Part shown: piece after piece, positions 1 through 64,000 of the stretch | How positions within the stretch are numbered: position 1 is the stretch's first letter | Layout: every line of letters begins with the position of its first letter | DNA from: a virus | Lineage: Duplodnaviria; Caudoviricetes | IMG/VR virus record: IMGVR_UViG_3300032290_001086 | Length of the DNA: 64,000 nt | Direction: 5' to 3' (one strand) | Translations under genes and position numbers: made by a program | Notes under the pieces: generated by a model | The model's input: the letters and a program-made list of their open reading frames with translations, nothing else | What the model was told of the DNA's origin: nothing | The model's database searches: none

Positions 1-141
1 AATCCACTACCTTGGACTGAACATTGGCTAAATTCTAAAATGATGCAAAATGCCCCGCAAGAAACAGAAATTGAAAGCTATGTTATTGGCGGCATTAAAC
101 AAGACGTTAAAAAGGATACTTTTTCGGGGTTCAAACTCTAA
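1..141 (+). CDS. nrdB: Ribonucleotide reductase beta subunit, C-terminal fragment
   Basis: Frame 1 reads NPLPWTEHWLNSKMMQNAPQETEIESYVIGGIKQDVKKDTFSGFKL*, the class Ia R2 C-terminus (APQETE..SY). Confidence 0.9.
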   Translation, partial: NPLPWTEHWLNSKMMQNAPQETEIESYVIGGIKQDVKKDTFSGFKL

Positions 142-182
142 GAAAATACCGCAAAAAATTAAAATACCAGACCCTTGGTTTT

Positions 183-190
183 TATAAATA
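183..190 (+). promoter_or_regulatory. T4-type late promoter
   Basis: TATAAATA 30 nt upstream of the ATG at 221. Confidence 0.7.
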
Positions 191-220
191 ATATTATAAA
201 AAATAAATACATTAACAAAA

Positions 221-1174
221 ATGGCATTTACTCAGAAACTTTACGAAGCATATGCTGCAGTATATGATGAAGAACTTAGAGTTTCTTTATCTGAAGAAGC
301 AGAACTATTTGAAGATGTAGATTATCTTTATGATGAAGAACTAGAAGAGATTGTTGATGAAACAATCGAAGCTATGGTAGAAGAAGGTTATGACCTAGAT
401 GAAATTGAAGAAGCTTTTGACGAAATTCTAGAAGAAGCTACAGTAACTACTGGTCGTGGAGGCTATACTAAGCTAAGCTCAGATAAGCGTTCTGCACCAG
501 TAACTACTGGTCAAGGTACTGCAATGCGTCAGCAAGCAAGACGTACTGCAGTAGTTTCTGCTGCTCGTCAACGTCAAGCACAAGCAGTTAAGGATGCTCC
601 AGGAGCAGCTGCAGCTCGTGTTAAGGGTGCAGTTCAGAGCGGTGTAGCAAAAGCTAGAAAGGCTGTAGACACCGCTGCTGGAGATTATGCTGCTAAAAAC
701 AAACTAGTAACTGGCAAGAAAGGTCAAGCACTCAACAGAAGTGCTATCGGCATGAAGCAAGCATCCAAGGATCCTGCTGGCCGTAGAGGAGTTCGTTCTG
801 CAGTTGTTGGTCATCTTGCAACCAGAGCTGCAAATAAGCTTCAGCGTGGAGTTGAAAAAGTTAAAGGTGCAGTTAAGTCTGCTGGTCAAGCTGCAGTAGC
901 AAAAACTAAGTCTTCAAGTGATGCTGCTCAGGCTAAGATGCAAGCTGCAGGTTCTGCTACCAAGAAAGCTGGTAAGGGACTTCTTGGTAGAGTTGCAAGA
1001 AAGGTAGCTTCTGGTGCAGGTAAACTAGCATCCAGACTAGGGGAAGAAGTTGATGTATATGATGTAGTTCTTGATCACCTTCTATCTGAAGGGTATGCAG
1101 AAACTCCAGAAGCAGCACAAGCTATCATGGTTAATATGTCAGATGCATGGATCTCTGAGATTCTAGAAGATTGA
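221..1174 (+). CDS. Hypothetical late protein, probable internal head protein (acidic ends, Ala/Lys/Arg-rich core)
   Basis: 317 aa ORF after a late promoter; C-terminal YDVVLDHLLSEGYAET...MVNMS motif typical of cyanomyovirus proteins. Confidence 0.6.
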   Translation: MAFTQKLYEAYAAVYDEELRVSLSEEAELFEDVDYLYDEELEEIVDETIEAMVEEGYDLDEIEEAFDEILEEATVTTGRGGYTKLSSDKRSAPVTTGQGTAMRQQARRTAVVSAARQRQAQAVKDAPGAAAARVKGAVQSGVAKARKAVDTAAGDYAAKNKLVTGKKGQALNRSAIGMKQASKDPAGRRGVRSAVVGHLATRAANKLQRGVEKVKGAVKSAGQAAVAKTKSSSDAAQAKMQAAGSATKKAGKGLLGRVARKVASGAGKLASRLGEEVDVYDVVLDHLLSEGYAETPEAAQAIMVNMSDAWISEILED

Positions 1175-1197
1175 ATTTAAAGTAAAATAATGCACGA

Positions 1198-1222
1198 AGA
1201 GGTCCTATGGGACCTCTTTTTT
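1198..1222 (+). terminator. Intrinsic terminator
   Basis: AGAGGTCC-tatg-GGACCTCT followed by a T-run. Confidence 0.85.
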
Positions 1223-1297
1223 ATGCTTGTAATCCCCAGTAAAATCAAGTAAAAACCATAGGTTTTTAGTGCTTAATTCAAAAAGCCTGCTGAGGGG

Positions 1298-1326
1298 TTG
1301 ACAGGACGATTAAAACCTGCTAAAAT
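1298..1326 (+). promoter_or_regulatory. Sigma70-type early promoter
   Basis: TTGACA-17 bp-TAAAAT with extended TG. Confidence 0.75.
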
Positions 1327-1380
1327 TCACTCTGTTAGGGGTGAGATAAATATCTGAGATAATACTTAAAGAGATATATA

Positions 1381-1719
1381 ATGAAACCTCAAAGTGCTAA
1401 AGCTAAAGGTAGGAATCTACAAAAATGGGTTAGAGAACAGCTTATAGAACAATTAGAAATACATCCTGAAGATATTGAATCTCGTTCTATGGGTGCTGGC
1501 GGGGAAGACCTAATTATGGCTAGAGCCGCTAGAAGTAAATTTCCTTTTTCTATTGAATGTAAAAATGTAGAAAAACTAAATGTATGGGAAGCTTATGAAC
1601 AAGCTAAAGCTAACTCAGGTGATTATGAACCTATTGTTGTTATGAAAAAGAATCACAAAAAACCTTTAGTCGTTGTTGATGCAGAATACTTTATCAAACT
1701 ATTTGGAGAACTAAAATGA
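1381..1719 (+). CDS. PD-(D/E)XK nuclease, Holliday junction resolvase-like
   Basis: KAKGR...GEDLIM...SIECKN motif. Confidence 0.65.
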   Translation: MKPQSAKAKGRNLQKWVREQLIEQLEIHPEDIESRSMGAGGEDLIMARAARSKFPFSIECKNVEKLNVWEAYEQAKANSGDYEPIVVMKKNHKKPLVVVDAEYFIKLFGELK

Positions 1720-2408
1720 AAATCGACTTACATAACTTTTTTAAACATTATGATGAAACCAATCCAAAGCATGTTGCTGCGGTAGAAGAATTTGAAAAAA
1801 CTCTTGAAAAGAAAGCACCAGAAGAAGTAGACGATACATCTAACTGGGTTAGAATTTTTAGAACTAATCCAGAAAAACCAAAATCGAATATTTTAGAAGT
1901 TCCATTCTTCCCACAAACCGATAATTACAGAGATGCTAACCGTACTTGTAACAGTTCTAGTTGTGCTATGTGTCTTGAGTATTTTAAACCTGGCACGTTA
2001 AAAGGACCAAAAGGAGATGATGCTTACGTTCAGAAAGTTTTCTCAATTGGTGATACAACTGACCATATGGTTCAAACCCGTGTGTTGGAGTCTTATGGTA
2101 TTAAGTCACACTTTAGCTATAATCTTACTTTTGATGGCCTTGACCGTGAGCTTGCTGCAGGCAGACCAGTTGTTATTGGCATTCTCCATAGGGGGACTTT
2201 ATCTTCTCCTACTGGTGGCCACATGGTTGTAGTAATTGGTAAGTTACCTAATGGCAATTATGTTGTGAATGACCCTTACGGCTCACTAAATGATAATTAT
2301 ACAGGACCAGTAACTAATGGCAAACATGCTGTATACACGAAGCAAGATTTAATGCGTAGGTGGTGTCCTAATCGTAATGACGGATGGGGTAGGGTTTTCC
2401 AACCCTGA
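1716..2408 (+). CDS. Peptidase C39-like putative endolysin
   Basis: Q..(NRT)CNSSSCAM, GGHMVVVIG and VNDPYG give a Cys/His/Asp triad. Confidence 0.8.
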   Translation: MKIDLHNFFKHYDETNPKHVAAVEEFEKTLEKKAPEEVDDTSNWVRIFRTNPEKPKSNILEVPFFPQTDNYRDANRTCNSSSCAMCLEYFKPGTLKGPKGDDAYVQKVFSIGDTTDHMVQTRVLESYGIKSHFSYNLTFDGLDRELAAGRPVVIGILHRGTLSSPTGGHMVVVIGKLPNGNYVVNDPYGSLNDNYTGPVTNGKHAVYTKQDLMRRWCPNRNDGWGRVFQP

Positions 2409-2434
2409 TAAGTTTTATAAATATCCCAAGTAAC

Positions 2435-2463
2435 TTGACAATCCAATACTGACATGGTACTAT
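2435..2463 (+). promoter_or_regulatory. Sigma70-type promoter
   Basis: TTGACA-17 bp-TACTAT. Confidence 0.7.
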
Positions 2464-2469
2464 AGTATC

Positions 2470-2540
2470 TGGTGAATAGCTCAGTGGCAGAGCGGTCAGC
2501 GATTAACTGAATTGCGAAGGTTCGATTCCTTCTTCACCTA
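2470..2540 (+). tRNA. Atypical tRNA-like gene (Asn-like, anticodon loop CGATTAA, nominal anticodon ATT)
   Basis: Acceptor GGTGAA/TTCACC, D-arm GCTC/GAGC, T-arm GAAGG-TTCGATT-CCTTC; G at position 33 instead of U. Confidence 0.6.
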
Positions 2541-2659
2541 TTGGTAACACCAACTTATATCATAAGCGATTGAGTGTTATCATTTTGTGCCCAGGAAGGT
2601 GCTCACCGAGAGGTGAGTGTACCCCCCTTCTATTGGGATGTAGAGTTCTATTAATTTAA

Positions 2660-3022
2660 ATGCGTTTTATTTCAACCCTTCTTATTGCTTCAACCCTTAT
2701 TGGATTTACGCCCCAAAAAGCTGAAGCTGCCAGCGGATGTTCCCTGGCTTCACATTATGGTGTAGGTGATGGATATCACGGCCAAACCACCGCTAACGGT
2801 GAAAGATATAATGCATATGGTAAATCCGTTGCACATAGATGGCTTCCATTCGGAACTAGGTTACGTGTCACAAATCAACGAAATGGAAAGTCAGTTATCG
2901 TGCGAGTGAATGATAGGGGTCCATATGTCGGAGGACGAGACCTCGACCTGTCCTACGGGGCATTCTCTACTATTGCTTCCCCTGGACAGGGAGTGGCTAG
3001 TATCTGTTACTCACGAGTTTAA
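2660..3022 (+). CDS. rlpA: RlpA-like (DPBB) lytic transglycosylase with signal peptide
   Basis: ASHYG..TANGERYN..AHRWLPFGT..VRVNDRGP..DLS. Confidence 0.9.
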   Translation: MRFISTLLIASTLIGFTPQKAEAASGCSLASHYGVGDGYHGQTTANGERYNAYGKSVAHRWLPFGTRLRVTNQRNGKSVIVRVNDRGPYVGGRDLDLSYGAFSTIASPGQGVASICYSRV

Positions 3023-3060
3023 CAGATAAATAATGGGGAGATTTGATTCTCCCCTTCCTC

Positions 3061-3357
3061 ATGAAAAATAATGGATTGCCAGATAACCAGAAAGATGTCG
3101 TTGACATTCTTGGCAAAGCAGGATATTTAAAAGCAGAGAATGATAAAATTAAAGTATCATTGGACTCTGCGAATACATTAAACATTCAACCAAAAGGAAC
3201 TCCATTTGGAGCAAAGGTAAGAGTAGAATCCGATGGGTCTATAACTCCAACTCTTACTTTTGACACAAAGAAGCTTAGAGATAAATCAAACTATGTTCCT
3301 CCTAAAGATTTAGTTGATGAAGCTCTAGAAAATTTTTGGGAGAATGACAATGTTTAA
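3061..3357 (+). CDS. Hypothetical protein
   Basis: ORF; ATG 3061 preferred over the track start; ATAAATA upstream. Confidence 0.6.
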   Translation: MKNNGLPDNQKDVVDILGKAGYLKAENDKIKVSLDSANTLNIQPKGTPFGAKVRVESDGSITPTLTFDTKKLRDKSNYVPPKDLVDEALENFWENDNV

Positions 3358-3793
3358 ACTCTTTGAAATTAAAGAAGGTAAGTTTAAAGTACTTCCAATA
3401 TTAAACCCTAAATATATCAAGGGATTCGTTGTTGTTTCTATCATCGCTATTATCATTGCTGGTCTTGCTGGACAATTCAAATTAGATGAGAAACAACTTT
3501 GGAAAATCTATACAGCACTAATTCAAAAATTAGGTCTGGAACAAAATCTTCCAGACATACCAGACCATCAAAAACAACTTGATGCTAAGGTAGAATTAGA
3601 AGTTGATAAAGCAATCTCAGATTATGAACGCTTGACAGGAGACTATGGGTATGTTAAGATACCAGCTCCACGGTACTCAGAAACCCCAGTTGACACTGAT
3701 GTGTGTTATACTGATGAGTGTCGAGCATTAGGAGGAGAAATCCGACTCTGTGCTCCATGGGTCCCAGACTGCCCCTTGACAAAGCAAGAATAG
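3344..3793 (+). CDS. Hypothetical membrane protein with C-terminal Cys cluster
   Basis: Hydrophobic segment GFVVVSIIAIIIAGLAG; CYTDEC...CAPWVPDC. Confidence 0.6.
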   Translation: MTMFKLFEIKEGKFKVLPILNPKYIKGFVVVSIIAIIIAGLAGQFKLDEKQLWKIYTALIQKLGLEQNLPDIPDHQKQLDAKVELEVDKAISDYERLTGDYGYVKIPAPRYSETPVDTDVCYTDECRALGGEIRLCAPWVPDCPLTKQE

Positions 3794-3804
3794 TCTGCTA
3801 TACT
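3776..3804 (+). promoter_or_regulatory. Sigma70-type promoter for the tRNA cluster
   Basis: TTGACA-17 bp-TATACT. Confidence 0.8.
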
Positions 3805-3816
3805 TAATACACAAAT

Positions 3817-3890
3817 GACTCAGTAGCTCAGTTGGATAGAGCATCTGCCTTCTAAGCAGTTGGTCGGGGGTTCAAGTCCCTCCTGAGTCG
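3817..3890 (+). tRNA. tRNA-Arg(TCT)
   Basis: Cloverleaf, loop CTTCTAA. Confidence 0.95.
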
Positions 3891-3920
3891 TGACAACTGA
3901 ATAAATTAAGGCATGAAACA

Positions 3921-4178
3921 ATGTACAAAATCAGATGCAAATGTTGCAATTCCAATCTTGAAGTAGCAACTCCAAACAGGGGACAATCTTGTAAATGTCC
4001 CAACGAAACTTACATAAGGCTTGACAACAACGGATTACCTGTTATAATAGCTCAAGACATGAGCCAAGTAGAAATGGTAACAGGATTTACTAAACCAAAA
4101 CAAAAGCAATCAAAAATGATGGAACAATTGAACACTCCAAAAAGACGAATAAGAAGACTAGATTACGAAGTTCGTTAA
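3921..4178 (+). CDS. Hypothetical Cys-rich protein
   Basis: CKCC...CKC motif. Confidence 0.65.
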   Translation: MYKIRCKCCNSNLEVATPNRGQSCKCPNETYIRLDNNGLPVIIAQDMSQVEMVTGFTKPKQKQSKMMEQLNTPKRRIRRLDYEVR

Positions 4179-4186
4179 TTTAGTCT

Positions 4187-4257
4187 GGGAGCATAGCTTA
4201 ATGGTAGAGCGGCCTGCTTATAACGGGTTGGTCTGGGTTCAATTCCCAGTGTTCCTA
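4187..4257 (+). tRNA. tRNA-Ile(TAT)
   Basis: Cloverleaf, loop CTTATAA, A73. Confidence 0.9.
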
Positions 4258-4280
4258 TTAGGAATCGACGGGTTCCTAAA

Positions 4281-4466
4281 GAATGTGGCAGAACAATCCT
4301 TGTGGTTACTCACGGGATAACGCAATAGATTAGAGGTGGTGCTCGCTGTATCGTTGAGAAATCAAAGGTATAGAACTTCCAACCAAGAAGAATCTAGGTA
4401 CTTGGAAATACGGTTGTCAGTGTAACCTTCCAGGTTGTGGGTATGACAGATTCCCACCATTCACCA
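4281..4466 (+). ncRNA. Unnamed multi-stem structured RNA ending in ACCA
   Basis: GAATG/CATTC closing stem, several internal helices, GAAA tetraloop, no ORF in the track. Confidence 0.55.
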
Positions 4467-4540
4467 CGGGATGTAGCTCAGTTTGGTAGAGCACTCGCTT
4501 TGGGAGCGAGGGGCCGTAGGTTCAAATCCTATCATCCCGA
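4467..4540 (+). tRNA. tRNA-Pro(TGG)
   Basis: CGGGATG acceptor, loop TTTGGGA. Confidence 0.95.
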
Positions 4541-4610
4541 TTACCGTTTACAGAACTTCCCTTCTGACGGTAAATACCACTAGTATATTATTCAACATAG
4601 ACCACAATCG

Positions 4611-4719
4611 CCGTTGGATAGTTTATTAGTTTGACGTTGAACTGCAAAGTCAGCATACGGATAGAGGTTAGGTCCCTGAATACTACTGGAAATATTCGGG
4701 GGTATTCACACCTAATCCA
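4611..4719 (+). ncRNA. Unnamed pseudoknotted RNA candidate
   Basis: CCGT/ACGG, TTGAC/GTCAG, TTAGGT/ACCTAA, CCCTGAATA/TATTCGGGG and TGGAT/ATCCA pairings. Confidence 0.45.
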
Positions 4720-4722
4720 TCT

Positions 4723-4796
4723 GGGGAATTAGCTCAGTTGGTAGTAGCACTTGCTTTGCAAGCAAGATGTCATCGGTTCGAGTCCGATATTCTCCA
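4723..4796 (+). tRNA. tRNA-Ala(TGC)
   Basis: Loop TTTGCAA; G3:U70 identity pair. Confidence 0.95.
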
Positions 4797-4815
4797 TTCC
4801 CTTTATATTATTACT

Positions 4816-5049
4816 ATGGGAGACTCGGTTAAGTATCAAATTGAAAAATCCAGAGAAGCACTTCGTTCTGCACTTGAACTAGGTGCAACACATGAAGATG
4901 TATGGACTCTTTCTCAGATTGCATCTGCATTGAGTACTGTTGAAGCACTACTTGCTTCACAATCACAGAAAAATTACACATTAAAAAATCCATATTACAA
5001 TGGATATGTAAGTAGTGGTATTTCTGATGATGTTATTACATTTAAATAA
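4816..5049 (+). CDS. Hypothetical protein
   Basis: MGDSVKYQ...; start moved downstream of tRNA-Ala. Confidence 0.65.
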   Translation: MGDSVKYQIEKSREALRSALELGATHEDVWTLSQIASALSTVEALLASQSQKNYTLKNPYYNGYVSSGISDDVITFK

Positions 5050-5103
5050 ATAACATCAATACTCCTCAAGCCTATCTATAGAAGCTCAAACAGAGGAGTC
5101 ACT

Positions 5104-5175
5104 GCGGAGTTAGTTCAGCGGTAGAACGCTATCCTTCCAAGTTAGATGTCGTCGGTTCGATTCCGATACTCCGCT
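5104..5175 (+). tRNA. tRNA-Gly(TCC)
   Basis: GCGGAGT/ACTCCGC acceptor, loop CTTCCAA, U73. Confidence 0.95.
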
Positions 5176-5196
5176 TCCCTCATATATGAGGTTATT

Positions 5197-5355
5197 ATGT
5201 CACTTATTTCTCAAACAGACCGTCAGATGGCTATTGAAGCTCTTGAATATTATGTTCAAAGGCTTAAAGATGATAACTGCACTCAAGCATCCATCAATGC
5301 ATTTCAAACACTTCTGAATTGGATTGAACTTGAACATTACAAACATGAACATTAA
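5197..5355 (+). CDS. Hypothetical protein
   Basis: MSLISQTDRQ...; GAGG SD before ATG 5197. Confidence 0.65.
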   Translation: MSLISQTDRQMAIEALEYYVQRLKDDNCTQASINAFQTLLNWIELEHYKHEH

Positions 5356-5521
5356 ACTTTGGTATTGTAAGCATATGAATCAGTGGAGGTGGACTCTAAC
5401 TGATGACTCTAGGCCAATTATTAAACAAGAATCTGGTCAACGTCCAAATCTTCGTGATGCAATGAATGATGTTGCAACTACTGTTGAATACTTATTAAAC
5501 ATTCATCCTGAAGAAATGTAA
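5345..5521 (+). CDS. Hypothetical cyanophage protein
   Basis: MNIKLWYCKHMNQWRWTL... Confidence 0.65.
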   Translation: MNIKLWYCKHMNQWRWTLTDDSRPIIKQESGQRPNLRDAMNDVATTVEYLLNIHPEEM

Positions 5522-5531
5522 TATTAATTAT

Positions 5532-5603
5532 CCTTGGGTAGTCTAGTGGCCAGGACACGCAGACAATGCAGTTGGAGTTTGGGTTCGATTCCCGACCTAA
5601 GGT
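5532..5603 (+). ncRNA. tRNA-like RNA with an unpaired, scrambled anticodon arm
   Basis: Acceptor CCTTGGG/CCTAAGG, D-arm GTC..GAC, T-arm TTGGG-TTCGATT-CCCGA; canonical length but no anticodon stem. Confidence 0.6.
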
Positions 5604-5861
5604 ACTAGTGGCACTGGAAAGATAAACCAGAATGCTGTAGTAAAGGGTGCAACAAGGAACGTTACATTAAACAAAGAATCCCCTCGGCCACATCGTAGAA
5701 AAAGCGAAACTGGCTTCATCATAAGTTGCTAAGTCGCTTAACGTAGGTGGACATTCTTGCCCTTAAAATCGTAGGTGCCAAAACCGCTCTTCATCCCTAG
5801 TATTCTGTGGGTGAGTGAAAGTAAAGAGTGATAACATAGGTAAAGTTATCTCCACCTACCA
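5604..5861 (+). ncRNA. Structured non-coding block (two or three folded domains)
   Basis: AAGGG/CCCTT, CCAC/GTGG, AAGCGA/TCGCTT, GTAGGTG/CACCTAC and GATAAC/GTTATC helices. Confidence 0.45.
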
Positions 5862-5864
5862 CAA

Positions 5865-5936
5865 TGGCGTGTAGCATAACGGTAATGCAAACGACTGTTA
5901 ATCGTAGGACTGTAGGTTCGATTCCTACCACGCCAG
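5865..5936 (+). tRNA. tRNA-Asn(GTT)
   Basis: Loop CTGTTAA, G73. Confidence 0.95.
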
Positions 5937-5970
5937 TTGCCGATAAATATGAGTATCGGTGAATACTAAA

Positions 5971-6237
5971 ATGAAATACAAAATTTCTTCAATGTACTGT
6001 TTTTATCAGGACGAAATTGTAGACATGTATTTCATCAATAATGTGCCATTTACATTTGAAGATATTCCTCAGATAATGCAGGATGACCCATATATTCAAA
6101 TGGAAGCGGCTAATAATCCTGAATATTCTCCAGAGGATTTATACAAAACATCTTTTTATCTAATAGATGAAGAATGTCACCCATGTCTATTTCCAGTAGA
6201 CTTGGAGAATCCTGAGGATATGCCACCAGTAGATTAG
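5971..6237 (+). CDS. Hypothetical cyanophage protein
   Basis: Acidic ORF MKYKISSMYCFY... Confidence 0.65.
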   Translation: MKYKISSMYCFYQDEIVDMYFINNVPFTFEDIPQIMQDDPYIQMEAANNPEYSPEDLYKTSFYLIDEECHPCLFPVDLENPEDMPPVD

Positions 6238-6238
6238 T

Positions 6239-6310
6239 GCCTCTTTAGCTCAGTGGTAGAGCACTCGCCTTGTAAGCGAGCGGTCATCAGTTCAAATCTG
6301 ATAGGGGGCT
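6239..6310 (+). tRNA. tRNA-Thr(TGT)
   Basis: Loop CTTGTAA. Confidence 0.95.
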
Positions 6311-6331
6311 TAAGTCTAACACTTAAAACTA

Positions 6332-6544
6332 ATGTATGAAAACCAAACAGAATTTGAATTGCATCTATTAGCATTCGGAAAAAGAGTAGAGTATATTCTT
6401 GCTGCAGAAATGGCAGGTAGAATGAATGCTAATGATGCGTATAAAGAAATCAAATTGCTATTTGAAAATCTTAAACAGTTTCGTAAATTAGAAAAGAAAC
6501 AAGACCACCCATTAGATTACGACCAAATTCCTGAACGATATTAA
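6332..6544 (+). CDS. Hypothetical protein
   Basis: 70 aa ORF in operon order. Confidence 0.65.
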   Translation: MYENQTEFELHLLAFGKRVEYILAAEMAGRMNANDAYKEIKLLFENLKQFRKLEKKQDHPLDYDQIPERY

Positions 6545-6546
6545 TC

Positions 6547-7128
6547 ATGACTATTTCACAAGGACTAGTTGACAAAGAACACGAAGAGGCTGGATTTGAA
6601 ATAATCCACCTCTCTTTTCGTAAGAGAGAATCATGCCATCTTTATGGCGGCCCAGTAAACTATTACGTTGGTAACATTGTATTTCGTCTTACAGATGAAG
6701 ATGCTATCAATCGTATGAAGTATTACATGCAAGAGAATGAAGACATTCGTGTAGCAACAGACCTAGAGTTGATGGAGAAGTATTACGAAGACCTTCACTT
6801 TGTATTTGGTGAATCAGAAGAACTTGATGAGGAACATGATGGTGAAAAATATACACCACTTGATATTCGTAACAAGAATGGTATCAAGGATGAAGATGTA
6901 TTCATTCGTGCCCATCGTCGCAACATGGCACCGCTCCATGGATTCGTTGAATACATTGAGAAATTCAATTGTTATCGAATGCACGAATACTTCCAGGACA
7001 CCCCAGTGGTTCATGGTATAATGCAGTATCTCCAAGACATGAAAGATGGTAAACCGAATCCTAGCCGCACTGTCTACCATGAGCAGTTCATCAACACCCT
7101 TGAAAACCTCTGCTGGTGGTGGGACTAG
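6547..7128 (+). CDS. Hypothetical protein
   Basis: 193 aa ORF coupled to the upstream stop. Confidence 0.65.
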   Translation: MTISQGLVDKEHEEAGFEIIHLSFRKRESCHLYGGPVNYYVGNIVFRLTDEDAINRMKYYMQENEDIRVATDLELMEKYYEDLHFVFGESEELDEEHDGEKYTPLDIRNKNGIKDEDVFIRAHRRNMAPLHGFVEYIEKFNCYRMHEYFQDTPVVHGIMQYLQDMKDGKPNPSRTVYHEQFINTLENLCWWWD

Positions 7129-7252
7129 ACAATGTGCCAAGTGCAAGACCAAACAACCCCTTGACAGCACCCACTACCAAGTGGTAAAATACTTTCGTTC
7201 TGGATTTTCGTATTATTGCAACGAATGTAATAAACCAAAACCTAGAGATTAA
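7079..7252 (+). CDS. Small zinc-finger protein resembling the N-terminal module of HNH/EndoVII endonucleases
   Basis: CAKC...YCNEC; start position uncertain. Confidence 0.45.
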   Translation: MSSSSTPLKTSAGGGTRQCAKCKTKQPLDSTHYQVVKYFRSGFSYYCNECNKPKPRD

Positions 7253-7280
7253 TAAATTCAATAAATATTGATATCACCCA

Positions 7281-7326
7281 AGTCTCGGAGTAGACTATAA
7301 ACTCTGCCCTGGTCGGGAGCAACCCC
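7281..7326 (+). ncRNA. Isolated manA-like pseudoknot module
   Basis: AGTC/GACT plus CGGAGT/ACTCTG H-type pseudoknot, then TGGTCGGG. Confidence 0.55.
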
Positions 7327-7337
7327 TTAAAATTCAA

Positions 7338-7535
7338 ATGGAACAAACAAACTATCGTTCTTTCAAGTTATCAAATGTTTGTGCTGAAATTGAAAGTGTG
7401 ATTACCACACTTAACCAAATTCAATCCCAAATGAATTTGAAAAATTATACTAAACTTCATGAAACGATTCAGAAACTTAAAGAACACAAACAGTATATTT
7501 GGCAAATATACAAAGATTTAGAAGTCTTGGAATGA
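7338..7535 (+). CDS. Hypothetical coiled-coil protein between pseudoknot modules
   Basis: 65 aa ORF. Confidence 0.55.
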   Translation: MEQTNYRSFKLSNVCAEIESVITTLNQIQSQMNLKNYTKLHETIQKLKEHKQYIWQIYKDLEVLE

Positions 7536-7678
7536 CTTAAAAAATACCCTGGTGGAGTCAATATGACCCAAATAGTCCTCGTCGGATTGGACATAAAATA
7601 TGCCGACTGGTGCGGATGTGGAGGATACTCCCGCCGAGTTTCCAATTTTCTCGTAATCAAAATTGGTGGCGAGCCTGC
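7522..7678 (+). ncRNA. manA-like RNA motif (three pseudoknot + UGGYG modules)
   Basis: Repeated pseudoknots each followed by TGGYG; resembles the cyanophage manA motif as recalled, not searched. Confidence 0.65.
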
Positions 7679-7687
7679 AAATGGGGG

Positions 7688-7716
7688 TTGACAATCTCCA
7701 ACAAATGCCCTATACT
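7688..7716 (+). promoter_or_regulatory. Sigma70-type promoter (late TATAAATA also at 7755-7762)
   Basis: TTGACA-17 bp-TATACT. Confidence 0.8.
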
Positions 7717-7788
7717 GGGTGAGTGAAACCGAACTATGTTACGGTTTCCAACAATATAAATAAAATCTGTAGTTAATCATTTAAAATT

Positions 7789-8667
7789 ATGATGATTCGT
7801 TCATTTCTAACTGCTGGTGTAGTTGCTGCTTCTATTGCAGCTCCTGCGATGGCACAAGTCACCAGTGTATCCCAACTGCGTGATGTACAGCCAACCGAAT
7901 GGTCATACCAGGCTATTTCAAACCTAGTATCTCGTTATGGTTGTGTTGCTGGTTTCCCAGATGGTACTTTCCGTCCTGGTGAACCTGCTACTCGTGCTCA
8001 ACTTGCGGCTCTTACAAATGCTTGTCTAGACCGTATTACTGAGTTCCAAACTGCTGCTGATGCACAACTAGCTGCTGCTCTACGTGCAGAGTTTGCAAAA
8101 GAACTAGGTGCAACTAATGCTCGTGTATCTGCACTAGAAGTTGCTGCTGCTCAGAAAGCACAGGGCGTAGGTAACTACGTTGGTCTTGGTGTTCTTCTGA
8201 ACAAGCAAGGTGTTGATGGTGGTGGTTATACTGAGAATCGTACTATTTCTGGTGCTACTCTTCAAGCACGTTATGCTGTGAAGAACTTCCGTAACCAGAA
8301 TGCAGTTTCAGTTCGTCCTTACCTAAATGCAGTTGCTGGTCCTAACAGCGACATCGGCACTGCTGGTGGTGCTCTAGTTTCTTATGACTGGTCTATTGCT
8401 CGCAAGGCTGGTGTAAGTGCTGCTAACATCTATGGTGGTGTTGGTTATCAAGTTCCTTTCTCTAACGATACACAGGCTAACTATCAGTCTGCTGTTGGTG
8501 AAAAAGGTCAAGTTGTTCTAGCTCTTGGTGTGGAAGGTCGTATTACTAACTCACTAGTGGGTTTTGCTGACCTAAAGTTCCCTACCACAAATGCTGGTAA
8601 TGCTTATGGTGGCAGTGATGCTGCTTACAGTCCTGTGTTTACTACTGGTCTGGGTTTCAAGTTCTGA
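7789..8667 (+). CDS. SLH-domain outer-membrane beta-barrel protein (Som/iron-uptake porin-like N-terminus)
   Basis: Signal peptide, VTSVSQLRDVQPTEWSYQAISNLVSRYGCVAGFPDGTFRP, C-terminal GLGFKF beta-signal. Confidence 0.85.
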   Translation: MMIRSFLTAGVVAASIAAPAMAQVTSVSQLRDVQPTEWSYQAISNLVSRYGCVAGFPDGTFRPGEPATRAQLAALTNACLDRITEFQTAADAQLAAALRAEFAKELGATNARVSALEVAAAQKAQGVGNYVGLGVLLNKQGVDGGGYTENRTISGATLQARYAVKNFRNQNAVSVRPYLNAVAGPNSDIGTAGGALVSYDWSIARKAGVSAANIYGGVGYQVPFSNDTQANYQSAVGEKGQVVLALGVEGRITNSLVGFADLKFPTTNAGNAYGGSDAAYSPVFTTGLGFKF

Positions 8668-8680
8668 TTTTCTGACATTC

Positions 8681-8714
8681 GGGGGTTGACAAAACCCCTT
8701 TTTTCATATATAAT
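8681..8714 (+). terminator. Terminator overlapping a sigma70 promoter
   Basis: GGGGTT-gacaa-AACCCC + T-run; TTGACA(8686)-17 bp-TATAAT. Confidence 0.7.
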
Positions 8715-8741
8715 ATTGTAATAATTCTTAATTAATTTATA

Positions 8742-8945
8742 ATGACTGTAACAACTAATGAGTATGGCCAGCAGAACATGTGGCCTAAAGAACCTGAAAT
8801 GGTTTATCAAGAATACAATCGTAAGGGTCTTATGACTCCTATGCAAACTACGGAGATGTATAATGGACGCTGGGCTATGGTCGGTATTATTGCTGGGCTC
8901 ATTTCTTATACTGTCTCTGGTAAACTCTTCTTCTTCATCTTCTGA
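8742..8945 (+). CDS. hli: High-light-inducible protein
   Basis: EMYNGRWAMVG chlorophyll-binding motif; MTVTTNEYGQQNM N-terminus. Confidence 0.9.
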   Translation: MTVTTNEYGQQNMWPKEPEMVYQEYNRKGLMTPMQTTEMYNGRWAMVGIIAGLISYTVSGKLFFFIF

Positions 8946-8958
8946 CAAATGATTGACA

Positions 8959-9045
8959 ATGCCTGAACTTTTATTTACAATTACAGGAGTCAGCTTCTTA
9001 GTGTTGCTGGCATATTCCGTAGAAAAAATTTGTGAGACTTATTGA
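8959..9045 (+). CDS. Small membrane protein (28 aa)
   Basis: [28 protein letters not shown]; stop overlaps the petF start. Confidence 0.45.
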
Positions 9046-9338
9046 TGGCTACTTACAACGTTACACTTCAATCCCCTGACGGCACAGAAAATACTTTCAC
9101 TTGTGCTGATGACCAATACATTCTTGAAGCTGCTGATGAGGCTGGCATCGACCTTCCCTCATCCTGTCGTGCTGGTGCTTGTTCTGCTTGTGCTGGAAAA
9201 CTACTTAGCGGTACAGTAGATAATGAAGAACAATCTTTCCTTGATGATGAACAACTTGAAGCTGGTTGGGTTCTTACTTGCGTAGCATATCCAACTAGTG
9301 ATTGTACAATTTTAACCGAACAAGAAGAAAATCTTTAA
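9045..9338 (+). CDS. petF: Plant-type [2Fe-2S] ferredoxin
   Basis: [13 protein letters not shown]...VLTCVAYP. Confidence 0.97.
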
Positions 9339-9353
9339 TTTAGGAGAACTATT

Positions 9354-9473
9354 ATGAAATTTGGATTTACCCCTGAAGCTGAAATTCTAAATGCTCGTCT
9401 AGCAATGTTAGGATTTGTAGTTGCAATCGGCACTTACTTTACTACAGGACAAATTATTCCTGGAGTTTGGTGA
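9354..9473 (+). CDS. hli: High-light-inducible protein (39 aa, below the ORF-track cutoff)
   Basis: MKFGFTPEAEILNARLAMLGFVVAIGTYFTTGQIIPGVW; AGGAG SD. Confidence 0.9.
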   Translation: MKFGFTPEAEILNARLAMLGFVVAIGTYFTTGQIIPGVW

Positions 9474-9486
9474 ACTGAATAAATAC

Positions 9487-9511
9487 AGGAGGTTCAATAC
9501 CTCCTTTTTTT
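9487..9511 (+). terminator. Intrinsic terminator
   Basis: AGGAGGT-tcaat-ACCTCCT + T-run. Confidence 0.8.
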
Positions 9512-10144
9512 ATGTCTATAAAATTAACTGATGCTGCGAAACACACTGAAGGATATATGCATCAAATGGATGCATGGGAATATCTCCAGCAAAATACTCC
9601 ACCTAAAGTATTAGAAGAATTTGCAAAGCGATTTAGAAATGAATATAAATCTGTAGATTCTAGTGTAATTCCTCAAGCTGGAGTCAGATTAATTAAAGAA
9701 TTTGAAGGTTGTCATTTAAGTGCATATTACGACCCTCTTACTGGGGGACTTCCTATTACAATTGGTTGGGGAAGTACGAAAGATTTAAATGGTAAACCGT
9801 TTAAAATTACAGACAAAATTACTCAACAGCAAGCAGACCAACTGTTTGAATATCAATTAAGAAATCAATATCTTTCTCCACTTACTAAAATTCCATATTG
9901 GAATGAAATGAATGAAGAAATGCGTGGTGCATTACTTTCATTTGTATATAATCTTGGTGCTAACTTTTATGGCTCAGATGGATTTGGTACAATCACCAAA
10001 GTATTAAAAGATAAATCTTGGCACATGGTTCCTGAAGCACTTTATCGTTATCGCAATCCAGGATCCAGTGTAGAGAAAGGACTTGCTAGAAGACGTAGAG
10101 CTGAAGGTGCTTTATGGGAAACAGGATTATCTAAGATAAAATAA
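9512..10144 (+). CDS. GH24 phage lysozyme (endolysin)
   Basis: LIKEFEG..AYYD..TIGWG..GLARRRRAE. Confidence 0.9.
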   Translation: MSIKLTDAAKHTEGYMHQMDAWEYLQQNTPPKVLEEFAKRFRNEYKSVDSSVIPQAGVRLIKEFEGCHLSAYYDPLTGGLPITIGWGSTKDLNGKPFKITDKITQQQADQLFEYQLRNQYLSPLTKIPYWNEMNEEMRGALLSFVYNLGANFYGSDGFGTITKVLKDKSWHMVPEALYRYRNPGSSVEKGLARRRRAEGALWETGLSKIK

Positions 10145-10291
10145 TTTTCTTCCTTTTTTTGCTGGTCTTTTTATAAAACGAATAACCTCTGTCGATTGTT
10201 TTTTCGGTAGAGGTCTTCTATTTTCTAGAAATATTCCATCATTTGTTATAAGCCTTATGAGTATTAATAACTCAATGGTGATTATTTTCAT
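10127..10291 (-). CDS. Small basic hypothetical protein (54 aa)
   Basis: MKIITIELLILIRLITNDG...; part of a minus-strand micro-operon. Confidence 0.4.
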   Translation of the reverse strand: MKIITIELLILIRLITNDGIFLENRRPLPKKQSTEVIRFIKRPAKKGRKLFYLR

Positions 10292-10397
10292 CCTTACTTT
10301 CTAAGTAGTCTAGCATCATAATATAGACTATACAACCTATTGTTCCTAATAAAACTATTCCTAGTCCTATTGCAACTCCCCATGGAAATTGATTCAT
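10272..10397 (-). CDS. Small single-TM protein (41 aa)
   Basis: MNQFPWGVAIGLGIVLLGTIGCIVYIMMLD; ATGA overlap with the upstream gene. Confidence 0.5.
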   Translation of the reverse strand: MNQFPWGVAIGLGIVLLGTIGCIVYIMMLDYLESKDENNHH

Positions 10398-10594
10398 TTT
10401 TTTTCTACTGCGTCGAGAATTCTATCCAATTTTCTTTCTTGTTCTTCTTTTACTTCCTGAAGAGTCTTTTCAATTTGAATAATTTTTTGCTCTTGGATAG
10501 TAGTCTTTTGTTGTAGCCCCCAGAAACTGGTAAATCCACCAATAATTGCAGCACCTAATAGTGAAGTTGCGATAGTTCCCATATTAAGTTCCAT
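10394..10594 (-). CDS. TM + coiled-coil protein (holin-like candidate)
   Basis: N-terminal hydrophobic helix followed by a coiled coil. Confidence 0.5.
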   Translation of the reverse strand: MELNMGTIATSLLGAAIIGGFTSFWGLQQKTTIQEQKIIQIEKTLQEVKEEQERKLDRILDAVEKK

Positions 10595-10796
10595 TGTTTG
10601 ATTTACTTTCTTCTTTATGTATCCAAGTTTTTAATTCGTGTAAATATTCTCTGAGAATATTTGCTTTTTGTTGATGCCACACATCACCAGTTTTCAAAAA
10701 TATTCTAGTGTGATTATCTATAGCTTTTAATGTATTGTGGATGGGAGCATTCCAAGGTTCTCTTATAGGAGTATTAAATGTCCTTCTCTCGTCCAT
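10584..10796 (-). CDS. Hypothetical cyanophage protein
   Basis: NTPIREPWNAPIH...AIDNH motif. Confidence 0.65.
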   Translation of the reverse strand: MDERRTFNTPIREPWNAPIHNTLKAIDNHTRIFLKTGDVWHQQKANILREYLHELKTWIHKEESKSNNGT

Positions 10797-10956
10797 GTAA
10801 GTTCTGCTCCATGTAGGTATATAATTTTTCTTTCAGCTCACCAAATACATCCCACATTTCGTCAGACCCAGTTTTTTCTTGGTACGCATTACATGCTAAA
10901 ATTAAATAATCAATATCTGTTGAGTTAAGTCTGTACATAGATCTTTTCCAACTCAA
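10774..10956 (-). CDS. Hypothetical protein
   Basis: ORF; CTAAATA late-type promoter upstream on the minus strand. Confidence 0.55.
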   Translation of the reverse strand: MSWKRSMYRLNSTDIDYLILACNAYQEKTGSDEMWDVFGELKEKLYTYMEQNLHGREKDI

Positions 10957-10976
10957 TTATATTTAGGCAAACCCCC

Positions 10977-11040
10977 TTGACAGCCTTTGTAATCTATGCT
11001 ACTATAAATAAATGTTAAGGGATGGAAACATTCCTTAACA
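10977..11040 (+). promoter_or_regulatory. psbA dual early/late promoter and 5' hairpin
   Basis: TTGACA-17 bp-TACTAT overlapping TATAAATA; TGTTAAGGGATG-gaaa-CATTCCTTAACA. Confidence 0.8.
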
Positions 11041-11073
11041 AACATTCATAAACTCTTACGAACTTTTAAAACT

Positions 11074-12875
11074 ATGACTGCTACCATCGCTCAACGCAAT
11101 GGAAGTAATACATGGGAACAGTTCTGTGAGTGGGTAACATCTACCAACAACCGTCTGTATGTCGGTTGGTTTGGAACTCTTATGATTCCTACCCTTCTCG
11201 CTGCTACTATCTGTTTCATCGTTGCTTTCATTGCTGCTCCTCCCGTAGACATACTGCTTTAATCTGTGTCCTTCATCCGTAAGGATGATGTTAAAACTGG
11301 GTGAATTGCTGGAAACCGAAAGGCAATCAGCAGCCAAGTCCAAAGTACACTTTGGAAAGGTTCAGAGACTACCTGAGGGGTTTAGTCCCCTTAATAACAG
11401 GCTAGAGTGCCCAGCCCCTTTAATCTAATTAAAGGGTGAAGATATAGTCCAAATCTCACAGTTGACTTTTATTCGCACTTGTTGTATAAATATAACAGTA
11501 GGTGCGAAAACAAAATGCTCGATTTAACGGAATCACAAATTACTTGGATTGCGGGAATTTTAGAAGGTGAAGGATACTTTGGAATAGATAATCGTTCTAA
11601 AGACCGTTATGACTCTTCTAAAGCACCACCAGCACCATATATTCGTCTTGTTATGACTGATGAAGATGTGGTTGCTAAACTAAGTAATTTTGTAGACAAA
11701 CCCTATTTTGTACCCAATAGAAAAACACTCAAAGGAAAACCAGTCTATGTCCTTCATATAGGAAATAGAGAAAAAGTTCTTTTCATTTTGGAAAAAATAC
11801 TTCCCCATATGGGAAATAGAAGAAGTGAAAGAATTAAAGAATGTATTTCTTATATTAATGAGTGGAAAGAGTGGGTAGAAAATGGTGGGAGAGTAGAAAA
11901 CGCAAAACGAGCAAATCAAATAGGTCAACTGAAACGGTCTAAGTCGCAAGATATGACTGTTTTACTGGGATAAGAGACGGGATTCGTGAACCAGTTGCTG
12001 GTTCTCTAATGTACGGAAACAACATCATTTCTGGTGCTGTTGTTCCTTCTAGCAATGCTATCGGTCTGCACTTCTATCCCATCTGGGAAGCCAACTCGCT
12101 TGACGAATGGCTATATAATGGTGGACCATTCCAATTGGTCGTATTCCACTTTCTAATTGGTATCTATGCCTACATGGGTCGTGAATGGGAACTTTCTTAC
12201 CGTCTTGGTATGCGTCCCTGGATTTGCGTTGCTTACTCTGCTCCTGTTGCTGCTGCTTCTGCGGTCTTCCTTGTATATCCTTTCGGTCAAGGTTCCTTCT
12301 CTGATGCAATGCCTCTTGGAATCTCAGGAACGTTTAACTACATGCTCGTCTTCCAAGCAGAACACAACATTCTTATGCATCCGTTCCATATGCTTGGGGT
12401 TGCTGGGGTATTTGGTGGCTCTCTCTTTAGTGCTATGCACGGAAGTCTGGTTACGAGTAGCCTTGTTCGTGAAACCACAGAAGTAGAATCTCAGAACTAC
12501 GGCTACAAGTTCGGTCAAGAAGAAGAGACTTATAACATCGTTGCTGCTCACGGTTATTTTGGTCGCCTTATTTTCCAATATGCTTCCTTTAATAACTCAC
12601 GTTCGCTGCACTTCTTCCTTGCTGCTTGGCCTGTAGTTGGTATCTGGTTTACTGCTCTTGGTGTTAGCACCATGGCATTCAACCTCAATGGTTTCAACTT
12701 TAACCAGTCGATTACCGATAGTCAGAATCGTGTCATCCCCACCTGGGCAGACATTCTGAATCGTGGTGGTCTTGGAATGGAAGTGATGCATGAGCGAAAC
12801 GCTCACAACTTCCCCCTCGACCTGGCTGCTGCTGAGATGACTCCTGTTGCTCTTACTGCACCAGCCATCGGCTGA
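11074..12875 (+). CDS. psbA: Photosystem II D1 protein, spliced: exon 1 11074-11252, exon 2 11975-12875 (359 aa)
   Basis: Joining GAC AT|A GAC GGG restores PPVDIDGIREP; 179+901 = 1080 nt. Confidence 0.97.
11253..11974 (+). mobile_element. Group I intron in psbA (after nt 179)
   Basis: P1 GACAU/GUGUC with U-G at the splice site; P AATTGCTGGAAA, Q AATCAGCAGC, R GTTCAGAGACTA, S AAGATATAGTCC; terminal G at 11974. Confidence 0.95.
11515..11973 (+). CDS. Intron-encoded single-motif LAGLIDADG homing endonuclease
   Basis: [12 protein letters not shown] motif; ATG at 11515; stop immediately before the terminal G. Confidence 0.85.
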
Positions 12876-12880
12876 GGTAC

Positions 12881-12925
12881 TTGACAAATCTTTCCGAACC
12901 ACCTACAATACGTAGGTGGTTTTTT
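12881..12925 (+). terminator. psbA terminator overlapping a sigma70 promoter
   Basis: AACCACCTAC-aatac-GTAGGTGGTT + T-run; TTGACA-17 bp-TACAAT. Confidence 0.75.
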
Positions 12926-12945
12926 ATTATCTATGAATAAACATA

Positions 12946-13344
12946 ATGCAAATTAATTTTCAATCTCAAAGTAAAAAAACTGGAATGGAATTTGAAAATC
13001 TTGTAGAAGAACATTTACGAGATTCCAGAAAATCAGTTCTACATAAAAATTTTAAATTTGATTCAATTGGAATAGATGTTGACTTCGTAGCAACAGATGG
13101 TCTAATAACTGAATACATCGAGGTAAAAGGTGGACTTTCTGGAGATAAAAAGAGACCAGGAGCCCAACGTACAGACAGTGTTAAAAAAGCTATCGCAAAT
13201 GGAGCTTTATTAAAGTCTATGAAACCTGATGCATACTTTGTAATTTATTTTTCTGCGAGACCAAAACCAGGAAGTTCTTCTGATTTGATGTTACAGAATG
13301 CATTAGATGCAGGATTTGTAGATGACATTCGTTATTTGACTTGA
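12946..13344 (+). CDS. PD-(D/E)XK (restriction endonuclease-like) nuclease
   Basis: GMEFE...IDVDF...IEVKGG. Confidence 0.7.
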   Translation: MQINFQSQSKKTGMEFENLVEEHLRDSRKSVLHKNFKFDSIGIDVDFVATDGLITEYIEVKGGLSGDKKRPGAQRTDSVKKAIANGALLKSMKPDAYFVIYFSARPKPGSSSDLMLQNALDAGFVDDIRYLT

Positions 13345-13392
13345 CAAATTTTTAATCCTGTGCTAAGATTCAATTGCGTTAATACATAACAC

Positions 13393-13614
13393 ATGGAAGA
13401 ACAAATTGTAGATATTGATGCTTCTGTCGTATCTGAAGAACAAGAATTAAATTTAGAACCTCCAGTGAAAACTAAAGAGGAAGCTAGAATTGATATGCAA
13501 CGAATGAAACAATTAAATAGAGAACTTAAAAAAATTAAACGATATATGAGAAGTCCTATTCACCTTGTTCGGAAAATGGATGCCGAACAAAAAATGAAAG
13601 ATTTACCTCAGTAA
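13393..13614 (+). CDS. Hypothetical protein
   Basis: ORF with a TTGACA..TAAGAT promoter upstream. Confidence 0.6.
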   Translation: MEEQIVDIDASVVSEEQELNLEPPVKTKEEARIDMQRMKQLNRELKKIKRYMRSPIHLVRKMDAEQKMKDLPQ

Positions 13615-13684
13615 TTATTACTTAAATTATTCTTAAGGTTCTAATTTCTATATATAAATTAGAACCTATTATTTTTTCATCATC

Positions 13685-14062
13685 ATGCCTTATAAAAATA
13701 AAGAACAGCAACGAGAAGCCCAGAAACGGTGGGCACAAAAACAATCGGATGAGTTCAAAAAAATTAAATATCAACGTGAATACGATAACAAAAAATTAAT
13801 GGTAGAAAAACTTAATAATTTTAAGCTTGAAAAGGGTTGCTGTGAATTGTGTGGAGAGTCTCATCCTGCTTGCTGTTTTGACTTTCACCATGTAAATGAA
13901 CTAAATAAAAAAACAGAGGTGTCAAAGCTTGCCTCTAAAGGATATAAGTGGAAAACTATTCAAGAAGAAATTGACAAATGTATTATGCTTTGTGCCCTTT
14001 GTCATAGAAAAATTCATGCTGGATTATTAGTATTAATGGAGAATAGCACCGATGGTCGGTAA
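13685..14062 (+). CDS. HNH homing-type endonuclease
   Basis: CELCGESH..FDFHH..LCALCHRKIH. Confidence 0.8.
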   Translation: MPYKNKEQQREAQKRWAQKQSDEFKKIKYQREYDNKKLMVEKLNNFKLEKGCCELCGESHPACCFDFHHVNELNKKTEVSKLASKGYKWKTIQEEIDKCIMLCALCHRKIHAGLLVLMENSTDGR

Positions 14063-14120
14063 ATCGTCTTGAAAACGATGCCAGGTTAATAGCCTGATAG
14101 TTCGATTCTATTATTCTCCG
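14038..14120 (+). tRNA. tRNA-Ser(TGA), 8/4-type non-canonical fold
   Basis: GGAGAATA/TATTCTCC acceptor, ACCGA/TCGGT D-stem, loop CTTGAAA, long V-arm, G73. Confidence 0.85.
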
Positions 14121-14138
14121 CTTGTTCATACTTTAATT

Positions 14139-14294
14139 ATGGATGAAAAATTTTACAAAGAATTCTGCGAAAGAATTCAACATAGTATGCAAATTTCAAT
14201 TAAACATGGACACAATGAATATGCACTAGGACTTAGAAAGTCTATGGTAATTGTTAATGAATTGAGACATAAGTATCATAATGATACTAAATAA
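14139..14294 (+). CDS. Small hypothetical protein (51 aa)
   Basis: MDEKFYKEFCERIQHS... Confidence 0.5.
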   Translation: MDEKFYKEFCERIQHSMQISIKHGHNEYALGLRKSMVIVNELRHKYHNDTK

Positions 14295-14318
14295 TAACAC
14301 TCTATCAAAAATACTATT

Positions 14319-14510
14319 ATGAAGCAATGCCCTGCATGTAAAGTAGTTATTGAAGATGGAGTAGCAAAATTTTCACATGGAAAACCTGGAGATTTAGAAT
14401 TTCTTGCAAAAAGAGTTTGTCAGTACAGAAAAGTAGATGCTCCTTGTATAAATCCATGTTATAATGAAGAACAAGAATATCCACCTGGATATGAAGATTT
14501 AATTTTTTAA
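14319..14510 (+). CDS. Cys-rich hypothetical protein
   Basis: CPAC...RVCQY...CINP. Confidence 0.6.
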   Translation: MKQCPACKVVIEDGVAKFSHGKPGDLEFLAKRVCQYRKVDAPCINPCYNEEQEYPPGYEDLIF

Positions 14511-14520
14511 AAAACACAGT

Positions 14521-14715
14521 ATGACAACTAATCAAGAAAAAACTGAAGAACTTGAAATTGAACTAGATGATAATACTGCTGCTATTGTACATCTTATGGC
14601 AGAGGAACGTGGTATTACAGTAGAAGAATTAATCCAACAGGTTTTGGATGACGCCATTCAAAATGGATATTTTAATGATACAAATAATATTACAGTGGAT
14701 GACCCACTAGACTAA
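14521..14715 (+). CDS. Hypothetical protein, ribbon-helix-helix-like
   Basis: LEIELDD..MAEERGITVEELIQQVL. Confidence 0.5.
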   Translation: MTTNQEKTEELEIELDDNTAAIVHLMAEERGITVEELIQQVLDDAIQNGYFNDTNNITVDDPLD

Positions 14716-14875
14716 TGAATCTTTACTTTTATTTTTTAGTTACTGTAGCTTTAATCTGTTATCTTTGTGTTATAGATTCAAATGTAACAGATTGGATTAA
14801 TATTAAAATTAATCATTTTTTAGTTTATCTTCAACTTCAATATATAAAAATGAAGTGGAAGTTTAAACGTTTCTA

Positions 14876-14957
14876 GGGTAGGTGTCCGAGTGGTTAATGG
14901 AGGTGGACTGTAAATCCACTGGCTCTGCCTACGGGGGTTCAAATCCCTCCCTGCCCA
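14876..14957 (+). tRNA. tRNA-Tyr(GTA)
   Basis: Loop CTGTAAA, long V-arm. Confidence 0.95.
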
Positions 14958-15017
14958 TCTCTTGATTTTTTCTTTGCCGTGTGCTATGATATGCAGGCAT
15001 AGAAATCTCATACCAAA

Positions 15018-15254
15018 ATGGATGTAGTAATTTACAGTAAGGAGAACTGCCCTTACTGCGACAAAATTAAAACTGTTTTTAATATTCAAAATATTAAGTT
15101 TGTAGAATACAAACTAGACCAAGATTTTACCCGAGAAAATTTTATCTCTGAATTTGGAGTAGGGTCTACTTTTCCTAGGGTTATTATTGATGGCACGTTG
15201 ATTGGTGGTGCTTCGGAAACTGTTCGTTATATTCAGGAGAACAATCTAGTATGA
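15018..15254 (+). CDS. nrdC: Glutaredoxin
   Basis: CPYC, TFPRV, IGG. Confidence 0.9.
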   Translation: MDVVIYSKENCPYCDKIKTVFNIQNIKFVEYKLDQDFTRENFISEFGVGSTFPRVIIDGTLIGGASETVRYIQENNLV

Positions 15255-15961
15255 ATGCCGTATGTGAAATTTCTTCTTTCATTGATATACTGATTGATGA
15301 CTTTGTAATTAATCGAAAGAAGCCTAAAGCAAATTTTATTAAATTTCTACACTCTGAAAATATTGATAGGAGAACTATTAATACCTTTGTAGAAACTAAG
15401 TCTGATTACATTGAATCTCAAATCAAAGAACTTGAACTAGCTATGAGTGGGTTGGACCCTCAAGTTAAGGAAGGTTATGGAAATTTTAGAAAGCCAGAAC
15501 TTAGAGAATTCAAAGAAATGCTTGAGCAGATTGTAGATGATTTGTATTCATATAAAGATAGCAAACGAATTATTCGCAAGAGAAGGAATATATCTCCAGA
15601 CAAACTCATTAAGTACATGAAATTGTATGAGACTGAGATTGAGATTGGTGGTCTTCCATACAAGACTCTTTCTGCAACTGAAATCATAAGTGCTAAACAT
15701 GTGTTTCTTTATAATGTAGAAACTAGAGAACTTACATATTATACTGGAAGATGTCTAGGTGTAAAGCGTACTATGGTTACTGGATTTGATTCTGAAAAAT
15801 CATGGGTTCGTAAACTGAGAAAGCCTGAGGAATTTCTACCAGAAGTTAATTCTTGTACAAAGTATAACATTGAACATATGAGTGGTCATCTTACTACTAA
15901 ACCAAAGGTTCCTACAGGAAGAACTAATACAAAACAAATTATTCTCAAGGTAGTTAAATGA
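15251..15961 (+). CDS. Conserved T4-like hypothetical protein
   Basis: VKEGY...KLRKPEEFL...PTGRTN. Confidence 0.75.
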   Translation: MNAVCEISSFIDILIDDFVINRKKPKANFIKFLHSENIDRRTINTFVETKSDYIESQIKELELAMSGLDPQVKEGYGNFRKPELREFKEMLEQIVDDLYSYKDSKRIIRKRRNISPDKLIKYMKLYETEIEIGGLPYKTLSATEIISAKHVFLYNVETRELTYYTGRCLGVKRTMVTGFDSEKSWVRKLRKPEEFLPEVNSCTKYNIEHMSGHLTTKPKVPTGRTNTKQIILKVVK

Positions 15962-16125
15962 GTTCAATTCCAGAAAAGTACCTAAATAAAAATGTAAGAG
16001 CAATGCTAAGTGGGAGGAGACAGACTTTTCAACAAAAGCCTAGCTTCCATTTTTCTAAGGTAGTTTCATTTCTTCAAAAAATCTACCGAGTGGAAGTTAA
16101 AATCTTCATTCAGGATAATACTTAG
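15958..16125 (+). CDS. Small hypothetical protein
   Basis: 55 aa ORF filling the operon gap. Confidence 0.45.
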   Translation: MSSIPEKYLNKNVRAMLSGRRQTFQQKPSFHFSKVVSFLQKIYRVEVKIFIQDNT

Positions 16126-16146
16126 AAACGGTAGAGGAGTAGAACC

Positions 16147-16383
16147 ATGTCAAGCTTACTAGTTCTAATTTCAGTTTTAGCGGTTGGTTTTGTTTTAATA
16201 GGTATGAGTTTTATGGTTGGGATGGTATTTGGATGGTTCGCTAATGAATATTTTAATCCTGTTACATCTGGAAACCCTAGTTCACATCCAGAAATGTATG
16301 ATGAAAATGGAAACTACATTACTGAAGAATTAATTGCTGTTCGTTTTGAAGAAGAAGAGGATGAGGATGATGACGAGGATTAA
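16147..16383 (+). CDS. Conserved cyanophage membrane protein
   Basis: TM helix followed by HPEMYDENG. Confidence 0.7.
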   Translation: MSSLLVLISVLAVGFVLIGMSFMVGMVFGWFANEYFNPVTSGNPSSHPEMYDENGNYITEELIAVRFEEEEDEDDDED

Positions 16384-16386
16384 CAC

Positions 16387-17265
16387 ATGATACTAGTTGA
16401 TATGAATCAGTGCATGATTAGTAACTTAATGATGCAGATTAAAATTGATGATGAACTTGATGAAAATATGGTTCGCCATATGGTTTTAACATCAGTTAAG
16501 TCATACAAGAAAAAGTTCAGTGCTGAATATGGAAAATTAGTTCTTTGCTACGATAGTAAGCATTATTGGAGAAAAGAATTTTTTCCGTACTATAAACAAA
16601 ACAGAAAAAAAGATAGAGAAAAATCATCACATAATTGGTCTCAAATTTTTGATATTCTCAATAAAATAAGAGACGAAATACGTGATAACTTTCCATACAT
16701 TGTGATGGAAAGTTATGGTGCAGAAGCAGATGATATAATAGCAACTCTATCTAAATATACTTCAATCAAGAATATTAAATTACAAAAACAAGATATTCCT
16801 ATAGAAAAGGTTCTAATACTTTCTGGCGATAAAGATTTTATCCAATTAAAAAAATATCCTTGTGTTTCTCAATATAATCCGCTACAGAAAAAATATGTCA
16901 GTGGAATAGATGCAAAATCTTATATTAAGGAACATATAATCAAGGGAGATAGGTCTGACGGCATTCCAAACTTTTTATCTCCTTCAGATACTTTTGTTTC
17001 TGGCAAAAGACAGAAACCTATTAGTAAGAAAAATATTGAAAAGTGGATTCAATCTGACCCAGAATCATATTGTAATACTGAACAACTTTCTAATTATCAT
17101 AGGAATTTAAAACTTATTGATTTTAGTATGATTCCCAATGAAATTGAAACTAAAATTATTGATGAATACGAACGCTTAAATAGTATTAAGCCAAACCATT
17201 TGTCGATAAATTATTTTATCAGCAACAAATTAGTCACACTATTAAATGAAATGGAGGATTTTTAA
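16387..17265 (+). CDS. rnh: T4-type RNase H / 5'-3' exonuclease
   Basis: ILVDMNQ, EADDII, SGDKDFIQL, GDRSDGIPN. Confidence 0.95.
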   Translation: MILVDMNQCMISNLMMQIKIDDELDENMVRHMVLTSVKSYKKKFSAEYGKLVLCYDSKHYWRKEFFPYYKQNRKKDREKSSHNWSQIFDILNKIRDEIRDNFPYIVMESYGAEADDIIATLSKYTSIKNIKLQKQDIPIEKVLILSGDKDFIQLKKYPCVSQYNPLQKKYVSGIDAKSYIKEHIIKGDRSDGIPNFLSPSDTFVSGKRQKPISKKNIEKWIQSDPESYCNTEQLSNYHRNLKLIDFSMIPNEIETKIIDEYERLNSIKPNHLSINYFISNKLVTLLNEMEDF

Positions 17266-17268
17266 ACC

Positions 17269-17721
17269 ATGGCTGAATTACCAGTTGAGAGACTTCTTTT
17301 ATCAGAAGTTCTACAAAAAATTTCTAACGCAAAAACAAAAGCAGAAAAAGTAGCTCTACTACAGAAGTATAAAACACCTGCACTACAATCTATTCTTATT
17401 TGGAATTTTGATGATAGTGTAAAGTCTTTACTTCCTGAAGGCGATGTTCCATACACTGTAAATGAAGCTCCAGTAGATACTGAGCATACAAGACTTCTAC
17501 ATGAATATAGAACTCTTTATAACTTTGTAAAGGGTGGAAATGATGGTCTACCTAATTCAAAACGAGAGACCATGTTTATTCAACTTTTAGAAAGTCTTCA
17601 TAAAGATGAAGCTGCGGTTATTTGCTTAGTCAAAGATAAAAAATTAGGCAAGAGATATAAAATTACCAAGAATGCTATAGAAGAAGCATATCCAGAAATT
17701 CAGTGGGGAAATAGGTCGTGA
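17269..17721 (+). CDS. Conserved T4-like hypothetical protein
   Basis: LPEGDVPY...KRETMFIQLLESLH. Confidence 0.75.
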   Translation: MAELPVERLLLSEVLQKISNAKTKAEKVALLQKYKTPALQSILIWNFDDSVKSLLPEGDVPYTVNEAPVDTEHTRLLHEYRTLYNFVKGGNDGLPNSKRETMFIQLLESLHKDEAAVICLVKDKKLGKRYKITKNAIEEAYPEIQWGNRS

Positions 17722-17722
17722 C

Positions 17723-17980
17723 ATGTGTAAAATCGTACATCAAGATTGCAATAAATCTCTAGCAAAAGATAAAACCCTTCCATTGAATTCTTATATTGTC
17801 ACATACGTACTTGACAATGAGACAAAATATGATATAGTAGTATGTAACAAACGAGCACAAATCTTTGACCTGTATTGGGATACGTACCGAGAAGGTCTAA
17901 AAGATATTCGTTGGACTGATGGAAAAGTCAACCCAAAATTTTGGGGAGTTGAACCAAAAGAAACTAAAAAGAAAAAGTAA
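17723..17980 (+). CDS. Conserved cyanophage hypothetical protein
   Basis: LPLNSY..YDIV..G.VNPK.WG. Confidence 0.7.
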   Translation: MCKIVHQDCNKSLAKDKTLPLNSYIVTYVLDNETKYDIVVCNKRAQIFDLYWDTYREGLKDIRWTDGKVNPKFWGVEPKETKKKK

Positions 17981-17982
17981 TT

Positions 17983-18735
17983 ATGAAACCAATTAAAGCA
18001 AAAGACCTACTTGAACTTGATACAAGACTTGAAGTTGTAAAACTTCAAGGATATCCAATTCCAGAACAAGTCATTTGGCAAGCAGGTAAAGGTGATTATT
18101 CTGAAGTTCCTATTCATACAGTGAAGGTTCCTCCCAACCAAGAATGCGGTGAGTGGATTGTTGAACAACTACTTGCAAACGAACGTGGACATTGGGGACC
18201 TATTGAGCATCCTCAGATTACATTTTCTTGTGCTGGCTTTGTTCACAATGTAATTGTTCAAGCAAGAACTCATCGTATTGGAACAAGTTGGGATGTTCAA
18301 TCTCAGCGATACACTGGAAAACGTGTAGTTAAAGTTGCTAACGGTCAACTTCCTATTGAAGATGTATTTTATGTTCGCCCAGAAGGTTTCTATACCAATC
18401 GTAAAGGGAAGAAATATGAATGGACTCAAGAACATAGAGCGAGAAAACTTGGACGTATTCTAAGTGAATGTCAAGAGTATGCTGAGTATTATGAGCAAGG
18501 AATGTGTGAAGAGCATATTCGTGACTACCTTCCTCAAGCAATCCGTCAAAACTTTGTAGTGTCCTTTAACCTTCGTTCTATGCTTCACTTTATGGACCTT
18601 CGTTCTAAGCTTGATGCTCAAGTTGAAATTCAAGCATTATGTGATGCATTTATCCCTGAGCTTGAGAAGTGGGCTCCCAACGTCTGGAAATATTATGAAG
18701 AAAAACGTCTGCATAGGGCACGGCTGAGTCCCTGA
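17983..18735 (+). CDS. thyX: FAD-dependent thymidylate synthase
   Basis: GHWGPIEH, RTHR..SQRY, NLRS. Confidence 0.92.
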   Translation: MKPIKAKDLLELDTRLEVVKLQGYPIPEQVIWQAGKGDYSEVPIHTVKVPPNQECGEWIVEQLLANERGHWGPIEHPQITFSCAGFVHNVIVQARTHRIGTSWDVQSQRYTGKRVVKVANGQLPIEDVFYVRPEGFYTNRKGKKYEWTQEHRARKLGRILSECQEYAEYYEQGMCEEHIRDYLPQAIRQNFVVSFNLRSMLHFMDLRSKLDAQVEIQALCDAFIPELEKWAPNVWKYYEEKRLHRARLSP

Positions 18736-18765
18736 TGCTATACTAGAATTATCTAAACTTACATT

Positions 18766-19314
18766 ATGAACATCTTTTATTTGAATTACAATCCAGTTGT
18801 GTGTGCTCAAGAGCATTGTGATAAGCATGTTGTTAAAATGATTGTTGAATATGCACAACTTCTTTCTACCGCTCATCGAGTTCTTGACGGTATTGGTTAT
18901 GTTGAACTTTCTGAAAAGAATCGTAAAGTCAAACGATTCAAACTCGATGAACCACGAGAATCAAATCTCTATAAAGCTTGTCATATTAACCACCCTTCTG
19001 CTGTCTGGGCTAGGAGTTCTAAATCACATTACAAGTGGCTATACGAACTCTTTGAACAGTGCTGTATTGAATACACCAGGAGATATGGCAAGTTTCATGC
19101 TACTGAATCTTTGAGAGCATATCTAAAATATTCTCCCAATAATCTTCCTGACTTTGGTTGGCAAGACCCCCCTCCTGCCATGCCCGATAAATACAAAGTA
19201 GCTGATTCAATTCAGTCTTACAAAAATTATTACATTGGGGACAAAGTTTCATTTGCGAAATGGAAATCTCCATCAACAATTCCTGAATGGTTTAAAACAA
19301 ATGCCAACATATAG
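18766..19314 (+). CDS. Pyrimidine-dimer DNA glycosylase / endonuclease V-like
   Basis: MNIFYL..HCDKHVVKM..HINHP..W. Confidence 0.75.
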   Translation: MNIFYLNYNPVVCAQEHCDKHVVKMIVEYAQLLSTAHRVLDGIGYVELSEKNRKVKRFKLDEPRESNLYKACHINHPSAVWARSSKSHYKWLYELFEQCCIEYTRRYGKFHATESLRAYLKYSPNNLPDFGWQDPPPAMPDKYKVADSIQSYKNYYIGDKVSFAKWKSPSTIPEWFKTNANI

Positions 19315-19531
19315 ATTTAGAGATAATAACACGGGTGAACATTTTGATAAATGGATGTACATGGCTGAACGAGAAACGTACTTGGCGGAAAATCCTCACC
19401 TTACACAAGTCCCCACAGGACTTAATGTAGTTGGTGGGGTTGGAGAAATGAAAAACCAAGCTCCAGATACTTTTAAAGACGTTCTTCGTCGCATCAAATC
19501 AAACCATGCACATTCAACTATAGACGTATGA
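19301..19531 (+). CDS. FmdB-like small protein
   Basis: MPTYRF...; ATG at 19301. Confidence 0.6.
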   Translation: MPTYRFRDNNTGEHFDKWMYMAERETYLAENPHLTQVPTGLNVVGGVGEMKNQAPDTFKDVLRRIKSNHAHSTIDV

Positions 19532-20283
19532 CCAGTTCACGCAGAAGAAAACCCGACCAATCATTTGCTGATATTCCAGCTAAAAAAATGAGAAGAAAAA
19601 GACCAATTGATAATGAGCACATGAGGAATATTTCTCCTCTTACTCCAGCTCAAGAAAAGGTATTTGAGGAATATTCTAATGAAAAGAATCTTTTTCTTTA
19701 TGGTGCTGCAGGCACTGGTAAAACTTTCGTTAGTTTATATCTTGCTCTCAAGGATGTCTTGAATGAAAAAACTCCATATGACAAAGTTTATATGGTTCGT
19801 TCTTTAGTATCCACTAGAGAAATTGGATTTCTTCCTGGAGACCATGAAGACAAGTCAAGTCTTTATCAAATTCCATATAAGAACATGGTGAAGTACATGT
19901 TTGAAATGCCAGATGAAGCATCGTTTGAAGCTTTATACGGCAATCTCAAAGGTCAAGGAACAATTAGTTTCTGGAGTACTTCTTTTATTCGTGGTACAAC
20001 ACTTGACAACTGTGTTATAATTGTAGATGAAAGTCAGAATCTTAACTTCCATGAGTTAGATTCGATTATCACTCGTGTTGGTCAGGACACTAAAATTATT
20101 TTCTGTGGCGATGTAAATCAAACAGACTTAATTAAAACCAACGAAAGAAATGGCATTTTAAATTTTATGAGTATTCTTCAAACAATGGAAGAATTTTCTA
20201 TGATTGAATTTGGTATTGAAGATATCGTTCGTTCTGGTCTTATCAAGAGTTATCTAATTAGTAAAATGAATTTAGGACTGTAA
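19528..20283 (+). CDS. phoH: PhoH-family ATPase
   Basis: GAAGTGKT, IGFLPG, FIRGTT, DESQN. Confidence 0.95.
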   Translation: MTSSRRRKPDQSFADIPAKKMRRKRPIDNEHMRNISPLTPAQEKVFEEYSNEKNLFLYGAAGTGKTFVSLYLALKDVLNEKTPYDKVYMVRSLVSTREIGFLPGDHEDKSSLYQIPYKNMVKYMFEMPDEASFEALYGNLKGQGTISFWSTSFIRGTTLDNCVIIVDESQNLNFHELDSIITRVGQDTKIIFCGDVNQTDLIKTNERNGILNFMSILQTMEEFSMIEFGIEDIVRSGLIKSYLISKMNLGL

Positions 20284-20951
20284 TGTTTGTACATTTAAAT
20301 AATGCTTCTTTGATTGATTTACAAGCTGAAACAACAGGTAACGGAAGGTACTATGTCACCCCTGCAGGTGATAAGTATCCTTCCGTTACTACTGTTATTG
20401 GGGCAAAATCAAAAAAATCTATTCTCCAATGGAGAAAAAGAGTAGGAGAAAAAGAAGCTAATCGTATTTCTTCCAGAGCTGCACTTAGGGGAACTAATCT
20501 TCATCTAATAAATGAAGATTACCTAAATAATATATTCAATGAAGAGAAGTACAAGGATAAAGTGCTTCCTCTATACATGTTTAAATGTTTAAAACCTTTT
20601 CTAGATAAAATTAATAATATCCATACTCTAGAGGGGGCATTGTATAGCGATAAATTAAAGCTTGCTGGAAGAGTCGATTGCATTGCAGAATACGAGAATG
20701 AGCTTGCAATTATAGATTTCAAAACATCTACTGAACCAAAGAAGCGAGAATGGATTGACAATTACATAGCTCAGGAATGTGCATACGCAATGATGTATTA
20801 TGAACGTACTGGGATTAAAGTAAAGAAACTCGTAACTCTAATTGCATGTGAGGATGGAGAAATTCAAGTCTTTCAGGAATATGACATTAAGAAATATATG
20901 AGCGTGTTATTAGATTACATTAGAGAATGGAAAATGCAAACTAATCCCTAG
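20283..20951 (+). CDS. PD-(D/E)XK (Cas4/RecB-like) exonuclease
   Basis: YPSVTTV, GTNLH, AGRVD, IDFKTS, QECAY. Confidence 0.85.
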   Translation: MFVHLNNASLIDLQAETTGNGRYYVTPAGDKYPSVTTVIGAKSKKSILQWRKRVGEKEANRISSRAALRGTNLHLINEDYLNNIFNEEKYKDKVLPLYMFKCLKPFLDKINNIHTLEGALYSDKLKLAGRVDCIAEYENELAIIDFKTSTEPKKREWIDNYIAQECAYAMMYYERTGIKVKKLVTLIACEDGEIQVFQEYDIKKYMSVLLDYIREWKMQTNP

Positions 20952-20957
20952 GTTCTA

Positions 20958-21263
20958 ATGGAGAATACAAAACAAATAAAATTAAAACAACCTGTTATTC
21001 CTAACACTGAAACTTTTGAACAATTTATTGAAGACAAATTTATGACAGCTACAAAATTTTCTATGGAAGTTGAAGAAATTGTTCGCTCTAATCAGGGCGG
21101 ACTTAATTATATTGAAGCAGTTCTTGTTTACTGCGAAAAATATAATATTGAATTGGAGAACGTGTCAAAATTAATTTCAAAACCGTTAAAGGAAAAAATT
21201 AAAGTTGATGCACAACGAATGAACTTTATGAAAAAATCATCGAGAGCAAGACTTCCTCTATGA
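20958..21263 (+). CDS. gp33: Late transcription co-activator gp33
   Basis: FSMEVE..YIEAV..LISKPLKEKI..RARLPL; synteny. Confidence 0.85.
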   Translation: MENTKQIKLKQPVIPNTETFEQFIEDKFMTATKFSMEVEEIVRSNQGGLNYIEAVLVYCEKYNIELENVSKLISKPLKEKIKVDAQRMNFMKKSSRARLPL

Positions 21264-21844
21264 ATGGTTTTGAAGTTTATAGATTATATCTATCTATAAA
21301 ATTACATTTTACAAAAGAAGATTTTGATTTTTTTCTATGTAACGGAAAAGCTAGAGCATCAGTTCAATCTTTTGAAAAAAGAAAAGATTGTTATTTTTTT
21401 AAAAAGTTAGCAACAAAATTTTCAAGGGATGAACTCATCCAATATTTTGTTGCTAACTTTATTGATAATGAGCATACTTGGATTGGAAGTATTTCAAAGA
21501 TTGAAAATTCTAAAGTTTATCCTACTTGGAAAAAAAGAATTCAAAGTATGTCATTTATCTTTGAGAGTGAGATTATAGAATTATTAAATGAACATAGCTT
21601 TGAAGATATATTTACAGTTACTGGTACACACCCACCATTAATAACAAAATATATGTCTGGAAGAGTGAGTTTAGAAACTCTTGTTATATTAAATAAGTTA
21701 TTAAATTACATTCCTGATTTTAATAAAAAAATAACTGAGCCTATTATATGGCCAGATTTAAAAAGAAAGGTAGTAAAATACGAACCTTTCATATCTATAG
21801 AGAGAACTAAATACAAGAAGATACTCTTAGATAAAGTAAATTAA
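21260..21844 (+). CDS. gp59: Helicase loader gp59
   Basis: YLSIKLHF..YFFKKL..SLETLVIL. Confidence 0.85.
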   Translation: MNGFEVYRLYLSIKLHFTKEDFDFFLCNGKARASVQSFEKRKDCYFFKKLATKFSRDELIQYFVANFIDNEHTWIGSISKIENSKVYPTWKKRIQSMSFIFESEIIELLNEHSFEDIFTVTGTHPPLITKYMSGRVSLETLVILNKLLNYIPDFNKKITEPIIWPDLKRKVVKYEPFISIERTKYKKILLDKVN

Positions 21845-22179
21845 TGTCTTTCTTTGAACAAGATTTAATTAAAAGTGAGTTAGAAGAAATGATGAATCTC
21901 TACATGGAGATACGTGAAAGCTTGGCTAACCCATTGAGTCAAACATTAGAAACTAAAAAAGAGTGTCTAGGTAAATTAGAGAGATTGGTAGAGTTACAAG
22001 AATTATTATACTTTAGAGCAAAATATTCAGAAGATTCTGAAGCAAAAGAATTTGCATCTACATTGAGAGACTCTGCAGTATTCTTAGGAATACCTCCAGG
22101 AACTGATTTGTCTGAAATATTTACACATATGAAACAAGACATCGCCAGTGCTCTGGAGAAGCTTGACAAGCCGACCTAA
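21844..22179 (+). CDS. Conserved cyanophage hypothetical protein
   Basis: MSFF..; lies between gp59 and gp32. Confidence 0.7.
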   Translation: MSFFEQDLIKSELEEMMNLYMEIRESLANPLSQTLETKKECLGKLERLVELQELLYFRAKYSEDSEAKEFASTLRDSAVFLGIPPGTDLSEIFTHMKQDIASALEKLDKPT

Positions 22180-22191
22180 CCCTGCTATACT
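22163..22191 (+). promoter_or_regulatory. Sigma70-type promoter of gp32
   Basis: TTGACA-17 bp-TATACT. Confidence 0.8.
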
Positions 22192-22217
22192 AGTCATGTA
22201 TTCGGTGGACAACGCTG

Positions 22218-22262
22218 AATCCAAACAATCCAATTAATCCAACTAATACGGAGAATCCAAAT
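22218..22262 (+). repeat. 9-nt periodic AATCCAAnn repeats in the gp32 leader
   Basis: aatccaaac aatccaatt aatccaact aatacggag aatccaaat. Confidence 0.75.
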
Positions 22263-23154
22263 GTCATTTGCAACTCTAAAGCGTAATTCATCTTCAGTCT
22301 TTGATAAGCTAACTAAAGAGATTGAAAAAAGTGCTTCATCTGAAGGTGGTTCAGATGAACGTCTCTGGAAGCCAGAAGTAGACAAAGCTGGAAATGGTTA
22401 TGCTGTAATTCGATTCCTACCTGCTACAGAAGAAGGTGGTATTCCCTGGGCCAAACTATACTCCCATGCATTCCAAGGTCCTGGTGGATGGTATATCGAA
22501 AACTCACTCACCACACTAAATCAGAAAGACCCAGTAGGAGAACTCAATCGCCAGCTCTGGAATAGTGGTAGTGAAAAGGATAAAGAAACTGCACGTAAGC
22601 AGAAGCGTAAGCTGTCATACTACAGCAATATCTACGTACTAAAAGACCCTGCAAATCCAGATAACGAAGGTAAAGTATTTCTATACAAGTACGGCAAGAA
22701 GATTCACGATAAAATCATCGAAGCAATGCAACCAGCATTTGCAGATGAAACTCCAGTAAACCCATTTGACCTTTGGGATGGTGCTGATTTCAAACTAAAG
22801 ATTCGTAAGGTAGATGGCTATTGGAATTATGATAAGTCTGAGTTTGCATCTACTGGAACTCTAGGTAACTTTGACGATGACCAACTAGAAAAAATCTACA
22901 ACAAGATTCATACTCTTGAAGAGTTTACTTCTGGAAGTAACTTCAAAACTTACGAAGAACTAGAGCGTAGGCTTCAATCAGTTCTAAGTCCTTCTAAGGT
23001 ATCCGCATTTAAAGCTGATGCCGAAACAATGGAGGAAGAGGAACAAATGGTAGAAGAAGTCTCTCGTCCAACTGTAGCTTCTCGTGTAAGCTCTACTAAT
23101 GATGATGAAGATGATACCCTAAGTTACTTCGCTCGACTAGCTGAAGAAGACTGA
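22261..23154 (+). CDS. gp32: Single-stranded DNA-binding protein gp32
   Basis: GNGYAVIRFLP, GKKI.DKI, NYDKSEF, acidic tail. Confidence 0.95.
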   Translation: MSFATLKRNSSSVFDKLTKEIEKSASSEGGSDERLWKPEVDKAGNGYAVIRFLPATEEGGIPWAKLYSHAFQGPGGWYIENSLTTLNQKDPVGELNRQLWNSGSEKDKETARKQKRKLSYYSNIYVLKDPANPDNEGKVFLYKYGKKIHDKIIEAMQPAFADETPVNPFDLWDGADFKLKIRKVDGYWNYDKSEFASTGTLGNFDDDQLEKIYNKIHTLEEFTSGSNFKTYEELERRLQSVLSPSKVSAFKADAETMEEEEQMVEEVSRPTVASRVSSTNDDEDDTLSYFARLAEED

Positions 23155-23172
23155 ATTAATTAGTAAAACAAT

Positions 23173-23197
23173 GGGGGGCGTAAGCCCCCCTTTTTTT
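23173..23197. terminator. Terminator between convergent gp32 and gp53
   Basis: GGGGGGC-gtaa-GCCCCCC + T7. Confidence 0.85.
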
Positions 23198-23879
23198 ATT
23201 TTATATCTGGAAGTCTGACACCAAGTTCATCTATATTATACTCAGTATCATATGCAAATAGTTTTGCAATTTCTTCTTTCATCTTTGTTAGATATTTTTT
23301 TTGAATTAAAAATATATCTTTTTTATTTTCATTTTTATCATATTCAAATTCTCTGAATGTAACTCTACGTAATACTTGGGGAGCTGCTAAAGTTTTAACA
23401 ACTTGACCATCTTTAAATGTAAATGTGTACTGGTTTCCCCTTGAGTCTTTTGGATAATAATTAGGATTATTTTGTTCTGTTCTACCTTCGTTCAGTTCAA
23501 TGATAACTCCACCAGGAAGAACTACTGCTCCAGCAGTATTTTTAATCTGAAAGGTTTCCCAATGTTTGATATTATTTTGTCTTGGACCATATTGCTTTTC
23601 TATTGAAACATCTAATTCGACCGCATCAACTGGCCAATCATTGTTAATATCAATAATATTATTTAAAAGTAAAATAGTCCAATACCATTCTGTAGATCCA
23701 TACTTATCATATGAGATAGATTCTGGAGTTTCTCCATCTTTGATAGTATATTTAAATGAGTTAATGTATAACGCATTTATGTTATCTCTAAATCTTACTC
23801 TTCGGAATAAATTTTTTGATAACTTTGCTCCTCCCTTTACTTGAGGATAATAAATGTTTGGCTGTGAATCAAAGAACAT
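23196..23879 (-). CDS. gp53: Baseplate wedge protein gp53 (LysM-like)
   Basis: YTIKDGETPESISYDKYG..WTILLLNNI..DWP. Confidence 0.85.
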   Translation of the reverse strand: MFFDSQPNIYYPQVKGGAKLSKNLFRRVRFRDNINALYINSFKYTIKDGETPESISYDKYGSTEWYWTILLLNNIIDINNDWPVDAVELDVSIEKQYGPRQNNIKHWETFQIKNTAGAVVLPGGVIIELNEGRTEQNNPNYYPKDSRGNQYTFTFKDGQVVKTLAAPQVLRRVTFREFEYDKNENKKDIFLIQKKYLTKMKEEIAKLFAYDTEYNIDELGVRLPDIK

Positions 23880-23880
23880 T

Positions 23881-24873
23881 TTAGTATCCTCCCTCTCCTG
23901 TTCCGAACTCTGTTACCTCTACACCAGTAATAATTTCTGTTTCTTTGAAGTCTAATGTCAAGTTATATGCAACTGGTGCTGGTCCTAATTTGTTTGAATA
24001 ATGTGTAGCCCATACTCCATCTGGAGTGTAATCAATACTTACATTTGTAAGCACACAGGGTTTAATTTTGGGTAAACTTTTAATATCATTATTGTTATTA
24101 TTGTATACCCAATTCAAGTTAAAGATTCTTGGTACAGATAACCATCTGTCACTAAGTTCATTAAATGAGTTTCCTTCTTCTCCTTCAAATGCAGAAGTTC
24201 CACTATAATTAGGGAGTGCATGATATCTTAATGCTTTAATAATATTATCAATTTTAATTTGCTCGGATTCACTTCTAGGAACTAATTTCCAGGTGAAGTT
24301 AAAGTTTCTCATGCTTACTCCGCCGAAAATTTGTTCCTTATATGGATTTAAAACTTTTCCAGCGATACCTTGAGTCAATGCTTCACCACTAATACCAATA
24401 CTTTTTTCACTTAATTGTTTTAATAACATTCCAGCAAGACCATTTTGTGCCAAGGTCTGTAAGTTTGTTCCAATTGCATCCGTATTAGAATCGGTAAATC
24501 CTTTTGCAATAGAAGGTAAAATCTTTCCAATAGCTCCAATACTTTGCTCTCCCCAATCCATTGAATCTGAGTAATTTACTTTTTCTGGAATTGGTAGTAG
24601 AATCGTAGCTAAAGATTTTTTTGCTTTTGCTCCAGAAGACAATTGAACATTACTTAGTGTTCCTTTGTAAGAGGAGGATGTCCCTGGAGTGGAACTGCTA
24701 GATTCGGATGCAGCCATTCCTCCCAATCCAGATTGTGTGATTGGAGTGAAGTCTACAATATCAATCTTTAATAGGTCATACTTAGCAACAGTATCTGGCC
24801 AATATAAGTTTTTGAACTGTTGACCTCCTTGACCTTCTGCAGGTGGGGCGTAACTTTTTGAACCAGTACTCAT
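23881..24873 (-). CDS. gp48: Baseplate tail-tube cap gp48
   Basis: NPYKEQIF.GVSMRNFNF.WKLVPRS..CVLTNVSIDYTP..L.FKE. Confidence 0.85.
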   Translation of the reverse strand: MSTGSKSYAPPAEGQGGQQFKNLYWPDTVAKYDLLKIDIVDFTPITQSGLGGMAASESSSSTPGTSSSYKGTLSNVQLSSGAKAKKSLATILLPIPEKVNYSDSMDWGEQSIGAIGKILPSIAKGFTDSNTDAIGTNLQTLAQNGLAGMLLKQLSEKSIGISGEALTQGIAGKVLNPYKEQIFGGVSMRNFNFTWKLVPRSESEQIKIDNIIKALRYHALPNYSGTSAFEGEEGNSFNELSDRWLSVPRIFNLNWVYNNNNNDIKSLPKIKPCVLTNVSIDYTPDGVWATHYSNKLGPAPVAYNLTLDFKETEIITGVEVTEFGTGEGGY

Positions 24874-24918
24874 AAATAGTAGGTATAGATTGACATTTAT
24901 AAACTATTTATGAGTACT
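24865..24918. promoter_or_regulatory. Perfect 16-bp inverted repeat containing two opposing late promoters
   Basis: AGTACTCATAAATAGT...ACTATTTATGAGTACT. Confidence 0.75.
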
Positions 24919-25347
24919 TTAAAGGGAAAATTTTCTCCTAGAAATATTCATAAGTACAGAGGTGATTATAGAAATATAATTTACAGATCTTCATGGGAAC
25001 TTAAATTCATGAAGTATTGCGATGAAAGAGCTACTGTACTTGAGTGGGGAAGTGAAGAAATAGTAATTCCTTATAGATCTCCTTTAGATAATAGAATTCA
25101 CAGATATTTTGTCGATTTTTATGTGAAAATAAAAGATTCAAATAATAACATTACAAAATATTTAATTGAGATTAAGCCAAAAAAACAAACAGTAGAACCA
25201 AAGATTTCAAACAGAAAAACAAAAAGTTACATTTATGAAGTAACTGAATACGTAAAAAATCAAGCAAAGTGGTCTGCGGCTGAGGATTTTTGTCGAGATA
25301 GAAATTGGAAGTTTATGATACTCACCGAAAAGGAATTAAAGGTATGA
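24910..25347 (+). CDS. gp4: Head completion nuclease gp4
   Basis: YRSSWE, WGSEE, HRYFVDF, IEIKP. Confidence 0.92.
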   Translation: MSTLKGKFSPRNIHKYRGDYRNIIYRSSWELKFMKYCDERATVLEWGSEEIVIPYRSPLDNRIHRYFVDFYVKIKDSNNNITKYLIEIKPKKQTVEPKISNRKTKSYIYEVTEYVKNQAKWSAAEDFCRDRNWKFMILTEKELKV

Positions 25348-25946
25348 CATCATCTTTCAGAAATATGGTTCCACGATCTCCTTCCAATATAAGAGGAGGA
25401 GATAATATAAGTACTGGATTTGGTACTCCAGATCTTAGTGGTAATATTTTTTCAGACGTTAAAAAATTAGCCAGAGGAAGAGAAAGAAGCTATTCTTGGT
25501 ATCGTGATACAATAAGGATGGTTTCTAAGAAAAGTGATATTTACAAAACCTTATCTACTTGTAATGAAACTCTATCTCCAGTTGGAAGTAAATTATATTT
25601 TTTTGAATATAATGCAACCTGGGCAAAAAAATTAAAGTATTATGATGAGTTTCCTTTAGTATACATGCTCCAGGGGGGACCAAAATTTTTTGGAGCTAAT
25701 TTACATTATCTTACATATGCAAGAAGAGTTCAAGTAATAGAAAGTATTTTGAATGGAACACCAACAATTCCTAAACAGTGCTTTCATAATTATGTTTATG
25801 AAGGTCTTGAAACACCATTATTTGAAATAAATACTGATGATTGGAAAACCGCAATCTTCATACCAAATGAAAGTTTTGTTACAAGGAGAAGAGGATTGTA
25901 TCAACGAGTAAGTAAGTCTTTTGTTTGGGGAGATAGTAGCCAATGA
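25344..25946 (+). CDS. gp2: DNA end protector gp2-like
   Basis: YYDEFPLV..GANLHYL; synteny after gp4. Confidence 0.7.
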   Translation: MTSSFRNMVPRSPSNIRGGDNISTGFGTPDLSGNIFSDVKKLARGRERSYSWYRDTIRMVSKKSDIYKTLSTCNETLSPVGSKLYFFEYNATWAKKLKYYDEFPLVYMLQGGPKFFGANLHYLTYARRVQVIESILNGTPTIPKQCFHNYVYEGLETPLFEINTDDWKTAIFIPNESFVTRRRGLYQRVSKSFVWGDSSQ

Positions 25947-26785
25947 CAACTAGAGCTTTTGATAGAAATATTGGAACTCTTAAAGAGTTCAAGTCTTATG
26001 TATCTAAATTTGGATACAGTATTAATAACTTTTATGATGTTCATTTTGACTTAACCAATTCCACTGGAGTTTTAAATAATATACTCAAAAGAGTTCCTGG
26101 GGGTGGTCAGCCAAATGCCAATGATCCATCCAACATGACTGGATTGATGAGATTCTATGCAGAAGAATGTTCTATTCCAGGATTTCAAATTTCCACAGGA
26201 GAATATCGTATTAATAATTCTCCCCAATTAAAATATGCATATGGAATTGTAAATAATGAAATTACATTTTCATTTATTGGGGATGCAAATTCAGAGATTA
26301 GAAAAACTTTTGATGCATGGCAAAGTTATATCTATGCACACAATGTTCCAAATTCACGACAAGCTACATCAGGAGTTTTAAATGTAAATCGCAAGCAAAA
26401 TTTAGGCAGAACTAGATATAGAGATGAATATGTTACTGATATTTTAGTTGTCAAGTTTGAAAAAGCTAATCAATTTGAGGTTACTAGTAAAGGTAATACT
26501 ATATTAAGTGATTTAGAAAGATCTGGAACATATATGAAATCTACTGACATAATTCCAGATTATAAACCAAAATCTTTACAGGAGAATATAAGTAATTTTG
26601 AAAAAGCAAAACCATTATATTCTGTACGATTAATGAATGCATTCCCTACAAATATTTCTTCAATCGGACTTTCTAGTGGTGCTTCAGAAATTGTAAAAGT
26701 GCAAGTTACATTTGAATATGAGACTGCAGTTACAAGTGCCCATAATAATGGAACCGTACAAGGAAGCATAGAAACAATTATCTAA
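25943..26785 (+). CDS. Tail-tube-fold protein (gp54/gp19-like)
   Basis: CSIPG..FDAWQ..NAFPTNISSI.LS..VTFEY. Confidence 0.7.
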   Translation: MTTRAFDRNIGTLKEFKSYVSKFGYSINNFYDVHFDLTNSTGVLNNILKRVPGGGQPNANDPSNMTGLMRFYAEECSIPGFQISTGEYRINNSPQLKYAYGIVNNEITFSFIGDANSEIRKTFDAWQSYIYAHNVPNSRQATSGVLNVNRKQNLGRTRYRDEYVTDILVVKFEKANQFEVTSKGNTILSDLERSGTYMKSTDIIPDYKPKSLQENISNFEKAKPLYSVRLMNAFPTNISSIGLSSGASEIVKVQVTFEYETAVTSAHNNGTVQGSIETII

Positions 26786-26827
26786 AAGTAACCTAAATAA
26801 TTTCAAATTATGTTATAGTTTTATACT

Positions 26828-27538
26828 ATGCCTTTACCAAAATTAGTTGCCCCAACATATGAGTTGGAACTTCCTTCAACTGGAGATACAATTAAATATA
26901 GACCATTTCTAGTAAAAGAAGAAAAAATTCTTCTTCTTGCTATGGAATCTGAAGATGAAAAACAAATGACCAATGCAGTGAAAACTATTTTAAAGAACTG
27001 CATTTCTTCAAAAATTAAAGTAGATGATTTAGCAACATTTGATATCGAGTATCTATTTTTAAATATTCGTGCAAAGTCTGTTGGAGAAGAAATTGAATTA
27101 AATGTTCCATGTCCAGATGATAATCAAACTGTGGTTCCAGTTAAAATTAATGTAGAAGATATTAAGGTACAAAAATCAAAAGATCATAATAGAATTATTG
27201 AATTGAATGATTCGGTGTCTGTAGTCATGAAATATCCTAGTATGGAAACTTTTGTGAAGACTAATCTTTCTTCTAATGGAACTGCAGAAGATGTATTTGA
27301 AATTGCTGCATCTTGTATTGAGCAGGTTGTAGAAGGTGAAGATGTATATGAAACCAAGAGTTTCTCTAAAAAAGAAATTAATGATTTCCTTGATAGCTTA
27401 GACACGGCACAGTTCTTAAAAATTCAACAGTTTTTTGAAACTATGCCAAAACTTTCTCACACTATTAAAGTGACAAATCCAAATACTGATGTTACAAGTG
27501 ATGTAGTAATTGAAGGTCTAGCAAGTTTTTTCGCATAG
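26828..27538 (+). CDS. gp26: Baseplate hub assembly protein gp26
   Basis: MPLPK..YRPFLVKEEKILL..IRAKSVGE..GLASFF. Confidence 0.92.
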   Translation: MPLPKLVAPTYELELPSTGDTIKYRPFLVKEEKILLLAMESEDEKQMTNAVKTILKNCISSKIKVDDLATFDIEYLFLNIRAKSVGEEIELNVPCPDDNQTVVPVKINVEDIKVQKSKDHNRIIELNDSVSVVMKYPSMETFVKTNLSSNGTAEDVFEIAASCIEQVVEGEDVYETKSFSKKEINDFLDSLDTAQFLKIQQFFETMPKLSHTIKVTNPNTDVTSDVVIEGLASFFA

Positions 27539-27720
27539 CCCTAGCTCATGAAACCTTAGAAAATTATTTTAGAATTAATTTTATATTGATACAACATCAT
27601 AAGTGGAATCTAAGTGAGCTAGAATTAATGATACCATGGGAACGAGAAGTTTATGTTCAAATGTTAATTGATTATATTGAAGACGAAAATAACAGACAAA
27701 AAACAACGCAGTCATTATAA
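27526..27720 (+). CDS. gp51: gp51-like hub chaperone segment, likely reached by -1 frameshift
   Basis: -1 frame reads ALAHETLENYFRINFILIQHHKWNLSELELMIPWEREVYV; no ATG before the conserved part. Confidence 0.75.
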   Translation, partial: FFRIALAHETLENYFRINFILIQHHKWNLSELELMIPWEREVYVQMLIDYIEDENNRQKTTQSL

Positions 27721-27723
27721 TAG

Positions 27724-30700
27724 ATGGCACAACTCAAACCTTCAATGAAATCATTTGGCCAAGCATTAACTGGTCAAAAATTAAAATCCTCTTATATTAA
27801 TCAATCAGCTTTTACTTCAAGTACTGCTGTAATGAGTGCTCCTGGAATGTCAACACCAGGAGCATTTTCTGCTGCAGAGTTAGGTGAATTATCTTCCATT
27901 AAAAAGAATTTAGTTTCGTTGGTTGCCATCGAAAAAAAGTATAATGATTTTCTTGGTGATAAAATTATAAAATTTGCAAGATCAGAAGAAAGAACAAAAC
28001 TTAAAAAGAGAGAATCTTCACAAGAAACCAAAGATAAAACAGAAAAGAAAGCAAAAGTTAATCCTGTTGTAAAAGGAGCCATGAAAGGTCTTGACGGACT
28101 TGTTGGCTTTTTTGGAGATTTATTTAAATGGTTTATTGGATATAAAATTGTAGAGTGGGTATCAAAACCAGAAAATTTAAAAAAGATTCAAGACTTTGCT
28201 AAATTATTTGTAGGAATATTTAAATTTATTAGCAACGTTGTAGGATTTGGCGTTGACAAAATAATGTCAGGTCTTAGCCATTTAGTTGATGGTGGTGGAA
28301 TTACAAGAGTATTTGGCGCTCTTGAAATGATCGTTGGATTCTTCACTTTAAAGTGGTTATTGAATCCGACCAAAATAATTTCTGATATTAAAATGATCGG
28401 GACATTATTTACAAAAATAATTCCGAACGCAATTAATGGAGTATTAAATTTCTTTACTAATTTAATACCTTCAGTTGCAACACAAGCTGTAGATACTGCA
28501 GTAAACGAAGGGTTGAAAGGAGCAGCTGCTGCAGGAACAGAAGCTGTTAAAACCGCTGCAGGACAGGTCACAGAGCAGGCAGCAAAGTCTGGAGGCAAAG
28601 CAGCAGCAGAGGGTGCTGCTAAGGGTGCTGCAAAAGGAGCAGGAGCAGTCGCAGCAAAAGGTGCCGCAAAGGGAGCAGCCAAGGGTGCAGGTAAGTCGTT
28701 ACTGAAAAAACTTCCTGTTATAGGAGCAGTCACAGGAGGAATCTTTGCAGTAGATAGAGCATCTAAAGGTGATTGGGTTGGAGCTGGGATGGAGGCTGCA
28801 TCTGGTGTAGCTTCTTTGTTACCTGGATGGGGAACTGCAGCATCAATAGGTATTGACGCAGCATTGGTAGCAAGAGATCTTGCCAAGGAAAAGGAAAAAG
28901 AAGATAAAAAAATTCCAAAATTAGCAAAAGGTGGTATTGTAACTAAACCTACTAAAGCAATAGTAGGAGAAGCTGGACCAGAAGCAATTCTTCCTTTAGA
29001 TAAATTAACTTCATTTACAGGAAAAGGTATTGAATCAGATGTAGGAAAAATAATTCCTAAATTTATGAAGATGTTGACGATTCCTTTCACTTTAGTTGGT
29101 GCTGGAATTATTGCATTAATGTCATCTTCATTAGCAGTAATTCCTGGCATCGGACCATTGATGCTGCCATTGATTTCTAGTATTGCTTCCACTTTTGGCA
29201 TTCCTCCTTCTATAGTTAAAGGAGTATCCAAGTTTGTAAAAAATCCAATAGAAGCAGTAAAGGGAGGAGCTAGTAATATATCTAAATTGTTTGGGGATAC
29301 TTCTCCTAGAGTATCAAAACAAAAGGGAGGAAAATTTACCCCATCAAACGATACTTCAGTTAGAGGATTGCTTGCTAATATTTTGGGAGCATTGGCAAGT
29401 AAAAATTCAGATCAACCAGTACCAAGTACACCTTCACCTTCTGGTGGATCTCCTTCTGGTGGATCTCCTTCTGGTACTGGTGGTTCAAGTCCTCCTCCAG
29501 GAGCAGGTACAGCAACTGCCACGGACAATGCAAAAGAATCAATAAAAAAGGCTGGTGGATTGCGAGAGGATGGAACTCTGAAAGGAGTTCAAGGTACTTT
29601 TATAGACAAGGGTAGGGGAGGAAAAGAATATTCTCCTGGAGGTGGTCTAAAAGCAGTAATTAATGGAAACCGAAAGTATTGGTATGATGCTACTGGAAAT
29701 GTATTTAAATGGGAAAAACCAGGAGATCCTTTAACAGATATTACATCAACTAAATTATTTGATTCAAAAACTTTAGGAGGTCCATTAGTAAGAATTCCTA
29801 GCACAGGAGAAGTTAAAATTCTAAAAGGATTGTTTGGTGGAGATCAAACTGCAGTTGGAATGTATAATTATGCAGTAGGTAAAGTATTAAAATCTAGACC
29901 TACGAAAGGACCCAAAGGAACATCTGGTTCGGATGTTTGGGAAGCTCCAACTGAAGGAATTTATGGAAAACCTGCAAAATTTAATAGTGGTGGTAGAGTA
30001 AAGGGCTCTGGTATTGGAGATAAACAGCCTGCATTACTTGAACCAGAAGAGTATGTATTGAATAAAAATTTAGTTAAAGCTATGGGTGGACCGAAGGTTT
30101 TAGATCCTTTAAATTTCAATCTTCATCCTAGATTTGGTACATCTAAAATTGCACAGATTCAAAGAAATGAAGAAAAAGCAAGTGGTGATGGAAGACCAAG
30201 AACAAGAATGCTTCAAATTGGAGGAGCAGCAATATTAGAAGGTGCGAAAAAAATAGCTGGAATGGGAAAGGGACAAGGTAATATGTGTGCCGCAACCACC
30301 AGAGCTGCATTAAGAGCTGCTGGACATCCTGATGCAGGAAAGGTTACTCAGAAAGGGGATTTAGACGCAGAAGGAACAAAATACAATGGAGTTAATTTTG
30401 CTGCATCTTTTGCAGGAAGTGATATGGGATCTATTATTAAAAATACTTCAGGATTGCAGGCTGGTGATGTTGTGTTGTGGAAAGGAGGAAATGGTTATCC
30501 TTCTGGGGCTATTACTCACGTTGGTATTAAAGGAGAAGGAAATGATCTTTGGCATCATGGCAGATCAGCTGGATTTAGAAAAGCTAGTATGTACACTAGT
30601 TCTGGAGGACAGACATTTGCAGCAGGAGTAAGATTAGGAGGAACTGGTACTGTAGGTGGTGGTCCTGGATCTACTTCAGAAACCCAAGAATCTGAAGTTT

Positions 30701-31035
30701 CTTGGGCAGATATTACTAAGAGTTTAGGAAGTTTATATAAAGGTTTAACTGGAACTCCTTCTCAAACAATTCCTCCTGCTCCTACGTTACCTCTTGCTCC
30801 TGCTCCAACCACATCTATTCCTTCATCATCTACTAGATTACAACAAGCACAACAAACTTCAAATCAAAATAAAGCAACACAACAAGCTTCTACAACAAAA
30901 CCATCTGGAGGTAATGTAGTCAGTCTTTCTCAAGGAACTAATGTAATCAATCAAACTCAGGTTGAAACTTTAGCTCCAGCTCTTGGAAATACTATTCCTC
31001 CCACACCTTTAACTGTATTCCCTGCAACTCCATAA
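27724..31035 (+). CDS. Tape-measure/hub-like protein A with NlpC/P60-CHAP-like domain
   Basis: Amphipathic helices, GGIV..GEAGPE, MCAATT..AGDVVLW..THVGI. Confidence 0.65.
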   Translation: MAQLKPSMKSFGQALTGQKLKSSYINQSAFTSSTAVMSAPGMSTPGAFSAAELGELSSIKKNLVSLVAIEKKYNDFLGDKIIKFARSEERTKLKKRESSQETKDKTEKKAKVNPVVKGAMKGLDGLVGFFGDLFKWFIGYKIVEWVSKPENLKKIQDFAKLFVGIFKFISNVVGFGVDKIMSGLSHLVDGGGITRVFGALEMIVGFFTLKWLLNPTKIISDIKMIGTLFTKIIPNAINGVLNFFTNLIPSVATQAVDTAVNEGLKGAAAAGTEAVKTAAGQVTEQAAKSGGKAAAEGAAKGAAKGAGAVAAKGAAKGAAKGAGKSLLKKLPVIGAVTGGIFAVDRASKGDWVGAGMEAASGVASLLPGWGTAASIGIDAALVARDLAKEKEKEDKKIPKLAKGGIVTKPTKAIVGEAGPEAILPLDKLTSFTGKGIESDVGKIIPKFMKMLTIPFTLVGAGIIALMSSSLAVIPGIGPLMLPLISSIASTFGIPPSIVKGVSKFVKNPIEAVKGGASNISKLFGDTSPRVSKQKGGKFTPSNDTSVRGLLANILGALASKNSDQPVPSTPSPSGGSPSGGSPSGTGGSSPPPGAGTATATDNAKESIKKAGGLREDGTLKGVQGTFIDKGRGGKEYSPGGGLKAVINGNRKYWYDATGNVFKWEKPGDPLTDITSTKLFDSKTLGGPLVRIPSTGEVKILKGLFGGDQTAVGMYNYAVGKVLKSRPTKGPKGTSGSDVWEAPTEGIYGKPAKFNSGGRVKGSGIGDKQPALLEPEEYVLNKNLVKAMGGPKVLDPLNFNLHPRFGTSKIAQIQRNEEKASGDGRPRTRMLQIGGAAILEGAKKIAGMGKGQGNMCAATTRAALRAAGHPDAGKVTQKGDLDAEGTKYNGVNFAASFAGSDMGSIIKNTSGLQAGDVVLWKGGNGYPSGAITHVGIKGEGNDLWHHGRSAGFRKASMYTSSGGQTFAAGVRLGGTGTVGGGPGSTSETQESEVSWADITKSLGSLYKGLTGTPSQTIPPAPTLPLAPAPTTSIPSSSTRLQQAQQTSNQNKATQQASTTKPSGGNVVSLSQGTNVINQTQVETLAPALGNTIPPTPLTVFPATP
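29437..29475 (+). repeat. 15-bp tandem repeat (PSGGS linker)
   Basis: CCTTCTGGTGGATCT x2.6. Confidence 0.8.
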
Positions 31036-31036
31036 G

Positions 31037-33880
31037 ATGGCTATTTCTTCACCAATAAAACCATCTCCATTTTTAGTACCTGCAAGGCTTAAAGAACTTA
31101 AAGCCATAAATGTTTTGTCTAAAAAATTATATGAACATAAAAGAGATAGATTTTTGTTAGAGAAACGTTTATATAAACTTGAGCAAAAATCTCTAGAGAA
31201 AAGACAACTACAAGAAAGAGAGTCTTCTCAAGAATCTAAGAAAAAATTATCTTTAAAATCATCTGCTAAAAGATTTGTAAGGAATAAAGCAGTTGGATTA
31301 GGATCATTTTTATTTGATTTATTACAATTTTTTATTACGTATAAAGTAGTAGAATGGGTATCGAAACCAGAGAATAAGAAAAAAGTTTTAGCTATTACTA
31401 AAGCATTAAAGGGAATTTTTGATTTCCTTAGCTGGTTTGTGACTGGAACTATAGACAATGCATTTAGTGGATTGCATAGTGTTTTATTTGGAGAAACTTT
31501 ATTAGAAAGATTTTTAGGATTTTTTAAATTAGTAGTAGGTCTTCTTGGATTTAGATACTTACTGCGTCCTGGAAAACTGTTTAAAGATTTAGGATTTGTT
31601 ATAAAAAATAGTGGTAAAATATTAGATGTATTTACCTCTTTTAGAAAAGCTGGAATAAAAGAAGGGTCTGAAAAATTATTACAAACTCTTCCAAAAACTG
31701 CAGAAGTTTTCAAAAGAGGATTAACCAGAGGAATTACAAGAGGACTACTAAAGGTATTTGGAAAAGGTGGAGTTAGATTATTATCAAAAATATTTGGACC
31801 TGCTTTTAGAGCAGTAAAAAATATCATACTGGGTCCAATTAAAACTTTTGCAAAAACAACTGTAAAGGGTATTCCTATTGTAGGACCTTTATTAGATCTC
31901 GGAATTAATTTAGCTTTAGGAGATCCAATAGATAAGGCCATTGTAAAGGCTGCAGGTTCTGCATTAGGAATGGGTCTTGGTGGATTGATAGGATCCGCAT
32001 TCCCAGGACCAGGAACTATAATTGGTGGAGCTTTAGGAGGATTACTAGGAGATTGGGCTGCAGATAAATTATATGGATGGGTGAAAGGATTATTTAATAA
32101 GAAAGAAGAAAATACTCCGCAGTTAGCAGTAGGAGGTATTGTAACTCAACCAACTAAAGCAATAATTGGGGAAGCTGGTCCTGAGGCAGTAATTCCATTA
32201 CCACAACTATTTTCTGGATCTATATTTTCTGCTCCATTAGCAGTATTAGCATCGTCTTTGATTGGCGGTATTAATGCAGTATTATTTTCTATGGGAGCAG
32301 TTGGTAATATTATAAGACCATTTGCTCAACAATTATTTGCACCTTTTGTTAGAGATTTTGGTATCAAACGATTTACATTTTCTTCTAAGTTAGGAAACAC
32401 TGTAATAGATGCTGCCACATTAACAACGAAAGCTAGTGCTAAAGAAGGAGATGATACAAAATTAAATGATATTGTTGGAAAAAATAAAAAAGTAAACTTA
32501 TTAGGAGATAAAAAATCTGATAAAAAGATTAGATATAATGCTGGAAATAGTATTAGAGAATTACTTGCAGATATATTCAATAACATAATTAATTTAGATT
32601 TTAATTCTGGAACTGCTACGCCAGGGGGAGGCGGTGGCGGTGGCGGTGCAGATCAAGCATTGACTGCGGCAGAATTGGATGCCATTAAAGCTTCATCTGC
32701 AGATAAAAGAGCTGCCGCACACCTTGCTACACTTGAAGCATCTGCACCTCAACATGTCGCTGATGTATATCAAGTAATTTTAAATCGAGCTGCTGGACAA
32801 AGTGGAGGTATTCCTTCTGTTATTACCGCAAAAGAACAATTTTCTCCTTATTCTGCTGCAATATATGGTGGTAGTGCTGATGATGCAGCATCAAAAAAAT
32901 ATGGAGGACTTGGGTTAACTAAAAAAGAATTGTTTGATTTGGCAGGAAAGTCAGACGGAATTCAACAATTAACAAATAGATTCCAAGCTGGTAATCCTAA
33001 AGTTGCAGCTCAGGTATTATCTGATTTTGAAAAGAATGGACCACTATCACAAAATGCAAAGAAATTTGTTGGTGGTTCTCAGTATTTTATGGGATATAAA
33101 GTTACGGGAAACGATAGAAGAAGACCAGATGGAGGAAATTGGTTTAGAGATAGATACCAAACTGGAGGTGTAGTTGCTACTCAAGGACATCCAGATACTG
33201 GTCCTGGATATACAATACAAGGTACTAATGATGTAAATGGAAGACCAGTTGTATTCTCTCGGGATGCTGCTTTTGGATTTGCAAAAATGATGAAAGATTC
33301 TGGTGGAGTAGTTAAAGGAACTGATATTGCAAGTAGTAAGAGAAGCCCTAAAAAGAATACTGATGTGCGTGGAGCCACAAGATCCAAACATTTATATGGA
33401 ATTGGCATGGATATTCATGGGTCCTCAAAAGAATGGATTAAAAAGAATGGTGGAAAGTATGGATGGAACTGGGCTCCATATGGTGGTCCTGGAGATCATG
33501 GGGGACACTTTACATTTGGAGGTCAAGGAATTCAGCCATCAGACGTACCTTCACAAAATCAAGAATCCCCTGCAAGTGATACTGGAACTCCAGAAGTTTC
33601 TTGGGGAGAGATTACAAAAAATCTATCTGATTTATATAAAGGATTGACAGGAACTCCAAAAACTAATGGAGCTGCATTGCAACGTAGTAGTATGGATATG
33701 ATTCAAACTCAACAAATGATTACAACTGCATACAGCTCAGATACATATATTATAACTCCTCCAACTACTATAGCAAGTACAGTAAATGTAGTAGGACCAT
33801 TACCACAAAATACACCTAGTATGAATACTTCATTTGCATATCTTGATAGTTCTTCCAGTTACCTTCATAGTAGACTATAA
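31037..33880 (+). CDS. Tape-measure/hub-like protein B with SleB-like and M15 peptidase domains
   Basis: Paralog of A; VYQVILNR..VITAKEQFS; RS..SKHLYG.GMDI..WIKKNGGKYGW..HF. Confidence 0.65.
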   Translation: MAISSPIKPSPFLVPARLKELKAINVLSKKLYEHKRDRFLLEKRLYKLEQKSLEKRQLQERESSQESKKKLSLKSSAKRFVRNKAVGLGSFLFDLLQFFITYKVVEWVSKPENKKKVLAITKALKGIFDFLSWFVTGTIDNAFSGLHSVLFGETLLERFLGFFKLVVGLLGFRYLLRPGKLFKDLGFVIKNSGKILDVFTSFRKAGIKEGSEKLLQTLPKTAEVFKRGLTRGITRGLLKVFGKGGVRLLSKIFGPAFRAVKNIILGPIKTFAKTTVKGIPIVGPLLDLGINLALGDPIDKAIVKAAGSALGMGLGGLIGSAFPGPGTIIGGALGGLLGDWAADKLYGWVKGLFNKKEENTPQLAVGGIVTQPTKAIIGEAGPEAVIPLPQLFSGSIFSAPLAVLASSLIGGINAVLFSMGAVGNIIRPFAQQLFAPFVRDFGIKRFTFSSKLGNTVIDAATLTTKASAKEGDDTKLNDIVGKNKKVNLLGDKKSDKKIRYNAGNSIRELLADIFNNIINLDFNSGTATPGGGGGGGGADQALTAAELDAIKASSADKRAAAHLATLEASAPQHVADVYQVILNRAAGQSGGIPSVITAKEQFSPYSAAIYGGSADDAASKKYGGLGLTKKELFDLAGKSDGIQQLTNRFQAGNPKVAAQVLSDFEKNGPLSQNAKKFVGGSQYFMGYKVTGNDRRRPDGGNWFRDRYQTGGVVATQGHPDTGPGYTIQGTNDVNGRPVVFSRDAAFGFAKMMKDSGGVVKGTDIASSKRSPKKNTDVRGATRSKHLYGIGMDIHGSSKEWIKKNGGKYGWNWAPYGGPGDHGGHFTFGGQGIQPSDVPSQNQESPASDTGTPEVSWGEITKNLSDLYKGLTGTPKTNGAALQRSSMDMIQTQQMITTAYSSDTYIITPPTTIASTVNVVGPLPQNTPSMNTSFAYLDSSSSYLHSRL

Positions 33881-35229
33881 TGCAAGCAAAATTTTCTGGA
33901 GATTTTTCTCTAAAAACTGTAAAACTATTTCCAATTGTTATCGAAGGAACTCCATCCAAAGATAAGTATTTTGATATTAAAGAATTAGTTCAAGAAATTT
34001 CAATTTATGAAAGTGTAATTTCTGCTAGTCTTTATTGTCAGATTGTTGTAACTGATATTGCAGAGAACCTTATTAGCTCTTTACCTTTAATGGGTCAAGA
34101 GAGAATTCAACTTGAAATTTCTACGTCTACTGCTGATTATGATTTAAATTTTTATATCTTTAAAATTGATGGTCGTGTGATGCAGGAGAAAAATCAAGCA
34201 TATGTAATTCATTTGGTAAGTCTGGAAGCTCTTTATAATGAGTCTACTAGAATTATGCAAAGAGTTGATGGGATAAAATCTCATGATTTTATAACCCAAC
34301 AAATGACTGCAAGAACTGCAAATGGAGGAATTTTTACTAAGAAAAAAGTTGATGCTGATGAGACATTATATCCATTTAACATGTATGTACCTAACTGGAG
34401 AATATTTGATACTGCAATATGGATGGCTAGAAGGAGTGTTCCTACAGCGTATAAAAACTCAGTTGGATATTTGTTCTTTGAGACTTTTGATGGATTTAAA
34501 TTTAAATCTATAGATAATTTATATCATCAACCAACATACCCAAATGCAAACACAAAATATACTTTTGCTCAAGGTAATACTGGTGCTAAAGGAACTACTC
34601 AAAATAATTATAGAATATTAAACTATTCATCCCCAAAAGCTTTTGATATTTTTGAAGATTTAAGGAATGGTGCTTTTTGCCATAGATCTGTTTATGTAGA
34701 TATAAACAATAGAATTTATAGAGTATTTAATACTAACGCTGCAAAGTATTGGAATGATATGAACCATTTAGATAATTTAAAACCATTTAGAATGGATAGT
34801 GAAGATAAAGTATTGCAGTTCCCAACAAGAATAATTTATAGACCAACTACACTAAGTACATTTGGTTGGAAAGAAATTGATGATACCGAAGATAAAAATA
34901 TAGATCAAGTGAATAAAACTTATGAAAAATCAATTTATAGATATTACTTTTTAGAGTATAATAAATTAGAAATAACTATTCCAGGAGATTTAAAAATTAG
35001 TGCGGGCAACACAATATCCGTTTCTATTCCATCTCCAAAAAGAAATTCTGATGGCAGTGTACAGGAAGATAAAAGAATTAGTGGAAAGTATCTAGTACAT
35101 TCCGTTAGGCATACTATCCTAAATAGAACTGAACTAAGAACTACTATAACTTTAGCTAGAGATTCTTTTGGTGGGAATAATATTCCAGATGTAGTTCCAT
35201 CAACAGGTCAAACTAATTTAGGAAGTTAA
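33880..35229 (+). CDS. Baseplate hub protein, gp27-like
   Basis: YLFFETFDGF.FKSIDNL, IPGDL, SGKYLV.SVRH. Confidence 0.65.
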   Translation: MQAKFSGDFSLKTVKLFPIVIEGTPSKDKYFDIKELVQEISIYESVISASLYCQIVVTDIAENLISSLPLMGQERIQLEISTSTADYDLNFYIFKIDGRVMQEKNQAYVIHLVSLEALYNESTRIMQRVDGIKSHDFITQQMTARTANGGIFTKKKVDADETLYPFNMYVPNWRIFDTAIWMARRSVPTAYKNSVGYLFFETFDGFKFKSIDNLYHQPTYPNANTKYTFAQGNTGAKGTTQNNYRILNYSSPKAFDIFEDLRNGAFCHRSVYVDINNRIYRVFNTNAAKYWNDMNHLDNLKPFRMDSEDKVLQFPTRIIYRPTTLSTFGWKEIDDTEDKNIDQVNKTYEKSIYRYYFLEYNKLEITIPGDLKISAGNTISVSIPSPKRNSDGSVQEDKRISGKYLVHSVRHTILNRTELRTTITLARDSFGGNNIPDVVPSTGQTNLGS

Positions 35230-35233
35230 ACAA

Positions 35234-35452
35234 ATGGAAAAAAGAACATTACAACAACATATTAATGATGATATAAAAGAAATAGATTGTCCAGTTACTA
35301 ATGGGCAACGTCGTCGTCATTTAGAATCTGAGTTAGAACAACTAGAAAGATATCAAGAAAAGAACCCAGATAAAACTGAGGATCCTACAAGTCTAGAACT
35401 ATATTGTAGTGATAACCCAGCCGCTCCAGAATGTCTTATATACGAAGTTTGA
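35234..35452 (+). CDS. cp12: CP12 Calvin-cycle regulator
   Basis: C-terminal PTSLELYCSDNPAAPECLIYE. Confidence 0.85.
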   Translation: MEKRTLQQHINDDIKEIDCPVTNGQRRRHLESELEQLERYQEKNPDKTEDPTSLELYCSDNPAAPECLIYEV

Positions 35453-35455
35453 TAC

Positions 35456-37942
35456 ATGTCAATAAATCCTACATTACAGACTCCTGCTTTCCTAGGTAAT
35501 AATGATTTTACTTGGTGGTTAGGAACAGTAGAAAACTCTGACGATAGAGATGCAAAATTAGGAAGAGTAAAAGTAAATATTCTTGGGTTTCATCGTTCGG
35601 ATGAAAAGCCAGATAATCTTCCATGGGCATTAGTATTGCAGCCAACTACAAATCCAGCAGTAGGTGGAATTGGAAATGCTGCTAATTGCTTGAAGCCTGG
35701 AAGTTTTGTTATGGGATTCTTTTTAGATTACCCAGATTGTCAACAACCTGTTGTGATGGGAACTTTTTATAGTCAAATAAAAAAAGTAATCGAACCAGAC
35801 ACTCAACAAGCTAGAGATAATCCAGGGGCTGTACACATTAGAAAGTCTAAAGGTTCCACCGAAACTGGACAACCACAAGAATCGGAAAATGTAGTTCCTA
35901 CTGCAGAAAAAGCTAGTAATACAACATCAGAAACTGGTGGAGGAATTCCAGTTTCTGATAGCATTGCTGCTAAATCTTCTCCTGCATCTCCATCAAACCC
36001 TTCTGGAAGAGTGGGTGCTGTTCCAATTGCAGATGGAAAAGATGGTCCACTAAAAATAATTAGTGAACAAATTAAGATGTGTATTGAAGAACTTGGTAAT
36101 ATTTTCAAGACGGGTAAAGTATATCAACCAAATAAAGGTAATCCAGTATTAACTTCAGATATATCTAAAGAACAACAATATATTCCAATATCTAATGTTA
36201 ACGACTTTCCAGATTTCGGAAAAATAAAAATAGGAAGTGAATATATTGGGTATAATGGAAAGAATGAATATTCTCTGACAAATATTGTTAGAGGAATGAA
36301 TTCAACAAAACCATCTCAATATACAAAAGGAACAAAGGTTACATACATACCAAAAACAGATAGTCCAATAGAAATTGTTGGCAAATTCACTGATAAAGTT
36401 GTAGATATTAAGTCTGCCGTAAATGCTTGTATATCTGTTATACGAAATTTAGTTTGGTATATTGTAAATGAAATAAAATCTTTCTTAATGAAAGAAGTAA
36501 CAAAATATTTAAATATTCTTGGTCTTTCTTCAGTTAGTCCAATTCCATTTTTTGTAAAAACGGTAACTGAAGTAATCATTCAAGTACTAAGAACTATTGG
36601 ATGTACTTTAGATGAAGCTCTCGTTGATGCAATAATGGGAGGAATCGAAGGATTTATTAATGAATTTGTAGAAAATTTAGCAGATCAGTTAATAAGACAA
36701 ACAGAACAATTTATTAATTTTGCAGAACAATGTATAAATGATGTATTTGGTTCTATTTTTCAGTTAACATCTATTGCAACTCAGATTGCCGATGCAGTAG
36801 CTGGAATTACAGATTTAATATCTTCAGTTTCAAATATTGGAAATGCTGGAGATTTATTTGATAGTAATGGTATGGTTAATGCTGCAGCATTAGGTAGCGT
36901 TGGAAATATTGTTGGGTTTATTTTAAACTTACTTGGAATTGGTTGTAATAGAACTACTGATTCTCCATTGCAAATTACATGGGAAGATTGCCAGTTAACT
37001 GAAAATAATTGTAATCCATTTAATTTTGTTGTTACTGGTGGTATACCTGGAAGATGGAATCCAGAATATTCTAAATTATTTGTACAAACTTCTGAATCTG
37101 GACATACTATTGTAATGGACGATACTCCACATAGCAATAGACTTGTAATCGAAGCTGGTGGTAGTAAAACTGGATTTCATATTTTAGATAATGGAGACAT
37201 TGAAGTAACAAATAGTAATAATAAAACTGAAATAACTTTCGGCAAACAAAAGGTTATAATAAAAGGAGATGTATATACTGAAGTTAAAGGTAATTATCAT
37301 TTACAAGTAGATGGAAATTATCATCTTAACGTTAATGGTCAGTATAACGTATATGCAAACAGAGAAAGCAAAATTACATATGGAGGAGAACATGAAACAA
37401 TATTTAAAAGTGATTCAAAACTAAGTGCTGCTAATGGACTTGGAATTGCAGGATCTAAAATTGGATTTAGTGCTTCTGGACAATTAGATATACATACACC
37501 AACTTTATCTACTTATGTAACAGAACAAAATCATTTATGTACTGGATCTTGGAACTTGTATGCAAACTTTAAAAATGATTATATTGCATTGAATAAATTT
37601 TGTTTAGTCGGCGGAAATAAAACTTCATTACGAGCAGGATTAAATTCTGATATCGGTACAGGAGCTTCGCAAAAATATCAAGCAACAGCAGAGACTGTGT
37701 GGAAAGGAGGATTATATAGTCAAACTATAATAGGAGCATCAAATCAAGTTAAGATGTCAGTAGATAATAAAACCACAGTTGGAACTACTACCGATAATTT
37801 ATTTGCTACTAGATTAAAATCCGTTGTTGGCACAGACTTTAAAACTATGACTGGATTGAATTTTGACTTATCCGAAGGAATTGATTTTAATTTATCCGAT
37901 GCATTAACATTCACTCAATCTCCTGCTATAATGAACGCTTAA
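35456..37942 (+). CDS. gp5: Baseplate hub / spike protein gp5
   Basis: WWLGTVE..LGRVKV..LPWA..GFFLD..QQPVVMG OB-fold; SESGH..DDTP; beta-helix repeats. Confidence 0.88.
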   Translation: MSINPTLQTPAFLGNNDFTWWLGTVENSDDRDAKLGRVKVNILGFHRSDEKPDNLPWALVLQPTTNPAVGGIGNAANCLKPGSFVMGFFLDYPDCQQPVVMGTFYSQIKKVIEPDTQQARDNPGAVHIRKSKGSTETGQPQESENVVPTAEKASNTTSETGGGIPVSDSIAAKSSPASPSNPSGRVGAVPIADGKDGPLKIISEQIKMCIEELGNIFKTGKVYQPNKGNPVLTSDISKEQQYIPISNVNDFPDFGKIKIGSEYIGYNGKNEYSLTNIVRGMNSTKPSQYTKGTKVTYIPKTDSPIEIVGKFTDKVVDIKSAVNACISVIRNLVWYIVNEIKSFLMKEVTKYLNILGLSSVSPIPFFVKTVTEVIIQVLRTIGCTLDEALVDAIMGGIEGFINEFVENLADQLIRQTEQFINFAEQCINDVFGSIFQLTSIATQIADAVAGITDLISSVSNIGNAGDLFDSNGMVNAAALGSVGNIVGFILNLLGIGCNRTTDSPLQITWEDCQLTENNCNPFNFVVTGGIPGRWNPEYSKLFVQTSESGHTIVMDDTPHSNRLVIEAGGSKTGFHILDNGDIEVTNSNNKTEITFGKQKVIIKGDVYTEVKGNYHLQVDGNYHLNVNGQYNVYANRESKITYGGEHETIFKSDSKLSAANGLGIAGSKIGFSASGQLDIHTPTLSTYVTEQNHLCTGSWNLYANFKNDYIALNKFCLVGGNKTSLRAGLNSDIGTGASQKYQATAETVWKGGLYSQTIIGASNQVKMSVDNKTTVGTTTDNLFATRLKSVVGTDFKTMTGLNFDLSEGIDFNLSDALTFTQSPAIMNA

Positions 37943-37960
37943 ATATAATTTACTTAGTAC

Positions 37961-37989
37961 TTGACAGGTCGATCTGTCTGTGCTATACT
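37961..37989 (+). promoter_or_regulatory. Sigma70-type promoter
   Basis: TTGACA-17 bp-TATACT. Confidence 0.8.
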
Positions 37990-38013
37990 ATACAAGTAAA
38001 TCGAATACACCTT

Positions 38014-38199
38014 ATGCAAATCACAGACTACTCAACTTTAGGTAGGGTTGAAATTGATATGTTGTCTAGAGTTATTCATTTACACGGTGATGATGGTGAA
38101 TACCTTAAAGTAGAAGAATCTAATCCAGAGGATTTTACTAAGATGTGTGCGTTCGTCAATCAAACTCTGACCCCAGATATGATTGAGTACAAGTATTGA
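38014..38199 (+). CDS. Hypothetical protein
   Basis: 61 aa ORF after the promoter. Confidence 0.65.
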   Translation: MQITDYSTLGRVEIDMLSRVIHLHGDDGEYLKVEESNPEDFTKMCAFVNQTLTPDMIEYKY

Positions 38200-38224
38200 C
38201 AAAATACGGAATCCATATTATGAT
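38196..38224 (+). promoter_or_regulatory. Sigma70-type promoter
   Basis: TTGACA-17 bp-TATGAT. Confidence 0.75.
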
Positions 38225-38230
38225 AGTCTT

Positions 38231-38341
38231 GTCCGTGTGAAGGAAGTTTAAAAAATGACACTTTACTTAGTCATTTAAATACAAATCTCAAAATAGTTTT
38301 TGATGTTAATCTTTTCATAAGAGTATTTTGAGATTTTTTTT
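38231..38341 (+). ncRNA. Candidate small RNA
   Basis: Promoter, 5' GTCCGTGTGAAGGAAG, two hairpins, T-run, no ORF. Confidence 0.45.
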
Positions 38342-38343
38342 AC

Positions 38344-38427
38344 GGGAGCGTGGCGTAATTGGTAGCCGCATCAGACTTAAAATCTGCTGGTCGTATGACC
38401 GTGGGGGTTCGAGTCCCCCCGCTCCTA
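38344..38427 (+). tRNA. tRNA-Leu(TAA)
   Basis: Loop CTTAAAA, V-arm. Confidence 0.95.
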
Positions 38428-38461
38428 TATAAATAACCCTGTATTATTTTTAGTTGGTATA

Positions 38462-38797
38462 TTGGAAAAGCTAGGTAAGCATTGTGTTGCAGAGGTATAT
38501 GGCTGCCCGCATGAAATTTTAAATAATGAGCAACTTCTAGTGGAAACATTTAAAGAAGCTATTATACTTTCTGGGGCTACCTTGTTGAATATAGCATCGC
38601 ATAAATTTGATCCGCAAGGAGTTACTATAGTTGCGTTATTATCTGAAAGTCATATAAGTATACACACTTGGCCAGAGTTAGGAAGTGCTGCTTTGGATGT
38701 GTTTACTTGTGGTATCAGTCAACCAGAACTAGCTTTGCTTCATTGTGTTGAAGTATTGAAACCAACAAATTATAACATGAAATGCTTTGATAGATAA
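38462..38797 (+). CDS. speD: Pyruvoyl-dependent S-adenosylmethionine decarboxylase family
   Basis: F.PQGVT..LLSESHISIHTWPE..DVFTCG; TTG start; TATAAATA at 38428. Confidence 0.92.
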   Translation: MEKLGKHCVAEVYGCPHEILNNEQLLVETFKEAIILSGATLLNIASHKFDPQGVTIVALLSESHISIHTWPELGSAALDVFTCGISQPELALLHCVEVLKPTNYNMKCFDR

Positions 38798-38802
38798 TTC
38801 TG

Positions 38803-38810
38803 TATAAATA
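38803..38810 (+). promoter_or_regulatory. Late promoter
   Basis: TATAAATA. Confidence 0.75.
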
Positions 38811-38845
38811 AACTTAGATTTCAAGCTCTCTACGGAAATAGAAAT

Positions 38846-41800
38846 ATGGCTCTAACTAGAGTAACTTCTGGTGGTATTGCAGAAGGCGTAGTTATTAGAT
38901 TTAGTGGAAACGGCACTCCAGAATACCGTGTGCCAGGATCACCTGCAATTACGTTTGAGAACGACACAGATACAGGCGTATACAATCCAAATCCAAATGA
39001 ACTTGCAATTACTACTGGAGGAACTGCTAGACTAATTTTCAAGTCTGATGGTCAGATTGTTACTGGGAACGGAACTTCTCTTGGAGGTACTAACCCAGAC
39101 TTCGCAAATGCTACAAATATTGTTCTTTACGTTAACCAGTCAGATAAGAACGCAACTGATGTAGAGACAAACGACGGCGGTAATATTAACAGACCTTTTA
39201 AAACAATTGAGAGAGGACTTGTAGAAGCAGCAAGAAAGAGTTATGTAGCACAAGGACAAGACAGATTTGAAGCGTACACCATTATGGTGTTACCTGGAGA
39301 TTATACAATTGATAACCGTCCAGGTATTGATGTAACTACTAACCCACTTGCTGCTTCTGCATCAGAAACCCCAGGATCTTCTGCAACAACTGGAAATCTT
39401 GCAACAGGATCTGCATGGAGATTTAACCCAAGAAATGGTGGGGTCATTGTACCTAGAGGTACTTCTATTGTTGGTTATGACCTAAGAAAGACAGTTATTC
39501 GTCCTAAGTATGTTCCATCACCAATTTCTGATGACGGAAGCATAACAAGTGACAACTATGTGATTAGTGGTGTCATGTATGATGCTGCTAATATGATTCA
39601 GAAGGCTCGTGGATTTATTGTAGAGCAAGCATTTTTACATGCAAAGCAACTATATCCTTCCATTGGAAATATCAATGAAACTTGCAAAAGAGATATTGGA
39701 TACATTGTAGATGCTGTTATTACTGACCTTAGAGAAGGTGGTAACGCAAATTCATTTGTAGCTGGTGAATTCTATACTGATGGAACTTCACTAAGATTTA
39801 TTGCTGATGGTACTGAAAAAATTGCGACTCTAGCTGCATTCAATAAAGCTAGAGATATCATGCTTCATGCTATTAATGCATGGATTACTAATAATGTTCC
39901 TGCTAATTATAGCTTTACTGAGATTACAACTGGAGCTACTCCAGGTCTCAAGCCTTCATATACTAGTACTGGTGTAAATAAGGATTATTCTACTGGTAGC
40001 ACATATGATTCTTCATGTGCTACTGCAGAGTCTGCAATTATTAGTTTAATGGGTATTATTACTGGCATTGTCAGTAATCCAGATACTTATACCGAGTTAT
40101 ACAAGAAAGTTCTAGGTGTTGGGTTCCAAACATCAATCTTTAAAGTAACTGGTGGCTGCTACTTCTGGCAGATGACCTTTAAAGATGCCAAGACAAATCC
40201 ATTAAATTCTGTAACCTATAATGGAAGTGGAATTCCAACATTCACTCAAGCAACTACGCCATTCTATTCTCACCACAGAGTTGTTTCATTTACTTATGCA
40301 GATCAAAGAACAACTGATGGTGAACTAGATAAGTACTATAAGAGAATTGACTCTTGGGCTGCAGATATTACTGTTGGCAATGAGCCAAGAATTGCACGTC
40401 CAGAAGAATATACTATCGTTGGTGATGCTTCTACTAAGCAAAGTATTGATACTGTAAACTCTGCATCTCCTTACATCTTTAACTGTTCACTACGTTCTAT
40501 CCTCGGTCTTTGCGGTATGCATACCGATGGTAGTAAAGTTAAAGAGAGTAGCTTCAAGTCTATGGTTGTTGCTCAGTTCACTGGAATTTCTCTACAGAAA
40601 GATCCAAACGCATACTGGCAACCAAGAAACGCAACTGGTAGAGTATATACAGATTCTCTTACAACATTCCAAACTGGAGATTCAATACGAAACGTAGAAA
40701 ATGAATCTGAGAGTATAGACAATCTTGGCCCAATCTATGCAGATCCAAACGCAGAATATAAGCATGATTGGAGACACTTCCACATTAAAGCTTCTGAAGG
40801 TGCATTCATTCAGGTAGTTTCGGTTTTCGCAGTTGGCTATGCGGACCAATTCTTGGCAGTTAATGGTGGTGATATGTCCATCACCAACTCTAACTCTAAC
40901 TTTGGACATATTGCACTCAGAGCAGTTGGAAACAAATTTACTGTAGATCCACCTTCTGCATATGGTAAAATTACAGCACTTATTCCTCCTGCTGGTATTT
41001 CCAATACTTCACAGTATACTGAAATTTATCCAATTGCAACTGACATTACTTGGAAAGCAAACCTTGGAGAATCCGCAGAAAAAACTCAGCCATTCTGGGG
41101 ACAGGCAAAGACTAACTTTAGTACTGCTAATGGAAACTTCTTTAAATTATATCTTGAAATTCCAGGAGTACAGGCAGAATCAGATATTCCAGAACTTGTA
41201 GTAGAATCAAAAGATGTAAATACTGGAAATATAGTAGTTAAAAGATTCTTAACATTTGGCGCAAATAATAACTACAATTTATTCAGAGATTATTACACCA
41301 CTGCTGGGGTGCAAGCTCAGGCAGATTGTAAAATTTCTAACCAAGTAGATACTGCTACTGGTGGAGTTTCAAACTACGAAGCAGTCATTGAACTTGCTGC
41401 ATCAGCTACTGGGGATAATACAACTAACGTACCAGGCAACCTTCAGAGACAAGGTTACTTCTGGGATCCAAGTAGACAAAAAGTTTATTTAAAAATCAAC
41501 CCAAATTACACCTCATCTAGAACATATGTTGCAGACTTCTTATTTTCTAGCGTAATTGAAACTCAATTCGTAACAGTAACAGAAACTCTTCCAGATGGAA
41601 GCAGCCAGGTTGTTTCTAGAACTGAGGATGTAAATGTACTAGAATGGTGGGATTCATTCCCAGGAAGTATTACATCTGCGAAGTTTGTTGATGCTAGAGC
41701 AGCAAATCCAAATGATTTACTCTGGAGAGTTAAGTACGTTATTCCTAAGGATTATAGAGATCCAGATTTGAAAGTTCTTACTCCAAAGCCACCAGAAAAG

Positions 41801-44800
41801 AGATTTATTATTAAAGGTACTGCTCCAGGAAATGATGGATACGGTATTCCATATAGTAGCTATAGGTTTACAATTTGGGATGTACAAGAAATTGATACTT
41901 GGGAAAGAGATGTTAGAGATGGTGTATACTATCTAACAGTATTAAGAGCTGATGTTGATAAATTTATGGATGGTGATAGTGGTTCATATAAGAACTCACC
42001 AATCACATTAACTCGTGATGATCAATATCAAACTATTGTTGCAGATGGACTATCTGAACTTTATAGAAATGATAATAATTATAGAGTATCTACTAACGTA
42101 AACTACCTATATCCTTCAACTAACGAAGAAGGTAATATCACTAATGCAAGAACAATTTGGAACCCACCACAAACAGATTCACGTTGTATTGTTGAATATC
42201 TCAGTGGGCAGGGTGCTAATGGAGCATATAGACCAAAAGATGTTTCTGTACCTAACAAAAAATATTATAATACATCAGTATCAACCACTCCATTCTATGA
42301 AGTTCCTGCATTAACATCTGTTACTGCAGAAGCTTGCCATAGACTTGTAGCAGCATTAAATCTTTGCTATGTTAAAAACGTATCTACTACATCTACCCAA
42401 ATTAAGGTAGCTCCAGTTTGCAGTTGGGATGCTAGAACTACATTTGGAACTCAAACTATTAATGGTACTGCTAATACTGCATTATTCAATTCAGTATCTA
42501 CTACGTTCAATATCTATGGTGATGTAAGTGAAAGCAATCCTACAAACTATAGATGGGGTTCTGGTAAATCATTCAACTCAACTAGTGATTTAAATCAATA
42601 TGGTGTTAATGGATCTGAAGAAGATAGAAAGATTGTCTGTTGTTCATATTCACCTTCAGTTACAAATATTACAAATGGTAATGAAGTAACTAACGAAAGT
42701 AATACTATTCTTTCTCTAGGTCCAGTAGTACCTCTTTACAGACCATCTATTCTTCGTGCATCTTCACATACATGGGAATACATTGGTATTGGTCCTGGTA
42801 ACTATTCAACTGGTTTCCCAAATCTACAGACCAGAGTTCTCAAGCCATATGAGCAATTCATTGTTCAGGGATATGAAAATGGTGGTGGTTTCATTGCATC
42901 ATCAGGTACAAACTCTGCTGGTGACTTCTACATCGGAAACCAAGTTATTCAAGCTGGTGGTCAGTCCACTACAACTCTAAACGTACCAAAAGTTCGTAAA
43001 TCTTCAGAATCAAACTCAGTTGATTTTACTGATATTGAAAACAGAATTGCAAACAACGTTATTAACGTTATTGCATCTGAAAATAGAAGTTCTGCTAGCC
43101 AGAATCTTCTCAAGGGGCTTTCAAACTTCTTCACTACTGCAAGATTAACTGTTTCTGATAGAGCTAATATTCAAACTCTATACATCACTGATAAACTTTA
43201 TATTGCAAATACTAAGATTCTCAACGGAGATAAGTTCCCAGAAGGCGGTCCCGAAGGATATGGTTTTGCTAAGGGTGCAAGACCAGAAAAGACTGGTTTT
43301 ATTGCAACTGATACTAATGATAGACTTTATGTATCTCCTAAATTCCTTGATGCATGGAGAATTAAGAAGAAGATTCTATCTGCTTCAAACGTTAACCTAG
43401 ATAACAACAGAATCTATATTGAACCACTCAGCAGAACATTTATTAATTCTATACAAACTAGTTTAACTACCGCTCTCACAATTCCAACATTATTCAATGG
43501 AAGCCTTGTAAGAAATATAGTTGGTGGTGTAACTTATGGTGTATTAACTATTACTGGTGGTGCAACTGCAACTTCTCTAAATCTATACGTTGGAATGAAA
43601 ATTGCTCAGTATGTAACTTCTGGAAGTGCTGTTCTTACTGGCGAGGCAAGAATTAAATCAATTGATTCCACAACTCAGGTTACTTTAGAAAATGTAACTG
43701 CTGTTCCCGCAACTTCAACTTCTGGTCAATTCTATGGAATTGATAGAATCAGATTGTTTGATACCAGTGGATTACCTCCATTTGGTAGAATTGATCTTGA
43801 AATGTCAATCAACCAAATTACTGCAGAAGATTATATTCTTGATTCTGGCATTAAGTACTACTTCAATCCTACTATTAATATTTCTTTACAGTATGATGAT
43901 ATTGATTATACTAATAACACTCTTGAAGTAACAACAATTCAAAATTACCTTTCATATTATGATTATGTACGTAGTGTTCTACCAGCTTCTAGTGCGTTCA
44001 ATCTACATACAATTACAAGAAATTATTCCTCAGTTCTACCTGTAATTGATAGTGATGCAACTTTAACTGATACTCAGTATCTAAGTGGAACTATTACTGG
44101 AGTAACTGCACATCCAACTGCAGGACTAATTTCAAACACTTCAATTCCTTCAAGTATTGTTGATGTTCCTAGAAATGATTTCTTAGTAAGAATCGGCGTA
44201 AGCTCCACATTCTATAATACTGTTCCTTCCAGAGGTGCAGTAACCATTAGAAGAAGTGTGTCTGGATCAGTAAGATATACAACATTGGTATACTTCAAGA
44301 ATACTAATTTCTCCAATCAACTTTGTATTCTAAGAAGAATTGATACTCAATCTAAGAGTGATAGCTCATTTACTTACAGCACTAGCGATCCATTCACTAA
44401 GATCTTCTTTACTGGTTCTACTTGCTATGCATCTTATGGAGATAAGTGGACGTTTGAATCCGCATTCATTCCTTCAGTAGAAACAATTACGGAAGATGTA
44501 GACATCGAAAGTGCAACTCTATACACATTACCAGAAAAGCCTGTTCCATATACTGGAGATGTAGATACAACATATACAGATTCTATTGTTCCAAACCCAG
44601 TAACCTCAAAAGCTCTTGGTGCAAACTTACAGACCAAGCGTGCAGTTAAGACCTTCCAGCCATTTGAAACCCTAACTCAAGCAGCTAAGTTTGCAGAAGA
44701 GTCTGCATTTGGTCCAACTGATGAAATTGAAATTCTAATGAAGCCTGGTTACTACAGACTTGTTGGATCTACATTCCCATGTCAAGTTAGAATTAATGGT

Positions 44801-47800
44801 TCTGGAGTAACAAGCACTACAGAGCAATACTCTAAAGAATTTGCTAAGAGATCTGCTGGAAGAATCGGTGGATATGCATTAACAGATGTTCGTTCTGGAG
44901 ATAGCGTAAACTTCTTTAGAAGTGCAGATTTCAGTAACAACTATGCAGGTAGAACTGACTTACTCTATGTTTCAACTGGTGGAAGAAATATTACTTCTAC
45001 TGGTGGTCTAGACATTAGTAATGTACACTTCTTAGGTCTCAATGAAGCTATCACAAGAAATGAGATTCTTGATAACTCATACTCTGATGATACACAAGTT
45101 ATTATTTCAAGAAGAAGAGTAAGAAAAGCATGGTATGTTAAGAAGTCAACTGGATTCCCAACAAGCACTGCTGGTGTTCTTGGTGGACTTGGTTTCCATG
45201 CAACTTATGCAAGTACAACTGGAAAACCATCATTTAGTTATACTGTAAATGATGCAGGATTAACTGATGAATCTGGTGTAATTGTAGCTCCAGCAGTAGA
45301 TGTTAATAATGTTGCAAAAGATGCTAGGTACATGGTTATCACATTTACTGCAACTAACTTTAGCAGCACATCTGGTTCTCCAAGTGATAACCAAAGATTT
45401 AATTGGATTAAAGATTATGTAATTCCTGGAACTACGTTATTCTATTTCCCAAATAATACTGGAACTAGTGCTACTGTAGATTCTACTACTAGAAAGACTA
45501 GAGTTCTTGATGTAAGAAAGAACTTTACTGGAACTACTCTTACTAGCATTCAAGTTTATGTTGCGATGTACGATGGTGGTGGATTTACTTCAGAAGATGA
45601 AGATTTAAATATCAGTGAGATTAATGATCTAACTAATGGACTCTATTTTGTATTTGTTAATCGTGATGGTGATGAGTTTGTAACTCTTACTTACAACTGG
45701 TGTTTAGAAATGAGACGCCAGTTACTGCCAAAAACATTTACAACTTCTGGAGAAGGATATGATCCAACTTCAGTTGACACCCCAGAAATTTATGGAATCA
45801 TTGCAGGTTACACTAGAGATACTCTAAACTTAGTTATCGACCTTAATCCTACTGCAGATTTTGGTGGAATCAGAACATTCTCATTCACTACTGCAGGAGC
45901 TGCAGCTGGAGATGAAACTTATAATGGAATTACTCCAGTAAGTCCACCTACATCTGGAGGAACTGGAGCACAATTTACAGTCACCAGAAGTGGTGGAGTA
46001 TATAGCGTACTTATAGCAGAGGCTGGTTCTGGATATAAGATTGGTGATATAATCACACTTTCTGGAACTGCAGTTGGTGGTGGATCTAATATCACTGTAA
46101 CAGTTGGAGCAATTACTCCTGCTAAGTCTAGATATACAGGTGCAGGAATTATGGGCAAGCACCCATCTATTCTTGTTAAGATCGGTGATACAAGTGAAGA
46201 ATATAGTGTAACTATTCCAACCACACCTAATGGATTCCTAAGAACTTATGGATTTACAAATGATAGATTCTATCTATTGGAAGTAAACTCCGCTGTTATT
46301 GGAAGTACTACTGATAATATTGGTGTAAATGGTACTGTAGTTGGTGGATTCTCTGGTTATGGTTTCTCTGATATTAATGGATATAGTGCTCTAGACGGAG
46401 GAACATTTACATTTGAAGGTAAGACTTATCCTCAATCTGCAAGAAGAAAGACTGTATTTTCAAGCAGAGCTGAGCTTGATGCTGTTGCTAAGTATAATCT
46501 ATATCAGTCTGGAGGTAATCAATCTGCAAATCCATACGGATACTACAGAAGTGGTGCTCTCGGAATGACCACAAGAGGCAGAGAAATTTTCATTAACTAT
46601 GCACAAAATTATAGAATTTCTAGAAAGAAATTCCCAACTTCTGCTCCTCCTTCAGTCGGAAATCTAGGTACTACTTTAATTAGAGTAAATGGTATTCCTG
46701 GAAGTACAAACCAAGTAACTCTTAGTGATGTAACTGTCGGTGCATTCTCAGATTCTAGTGACAGATCCAACACATATGGTGGTGGATATAACGGGGGTCT
46801 AATTGCAATTAATAATGGCCAAATTAATATCCGTGGTCTCAGAATTAGAGGTAATTTAATTCTTGATTGGTCCAGTCTTCTAACTGCTGGTGGAGCTTCT
46901 AGATTAAATTCAAATAATAAATTTGGATATGGTCACTCTGTAGATTTAATTGAGCCTAGAGAAACTTCCTATGTAACTGGAATTGGTGCTAATAATTATA
47001 GAAGATTGAATGTAAGTAAGGATGATATTAACTTCCAGTACTATACGACATATACAAGAACAAATAATATGTATATTGAGCCTAATTTCCTACCAACTGG
47101 AAAGAGGGTTGATTATGACTCAAGAGCATTCCCAATCACAACCATTGCTGCAATTCCTAAATTTGATGACCAAACTTTAAATTATAAGACTCAAGTTATA
47201 CTAGATGAGAAGTTTAGCACACAAAGACTGATTTATGCATCAAGTGGTGCAAATACAAGTGGATATAATCTAAGATATAATAACACTACTACAACTATTC
47301 CTGCTAATACTCCTGGAGGACATCCAAACTCTGCTAAGGAACTTCTCAGAAAAACTCTGGTATTTACTCTTCCTTATAGCACTGAAAATGAGCAAAATAT
47401 TGCAGAAAATATCGCTAAAAATGTATTCCCTAACTTTACTAAAATTGTAAGATTTGGTAACACTGATTCTGTTCTTGCTACTGTTACTCAACTTTCATTC
47501 TATAATCAACTAGGAGTAGCATATTTTGAGATTACTTTCAGTGGAAATATTGAATATAATAATCTAGATAAGACAGATGGCACTCCATCAAATTGGACTG
47601 GATTTGAACTTCAATTACTAACTAACTATATTCCATCCCAGAGATTTAATTATCTTGCTACACTAACAACAAGATATAAGAAGATTGCAAACTCTGATGT
47701 TATCAGTTCTACTGGTGCTGCAGTTGGAACATATTCAAGACTAGAAATTGGATATGATGCTGCACAGAAGCGTTCTGTATTTGCAGAAAATAAAGATTTA

Positions 47801-50800
47801 AAGGTGGAATATATTGGAAACGGTATTCCTAATATAACTAGAGCTTCTGTAGTCACATTTACTAATACAAATAAAGCTCCTGCTCAATCAGAAGGAGATA
47901 AAATTAAAGTATTGATGGAAACTGATGCAAGTGGAAAGATTCTTTCTATGGATATTATTTCTCTTGGAATCAATAATAACCCAGATGAAATTTCAGAATA
48001 TTCTACTGGAGGTAATGGATATAAGCTTACCGTACAAAAGAGTGCAAGAGTAAGAACTCAAATAACTGATATTGATTATGAAATGTTTGCTCCTGGAGAA
48101 GTTACAGTTGCTCCTTCTAACAATACATTTATTGTTAATAACTTTATTGAAACCAGTTTAACTGGAATCAAGGCTTCCTTACAACGTGCCAAGTCAATCA
48201 TTGCTCCTGGTAATTACATTCTCTATGGTGGTCAATATTATAAGATTGCTAAGAGCCAGCCAAATAAGCCATATCTATCTGTATATCAGTATGTAAATCC
48301 AGCAAATATTGAAGATATTAGAACTTCTCTAGTAGTAAGACTAGAAGAAGAAAGCTATAATATCACTTACAGCAGAACATTAGGTGCTGCATATAATAAT
48401 GAACTAATTACTAGATTTGAACTTTATGAAGATGATAATGTTCTAAGATACTGGCCAGATGCTGGACGACTAGAAATTGGTGAACTTGAACTTGCAGACT
48501 TTACAAAACAGTATATTGATGGATTTACTGGGTATAGACTAACTCTTGATAGAAGCAATACTAAATATTGGCCTTCCTATATTCATGATTGGGATGGTAT
48601 TGATATCGTAGAAACAATTATTGCTGGAGATCCTACTGCTCCAACACTTGCAGCCCCTGGAATATCTGTAAATAATGTTGTTGCTACTGAACTCAGACTA
48701 GCAGATCCTGTGGATGCTACATGTTCAACTTATAAGAGAATCAAGTCTGTCGGTTATGAAGAATTAAATAGTCAATACTTTACTCATAGTGGTATTGCTA
48801 CTACAAATAGAGCATATGTTGATATTGTAAGTTCTACATCAACTTTAGCTGAAGATTTCCAGAAGTACGAAATTGGTCAGACAATTAGCATTCCATTTAG
48901 AAATCTTCAGCACGGATATTATAGAAGAGGGTATAATAATTTCTATGATTCATATCCACAACTTTATAAGTTTAAGGTAACAGCTTCAGTTGGTACTGAA
49001 GGTAGTGCAAGTTCAACTAACCGTGAAGGAGATAACTTAATTACTGGTATTCTCTATAATACTAAGCCAGCAACAACAGATCAGGCATCACAGACAAATG
49101 ATACTTCAGGAAGAATTTACTTCCAGAATATTGCTGGAATGTCTCAAATTCTAAACTCTACAAATACCTATACAGGAACTTCTACAAATAGAAAAACTAC
49201 GTATCAAATTTCTGACTACGTTGATCCACTTTCAGTAGTACAAGCAACTAGAGGTATAGATTCACTTCCTGGGGTTCCTTTAAATGGAAATCTAACTACT
49301 GGTGAAGGAACTCTTTCTGGAGTAACTCTAAATGTTGGTTCACGAACAATCACCACTACTAGTGGAATTGGAATAGTTCCTGGATTAAGAGTTATCCATC
49401 CAAATCTAAGTGAAGAATGCAGAATTAGCACTGTAAGAAGAACTGGAACCTCTCCAAACTTTACTTATGAAATAAATCTAAACTCGGGTCCAACTGCAAA
49501 TATCACTAATGGTACAATAACATTTGCAGCAAATGAGCCTGTAATTCTAAAAATTGATCATCCTCTACTTGCAGATCTTCCAGTGGGAACTGAATTCCAT
49601 ATTGTACCTACATTCAACCAAGAAGGAACTACATTAACTAGATTCGTACAAATCTATAAGAGCAGAATTGTTGACATTCAAGCTATTGGTGGAAGTGATA
49701 ATGTTATTAGACTTTATCTAGCAGATCCTCTTACTTTTGGTGGAACAAATTATATCACTGATGCTGCAAATGAAAATAGCATGACACACCCAGATTCCAG
49801 ACATTATGGTTTCTGTTCTATAAACATGGGTGGTTGGTCATATCCAAGAAGTGGAGGAAGCTATTTTAATTCTAATGCTGTGAGGACATTAACTCAGGCA
49901 GATCAACTTAAACTTCCTAACTATTCAAATAGAATTAAGTCTGGGGACATTCTAAGATATACATATGAAGCAAACACTGTTATTCAGGGTATTTCAACAA
50001 GTTCTGTAAATCTTGGAAGAGCAAATAATTTCTTAAGATTATCTTCAATTGCGGTTGATCAAGGTGATTCCATTAAAGCTCTATTTAATAAGAAAACTGA
50101 ATACTATGGAACTAGAGACATTTATAGAACTCAAGGTACTTATGTCGTAACACATAGAAGATATCTTGACCAATATGGCGATTCTACTGATGATTATCGT
50201 TTCAATAACTCATATTCTACAGCAGGAGGAACCTTCTTTACAACATATGCTAAGACAACTGATGTACAAGCAAGTGGAGGTGCTTCAACAATTACATTGA
50301 CTGATGTTAGTGGAATTGTAGTTGGTGATGTTGTTACTGGAACTAACATTGGTTCTAATAGAAGTGTCACTGCAATTAACGGAAATATAATTAGTATCAG
50401 TCCTTCTACTACTGGAATTGTTGCAAGTGGAACTACATTAACATTCTATGGATTATCCACGGCTACTCCTACAACATCATATTCATTTAATGGGACTACT
50501 TATTACATAGATTATGGTATTAGTGGACAAACTAGTGGTTCTCCAACACCTGCTGCCACTGCAATTAGTGTTTGGACTCAAACAGGTAATGCATGGGGTA
50601 CATATTACTTTAATGGAACTACATTAGTTCAAAATACTACTGACCCATGGAAACAATCTATTGTTCTTTCTGGTCCAAAAGATAAGCCTGGAGTTAGAAA
50701 TAGACAAAGTTTTGGTGAAAATGCGGAGATTACATTTACAGTTGATCAATTTGGTGGAATAGAAACATTATCTATTACTAACGGAGGAACTGGATATAGA

Positions 50801-53800
50801 ATTAATGATTATCTCATCATCAAAGGTGGATTATTTAACTTTAATAACCCAAGATATTCTAGTGATCTATATCTTTATATCAGTAAAGTGGACCCAACTG
50901 GTAGAATTCTATCTTTCATTCCAAGATTTAGACTATCTTCTCCACTAGATAATAGAATTGTCGATTTTGATTTTGTTCACTCAGGTGCAACACCTACATG
51001 GACTGCTACAAATACTGCTACTGTATCAATAAGTGCGGTAAACCATGGATATGTAAATGGCGATATTGTAAATCTAACATTTAGTTTATCAACTGGATCT
51101 AATATTGCTTCTACTGGTCAATATAAGGTTATCAATGCAACACCAGATGCATTTAATATTACTAACCCAACTTCGTTAACTGGAACAAATACTGGAAATG
51201 TTAATATTGGAACTGATAAATTCTATTATCAATCATTAACTACAAATACTGCTGCTACAACTTCATCTACTATACTTCCTGTTTCTAGTGTTTCTGGAAT
51301 CAATGTTGGAGATAAATTGTTTGGATTGGGTACTAATGTAGAAGTAGTATCTGTTGATAGTGATACTCAAATTACTTTAAACACTGCAGTAAGTGCTCCA
51401 GCTCCAGTTACATTAACAGTTACAAATTATATTTCTACAGGTACTACTACAATAACTGCAACAGTTTCTTCTACTACTGGAATTTTAGTTGGTGATGTAG
51501 TTGTTATTTCAGGTGCTACTGGCACTGAACCAACTAAATTAAACGGAACTTGGGAAGTTGCATCAGTACCATCTGGAACTACATTTACATTTGTTGTAAA
51601 TACTCCTATTACTACTGGTACATATACAACTGGTCTTGGAACTGCAATTGAATCTACTCCATTAGTATTTACTACATTCTTACCAGATGAAACAATGTAT
51701 ATTGATAATGTGAATGGAAGTGATATCTTCTTGATGGCAAGATATACTATTAATGGATTAATTCGTCAAACTATAGAGTATACAGTATCATATCTTGGAG
51801 GATTTACTGCTGGTCAAAGAGTAGTATTTACAACTCCAAAACCATCTCTGAAGACTGTATCTGGTGTTGTAACTGCAGTTACTTCTGTAGATGCAAATGG
51901 TTACTCCACTGTTACAGTAGATACCGCAGACAATATTCTATATTCTACACATCCAACAAAAGAAGATTGGCTATCTGTAAGTGATATTCTCGTTTCACAT
52001 CAAAATGATCTGTTTGCATATGATGGTCCAGTAGCACAAAGATTTATTCACAGTGAATACGGTGGGGGATTACAATTCTCAGACTTCAGCATCTGGAATA
52101 GTTACTACAGAAATGGAAGTGAAAATAAAGGTTATGGAATTTATGGAAGCTTTGGATGGGTAGGTAATTTTGCGAGATCTATTGATGGTGCAAGAATGAT
52201 TGGTTTAACTTCAAGTGGTGCATTAAGTATTAACTGGAGTAGACAAAGAGCAAATAGTATTTGGCAAGTTGCACAACCAATTAGACCAGGATGGACCCAC
52301 ACTGGGGTATCAAATTCAACCGAACTTACCACATCTGCATTCTCTCCAAACTTCGCTTATGTATATTGCCATGGGTCGGATACATTCTTCAACTCTGCAT
52401 ATCCATTCTATGTAATGGAAAATGGTCAGGCAATCACAAATGCAGGACAACCAAATACAATCAAGCACACAAATCTAAATACTGAAAATCTACTACTTAC
52501 TCTTAATAATGCTGCACCAGCTTACAGCCCAACTTGGTCCAGTGGATTCTACCATACTGGAGGAATTGGATCTCTAAATTATGGAATGTATAAGTGGTCA
52601 TCTACTTTTGATTCTACCAAGCCTTCTAGAATTAGAAATCTGAATAAGGTTTCATGGAGGTATCAAGATGCTAAGTTTAGAGGAGGTGTTTCTGGAAAAT
52701 GGGGAGATCTTAGAGCTGGAACTGGTGTAAACACCAGACTACAAGAATCAATGATTATGAATTATGTTCAACCATATCAACTCTGTGCATATGATTCTTC
52801 AAGAATGGTAAGAGTTGCTAACTATACCATCACTAGCCTATTCAGCACTGCTCTGAATACAACTGGTGCATCTGGTTCAAATGGTCTAGTAAGCTTAACA
52901 TTTGCACCTCAAGGTTCAGCTCCATACTTCCCAGGTCAAAAGATTATCGTTTCTGGAATGACTCCTGCATCATATAATGGAACCTGGACAGTTGTAAGTT
53001 GCTCAACTACAAATGTAACATTCTATTCAAATGCATCTGGCAACCAAACTGTAGCGGGAACTATCACACCAATTATCACAGATATAAACTTCAATGCTAA
53101 TATTTTTGATGGTAGAGTTCTCACTACTGGAACTGATCAGATTGTTGCAGGTAAAGATTACTTTATCGGTGGAGTAACTGGTGCGGTTGCAAACGCTATT
53201 GGAACTGATTATACTCCAGATGTTGACTTTACTGTATTCGGTGCTCCTAATAATAAGGTTGGTACAGTGTTCACTGCTACAATCACTGGAATTCCACCAA
53301 TTAAGGGAGGAGGTACTGCTAGAAGCTTCGTTGATATGAGTGGAAAGATTTCTAAGAATGATGCAATCTACACTTCTGCAGATGGTGTAAACTTTACATT
53401 CATTGGATTTGTAAATTCTATACTCAACACAACAAGAGTAAGATTGAGTGCTCCAATTGCTGCAATCTCTTCTGCTGCTAATGTGTATGTCCTGAGAGTA
53501 CGTGGTCTCAAGACAACTACATTTGATAACTCAGTTACAAATAGAGGTTTAACAAACCTCAAGGGTGAAAACGTTCTATCATCTGAAATGGCAGGATGTA
53601 ACCAATATAACGTGGCAATGGTTATTAGCAGAAGAACTTACAATACTACACCACTAATTAATACTGAAAACACTGTTCAACCTATCGGAAATAGATGGTG
53701 GTGGGGTGGAGGTGAGGTAGGACATCTATCTGTAAGACCTACATTTGGTGATCTATCAGCATTTGAATGGACTCCAATGAATATAAATATGACTAGATTT

Positions 53801-53881
53801 AATAAGAAAGTCCACTTAGAATCTACCGTTACCGTAAACGCTAGCGGTTCTACAATTGGACTAGATAGTGTATACATCTAA
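38846..53881 (+). CDS. Giant virion structural / tail-fibre-like protein (5011 aa)
   Basis: PAITFENDTDTGVY, CKRDIGYIVDAV..GGN and SSHTWEYIG.GPGNYSTGFP motifs; Thr/Ser/Gly-rich beta modules. Confidence 0.8.
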   Translation: MALTRVTSGGIAEGVVIRFSGNGTPEYRVPGSPAITFENDTDTGVYNPNPNELAITTGGTARLIFKSDGQIVTGNGTSLGGTNPDFANATNIVLYVNQSDKNATDVETNDGGNINRPFKTIERGLVEAARKSYVAQGQDRFEAYTIMVLPGDYTIDNRPGIDVTTNPLAASASETPGSSATTGNLATGSAWRFNPRNGGVIVPRGTSIVGYDLRKTVIRPKYVPSPISDDGSITSDNYVISGVMYDAANMIQKARGFIVEQAFLHAKQLYPSIGNINETCKRDIGYIVDAVITDLREGGNANSFVAGEFYTDGTSLRFIADGTEKIATLAAFNKARDIMLHAINAWITNNVPANYSFTEITTGATPGLKPSYTSTGVNKDYSTGSTYDSSCATAESAIISLMGIITGIVSNPDTYTELYKKVLGVGFQTSIFKVTGGCYFWQMTFKDAKTNPLNSVTYNGSGIPTFTQATTPFYSHHRVVSFTYADQRTTDGELDKYYKRIDSWAADITVGNEPRIARPEEYTIVGDASTKQSIDTVNSASPYIFNCSLRSILGLCGMHTDGSKVKESSFKSMVVAQFTGISLQKDPNAYWQPRNATGRVYTDSLTTFQTGDSIRNVENESESIDNLGPIYADPNAEYKHDWRHFHIKASEGAFIQVVSVFAVGYADQFLAVNGGDMSITNSNSNFGHIALRAVGNKFTVDPPSAYGKITALIPPAGISNTSQYTEIYPIATDITWKANLGESAEKTQPFWGQAKTNFSTANGNFFKLYLEIPGVQAESDIPELVVESKDVNTGNIVVKRFLTFGANNNYNLFRDYYTTAGVQAQADCKISNQVDTATGGVSNYEAVIELAASATGDNTTNVPGNLQRQGYFWDPSRQKVYLKINPNYTSSRTYVADFLFSSVIETQFVTVTETLPDGSSQVVSRTEDVNVLEWWDSFPGSITSAKFVDARAANPNDLLWRVKYVIPKDYRDPDLKVLTPKPPEKRFIIKGTAPGNDGYGIPYSSYRFTIWDVQEIDTWERDVRDGVYYLTVLRADVDKFMDGDSGSYKNSPITLTRDDQYQTIVADGLSELYRNDNNYRVSTNVNYLYPSTNEEGNITNARTIWNPPQTDSRCIVEYLSGQGANGAYRPKDVSVPNKKYYNTSVSTTPFYEVPALTSVTAEACHRLVAALNLCYVKNVSTTSTQIKVAPVCSWDARTTFGTQTINGTANTALFNSVSTTFNIYGDVSESNPTNYRWGSGKSFNSTSDLNQYGVNGSEEDRKIVCCSYSPSVTNITNGNEVTNESNTILSLGPVVPLYRPSILRASSHTWEYIGIGPGNYSTGFPNLQTRVLKPYEQFIVQGYENGGGFIASSGTNSAGDFYIGNQVIQAGGQSTTTLNVPKVRKSSESNSVDFTDIENRIANNVINVIASENRSSASQNLLKGLSNFFTTARLTVSDRANIQTLYITDKLYIANTKILNGDKFPEGGPEGYGFAKGARPEKTGFIATDTNDRLYVSPKFLDAWRIKKKILSASNVNLDNNRIYIEPLSRTFINSIQTSLTTALTIPTLFNGSLVRNIVGGVTYGVLTITGGATATSLNLYVGMKIAQYVTSGSAVLTGEARIKSIDSTTQVTLENVTAVPATSTSGQFYGIDRIRLFDTSGLPPFGRIDLEMSINQITAEDYILDSGIKYYFNPTINISLQYDDIDYTNNTLEVTTIQNYLSYYDYVRSVLPASSAFNLHTITRNYSSVLPVIDSDATLTDTQYLSGTITGVTAHPTAGLISNTSIPSSIVDVPRNDFLVRIGVSSTFYNTVPSRGAVTIRRSVSGSVRYTTLVYFKNTNFSNQLCILRRIDTQSKSDSSFTYSTSDPFTKIFFTGSTCYASYGDKWTFESAFIPSVETITEDVDIESATLYTLPEKPVPYTGDVDTTYTDSIVPNPVTSKALGANLQTKRAVKTFQPFETLTQAAKFAEESAFGPTDEIEILMKPGYYRLVGSTFPCQVRINGSGVTSTTEQYSKEFAKRSAGRIGGYALTDVRSGDSVNFFRSADFSNNYAGRTDLLYVSTGGRNITSTGGLDISNVHFLGLNEAITRNEILDNSYSDDTQVIISRRRVRKAWYVKKSTGFPTSTAGVLGGLGFHATYASTTGKPSFSYTVNDAGLTDESGVIVAPAVDVNNVAKDARYMVITFTATNFSSTSGSPSDNQRFNWIKDYVIPGTTLFYFPNNTGTSATVDSTTRKTRVLDVRKNFTGTTLTSIQVYVAMYDGGGFTSEDEDLNISEINDLTNGLYFVFVNRDGDEFVTLTYNWCLEMRRQLLPKTFTTSGEGYDPTSVDTPEIYGIIAGYTRDTLNLVIDLNPTADFGGIRTFSFTTAGAAAGDETYNGITPVSPPTSGGTGAQFTVTRSGGVYSVLIAEAGSGYKIGDIITLSGTAVGGGSNITVTVGAITPAKSRYTGAGIMGKHPSILVKIGDTSEEYSVTIPTTPNGFLRTYGFTNDRFYLLEVNSAVIGSTTDNIGVNGTVVGGFSGYGFSDINGYSALDGGTFTFEGKTYPQSARRKTVFSSRAELDAVAKYNLYQSGGNQSANPYGYYRSGALGMTTRGREIFINYAQNYRISRKKFPTSAPPSVGNLGTTLIRVNGIPGSTNQVTLSDVTVGAFSDSSDRSNTYGGGYNGGLIAINNGQINIRGLRIRGNLILDWSSLLTAGGASRLNSNNKFGYGHSVDLIEPRETSYVTGIGANNYRRLNVSKDDINFQYYTTYTRTNNMYIEPNFLPTGKRVDYDSRAFPITTIAAIPKFDDQTLNYKTQVILDEKFSTQRLIYASSGANTSGYNLRYNNTTTTIPANTPGGHPNSAKELLRKTLVFTLPYSTENEQNIAENIAKNVFPNFTKIVRFGNTDSVLATVTQLSFYNQLGVAYFEITFSGNIEYNNLDKTDGTPSNWTGFELQLLTNYIPSQRFNYLATLTTRYKKIANSDVISSTGAAVGTYSRLEIGYDAAQKRSVFAENKDLKVEYIGNGIPNITRASVVTFTNTNKAPAQSEGDKIKVLMETDASGKILSMDIISLGINNNPDEISEYSTGGNGYKLTVQKSARVRTQITDIDYEMFAPGEVTVAPSNNTFIVNNFIETSLTGIKASLQRAKSIIAPGNYILYGGQYYKIAKSQPNKPYLSVYQYVNPANIEDIRTSLVVRLEEESYNITYSRTLGAAYNNELITRFELYEDDNVLRYWPDAGRLEIGELELADFTKQYIDGFTGYRLTLDRSNTKYWPSYIHDWDGIDIVETIIAGDPTAPTLAAPGISVNNVVATELRLADPVDATCSTYKRIKSVGYEELNSQYFTHSGIATTNRAYVDIVSSTSTLAEDFQKYEIGQTISIPFRNLQHGYYRRGYNNFYDSYPQLYKFKVTASVGTEGSASSTNREGDNLITGILYNTKPATTDQASQTNDTSGRIYFQNIAGMSQILNSTNTYTGTSTNRKTTYQISDYVDPLSVVQATRGIDSLPGVPLNGNLTTGEGTLSGVTLNVGSRTITTTSGIGIVPGLRVIHPNLSEECRISTVRRTGTSPNFTYEINLNSGPTANITNGTITFAANEPVILKIDHPLLADLPVGTEFHIVPTFNQEGTTLTRFVQIYKSRIVDIQAIGGSDNVIRLYLADPLTFGGTNYITDAANENSMTHPDSRHYGFCSINMGGWSYPRSGGSYFNSNAVRTLTQADQLKLPNYSNRIKSGDILRYTYEANTVIQGISTSSVNLGRANNFLRLSSIAVDQGDSIKALFNKKTEYYGTRDIYRTQGTYVVTHRRYLDQYGDSTDDYRFNNSYSTAGGTFFTTYAKTTDVQASGGASTITLTDVSGIVVGDVVTGTNIGSNRSVTAINGNIISISPSTTGIVASGTTLTFYGLSTATPTTSYSFNGTTYYIDYGISGQTSGSPTPAATAISVWTQTGNAWGTYYFNGTTLVQNTTDPWKQSIVLSGPKDKPGVRNRQSFGENAEITFTVDQFGGIETLSITNGGTGYRINDYLIIKGGLFNFNNPRYSSDLYLYISKVDPTGRILSFIPRFRLSSPLDNRIVDFDFVHSGATPTWTATNTATVSISAVNHGYVNGDIVNLTFSLSTGSNIASTGQYKVINATPDAFNITNPTSLTGTNTGNVNIGTDKFYYQSLTTNTAATTSSTILPVSSVSGINVGDKLFGLGTNVEVVSVDSDTQITLNTAVSAPAPVTLTVTNYISTGTTTITATVSSTTGILVGDVVVISGATGTEPTKLNGTWEVASVPSGTTFTFVVNTPITTGTYTTGLGTAIESTPLVFTTFLPDETMYIDNVNGSDIFLMARYTINGLIRQTIEYTVSYLGGFTAGQRVVFTTPKPSLKTVSGVVTAVTSVDANGYSTVTVDTADNILYSTHPTKEDWLSVSDILVSHQNDLFAYDGPVAQRFIHSEYGGGLQFSDFSIWNSYYRNGSENKGYGIYGSFGWVGNFARSIDGARMIGLTSSGALSINWSRQRANSIWQVAQPIRPGWTHTGVSNSTELTTSAFSPNFAYVYCHGSDTFFNSAYPFYVMENGQAITNAGQPNTIKHTNLNTENLLLTLNNAAPAYSPTWSSGFYHTGGIGSLNYGMYKWSSTFDSTKPSRIRNLNKVSWRYQDAKFRGGVSGKWGDLRAGTGVNTRLQESMIMNYVQPYQLCAYDSSRMVRVANYTITSLFSTALNTTGASGSNGLVSLTFAPQGSAPYFPGQKIIVSGMTPASYNGTWTVVSCSTTNVTFYSNASGNQTVAGTITPIITDINFNANIFDGRVLTTGTDQIVAGKDYFIGGVTGAVANAIGTDYTPDVDFTVFGAPNNKVGTVFTATITGIPPIKGGGTARSFVDMSGKISKNDAIYTSADGVNFTFIGFVNSILNTTRVRLSAPIAAISSAANVYVLRVRGLKTTTFDNSVTNRGLTNLKGENVLSSEMAGCNQYNVAMVISRRTYNTTPLINTENTVQPIGNRWWWGGGEVGHLSVRPTFGDLSAFEWTPMNINMTRFNKKVHLESTVTVNASGSTIGLDSVYI

Positions 53882-53896
53882 AATTCGGAGTGAACC

Positions 53897-54364
53897 ATGT
53901 CATTTTTTCTAACTGAAGACCAAGAGGGACTCGTAAATGAGTTCCTCGATAGGGAGAATCGTAAAATTTGTGAAAAACAATTAGAGTCTGAAGAAATCCC
54001 AGAGGAATTCAAAGATCTAATTAGAAAAACTATTGAAACTGATTCTCCTCTTCCATTTTTTAATCCTGGAATTGGATATTATTCCATTTCTTTTACTCCA
54101 GTAGACAAAGGAAACAGAATTTATATTCATCATCATCTAACCAATGTTTCTGAAGCAATCTATGATCCTTCTAGAGTTATAATTGATGATGGAGATCAAG
54201 TTGAAGAAGGTGAGGATGCAATTAATGCAGAAGTAATTCATCCGACAGCAGAAACTGATTACGAAGAGTTAAAATCTGCTCTGCCCGAACATATAAATTA
54301 TGATATTCCTGAAAATACGCAAGAATTTAAAGAAAATGGATATTACATTCCATCAAATGAATGA
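53897..54364 (+). CDS. Acidic hypothetical protein
   Basis: 155 aa ORF with GGAG SD. Confidence 0.65.
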   Translation: MSFFLTEDQEGLVNEFLDRENRKICEKQLESEEIPEEFKDLIRKTIETDSPLPFFNPGIGYYSISFTPVDKGNRIYIHHHLTNVSEAIYDPSRVIIDDGDQVEEGEDAINAEVIHPTAETDYEELKSALPEHINYDIPENTQEFKENGYYIPSNE

Positions 54365-54374
54365 TCAATAAATA

Positions 54375-54401
54375 AAAGAGGGATATATATCCCTCTTTTT
54401 T
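54375..54401. terminator. Palindromic hairpin / terminator after ATAAATA
   Basis: AAAGAGGGATA-ta-TATCCCTCTTT + T-run. Confidence 0.6.
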
Positions 54402-54419
54402 AATAGGTATATACCGCAC

Positions 54420-55109
54420 ATGGCAACAAATATTCGATTAAAATCCAGTGCAGTAGCTGGGAAAACACCCACACTTTCAGACCTTTCCCCTAGAGAGTTA
54501 GCAGTTAATACTGTTGATGGCAAATTATTCATTAGAAAAGGTACTGGAATCGGTACAGATACGATCCGAGATTTATCTGATCATGGTTCCATAGATGGTC
54601 TTGCAGATGATGATCATCTACAGTACATTCACACTACAAATACCAGAACTGGTGTTACAGCAGAATTTAACACTACTGGTAAAATTACTACAACTAATAG
54701 TATTGGGATAGGAATCTCGTCTCCAACTGAAAAATTAGATGTAAATGGAAAAATTAAAACAAATGATTCAGTTCTTATAAGTGATTCTCAATTAAAATGT
54801 ACAACAACCACAGTTACATCATCCACTGCACAGTTTGAAGCAGATTCTTTTTCAGCTTCAACCTTTAGAACAACTAAATACTTAGTACAGGTACGACAAA
54901 CAGGAACTTCTAATTTTTATAGTGCAGAGGTGTTAGTTCTTCATGATGGAACAAATGTGTATCTCACTCAGTATGGAACACTTAACACAGAAATCTCACC
55001 TGTTTCTTCTATTGATGCTGATATAAATTCTGGAAATGTTAGATTATTAATAACCCCTGCGGTTTCCGACACTACAACAAAAATCTCTAGAATTTCACTA
55101 ACAGCATAG
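54420..55109 (+). CDS. Tail-fibre-related protein
   Basis: ELAVNTVDGKLF; IGIGISSPTEKLDVNG; C-terminal KYLVQV..HDGT..YLTQYG. Confidence 0.7.
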   Translation: MATNIRLKSSAVAGKTPTLSDLSPRELAVNTVDGKLFIRKGTGIGTDTIRDLSDHGSIDGLADDDHLQYIHTTNTRTGVTAEFNTTGKITTTNSIGIGISSPTEKLDVNGKIKTNDSVLISDSQLKCTTTTVTSSTAQFEADSFSASTFRTTKYLVQVRQTGTSNFYSAEVLVLHDGTNVYLTQYGTLNTEISPVSSIDADINSGNVRLLITPAVSDTTTKISRISLTA

Positions 55110-55121
55110 GAGAAATAACAA

Positions 55122-56888
55122 ATGGCTACACTAAGACCATTAGACATTCAATACGGGTTAACTCTAAATGGTACTTTAGTACTTGATAGAGAAAGAAACC
55201 TTGCGGTAGAAAATGCTAGCATTAAAAACCTCCAAGTAACTGGAACTTTAACTGCTGTAAATTCTACAGAAACATATATTAAAGATAACAACATACTCCT
55301 AAATTCGGGTATTGAAGCGGGAGCAATTACTACTTTAGGAACAATTACTGGTGGTACTAATTATACCACAGGAAATTATAAAAATGTCCCACTTTCTGTA
55401 GTATCTGGAACTGCTGGTGTAGGTGCAACTGCTGATATTACAGTAAATGCTTCTGGAGCAGTATCTGCAGTAACAATTGTAAATGGTGGTTATGGATATG
55501 CTACAAACACTGTATTTACTGTAGCTGCAGCTGATATTGATTCAGATTCAACTCCAAACGGTTCTGGATTCCAGGTTACAGTAACTGCAGTTTCTGCAGG
55601 TTCTGCATCAACAGATGCATTTATTACAGTAGCAAGAGGTACTACTGGCAGTGATGTTGCTTTAAAGTGGGATGAGACTACCACTGACAGATGGCAATTA
55701 ACTAACGATGGGACAAATTATTATAGCATTTACGTAACTAATGATGCTTCAACTGCTGCAACTGGAGATAAATTAGTTCTTCGTGATTCTTCAGGTAATA
55801 TTAACGTTGCAACTATTGGTGCTTCAGTAGGAACATTTAGTGGAGACGTTGCTGTTAACGGTGGAGATATTACAACCACCGTAACTGGCGCTACAACTAT
55901 TTTCAATACTAATACTACTGATCTCAGTATTGGTGGTGCTGCAACTACATTAGCACTTGCAAATACTGGTACTGGAGCAAGAACTGTTAATATCGCTACT
56001 GGTGCAACTGGCGGTGCATCTACATTAACATTTGGTGGAGGAGTTTCTGGTAATACTCTAAAGATTGCTAGCACTGCTGCAGGTACAGTAAACGTAACTA
56101 CTGATGTTACTACTGGCATTGCAAATATCTTTACTTCATTAACTACTGGTACTCTAAACATTGCTACAGGTGGAGCTTCAGCAATTAACCTCGGTGGTGC
56201 AGCAGCGGCTGTTGTTATTGGTACTGCAACTGGAAACTCTTCATTTGCTATTAGAAGTAATGGTGCTGGTGGCACTGCGTCTATTACTTCAAACGTTACT
56301 ACTGGAACAGTTGATCTATTTACTGGAACAACTACAGGTTCAGTAAACTTGGCTACTGGTGGTGCATCTACCACTACTATTGGTGGTGCTGGAGCAACCG
56401 TTAATATCGGTGGTACTGCAGGAAACTCAACATTATCAGTAAGAGGTAATGGTACTGGAGGTTCTGCAACACTTGCAACAAACGTAACAACTGGTACTGC
56501 AAACGTATTTACATCTGTTACTGGTACTTTAAACCTTGGTGGTGTTGGATCTACAATCTATATGGGAACTCAGGCAGCAATTACTGGAACTACCACAACT
56601 GTTGCTACAACTACTCAAACTGCAACTGATACATTTACTGCCGCAACATTTAGAAGCTGTGAATACCTAGTTCAAATTGTACAAGGTTCTGCATATCAAA
56701 TTAGTAAAATTCTACTTACTCATGACGGAACTACAGCATACATTACTGAATATGGTACTGTAACTTCTGGAAGTGTTCTTGGAACACTTGATGCTGACAT
56801 TGCAACTGGAAGTGTAAGACTATTAGTAACAATGGGTTCTGCTACAACTGCAAGTGTCAAAGTAGCAAGAACAAGCATTGTTGTATAA
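55122..56888 (+). CDS. Tail-fibre-related Thr/Gly-rich beta-helix protein
   Basis: xxIGG/xxIAT repeats; C-terminal EYLVQI..HDGT.AYITEYG. Confidence 0.7.
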   Translation: MATLRPLDIQYGLTLNGTLVLDRERNLAVENASIKNLQVTGTLTAVNSTETYIKDNNILLNSGIEAGAITTLGTITGGTNYTTGNYKNVPLSVVSGTAGVGATADITVNASGAVSAVTIVNGGYGYATNTVFTVAAADIDSDSTPNGSGFQVTVTAVSAGSASTDAFITVARGTTGSDVALKWDETTTDRWQLTNDGTNYYSIYVTNDASTAATGDKLVLRDSSGNINVATIGASVGTFSGDVAVNGGDITTTVTGATTIFNTNTTDLSIGGAATTLALANTGTGARTVNIATGATGGASTLTFGGGVSGNTLKIASTAAGTVNVTTDVTTGIANIFTSLTTGTLNIATGGASAINLGGAAAAVVIGTATGNSSFAIRSNGAGGTASITSNVTTGTVDLFTGTTTGSVNLATGGASTTTIGGAGATVNIGGTAGNSTLSVRGNGTGGSATLATNVTTGTANVFTSVTGTLNLGGVGSTIYMGTQAAITGTTTTVATTTQTATDTFTAATFRSCEYLVQIVQGSAYQISKILLTHDGTTAYITEYGTVTSGSVLGTLDADIATGSVRLLVTMGSATTASVKVARTSIVV

Positions 56889-56899
56889 AGGAGGTTTAG

Positions 56900-57451
56900 A
56901 TGGCTACTAGAAGAGATTTTACAATTAGTTATGGTCTTCAGGCTGATCAGTCTGGGGTTGGAACCAATACTTTATATGTTGATTATGTGAATGATAAGGT
57001 TGGTGTTTCAACTACAAGTCCATCACATAAATTAACTGTTAGTGGAGATCTTGGAGTCGGTGCTGTAGCAAATATCAGCACCAACCACATGTTGGATATT
57101 GCGAGCACTAAGGGAAGTGCAACCCAATCTGCAATTAGAGCATTATATCCTTTAGGTGGTAGTCTGACTAATACTGAATTTGCAGCATTAGCACACCGAA
57201 GTGGAGCATGGAGAGCACTATTTGTAAACCAAGGTAATGCTGCACATGGTCTGTATGTAACTGCAGCAAATAATTATATAAGTGGAAATTTAGGACTAAA
57301 TGGAGCTGCCCCAAATTATCTACTTGATGTTAATGGTGATGCTAGAATTACTTCTACAAACAGATTAAGGTTTGGAGGAACTTCTACTTCTTCTAATTAT
57401 TTTATTCAGTACAACTCAACTGCAAATAGTTTGGATTTTGTAGCAGGTTAA
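56900..57451 (+). CDS. Tail-fibre-related protein
   Basis: VGVSTTSPSHKLTVSG repeat. Confidence 0.65.
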   Translation: MATRRDFTISYGLQADQSGVGTNTLYVDYVNDKVGVSTTSPSHKLTVSGDLGVGAVANISTNHMLDIASTKGSATQSAIRALYPLGGSLTNTEFAALAHRSGAWRALFVNQGNAAHGLYVTAANNYISGNLGLNGAAPNYLLDVNGDARITSTNRLRFGGTSTSSNYFIQYNSTANSLDFVAG

Positions 57452-57455
57452 TATT

Positions 57456-58958
57456 ATGGGTGTTGTAGGAAGATTGGATCAATATGCATCAATGCTTGTA
57501 ACAGAGTTTGATGAATATTCTATGGCTGAGAATTTAGTATTACAGACTTCTGAAATTGGTAACAACTCTGGCACATATCTTAATGGGGGAATTGTAGGAT
57601 TAAATACAACTGCAACTACTTCCCCAAATGGTTTAAATGAAGCAACACTTGTAGATAATAATGGAAATGTAAATCAATATGTCTACTCTCAACAAACTGC
57701 ATTAACAACAAATACAACATACACTTATAGTATTCATATTAAACAAGGAACAAAACCAGATTTTCAAGTCACAATAGATGAAAATAGTTTTGGTGGAAAA
57801 AGATATTATGTAGGATTTACATATTCAAATGAAACTGTAACATCGGGTATAACTGGTGGTGCTAATGATGGTGTAGTTGTAGGTTCTACTGCGACTAAAC
57901 TGACAAATGGTTGGTATAGGTTATCTTTAACATTTACTACAAGCACCAATACAGTAAGTACTTTTGTTGATATGATTAATAGATTTGGTAATACTCCTGG
58001 TTCAAATTATGTTTGGGGAAGGCAACTTGAAAAAGGAAGTGTTGCAACAGATTACACACCAACAACAAGCACAGCAATTAGTAGAGTTTTACCAGCAACA
58101 ACAAACACAAATATCACAAATCTTGGAACATATTATGCTTCTGGATTTGATGAGAATGTTGGTTTTACTACTTTCCTTTCTGCAAATGTCTTTGCTCCTT
58201 ATGATCCTGTGTATGATGAGTTTGGTGGAACTCTATTTGGTCCTGGACAAGGAAGATATATGAGACAAAATACTGATAAGTCAGTGATTGTTTATAATGA
58301 GATTGATGAAATTACTGACTTTAGAAATATTGTAAGAACTGGATTGGTTCTAGATTTAGATGCAGGAATGAATTCTTCTTTCAATAATACTGGAACTACT
58401 TGGAATGATTTAAGTGGTAATGGAAAAAATGCAACAGCACAAAATGGAGTTGGGTATATTACATCGAATGGTAGCGGATTAACTTTTGATGGAACTGACG
58501 ACCATTTTATTATTTCTCAAAGAGAAACATCATCTCAATTTACATATGAAGCATTTTTAATGCCAACAAATGTATCAAAAGACCAAATGTATGCAGGAAC
58601 GACTTCTGATGGGTTTTATTTAAGAATAACAGGTTCAAAAGCATTTTTGTCGATAAGTGCTGGTAGTCAAAGAACTTTAACGCACGATACGACACTACAA
58701 AATAATCAAGTTTATCATATTGTTTCTATCTACAATGGAGTTCAATTAAAAATATATGTAAATAATGTTTTAACTTCAGGAACTGTTATAAATGCAACAA
58801 TGTCTGCTTGGGGTGTAGATAGGATAGGTAGATGGAGAGATGTGGACCAAAGAAGTTTTGTTGGAAACATTTATTGTTTGAGAGCATATAACAGAGAACT
58901 TTCAGAATCAGAAATCTTACAAAATTATAATGCTCTCAAACATAGATTCGGTCTTTGA
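57456..58958 (+). CDS. Carbohydrate-binding / LamG (ConA-like) virion protein
   Basis: NGWYR..WGRQLEKGSVATDYTPT; GLVLDLDAG..WNDLSGNG..YNRELS..QNYNA. Confidence 0.8.
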   Translation: MGVVGRLDQYASMLVTEFDEYSMAENLVLQTSEIGNNSGTYLNGGIVGLNTTATTSPNGLNEATLVDNNGNVNQYVYSQQTALTTNTTYTYSIHIKQGTKPDFQVTIDENSFGGKRYYVGFTYSNETVTSGITGGANDGVVVGSTATKLTNGWYRLSLTFTTSTNTVSTFVDMINRFGNTPGSNYVWGRQLEKGSVATDYTPTTSTAISRVLPATTNTNITNLGTYYASGFDENVGFTTFLSANVFAPYDPVYDEFGGTLFGPGQGRYMRQNTDKSVIVYNEIDEITDFRNIVRTGLVLDLDAGMNSSFNNTGTTWNDLSGNGKNATAQNGVGYITSNGSGLTFDGTDDHFIISQRETSSQFTYEAFLMPTNVSKDQMYAGTTSDGFYLRITGSKAFLSISAGSQRTLTHDTTLQNNQVYHIVSIYNGVQLKIYVNNVLTSGTVINATMSAWGVDRIGRWRDVDQRSFVGNIYCLRAYNRELSESEILQNYNALKHRFGL

Positions 58959-59022
58959 TACCAATAAATAATATAAAGTAATCATATTGTAATGAAGTTC
59001 AATCTTTCACTAGAATTTTAAG

Positions 59023-62000
59023 ATGGCACAGTTAAAAAACGGAACCAGAGTATATGGCAATGCTACAGTTGATAATAATTTAACTGTAACTAGTGGTAAT
59101 ATTGGTGTTGGTACTGCAGCTGCACAAACAAGACTTCATGCATATGTATCAACTTCAGATACTGTTGCAGGTAGAATAACACCCTTAGATGTTTTAACAA
59201 TTGAATCAGAAAATACTGGTGCTATAGAATTTGCTGGATTTGGTCAAGGATTGGTTTTTAGAGGATCAACTTATAGCAATAATACACAACGAACTCTTGG
59301 TAGAATTTTACATCAAATTAATGATGACTCTATTAATACTACACGAGGTACTTCATTAGCTTTTCAGACTTTAGATACTGCAGGATCTACAAGTGATCCG
59401 ACTACAAAATTATTGATTGATTGGGCTGGAAATACAATAGTTGTTGGAGATTTAACAGTATCTGGGGGGGATATTACTACTGCAGCTGCAATTAATTCAA
59501 CTCTATTCAGTAATACCACAACTGGAACTATTGGAATTGGTGGAGCATTAACTACAGGTACATTAACATTAGGTTCCGCTAATGGTTCTGGAACAATTGC
59601 AATTGGTAATACTGGAACTGCAGCGGCACAAGCTGTAAACATTGCAACTGCAACCACTGGAACTATTACAATTGGTGGTACTGGTGCCAATGCAGTTCAA
59701 TTACCAACAGGTAAAACAAAAGTTGGACAAACATTCTTAATACAAGGTGGTGCAGTAAATATTACTTTACCAACTGCAGCAGGAACTCTTGCAACTTTAG
59801 CAGATATAACCGCAGCAACTGGATTATCTGCGTCAACATCTTCTACTCAATCTGGATACTTTGGAGATATTTTCTTATTTGATGATTCTACTCCATCTCA
59901 TTATTTACAAATAACAAACAGTGCCAATTTAACTGCTGCTAGAAGTTTAAGTGTAAATGTAAATGATGCCAACAGAACAGTATCATTAAGTGGAGATTTA
60001 ACTTTAGCAAATAGTTTAACAACTTCTGGCAACTTTGCTCTAACATTAACAACTACTGCTGCTACTAACGTTACATTACCTACTTCAGGTACTCTTGCAG
60101 TTTTAGGTGCTAATACATTTACTGATCAACAACTTATTGAATTTGCTACATCTGCAACGGGTGGGCATTTATATGCAAGAGGTTCTTCTGGAGCAGTTCA
60201 GCGAGAAGGTAAGATAAGACTCGGAGGAACTTTCCATACAAGTGCTGATACTGGAACTAGGTTAATTGCATCTCTTCGTGCTGGATTTTCTGCCAGTGCT
60301 TGGGGAAATGAATATCTTGATTTCTATTTAAATAATGCTACTAATGATACTGCATCTGATGCAAACCAAGGCAGGGTAATGAGACTTGCTTATGGTGGTA
60401 ATGTTCTTATAGGTTCAGCAACAGCAACAGGAACAGCATCACAACCACTTCAGGTTACTGGAGGTGCTTATATTTCTGGTAATCTTGGAGTTGGTGTTAC
60501 TAATCCATCTACAAAATTAGATGTTGCTGGAGTAGGTCAGTTTGTAAACACAAATAACCAAATACTTTTACATACAGGTACTAATGTTCCTACAGTAATT
60601 TTAAGAAACGATGGTAGTGATTACTATCATCTATTAAGTGCTGCAGGAACAACTCCTTCTGGAACTTGGAACACTTTAAGACCCCTCACAATTAATTTGG
60701 TAAATGGGGCAGTTTCTGTTGCGAATACTTCTTCAAACGTATTTACTGTAACATCACAAATAGCTTCTTCTACAGCTTGGGTTTTGAAAGGAATTACAAC
60801 TGGAATTGCAAATGATAGTGGTCTTTACCAAGATGCATCAAACAATATGCAACTTGCTGCAAGAGATGGTTCTGGAACATTGAGATTAGTTTTAGATTCA
60901 AATAACACTTCAGGTTCTTATTTAAACACAACTGCTGGATTTGCAATTGGAAGCAATTCAACAACTCCTGGATATACTACATTAGCAACTAATCTTAGAT
61001 TAGGTGTTAGCACAAAGACAGGAACTTATTCAAACTCTGCTGGTGGAACAGTTATTACTATAACTTGCACTAACCATGGACTGACAACTGGAGATTCAGT
61101 TTATATTGATTATACTTCTGGAACTGCAGGGGATTCATATTACAACCAAGTAACAGTAACAAACTCAAGTACATTCACTGTAACTGGCGGTGTTATTGCT
61201 GCAGCCAACTCTGCTCAATCTTGCACTATTTACCCAGAAACACAAATTAGATTCCCTGGGGCATTTGGAGATGGTGGTAATACTTTTGATCACACAGTAA
61301 TTTCTGAAAGAATTTATGGTGCTGGTGATGATTCTGAATTACTTATATACAAAGGTAATGATGGTGGAACATCTATTCAAGACAATATAAGACTTGCTGC
61401 TACCGGCGATATTTATTTTCATAGCGGTACTGGAACGGGTGTGTATAGTGGTTATATTAATTCCTTTGGAAATTCTTTAGCATCTTCTACAGTTTCCATT
61501 CTTGCTTCTGGTAACGTTGGAGTTGGTACAGTTAATCCAGGTGCAAAACTTGAAGTTTTTGGTACGTCAAGATTTGGCGGAACTACAAGTGCTGGAAGAA
61601 GGGCAGATATAGCAACTGATGGTATTTTAACTCTTGCGTATGGAAATAATACAAATACTTCTAACTTAATTCTTCAAAATATTTCTGATGTTACTTCTAC
61701 AACAAATCATGGAAATAGTATTTTATGGCAATTTGGAACTAATACTACAACAACTGCAATTAGTGCGGGAAGAATTAATATTCTTAAAGAACAACAGTGG
61801 ACTACTACTGCTTCTACACAAGATTCATATTTTTCAGTTGACCTTGCAGTTGATGGAACTTTAACTGAAAAATTAAAAGTTACTTCTGCTGGTAATCTTA
61901 CAGCTGGCGGAAGCGTCACTGCAAGTAATGATGTAAGCCTTGGAGGAGAACTTAATTTTTCTAATGCAACCAATAAATATATTGATTTTTATACTACAGA

Positions 62001-64000
62001 TGATGTAACTAATTACACTGCACATTTAAGACTTGTTAATAATACCTCAAGTTCATTCCATCTCGGAATGACTATGACAAGAGGTGGTGCAGTTACATTA
62101 TATCATAATAATAGTGCTAAACTTGCAACCTCTGCTGATGGAGCTTCGGTAACTGGAAACTTAACTGTATCTGGAGGAGGTATCACTACTGGGGCCGCAG
62201 TTGCTAGTAATTTATTTGGTACTACTACAACGGCAGCCATTGAAATTGGCGGAGCACTAACCACAGGAGCTATAAGAATAGGTTCTACTACTGGCTCAGG
62301 AGCAATTAATATTGGTAATACAGGTACTGCAGCAGCACAAGCAGTTAATATTGCAACTGCAACTACTGGTACTATTACAATTGGTGGTGCTACTTCACTA
62401 GTAAATATTGCAACTGGTTCTGCAACGGGAACTGTACAAATTGGAACTACCACTGCAGCAGCACAACAAATTATTATTGGATCTGGAACTACGAGTACTA
62501 TATCTATTGGTGGTACTGGTTCTCCAGTAAATATCGCAACTGGTGCTTCGACGGGAGCCATACAGATCGGAAGTACCACAGCATCTGCTCAGAACATTAC
62601 AATTGGTGGAACTACAACGGGAACTATTAATATAGGCTCAGTATCTGGTGCGAACACTATCAACGTAGGAAGTACAAGTTCCACTGCAGTTAATCTACCA
62701 ACAGGTAAAACAAAAGTTGGTCAGACATTCCTACTGCAAGGTGGTGCTGTAAATATCACGCTACCTACTGCTGCTGGTACTTTAGTTGGTTCTGGAGATA
62801 CTACTTTACCGTCATCTATTACAGCTTCTTCACTGACTTCTGTAGGAACTTTAACTGGATTAACTGTAACTGGTACTGGAACTAATGCTATTTCATTAAC
62901 TACAGGAACAACTGGCGTATTAACTCTAGATTCTGGTTCAACTGGAGGTATTAACATTGGCACTAATACCAACGCTAAAACTATTACTATTGGTAACGCT
63001 ACTGGTGCTACGTCAGTGGTCTTAAATTGTGGTACTGGCGCTTTAAACATCGGTTCTAATGCAATTGCTAGAACCATAACAGTTGGAAACTCCACTGGTG
63101 CATCTACTCTTGCCCTAAATGCTGGTACTGGTTTTATTAGATTTAATACACATATTGCAGATTCAAATGGTAATGAATTAATTAAGTTCCCTACTGCAGT
63201 TGCAAGTGCTGTTAATGAAATTACTATATCAAATGCGCCGACTGGCATTGATCCTACTATTGAAGCTTCAGGATCAGATACCGATGTCAGTTTAGGTATT
63301 TATCCCAAGGGGACAGGGTATCTTTATTTGGGGAAAAACTCTGTAGGATCACCTTTACTAACAGTAACTCAAACCCAGTTTCAATCGGTTGCCTCTACAA
63401 ATCTATTTCAGGGGTCTGTTGACGTAAATGGCACTCTAAGTGTAGCAAACCCATCTGCAACGCAGTCAAGAATTAATCATCTTAATAATGTAGATACAAT
63501 CGTAATTGATAACGGAAATAATACTTATAACTACAAAATTGCCCCAAATGGGAGTTCCACAGATAGTTATTTTGCAGTTACAGGAATTCCTGGAACACTA
63601 TCTCCCTCTATAGCCACAGTTGTTGTTGGATCTACATTTAATCCCACAAATATTAGATCCACAGAAAATTATATTAACAATCCAGTTGTAATAGGAAGAA
63701 CTGATCTAGCTTTAACTGGACCAGTTACGGCATTTAACACAACTCCTACAGTCGCAGGACTTGGATATAGAGATGGCGTAAACACATTTTTAACAACATC
63801 TGCTGAGAGTGGTTTTCTAGCTAGAGTTACTTTACTAGTTGGAGGAGGAATTATAAGATCTGTAGTATCAACCCCACTTAGAGAAGGTGCCGCATATCGT
63901 GAATCTGAAGTACTATCAGTTAATACTCCAGAATCAATTGTTGGTATAACTAGTGCCACTGGAAGTGGATCAAATGCGACTGTTAATTTCTTACGAGTCA
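59023..64000 (+). CDS. Long tail fibre protein, runs off the window end (absent from the ORF track)
   Basis: MAQLKNGTRVYG..GNIGVGT.. repeats; frame open at every point spot-checked up to 64000; ATAAATA upstream. Confidence 0.8.
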   Translation, partial: MAQLKNGTRVYGNATVDNNLTVTSGNIGVGTAAAQTRLHAYVSTSDTVAGRITPLDVLTIESENTGAIEFAGFGQGLVFRGSTYSNNTQRTLGRILHQINDDSINTTRGTSLAFQTLDTAGSTSDPTTKLLIDWAGNTIVVGDLTVSGGDITTAAAINSTLFSNTTTGTIGIGGALTTGTLTLGSANGSGTIAIGNTGTAAAQAVNIATATTGTITIGGTGANAVQLPTGKTKVGQTFLIQGGAVNITLPTAAGTLATLADITAATGLSASTSSTQSGYFGDIFLFDDSTPSHYLQITNSANLTAARSLSVNVNDANRTVSLSGDLTLANSLTTSGNFALTLTTTAATNVTLPTSGTLAVLGANTFTDQQLIEFATSATGGHLYARGSSGAVQREGKIRLGGTFHTSADTGTRLIASLRAGFSASAWGNEYLDFYLNNATNDTASDANQGRVMRLAYGGNVLIGSATATGTASQPLQVTGGAYISGNLGVGVTNPSTKLDVAGVGQFVNTNNQILLHTGTNVPTVILRNDGSDYYHLLSAAGTTPSGTWNTLRPLTINLVNGAVSVANTSSNVFTVTSQIASSTAWVLKGITTGIANDSGLYQDASNNMQLAARDGSGTLRLVLDSNNTSGSYLNTTAGFAIGSNSTTPGYTTLATNLRLGVSTKTGTYSNSAGGTVITITCTNHGLTTGDSVYIDYTSGTAGDSYYNQVTVTNSSTFTVTGGVIAAANSAQSCTIYPETQIRFPGAFGDGGNTFDHTVISERIYGAGDDSELLIYKGNDGGTSIQDNIRLAATGDIYFHSGTGTGVYSGYINSFGNSLASSTVSILASGNVGVGTVNPGAKLEVFGTSRFGGTTSAGRRADIATDGILTLAYGNNTNTSNLILQNISDVTSTTNHGNSILWQFGTNTTTTAISAGRINILKEQQWTTTASTQDSYFSVDLAVDGTLTEKLKVTSAGNLTAGGSVTASNDVSLGGELNFSNATNKYIDFYTTDDVTNYTAHLRLVNNTSSSFHLGMTMTRGGAVTLYHNNSAKLATSADGASVTGNLTVSGGGITTGAAVASNLFGTTTTAAIEIGGALTTGAIRIGSTTGSGAINIGNTGTAAAQAVNIATATTGTITIGGATSLVNIATGSATGTVQIGTTTAAAQQIIIGSGTTSTISIGGTGSPVNIATGASTGAIQIGSTTASAQNITIGGTTTGTINIGSVSGANTINVGSTSSTAVNLPTGKTKVGQTFLLQGGAVNITLPTAAGTLVGSGDTTLPSSITASSLTSVGTLTGLTVTGTGTNAISLTTGTTGVLTLDSGSTGGINIGTNTNAKTITIGNATGATSVVLNCGTGALNIGSNAIARTITVGNSTGASTLALNAGTGFIRFNTHIADSNGNELIKFPTAVASAVNEITISNAPTGIDPTIEASGSDTDVSLGIYPKGTGYLYLGKNSVGSPLLTVTQTQFQSVASTNLFQGSVDVNGTLSVANPSATQSRINHLNNVDTIVIDNGNNTYNYKIAPNGSSTDSYFAVTGIPGTLSPSIATVVVGSTFNPTNIRSTENYINNPVVIGRTDLALTGPVTAFNTTPTVAGLGYRDGVNTFLTTSAESGFLARVTLLVGGGIIRSVVSTPLREGAAYRESEVLSVNTPESIVGITSATGSGSNATVNFLRV

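Follow-up and report, generated by a model that had tools for sequence, protein, structure and literature searches.

Avoidance of GATC throughout the genome is a property of staphylococcal phage K and, reportedly, of enterobacteriophages, for which it is said to have been described by McClelland in 1985 and by Deschavanne and Radman in 1991. In such phages, as in the one analysed here, the tetramer is removed synonymously, presumably via Dam, MutH or MboI-type host functions. Avoidance of a site in only a part of the genome was found described, in our literature search, solely in phages with staged DNA injection: the T7-like Murciavirus has a leading region free of the motif of a Type I R-M system (PMC12455610), and the first-step-transfer DNA of T5, as cited in a passage of the same paper, is without EcoRI sites. 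For cyanophages or T4-like phages, the search brought up no account of GATC avoidance restricted to a region. In the T4-like phage described here, as in T5 and Murciavirus, the motif is missing from a sub-genomic region of first-needed genes and is present and tolerated elsewhere in the same genome, and sensitivity is set by the location of the sites, not by their number. Unlike those phages, in which the spared region is injected first and the ends are fixed, this phage has a T4-type headful packaging machinery by homology; its GATC-poor domain measures about 53 kb and is interrupted by GATC-carrying genes, and depletion also reaches some late genes beyond it. Unlike genome-wide avoiders, it confines the depletion to particular transcription units, and adjacent late genes gain GATC freely; the genome-wide form does occur in its more distant relatives L145 and L168. 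Selection concentrated on DNA needed before counter-defence expression is shared with a non-phage element, which differs in its ordered entry of single-stranded DNA and in that expression classes play no part.

The stretch analysed (64,000 nt; the window) comes from a T4-like freshwater cyanomyovirus (Kyanoviridae-type), with T4 core genes in cyanomyophage order, synteny with S-CREM1, psbA and host-like genes. The T4-like set of the window comprises gp32, gp59, gp33, RNase H, phoH, thyX and psbA, and further T4 core genes of the phage include gp13–gp23, uvsY/W/X, gp41, gp43, gp44/62, gp45–47, gp61 and nrdAB. The same phage was located in an ENA contig, and the domain was then walked upstream of the window via protein look-ups, bringing 110.8 kb of the genome into view, to which the counts apply; a further 58 kb or so, with a separate early-gene cluster about 76 kb upstream of the window, lies beyond it. 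A chimeric assembly was ruled out, as the window matches the ENA contig over 5175 bp at 100% identity; it is also countered by two Logan contigs of the same phage, one repeating the GATC pattern (L092) and one encoding the same ORF860 (L099), and by independent JGI and NCBI assemblies of relatives, which show the pattern too.

The window contains 112 GATC in all. The first-pass annotation had reported only two between 1153 and 23694, at 10062 and 10940; both positions were confirmed, and the annotation proved to have understated the observation. In this block 2 GATC were observed versus 62.7 expected under a maximal-order Markov model. The same model gave 107 observed versus 137.7 expected for the window outside 1153–23694, where the density was 2.65/kb, and 21 sites were counted between 24.9 and 30.7 kb, close to the 20 or so noted previously. 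When synonymous codons were shuffled within each gene (500 shuffles), the coding sequence of the block showed 1 GATC versus 48.0 ± 4.8 expected (minimum 35), and the late part of the window 105 versus 141 ± 7.7, which rules out that the depletion stems from codon usage or from amino-acid content. A single GATC lay in the block's 3.3 kb of non-coding DNA, 11 tRNA genes included, and the next site after 10940 was at 23695. The contrast in Asp codons before C, said to be GAC in the block and often GAT in structural genes, was equally clear (GAT 0 and GAC 34 in the block, GAT 59 and GAC 14 in late genes, with GAT at 78% elsewhere), and Ile after G was never encoded by ATC in the block. Comparison of all tetramers between the block and the rest revealed no compositional-island shift of many oligonucleotides: GATC alone segregated, with a density ratio of 0.03, the next-lowest tetramer with real counts standing at 0.39, and the outcome named earlier as speaking against the claim, an insignificant depletion or an equal shift of other tetramers, did not appear. 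CCGG, GCGC, CGCG and ATCGAT were avoided across the whole genome, and only GATC was avoided regionally.

The block of 22.5 kb outlined by the annotation is too small. The GATC-poor domain begins just within uvsW, some 29.3 kb before the start of the window, and ends at the gp32 terminator (23173); it is one contiguous stretch with fairly sharp edges and takes up roughly one third of the genome. When two late-promoter islands (ORF400/ORF860 and ORF317) are set aside, it contains 4 GATC in 48.2 kb versus about 150 expected, and the rest of the genome seen contains 139 versus 196; codon shuffling by gene group gave 0 versus 32.6, 1 versus 19.2, 0 versus 19.2, and 1 versus 48. Three genes within the domain carry eleven GATC between them. 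The domain holds the replication, recombination, nucleotide-metabolism and auxiliary-metabolism module almost in its entirety; several GATC-free units open with sigma-70-like promoters in a motif scan, and terminator and promoter signals were located at the island edges. GATC was not depleted genome-wide regardless of gene class, the late module having an observed/expected ratio of 0.74 and free turnover.

Within the window, a T4-type late promoter motif (TATAAATA, 183..190, plus strand) lies 31 nt upstream of ORF317 (221..1174, plus strand), an insulated unit that forms a GATC island in the domain. Its three sites, already noted by the annotation, were found at 770, 1073 and 1150 (3 observed versus 4.4 expected); all three positions are also present in the GATC-normal relative L096, and the L093–95 homologue has none. 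The unit is closed by an intrinsic terminator-like hairpin with a 10-bp stem and a T run (1196..1219, plus strand), and the GATC-free stretch is opened by a sigma-70-like promoter (TTGACA-17-TAAAAT with TG, 11/12; 1298..1326, plus strand). The in-window part of the domain (1153..23694, plus strand) encodes a RusA-like ORF, C39 peptidase, DPBB, 11 tRNAs, SLH protein, petF, lysozyme, psbA (with an intron), RNase H, thyX, phoH, a Cas4-like protein, gp33, gp59 and gp32. One of its two exceptions (10062..10065) falls within the lysozyme gene, 82 nt short of the stop codon, and this gene has ATAAATA upstream at 9479; the other (10940..10943) lies in a spacer, probably not transcribed, between a minus-strand cluster of small ORFs and the psbA promoter (TATAAATA at 11003 by motif scan). 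A second sigma-70-like promoter (11/12; 22163..22191, plus strand) precedes gp32, and strict depletion ends on the right at a strong two-way terminator hairpin with 7 G-C pairs (23173..23190) that separates gp32 from the convergent gp53. The edges thus fall at transcription-unit borders, much as the annotation had proposed. The baseplate genes gp53 and gp48 (23196..24873, minus strand) form a transition zone with 1 GATC, compared with 0–1 in depleted relatives and 3 in the normal L083; by the codon-shuffle null (1 observed versus 1.8 expected) it is not significantly depleted, and its inclusion in the strict domain is not supported. Beyond it, the late baseplate, tail and fibre module (24910..64000, plus strand), including a 5011-aa ORF, has 2.65 GATC/kb (observed/expected about 0.74) and a high turnover of GATC between lineages.

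The earlier statement that GATC is normal in late genes holds for terminase, sheath and tail genes, with gp16, gp17, gp18, gp19 and gp21 all normal, but not for gp14, o517, gp20, gp22 and gp23, which together have 2 GATC versus 24.6 expected. Depletion among late genes is therefore graded and patchy, affecting portal, scaffold and capsid and sparing terminase, sheath and tail, and GATC drifts freely in ORF317, ORF400/860, uvsY/uvsW, terminase, sheath and the tail/baseplate module. Conversely, several units inside the domain are GATC-free despite late-type promoters (head protein o201 to DUF7201, SLH protein and psbA), expression classes, early or late, being assigned from motifs only. A pressure specific to position or expression class thus stood up to analysis, while a clean early/late split is broken by o201, SLH protein, psbA and some capsid genes.

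The pattern is not a general cyanomyophage trait, S-CREM1 and nearly all of 80 IMG/VR relatives being normal on both sides of gp32, and neither exact matching nor megablast turned up a close relative of the window in IMG/VR or the phage collection. Four or five depleted relatives, about 80% identical in nucleotides, were available for comparison. Not one GATC occurs in the 39.6 kb of block aligned among the window lineage, L085, L086, L089 and L090 (gp32 80–88% identical). The adjacent late genes of four depleted lineages (L090 not covering) contain 16–27 GATC, of which 6–9 are private to each lineage; the private sites amount to 30 in 33 kb, a pace at which about 36 would be expected in the block. 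Those of the window lie in sequence of ordinary identity (0.756 versus 0.781), as point mutations would. Where a normal relative has GATC, different depleted lineages often carry different sequences (GATT, GACC, GATG), GATC never being among them, and all of these lineages retain the conserved GATC sites of late core genes. The state is labile: the block genes are syntenic in GATC-normal sister phages, and the sister lineages L083/84, L096/97, L108, L109 and L111, which are just as close, have normal GATC in these genes as elsewhere. In trees, the depleted L106 falls outside a clade uniting the window's lineage with normal phages, and 15 GATC columns are common to the normal phages of that clade and the outgroups, and are therefore ancestral; both observations indicate that the depletion probably arose convergently, by two independent purges. 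Comparison of the regions available revealed no gene diagnostic of the depleted type. Only a 112-aa RusA-like ORF (1381–1719) occurs in two depleted lineages, and a SegE-like homing endonuclease takes its place in one normal lineage, but these are too few lineages to mean anything.

We attribute the pattern to sustained purifying selection against GATC that is specific to transcription units, with a probability of about 0.85; the zero regain in the block, set beside private gains in late genes, bears out the proposal of a class-specific pressure and shows it to be still acting. A purely historical mosaic, in which the block came from a GATC-free lineage and recombined onto GATC-normal late modules with no present selection, had been offered as a simpler alternative. 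Genome-wide GATC-free relatives do exist (L121, L145 and L168, with 1 site in L145 and none in L168 across 21 kb of late and early genes), recombination does import sites (the window uvsY, 95% identical to that of the normal L109 and 83% to that of the sister L104, carries L109's two GATC positions), and the late-left region alternates between GATC-free and GATC-normal blocks of 1–6 kb. As a sole explanation, however, the mosaic is highly improbable and largely refuted: block and late genes are about equally diverged between lineages (78–84% and 74–80% identity), other tetramers and k-mers do not shift, the block has stayed GATC-free through about 20% divergence whereas late genes gained about one private site per kb, conserved late-core sites persist in all depleted lineages, and the purge probably happened twice.

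Selection of this kind could be exerted by several agents. Taken as a whole, the explanation that we prefer, unit-specific selection combined with a GATC-recognising host nuclease, has somewhat less than an even chance of being right, and the agent and mechanism in particular, a nuclease of the DpnII/MboI kind harming only units read from the infecting copy, are put forward tentatively. The host factor would most likely be a restriction-type endonuclease or nickase of this kind, enzymes that are sporadic in picocyanobacteria. It would damage the infecting phage DNA, at a cost confined to units for which host RNA polymerase has only the one parental copy to transcribe; after phage replication, recombination or an early-made countermeasure, GATC elsewhere would stop mattering. 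This would amount, without ordered entry, to a 'time-of-need' version of what T5 and T7-like phages achieve by keeping sites out of the DNA that they inject first. A DNA-level agent is plausible because GATC is a 4-bp palindrome, because the distant relatives L145 and L168 lack it in late and early genes alike, and because DpnII-family and D12 methylase genes are found in the likely host family, where a DpnII-family gene adjoins a D12 methylase gene in 1 of 251 genomes and a second genome has a DpnII match. The host-nuclease model would require nicking, slow cleavage or resealing, since a lethal double-strand cut should have the same cost anywhere; the GATC-free late-promoter units in the domain count against it, and the patchy late-gene depletion is not predicted by simple timing and would be compatible with sites acting on the expression of the gene that carries them, at the RNA level among others. 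The 110.8 kb seen yielded no anti-restriction or Dam-like gene, and no early anti-restriction gene was recognised among selected domain ORFs (30 examined by Pfam and 10 by PHROGs). Many small ORFs of the domain are without known function.

An RNA-level agent, which we consider rather unlikely, would be a GAUC-specific endoribonuclease (a host toxin or abortive-infection enzyme, or a phage RegB-like one) that cleaves transcripts, so that yield-limiting messages (early/middle and the most abundant head genes) lose GAUC and low-demand tail messages do not. It agrees with the gene-by-gene pattern of islands bounded by terminators and promoters, with a graded late depletion in which cost scales with the importance of each transcript, and with the site-free tRNA genes and transcribed spacers, the exception at 10940 lying in a probably untranscribed spacer. 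We know of no endoribonuclease with GAUC specificity, however, and palindromic 4-base sites are what dimeric DNA enzymes characteristically recognise; relatives wholly without GATC resemble ordinary restriction avoidance, and GAUC occurs at normal frequency in terminase and sheath messages. Adenine methylation of GATC in virion DNA might instead impede host RNA polymerase, directly or via a phage or host factor, so that units read from parental DNA must lack GATC and late units are read from fresh, under-methylated copies; T4 Alc, which acts on cytosine DNA, offers a comparison for shutoff of methylated host DNA. The sigma-70-like promoters at the start of several GATC-free stretches are consistent with this, a weak per-site effect would be enough in very large phage populations, and the state flips between sister lineages, as expected if host or phage GATC methylation varies. 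We nevertheless regard it as improbable: a scan of 102.4 kb for a DPPY-type methylase motif found none, D12-type methylases (the D12 family only) occur in about 13% of sampled genomes of the likely host family, and capsid-gene depletion is left unexplained. Staged entry, in which the genome ends are fixed or only weakly permuted, the depleted domain enters first and the rest is then shielded by an early anti-restriction function, has experimental precedent in T5 and Murciavirus and suits a single contiguous domain with fairly sharp bounds. It is nonetheless very unlikely here, because the T4-type gp16/gp17 terminase, portal and contractile tail/sheath, identified by homology, predict headful packaging and circular permutation, a type of phage to which such avoidance should not apply (PMC12455610), and because GATC-bearing genes lie inside a domain that takes up so much of the genome.

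A further idea is that, in these phage–host pairs, GATC/GAUC serves as a self/non-self or timing mark in gene expression before replication, acting via an endoribonuclease or a template block, which we consider possible though doubtful. If true, the entire early/middle gene set would have been made immune by recoding, twice independently, under a defence or host-shutoff principle undescribed for T4-like phages. Position-dependent avoidance is explicitly unexpected for headful phages (PMC12455610), yet it is seen here in a T4-like, presumably headful type. Restriction-site avoidance is usually scored per genome, and whole-genome observed/expected values would miss a signal that is all-or-none by set of transcription units and absent in neighbouring genes. 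In uncultured phages, the map of depleted units may also allow expression class, or time of need, to be read from sequence alone. The GATC-free, partly free and normal states of close lineages constitute a natural experiment for finding the host or phage factor in freshwater picocyanobacteria, which could show whether the target is the infecting DNA or its transcripts.

The source of the window is a T4-like cyanomyophage whose gene order is the same as that of Synechococcus phage S-CREM1. A search of the phage and IMG/VR collections returned no close relatives; the nearest relatives are freshwater metagenome contigs, and the best psbA matches among genomes were freshwater Cyanobium/Synechococcus-type MAGs. 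The block poor in GATC (1153-23694) encodes a RusA-like ORF, a C39 peptidase, a DPBB protein, 11 tRNAs, an SLH protein, ferredoxin, lysozyme, psbA, RNase H, ThyX, PhoH, a Cas4-like nuclease, gp33, gp59, and gp32. Directly past it, the minus strand encodes gp53 and gp48, after which an extended baseplate, tail, and fibre module lies on the plus strand. A single 5011-aa ORF in the late module (38846-53881) and an ORF of more than 1659 aa at 59023-63999, which extends past the window end, presumably encode giant fibre or adhesin proteins. The psbA gene (11044-12875) is interrupted by an insertion of ~723 bp (11253-11975) that contains a 164-aa ORF (11479-11973) and is absent from the related contigs L083 and L085; the minus-strand "ORF" at 11056-11343 is a reverse reading of psbA exon 1. 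ARAGORN called 12 tRNA genes (2470-6310, 14038-14957, and 38344-38427); the anticodons of those at 2470 (Asn-ATT) and 5532 (His-ATG) are unusual.

The GATC positions listed in the first-pass annotation proved exact. The block contains 2 sites and the other 40.3 kb contains 107, compared with Markov expectations of 62.7 and 137.7, respectively. When synonymous codons were shuffled within each gene, 48.0±4.8 sites were expected in the block coding sequence and 1 was observed; the corresponding values for the late part were 141±7.7 and 105. The loss touches every reading frame as well as non-coding DNA, and the 11 tRNA genes lying within the depleted domain are all free of GATC. The claimed bias in Asp codons preceding C was also borne out: the block uses GAC 34 times and GAT never, despite GAT being the usual Asp codon, and late genes use GAT 59 times and GAC 14 times. 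No other tetramer showed comparable behaviour. The block and the rest alike are poor in CCGG, GCGC, CGCG, and ATCGAT, so that avoidance is of the ordinary genome-wide kind for these sites and regional for GATC alone, suggesting ordinary restriction avoidance or CpG depletion beside the regional GATC effect. CCGG occurs once in ~106 kb (window and upstream loci), CGCG is missing from the window, and ATCGAT from the window and upstream loci.

The depleted stretch exists as first described but is far larger, occupying 53.0 kb and extending upstream of the window. The protein of ORF317 (221-1174, plus strand) led to a 105,046-bp ENA contig that matches window 1-5175 at 100% identity, and 46.8 kb of the same phage was recovered upstream. 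Together with the window, the sequence analysed covers 110.8 kb of the 169-kb genome. At the left edge of this domain, GATC ends within uvsW, at about -29,270 in window coordinates. No GATC is present in putative gp55, gp47, gp46, gp45, gp44, gp62, regA, gp43, uvsX, gp41, MazG, gp61, nrdA, or nrdB, and the upstream replication-gene stretch is broken by just two single sites. One of the few GATC in the domain (L098:1327, on a contig of the same phage) lies between two small minus-strand ORFs (L098:1097-1745), ~17.7 kb upstream of the window. Two islands within the domain bear GATC, ORF400/ORF860 with 8 sites and ORF317 with 3. The whole domain holds 15 sites versus 167 expected, and 4 versus 150 without the islands.

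In motif scans, domain and island edges coincide with transcription signals. A TATAAATA motif at 183 belongs to ORF317, a terminator (1196-1219) closes it, and a sigma-70-like promoter (11/12) follows at 1298; ORF860 is flanked by a pair of ATAAATA motifs on its upstream side and by a terminator on the other, gp61 is preceded by a perfect sigma-70 consensus, and a strong terminator (23173-23190) follows gp32. With expression classes assigned from motif scans alone, the proposed early/late contrast held in part: the tail module is far less depleted (mean observed/expected 0.74), but the split is not clean inside or outside the domain. GATC-free units with late-type promoter motifs in the domain are those of psbA, of the SLH protein, and of o201 (a head-protein homologue) together with the genes downstream of it. 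Outside, late genes are patchy, with 2 sites versus 24.6 expected in gp14, o517, gp20, gp22, and gp23, and 24 versus 27.7 in gp16, DUF5661, gp17, gp18, gp19, and gp21. Depletion of gp53/gp48 was not supported by the shuffle null.

All relatives compared are metagenome contigs. Those covering the right boundary were found through gp32 homologues (80-88% identity), and L085, L086/87, L089, and L090 have no GATC between psbA and gp32. L090 ends in gp53; in the others, gp53/gp48 contain 0-1 GATC and density is normal beginning with the gp4 homologue. The as closely related L083/84 has ~2.7 GATC/kb on either side of the boundary. In L104 and L105, GATC ends within uvsW precisely as in the window's phage, L106 and L093-95 are GATC-free across an even wider span, and L096/97, L108, L109, and L111 have normal GATC. 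Most of the more distant relatives are normal; some (L145, L168) have no GATC over 21 kb spanning late and early genes. A 112-aa RusA-like/PDDEXK ORF (1381-1719) is present in the window phage and L093-95, and its place in GATC-normal L096/L097 is taken by a minus-strand SegE-like GIY-YIG homing endonuclease (L096:11132-12031).

In UvsW, gp47, and gp46 trees, the window lineage with L104 and L105 is sister to the normal L108/L109/L111, and depleted L106 falls outside both groups. Fifteen domain GATC columns are common to L108/L109/L111 and the normal outgroups L110/L112, and are therefore ancestral; on the simplest reading, the domain would have been purged twice, independently. Recombination also plays a part: uvsY of the window phage (L102:8097-8528), 95% identical to L109 and 83% to sister L104, has both L109 GATC positions and is a small recombinational import at the edge of the depleted domain.

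In a six-sequence alignment, not one GATC is present in the depleted lineages across 39.6 kb of aligned block. In the adjacent late genes, the four lineages with coverage have 16-27 sites each, of which 6-9 per lineage are private (30 in 33 kb); at this rate, ~36 private sites are predicted for the block. Nucleotide identity between lineages is similar in the two parts, 78-84% for the block and 74-80% for the late genes. The sequence around the window's private late-gene sites is of ordinary identity, which is what point mutation would produce. At block positions that are GATC in the normal relative, depleted lineages hold mixed one-step variants, often mutually different and never GATC. These alignments indicate that selection is still acting, since sites would have come back in a GATC-free heirloom left alone. 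Part of the late-gene GATC is conserved across every lineage; uniform genome-wide selection would have removed such sites. Selection against GATC is shown to differ between transcription units.

The proposed mosaic origin of the block, as sole account, is very improbable given the zero regain across lineages, unlike in late genes, the similar identity of both parts, and the unshifted other tetramers. Ordered DNA entry accounts for site avoidance in T5 and Murciavirus (PMC12455610); in the window phage, the T4-type terminase and the GATC-bearing islands within the domain speak against staged entry, which we consider distinctly unlikely. An effect of methyl-GATC on host polymerase seems doubtful, if a little less so. 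A GAUC-specific RNase would account more naturally for the gene-by-gene grading than a DNA agent and is a tentative contender, set back by the fact that we know of no such enzyme.

We infer, with a probability of roughly 0.35 for the reading as a whole, a DNA-level agent that recognises GATC and hits infecting phage DNA. GATC is a 4-bp palindrome, and related phages avoid it completely. Among 251 genomes of the likely host family, one has a DpnII-family gene adjoining a D12 methylase gene, and a second has a DpnII match. The adjoining genes (G079:C91:10130-11874, matches to a DpnII-family endonuclease and to a D12-class adenine methylase) probably form a picocyanobacterial restriction-modification pair for GATC. 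A lethal cut should be equally costly at any position, so damage by such a DNA-level agent would have to be local to expression, as with nicking, cutting that is slow or can be resealed, or a roadblock, and would be costly solely in units read off the single infecting copy.

Follow-up and report, generated by a model that had tools for sequence, protein, structure and literature searches.

The tRNA array of a T4-like cyanophage, predicted to be transcribed early in infection, probably doubles as a source of free-standing structured RNAs. The gaps of this array hold conserved folded RNAs, three of them members of catalogued families and three or more of them undescribed. The array was found in a stretch of 64,000 nucleotides of viral DNA (the window), the source of which is close to phage S-CREM1, the closest sequenced isolate (approximately 80% identity in patches). 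In total, six non-tRNA modules lie within the array, i.e., manA, motif Y, an abiF-type hairpin, a tRNA-like RNA, motif X and module W, and wcaG downstream is a seventh RNA; three of the seven belong to catalogued families. In the literature, a published description of the layout or of the new motifs was not found. The original prediction, that structured RNAs and a tRNA mimic are interleaved with the tRNA genes, is confirmed: the three blocks at 4281-4466, 4611-4719, and 5604-5861 do lie between tRNAs, and the ORFs within them are spurious (<50 aa). Conservation and covariation are present for motifs X and Y, module W, and the tRNA mimic. The features of the region are as follows.

3776..3804, plus strand, sigma-70-like promoter TTGACA-17-TATACT (consensus match only, 11/12)
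3816..3891, plus strand, tRNA-Arg(TCT), 68.7 bits
3921..4178, plus strand, conserved phage ORF of 85 aa (phrog_8074)
4186..4258, plus strand, tRNA-Ile(TAT)
4258..4466, plus strand, manA RNA (Rfam RF01745), 107.7 bits, model positions 1-192
4467..4540, plus strand, tRNA-Pro(TGG)
4541..4573, plus strand, hairpin flush with the tRNA-Pro 3' end (MFE), kept in all relatives having this spacer
4579..4630, plus strand, variable hairpin, missing or replaced in relatives
4631..4722, plus strand, conserved core and motif Y (alignment, covariation)
4722..4797, plus strand, tRNA-Ala(TGC)
4816..5049, plus strand, ORF of 77 aa without family match
5062..5103, plus strand, abiF-type hairpin (RF03085-like) with linker UCACU, 31.5 bits, adjoining tRNA-Gly
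5104..5175, plus strand, tRNA-Gly(TCC)
5197..5521, plus strand, overlapping small ORFs 5197-5355 (52 aa) and 5324-5521 (65 aa, phrog_2818)
5532..5603, plus strand, tRNA-like RNA, 35.3 bits with the Rfam tRNA model, 16 variants
5604..5644, plus strand, hairpin of 41 nt between tRNA-like RNA and motif X, 88-100% conserved in 12 loci and also present in L046
5645..5762, plus strand, motif X, three-way junction (covariation), one copy in the window
5763..5864, plus strand, module W, three-way junction (seven relatives)
5865..5936, plus strand, tRNA-Asn(GTT)
5971..6237, plus strand, ORF of 88 aa (phrog_4134)
6239..6310, plus strand, tRNA-Thr(TGT)
6332..7128, plus strand, ORFs 6332-6544 (DUF7219) and 6547-7128 (193 aa)
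7281..7572, plus strand, two units containing CCCUGGU(G/C)G (about 7281-7335 and 7537-7572), conserved in relatives
7573..7680, plus strand, wcaG RNA (Rfam RF01761), 51.1 bits against a cut-off of 42
7688..7716, plus strand, promoter-like TTGACA-17-TATACT, directly 3' of wcaG and 5' of an SLH-domain gene at 7789

The first block is a manA RNA, which matches the motif described by Weinberg et al. (2010; PMC2864571) over the full model, including junction and pseudoknot, well above the Rfam cut-off of 55.2 bits, and which sits flush between tRNA-Ile and tRNA-Pro. The 3' strand of its pseudoknot (4458-4462) is followed by the 4-nt linker ACCA. While the classic manA RNA lies behind its own promoter upstream of protein genes, the copy in the window lies between tRNAs without a downstream ORF; the manA copies of marine cyanophages come with a promoter of their own, and no tRNA adjoins them. 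S-CREM1 shows the same flush layout between two tRNAs with different flanks (Leu|manA|Asn versus Ile|manA|Pro in the window), and at the same Ile|Pro junction manA is missing in L028, L047, and L004, i.e., it is an optional cassette. The RNA was reported to assemble in vitro into RNA-only cages, a 60-mer and a 10-mer (2026 preprint, bioRxiv 10.64898/2026.07.01.735769).

The second catalogued family in the array, missing from the original prediction, is the abiF-type hairpin (5062-5099 without linker). The copy in the window is below the RF03085 cut-off of 37 bits, yet it aligns end to end, and the syntenic copy in S-CREM1 reaches 52.2 bits. Across 29 variants in cyanophage loci the hairpin always terminates in GGGGG-UCACU with the next tRNA following at 0 nt. 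It shares the two-tier hairpin and the AAGCCU...GCUCAAA signature with the abiF RNA motif (RCd22), an RNA antitoxin shown experimentally to neutralize the AbiF toxin in cis and in trans (PMC12373285). In contrast to the RCd22 system, it lies inside a phage tRNA array, in one copy instead of two and without an adjoining abiF gene; none of the ten ORFs of the island encodes an Abi_2 toxin.

The tRNA-like RNA retains a 7-bp acceptor stem and the D and T arms, and its anticodon arm is reduced to a 3-bp stem with a GACAA pentaloop. RNAalifold reports compensatory changes at 9 of 18 pairs, including all three pairs of the mini-stem. The earlier description as an anticodon-less tRNA mimic is thus borne out, as acceptor, D and T arms covary and the 5-bp anticodon stem is absent, and the mimic is a conserved family. 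Block 2 folds far more stably than its shuffles (z = -4.8), and its 3' part is motif Y, a covarying hairpin that is new. This region consists of GAUAGAG, the 5' strand of a 7-bp stem, UCCCUG, an optional hairpin, UCACA, the 3' strand, and the linker CAUCU. The stem (4666-4672 with 4711-4717) is paired to 100% across 18 variants with compensatory change at four pairs, and its covariation amounts to 0.431 compared with 0.178 in shuffles (0/500).

Block 3 as a whole is not more stable than its shuffles (z = -0.43); despite this, it holds the strongly covarying motif X and a conserved 3' domain. Motif X (80-118 nt) was found in 89 viral contigs with 50 unique sequences and has no match in Rfam. 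It has P1 (GGG/CCC), followed by a P2 hairpin with the invariant loop AAGGAAC, by P3 and P4, and it carries a variable apical hairpin flanked by two AUCGUAG strands. In the alignment of 23 pairs, 99.4% of the cells are paired and nine pairs are compensatory; the covariation of 0.312 compares with 0.161 in shuffles (0/500) and with at most 0.123 if the partners are slid. The unpaired AAGGAAC, UUAAA, and both AUCGUAG elements are invariant in 49 variants. Module W is restricted to the close lineage, and its closing helix pairs GUAGGUG (5771-5777) with CACCUAC (5853-5859), followed by the linker CACAA; four of its 24 pairs show compensatory change. Motif X, motif Y, the tRNA-like RNA, and module W are new families under RNA-level selection, and the G-U pairs in their helices are consistent with the tRNA strand being the one transcribed.

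The arrangement of these modules relative to the tRNAs is regular. They begin 0-2 nt 3' of a tRNA end, and their last helix stops 4-5 nt before the 5' end of the next tRNA, in dozens of contigs with varied flanking tRNAs; the window has the linkers ACCA, CAUCU, UCACU, and CACAA. Of the 65 distinct contexts of motif X, 38 have a tRNA within 10 nt downstream, most often after a spacer of 5 nt (23/38), and these tRNAs belong to seven different species; a tRNA or tRNA-like RNA precedes the motif by 1-7 nt in 20 of the 65, and in 11 of the 65 the fetched DNA contains no tRNA. This spacing of the helix ends fits a release by RNase P and RNase Z, so that this part of the original interpretation agrees with the anatomy of the junctions. 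The block ends had furthermore been seen as CCA termini. The letters are present (4464-4466, 4717-4719, and 5859-5861; 0, 2-3, and 3 nt before the next tRNA) and none of the array tRNAs encodes CCA, but they are neither a conserved terminus nor a shared tag: manA terminates in CACUA or CACCU in relatives, the CCA of block 2 is part of the invariant UCCAUCU, and a CCA end would be predicted after RNase P cleavage for manA only. Such a CCA precedes 14.5% of 220 distinct tRNAs in these loci, compared with approximately 6.6% expected.

The region called a pseudoknot array in the original prediction includes the Rfam family wcaG. The two CCCUGGU(G/C)G units flank an ORF of 65 aa (7338-7535), and similar units lie upstream of wcaG in S-CREM1 and DSL-LC03. 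wcaG does not adjoin any tRNA and may follow a different logic from the tRNA-flush modules; in DSL-LC03 a gene for GDP-mannose dehydratase lies downstream of it. The promoter-like site after wcaG has a similar arrangement in S-CREM1 and DSL-LC03, and the site just upstream of tRNA-Arg has counterparts at the same place in L004, L020, L002, and L189. A 12/12 match at 4021-4048, conserved in six relatives, lies inside the coding sequence of the 85-aa ORF. All of these promoters are consensus matches only, with a total count barely above that of shuffles (23 versus 17.6). In the spacers of manA, block 2, and block 3 no terminator-like sites were found on the plus strand.

That the released RNAs act as one coordinated decoy set against RNA-targeting abortive-infection or toxin-antitoxin systems, as had been proposed, appears unlikely. 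The modules lie together in one island, the abiF-type hairpin is a member of a class of RNA antitoxins and lacks an adjacent toxin gene, and S-CREM1 additionally has protein antitoxin genes (PMC9964418). However, a link to defense concerns just one of at least six modules, the reported property of manA, cage assembly, is a different one, tandem repeats like those of type III antitoxins are absent, and the CCA argument fails. Moreover, each module is acquired, lost, and rearranged on its own from one phage to another, and the order of the modules varies by lineage, which argues against a single obligate set.

It is improbable that the modules are cis-acting spacers aiding tRNA maturation with no role after release, which could prevent misfolding of neighboring tRNAs or give leaders and trailers the geometry that RNase P and RNase Z need. 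Such a function would agree with the constant 4-5-nt linker, the flush 5' junctions, and the many different tRNAs that follow modules, but many tRNAs of these arrays adjoin at 2 nt without a module, the invariant unpaired elements of motif X would be unneeded in a spacer, and the roles of manA and abiF are known elsewhere. In other lineages, as in L012 (11437-11920), these modules adjoin one another over approximately 480 nt with no intervening tRNA, and they can therefore do without tRNA punctuation. We hold it to be equally doubtful that each inter-tRNA block is one multi-domain RNA, such as hairpin, motif X, and module W together (approximately 260 nt). This RNA could act as a switch, in which the W tail CCACCUAC has two possible partners, GUAGGUG of W and GUAGGUGG of motif X; there are three copies of AUCGUAG in 5690-5780, two of them complementary to the tail, and contiguous arrays exist in other lineages. 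Against this, motif X occurs without module W in most of its contigs, and all copies concerned in the alternative pairing are invariant, so that no covariation bears on it. Least credible of all is that the modules are cis-regulatory elements or riboswitches for downstream genes, the type under which Rfam files manA and wcaG, since, despite complex folds with conserved junctions and the position of wcaG upstream of the GDP-mannose dehydratase gene in DSL-LC03, a tRNA follows manA, motifs X and Y, and the abiF-type hairpin after 0-5 nt, leaving no space for an expression platform and no ORF, and a promoter-like site separates wcaG from the next gene in three phages.

In T4, the non-tRNA stable RNAs C and D (rnaC, rnaD), the function of which is unknown, are co-transcribed and processed with the phage tRNAs. 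The T4 cluster contains two such RNAs and the window six in the array plus wcaG. Mimicry has a precedent in phage PhiTE, whose pseudo-ToxI RNA imitates a type III antitoxin and disarms the toxin of an abortive-infection system. The system there is ToxIN, with tandem 36-nt repeats and escape mutants, whereas the window has one abiF-type hairpin as putative mimic in wild-type phages. The ncRNA cluster of S-CREM1 (PMC9964418, Table 4) contains the same families wcaG, manA, and abiF in the same tRNA region, with manA flush between tRNAs and abiF adjoining tRNA-Gly as in the window. That paper gives Rfam hits only, keeps the cis-regulatory reading, and leaves the flush junctions, the tRNA-like RNA, and motif X unmentioned; the S-CREM1 genome also carries the latter two. 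The GOLLD and ROOL RNAs of phages and prophages, "often near tRNA islands," are likewise structured RNAs of unknown function which, like manA, form RNA-only cages (PMC12286853). However, they are single RNAs of 500-800 nt, of which GOLLD may hold tRNAs in a linker (PMC12286853), whereas the window contains several small unrelated modules interleaved with tRNAs and has no Rfam match to GOLLD or ROOL.

While family membership, conservation, covariation, and junction geometry are shown here, we infer co-transcription, the cleavage sites, RNA accumulation, and all functions of the array as a probable source of free-standing RNAs. Host RNA polymerase would transcribe tRNAs, RNA modules, and small ORFs jointly from sigma-70-like promoters, RNase P would cleave at every tRNA 5' end, and RNase Z, the 3' tRNA-processing enzyme for CCA-less genes, after each discriminator base. 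These cleavages would release each module as a separate, tightly folded RNA, which would then act in trans. The tRNA-free arrays of other lineages, the motif X contexts that lack a tRNA, the marine manA copies with a promoter of their own, and the score of the abiF-type hairpin below the Rfam cut-off speak against this reading. The modules would constitute a mixed toolkit rather than one machine: manA would be a self-assembling RNA, the orphan abiF-type hairpin most likely mimics the RNA antitoxin that holds AbiF (Abi_2) abortive-infection toxins inactive, the non-decoding tRNA look-alike is possibly also a processing handle, and motifs X, Y, and W would be further members.

The inter-tRNA stretches of this island are occupied by different structured RNA modules that are set flush between tRNAs. 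The 3.9-kb stretch finds its closest match in Synechococcus phage S-CREM1, with approximately 80% identity in patches, and its second in the lake phage DSL-LC03, both of them T4-like cyanophages of the family Kyanoviridae. The original prediction had singled out three folded blocks without genes between the tRNAs (block 1, 4281-4466; block 2, 4611-4719; block 3, 5604-5861), and this is confirmed, as their sole ORFs are spurious and shorter than 50 amino acids. A further tRNA-Asn call with the unusual anticodon ATT lies at 2470-2540 (50.5 bits on the Rfam tRNA model), with its own promoter-like site upstream at 2435-2463. The elements discussed in the following are:

3816-6310, + strand: tRNA-Arg, Ile, Pro, Ala, Gly, Asn and Thr (ARAGORN and Rfam)
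4258-4467: manA (block 1)
4666-4672/4711-4717, + strand: motif Y, the stem that ends block 2
5062-5099: abiF-type hairpin
5532-5603: tRNA-like RNA
5604-5644: conserved 41-nt hairpin in block 3
5645-5762, + strand: motif X, in block 3
5763-5864, + strand: module W, the 3' domain of block 3, closed by GUAGGUG with CACCUAC
7573-7680: wcaG

Block 1 is the Rfam class manA (RF01745), scoring 107.7 bits against a cut-off of 55.2 and covering model positions 1-192 of 192. Its 5' end lies 0-1 nt from tRNA-Ile, and on the 3' side it reaches as far as the first base of tRNA-Pro, leaving a gap of 0 nt. The 5' UTR placement on which the Rfam Cis-reg type is based was not found here, because no ORF lies downstream and the two tRNAs flank the element. 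The S-CREM1 copy is equally flush, with the other tRNA neighbors Leu and Asn. In three related loci (L028, L047, and L004) tRNA-Ile and tRNA-Pro lie 2 nt apart without manA, which identifies manA as an optional cassette here. That manA is invariably flush with tRNAs was considered and rejected: in the marine phages P-SSM2 and P-SSM4 it is located behind its own TATAAT box without a tRNA neighbor, and the flush layout is thus lineage-specific. A blastn search with manA against the phage collection (word size 11) gave no match, and a DNA pattern search of viral contigs returned mostly chance matches, the real ones being about a dozen close relatives. Other manA variants are reported to assemble in vitro into closed, RNA-only structures, either 60-mer icosahedral cages or 8-10-mers (2026 preprint, bioRxiv 10.64898/2026.07.01.735769).

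The abiF-type hairpin, which was not listed in the original prediction, abuts tRNA-Gly. It scores 31.5 bits on the Rfam abiF model (RF03085), under the cut-off of 37, and aligns end to end (1-37 of 37) as a two-tier hairpin that retains AAGCCU..UC.A...GCUCAAA..G; the syntenic copy in S-CREM1 reaches 52.2 bits. Among the 29 variants from cyanophage loci the outer stem shows covariation, and all of them end in GGGGG-UCACU, which is followed by the next tRNA directly or by AAUUA and motif X. The abiF-motif RNA RCd22 of C. difficile binds and neutralizes the AbiF (Abi_2) toxin in cis and in trans (PMC12373285). No Abi_2 toxin gene was detected by Pfam among the ten island ORFs, and a search of two MAGs, which has no bearing on cyanobacteria, gave no Abi_2 match either. 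Since a lytic phage carries this antitoxin-type RNA as an orphan, the hairpin is, by analogy, a natural candidate for a decoy. The earlier proposal that RNAs released from the array act together as decoys against abortive-infection systems thus gains from this one element, which belongs to an antitoxin class and has no toxin gene in the island, while its remaining parts are unsupported.

S-CREM1 and DSL-LC03 share a conserved part of block 3, which includes the best defined new element, motif X. A search with a 19-base pattern retrieved 89 viral contigs, all of which hold the whole element, comprising 50 unique sequences of 80-123 nt whose length varies in the apical hairpin only. They share a three-way junction of 23 pairs in which 99.4% of the cells are paired (RNAalifold and pair counting). 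Nine pairs show compensatory change, and the covariation score reaches 0.312; shuffles gave 0.161 (0 of 500), and sliding the partners gave no more than 0.123. No variation occurs in the unpaired AAGGAAC loop, in the UUAAA junction or in the two AUCGUAG strands. Motif X has no match in Rfam even at E-values up to 1. The window contains one copy, and at blastn sensitivity S-CREM1 and DSL-LC03 are the only isolates with the motif. Among cellular genomes six matches were obtained, four by chance and two on phage-like contigs within MAG bins. The latter contigs, CAYVOK010000038.1 and CALGUV010000127.1, are filed in Acidimicrobiaceae and Microbacteriaceae bins; they look like misplaced cyanophage contigs. 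The former also holds a manA almost identical to the S-CREM1 copy. By eye, motif X resembles a permuted abiF motif in one short common string (AACGxUGC..AAAC), from which no claim is made.

Module W, which follows motif X, is confined to the close lineage. The string AUCGUAG occurs three times within 5690-5780 of the window. The module W tail CCACCUAC (5853-5860) has two possible partners, GUAGGUG within module W itself (7 bp) and GUAGGUGG of motif X (8 bp), and alternative folds are therefore possible as judged from complementarity. Block 2 is composite as well: a conserved hairpin stands flush against the 3' end of tRNA-Pro and is followed by a variable hairpin and by a conserved core that ends in motif Y. 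In all 18 variants the 7 bp of its stem are paired, four of them with compensatory changes, and in other lineages motif Y is found upstream of motif X or of the abiF-type hairpin instead of a tRNA. Blastn with block 2 gave no match.

The putative tRNA mimic turned out to be a real family; in 16 of its variants the acceptor, D and T arms are retained and compensatory changes are frequent. The window copy scores 35.3 bits on the Rfam tRNA model (RF00005; cut-off 29), and its acceptor and T stems covary in these variants. It is without the 5-bp anticodon stem and the 7-nt anticodon loop; in their place stands a 3-bp stem (GCA/UGC, GUG/CAC and CCC/GGG covary) that is capped by an invariant GACAA pentaloop. 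The tRNA-like RNA is unable to decode. ARAGORN assigns its variants to four identities, tRNA-His, Leu, Cys and Val.

At the junctions, modules start 0-2 nt past the 3' end of a tRNA or of the tRNA-like RNA, and from the last helix to the first tRNA base the linkers in the window read ACCA, CAUCU, UCACU and CACAA. The spacer behind motif X is 5 nt long in 23 of the 38 flush cases, with seven tRNA species downstream. This junction geometry suggests that modules would be packed to the shortest leader tolerated by RNase P, and that RNase P together with RNase Z would release them. Promoter-like sites at 3776 and 4021 are kept in relatives and no + strand terminator-like site occurs in the blocks, an arrangement compatible with co-transcription. 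None of the array's tRNAs encodes CCA, as predicted. The CCA trinucleotides described in front of the following tRNAs are present at their positions, but they do not mark a common end: relatives of manA end in CACUA or CACCU, the CCA of block 2 sits within an invariant UCCAUCU, and RNase P cleavage would leave a CCA terminus on manA only. CCA as a tRNA-like 3' tag was rejected, since it varies among manA relatives and is, in blocks 2 and 3, a non-terminal part of structural elements.

In another cyanophage lineage (locus L012, 11437-11920) motif Y, the abiF-type hairpin and motif X form a contiguous array of approximately 480 nt behind a TATAAT box. No tRNAs separate the modules of this array, and a CCCCCUCUCUUUUCGAUGGGG hairpin and GGCAGAUAGCCUAGAAGGAGAGCC are also conserved within it. 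Because other lineages array the modules without intervening tRNAs, punctuation by tRNAs is one delivery route and not a requirement. Rfam searches of the contiguous arrays of other lineages at relaxed thresholds found tRNAs only.

wcaG (RF01761; 51.1 bits, cut-off 42, model positions 1-98) contains two UGGUG copies of the UGGYG element of this class. It is not flush with any tRNA and may follow a logic other than that of the tRNA-flush modules. wcaG is separated from the next ORF by a TTGACA-17-TATACT site, with a like arrangement in S-CREM1 and DSL-LC03, and from this order of elements wcaG may stand at the end of a transcription unit rather than in the 5' UTR of the gene that follows. Directly 3' of wcaG, three phages have a small hairpin with TTGACA in its loop and a -10 box 17-18 nt further on:

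7681-7716, window: hairpin and -10 box after wcaG
~2878-2915, related locus L001: hairpin and -10 box after wcaG
5518-5560, locus L002 (DSL-LC03): hairpin and -10 box after wcaG

The DSL-LC03 site has a U7 tract as well. In this phage the annotated start of the GDP-mannose 4,6-dehydratase CDS overlaps wcaG (L002, 5412-5580), and the real start of the CDS is probably an ATG at ~5578, which follows the promoter-like site. Elsewhere in the window, 7789-8667 encodes a 292-amino acid protein whose N-terminus is signal-like and which contains an SLH domain (Pfam, 41.7 bits) and resembles a shortened cyanobacterial porin, and a group I intron is located at 11243-11472 (Rfam, 85.5 bits).

Among known systems, ToxI-like type III antitoxin arrays are tandem direct repeats beside an endoribonuclease toxin gene, whereas the modules of the window are all different and single-copy, as checked by copy number for motif X; no toxin families were found in the island ORFs. 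The other phage cage RNAs, GOLLD and ROOL, are described as "often near tRNA islands" (PMC12286853), and neither the window nor seven related loci matched the Rfam models of GOLLD and ROOL. The S-CREM1 paper (PMC9964418) gives wcaG, manA and abiF as Rfam hits and retains the cis-regulatory reading. We found no publication that describes the flush layout, motif X, motif Y or the GACAA-capped tRNA-like RNA, and none that contains the core string of either motif X or the tRNA-like RNA; both RNAs may be among the thousands of unnamed structures predicted from IMG/VR (Fremin et al., 2023; PMC10690425).

For annotation it matters that ARAGORN mislabels a non-decoding tRNA look-alike as ordinary tRNAs. 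At least three well-supported RNA families are added, the strongest being motif X on approximately 90 viral contigs. The orphan classes manA, wcaG and abiF have been catalogued as gene leaders or toxin partners; their location here points to free RNAs, presumably released by processing, perhaps with the exception of wcaG. Moreover, manA brings to three the natural RNAs for which cage formation has been reported, and association with phage tRNA islands is common to manA, GOLLD and ROOL. The relative S-CREM1 has been cultured and has a model host, which makes the system directly testable. We regard it as an unlikely, speculative reading that cyanophage tRNA arrays are a general production line for RNA-only devices, in which the enzymes of tRNA processing would turn out numerous copies of manA as cage subunits, of abiF as antitoxin mimics and of aptamer-like RNAs without a platform, motif X for example, that would sponge host proteins or small immune-signaling molecules. 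If it were true, the "riboswitch candidates" manA and wcaG would become trans-acting RNAs and motif X would gain a defined counter-defense partner.
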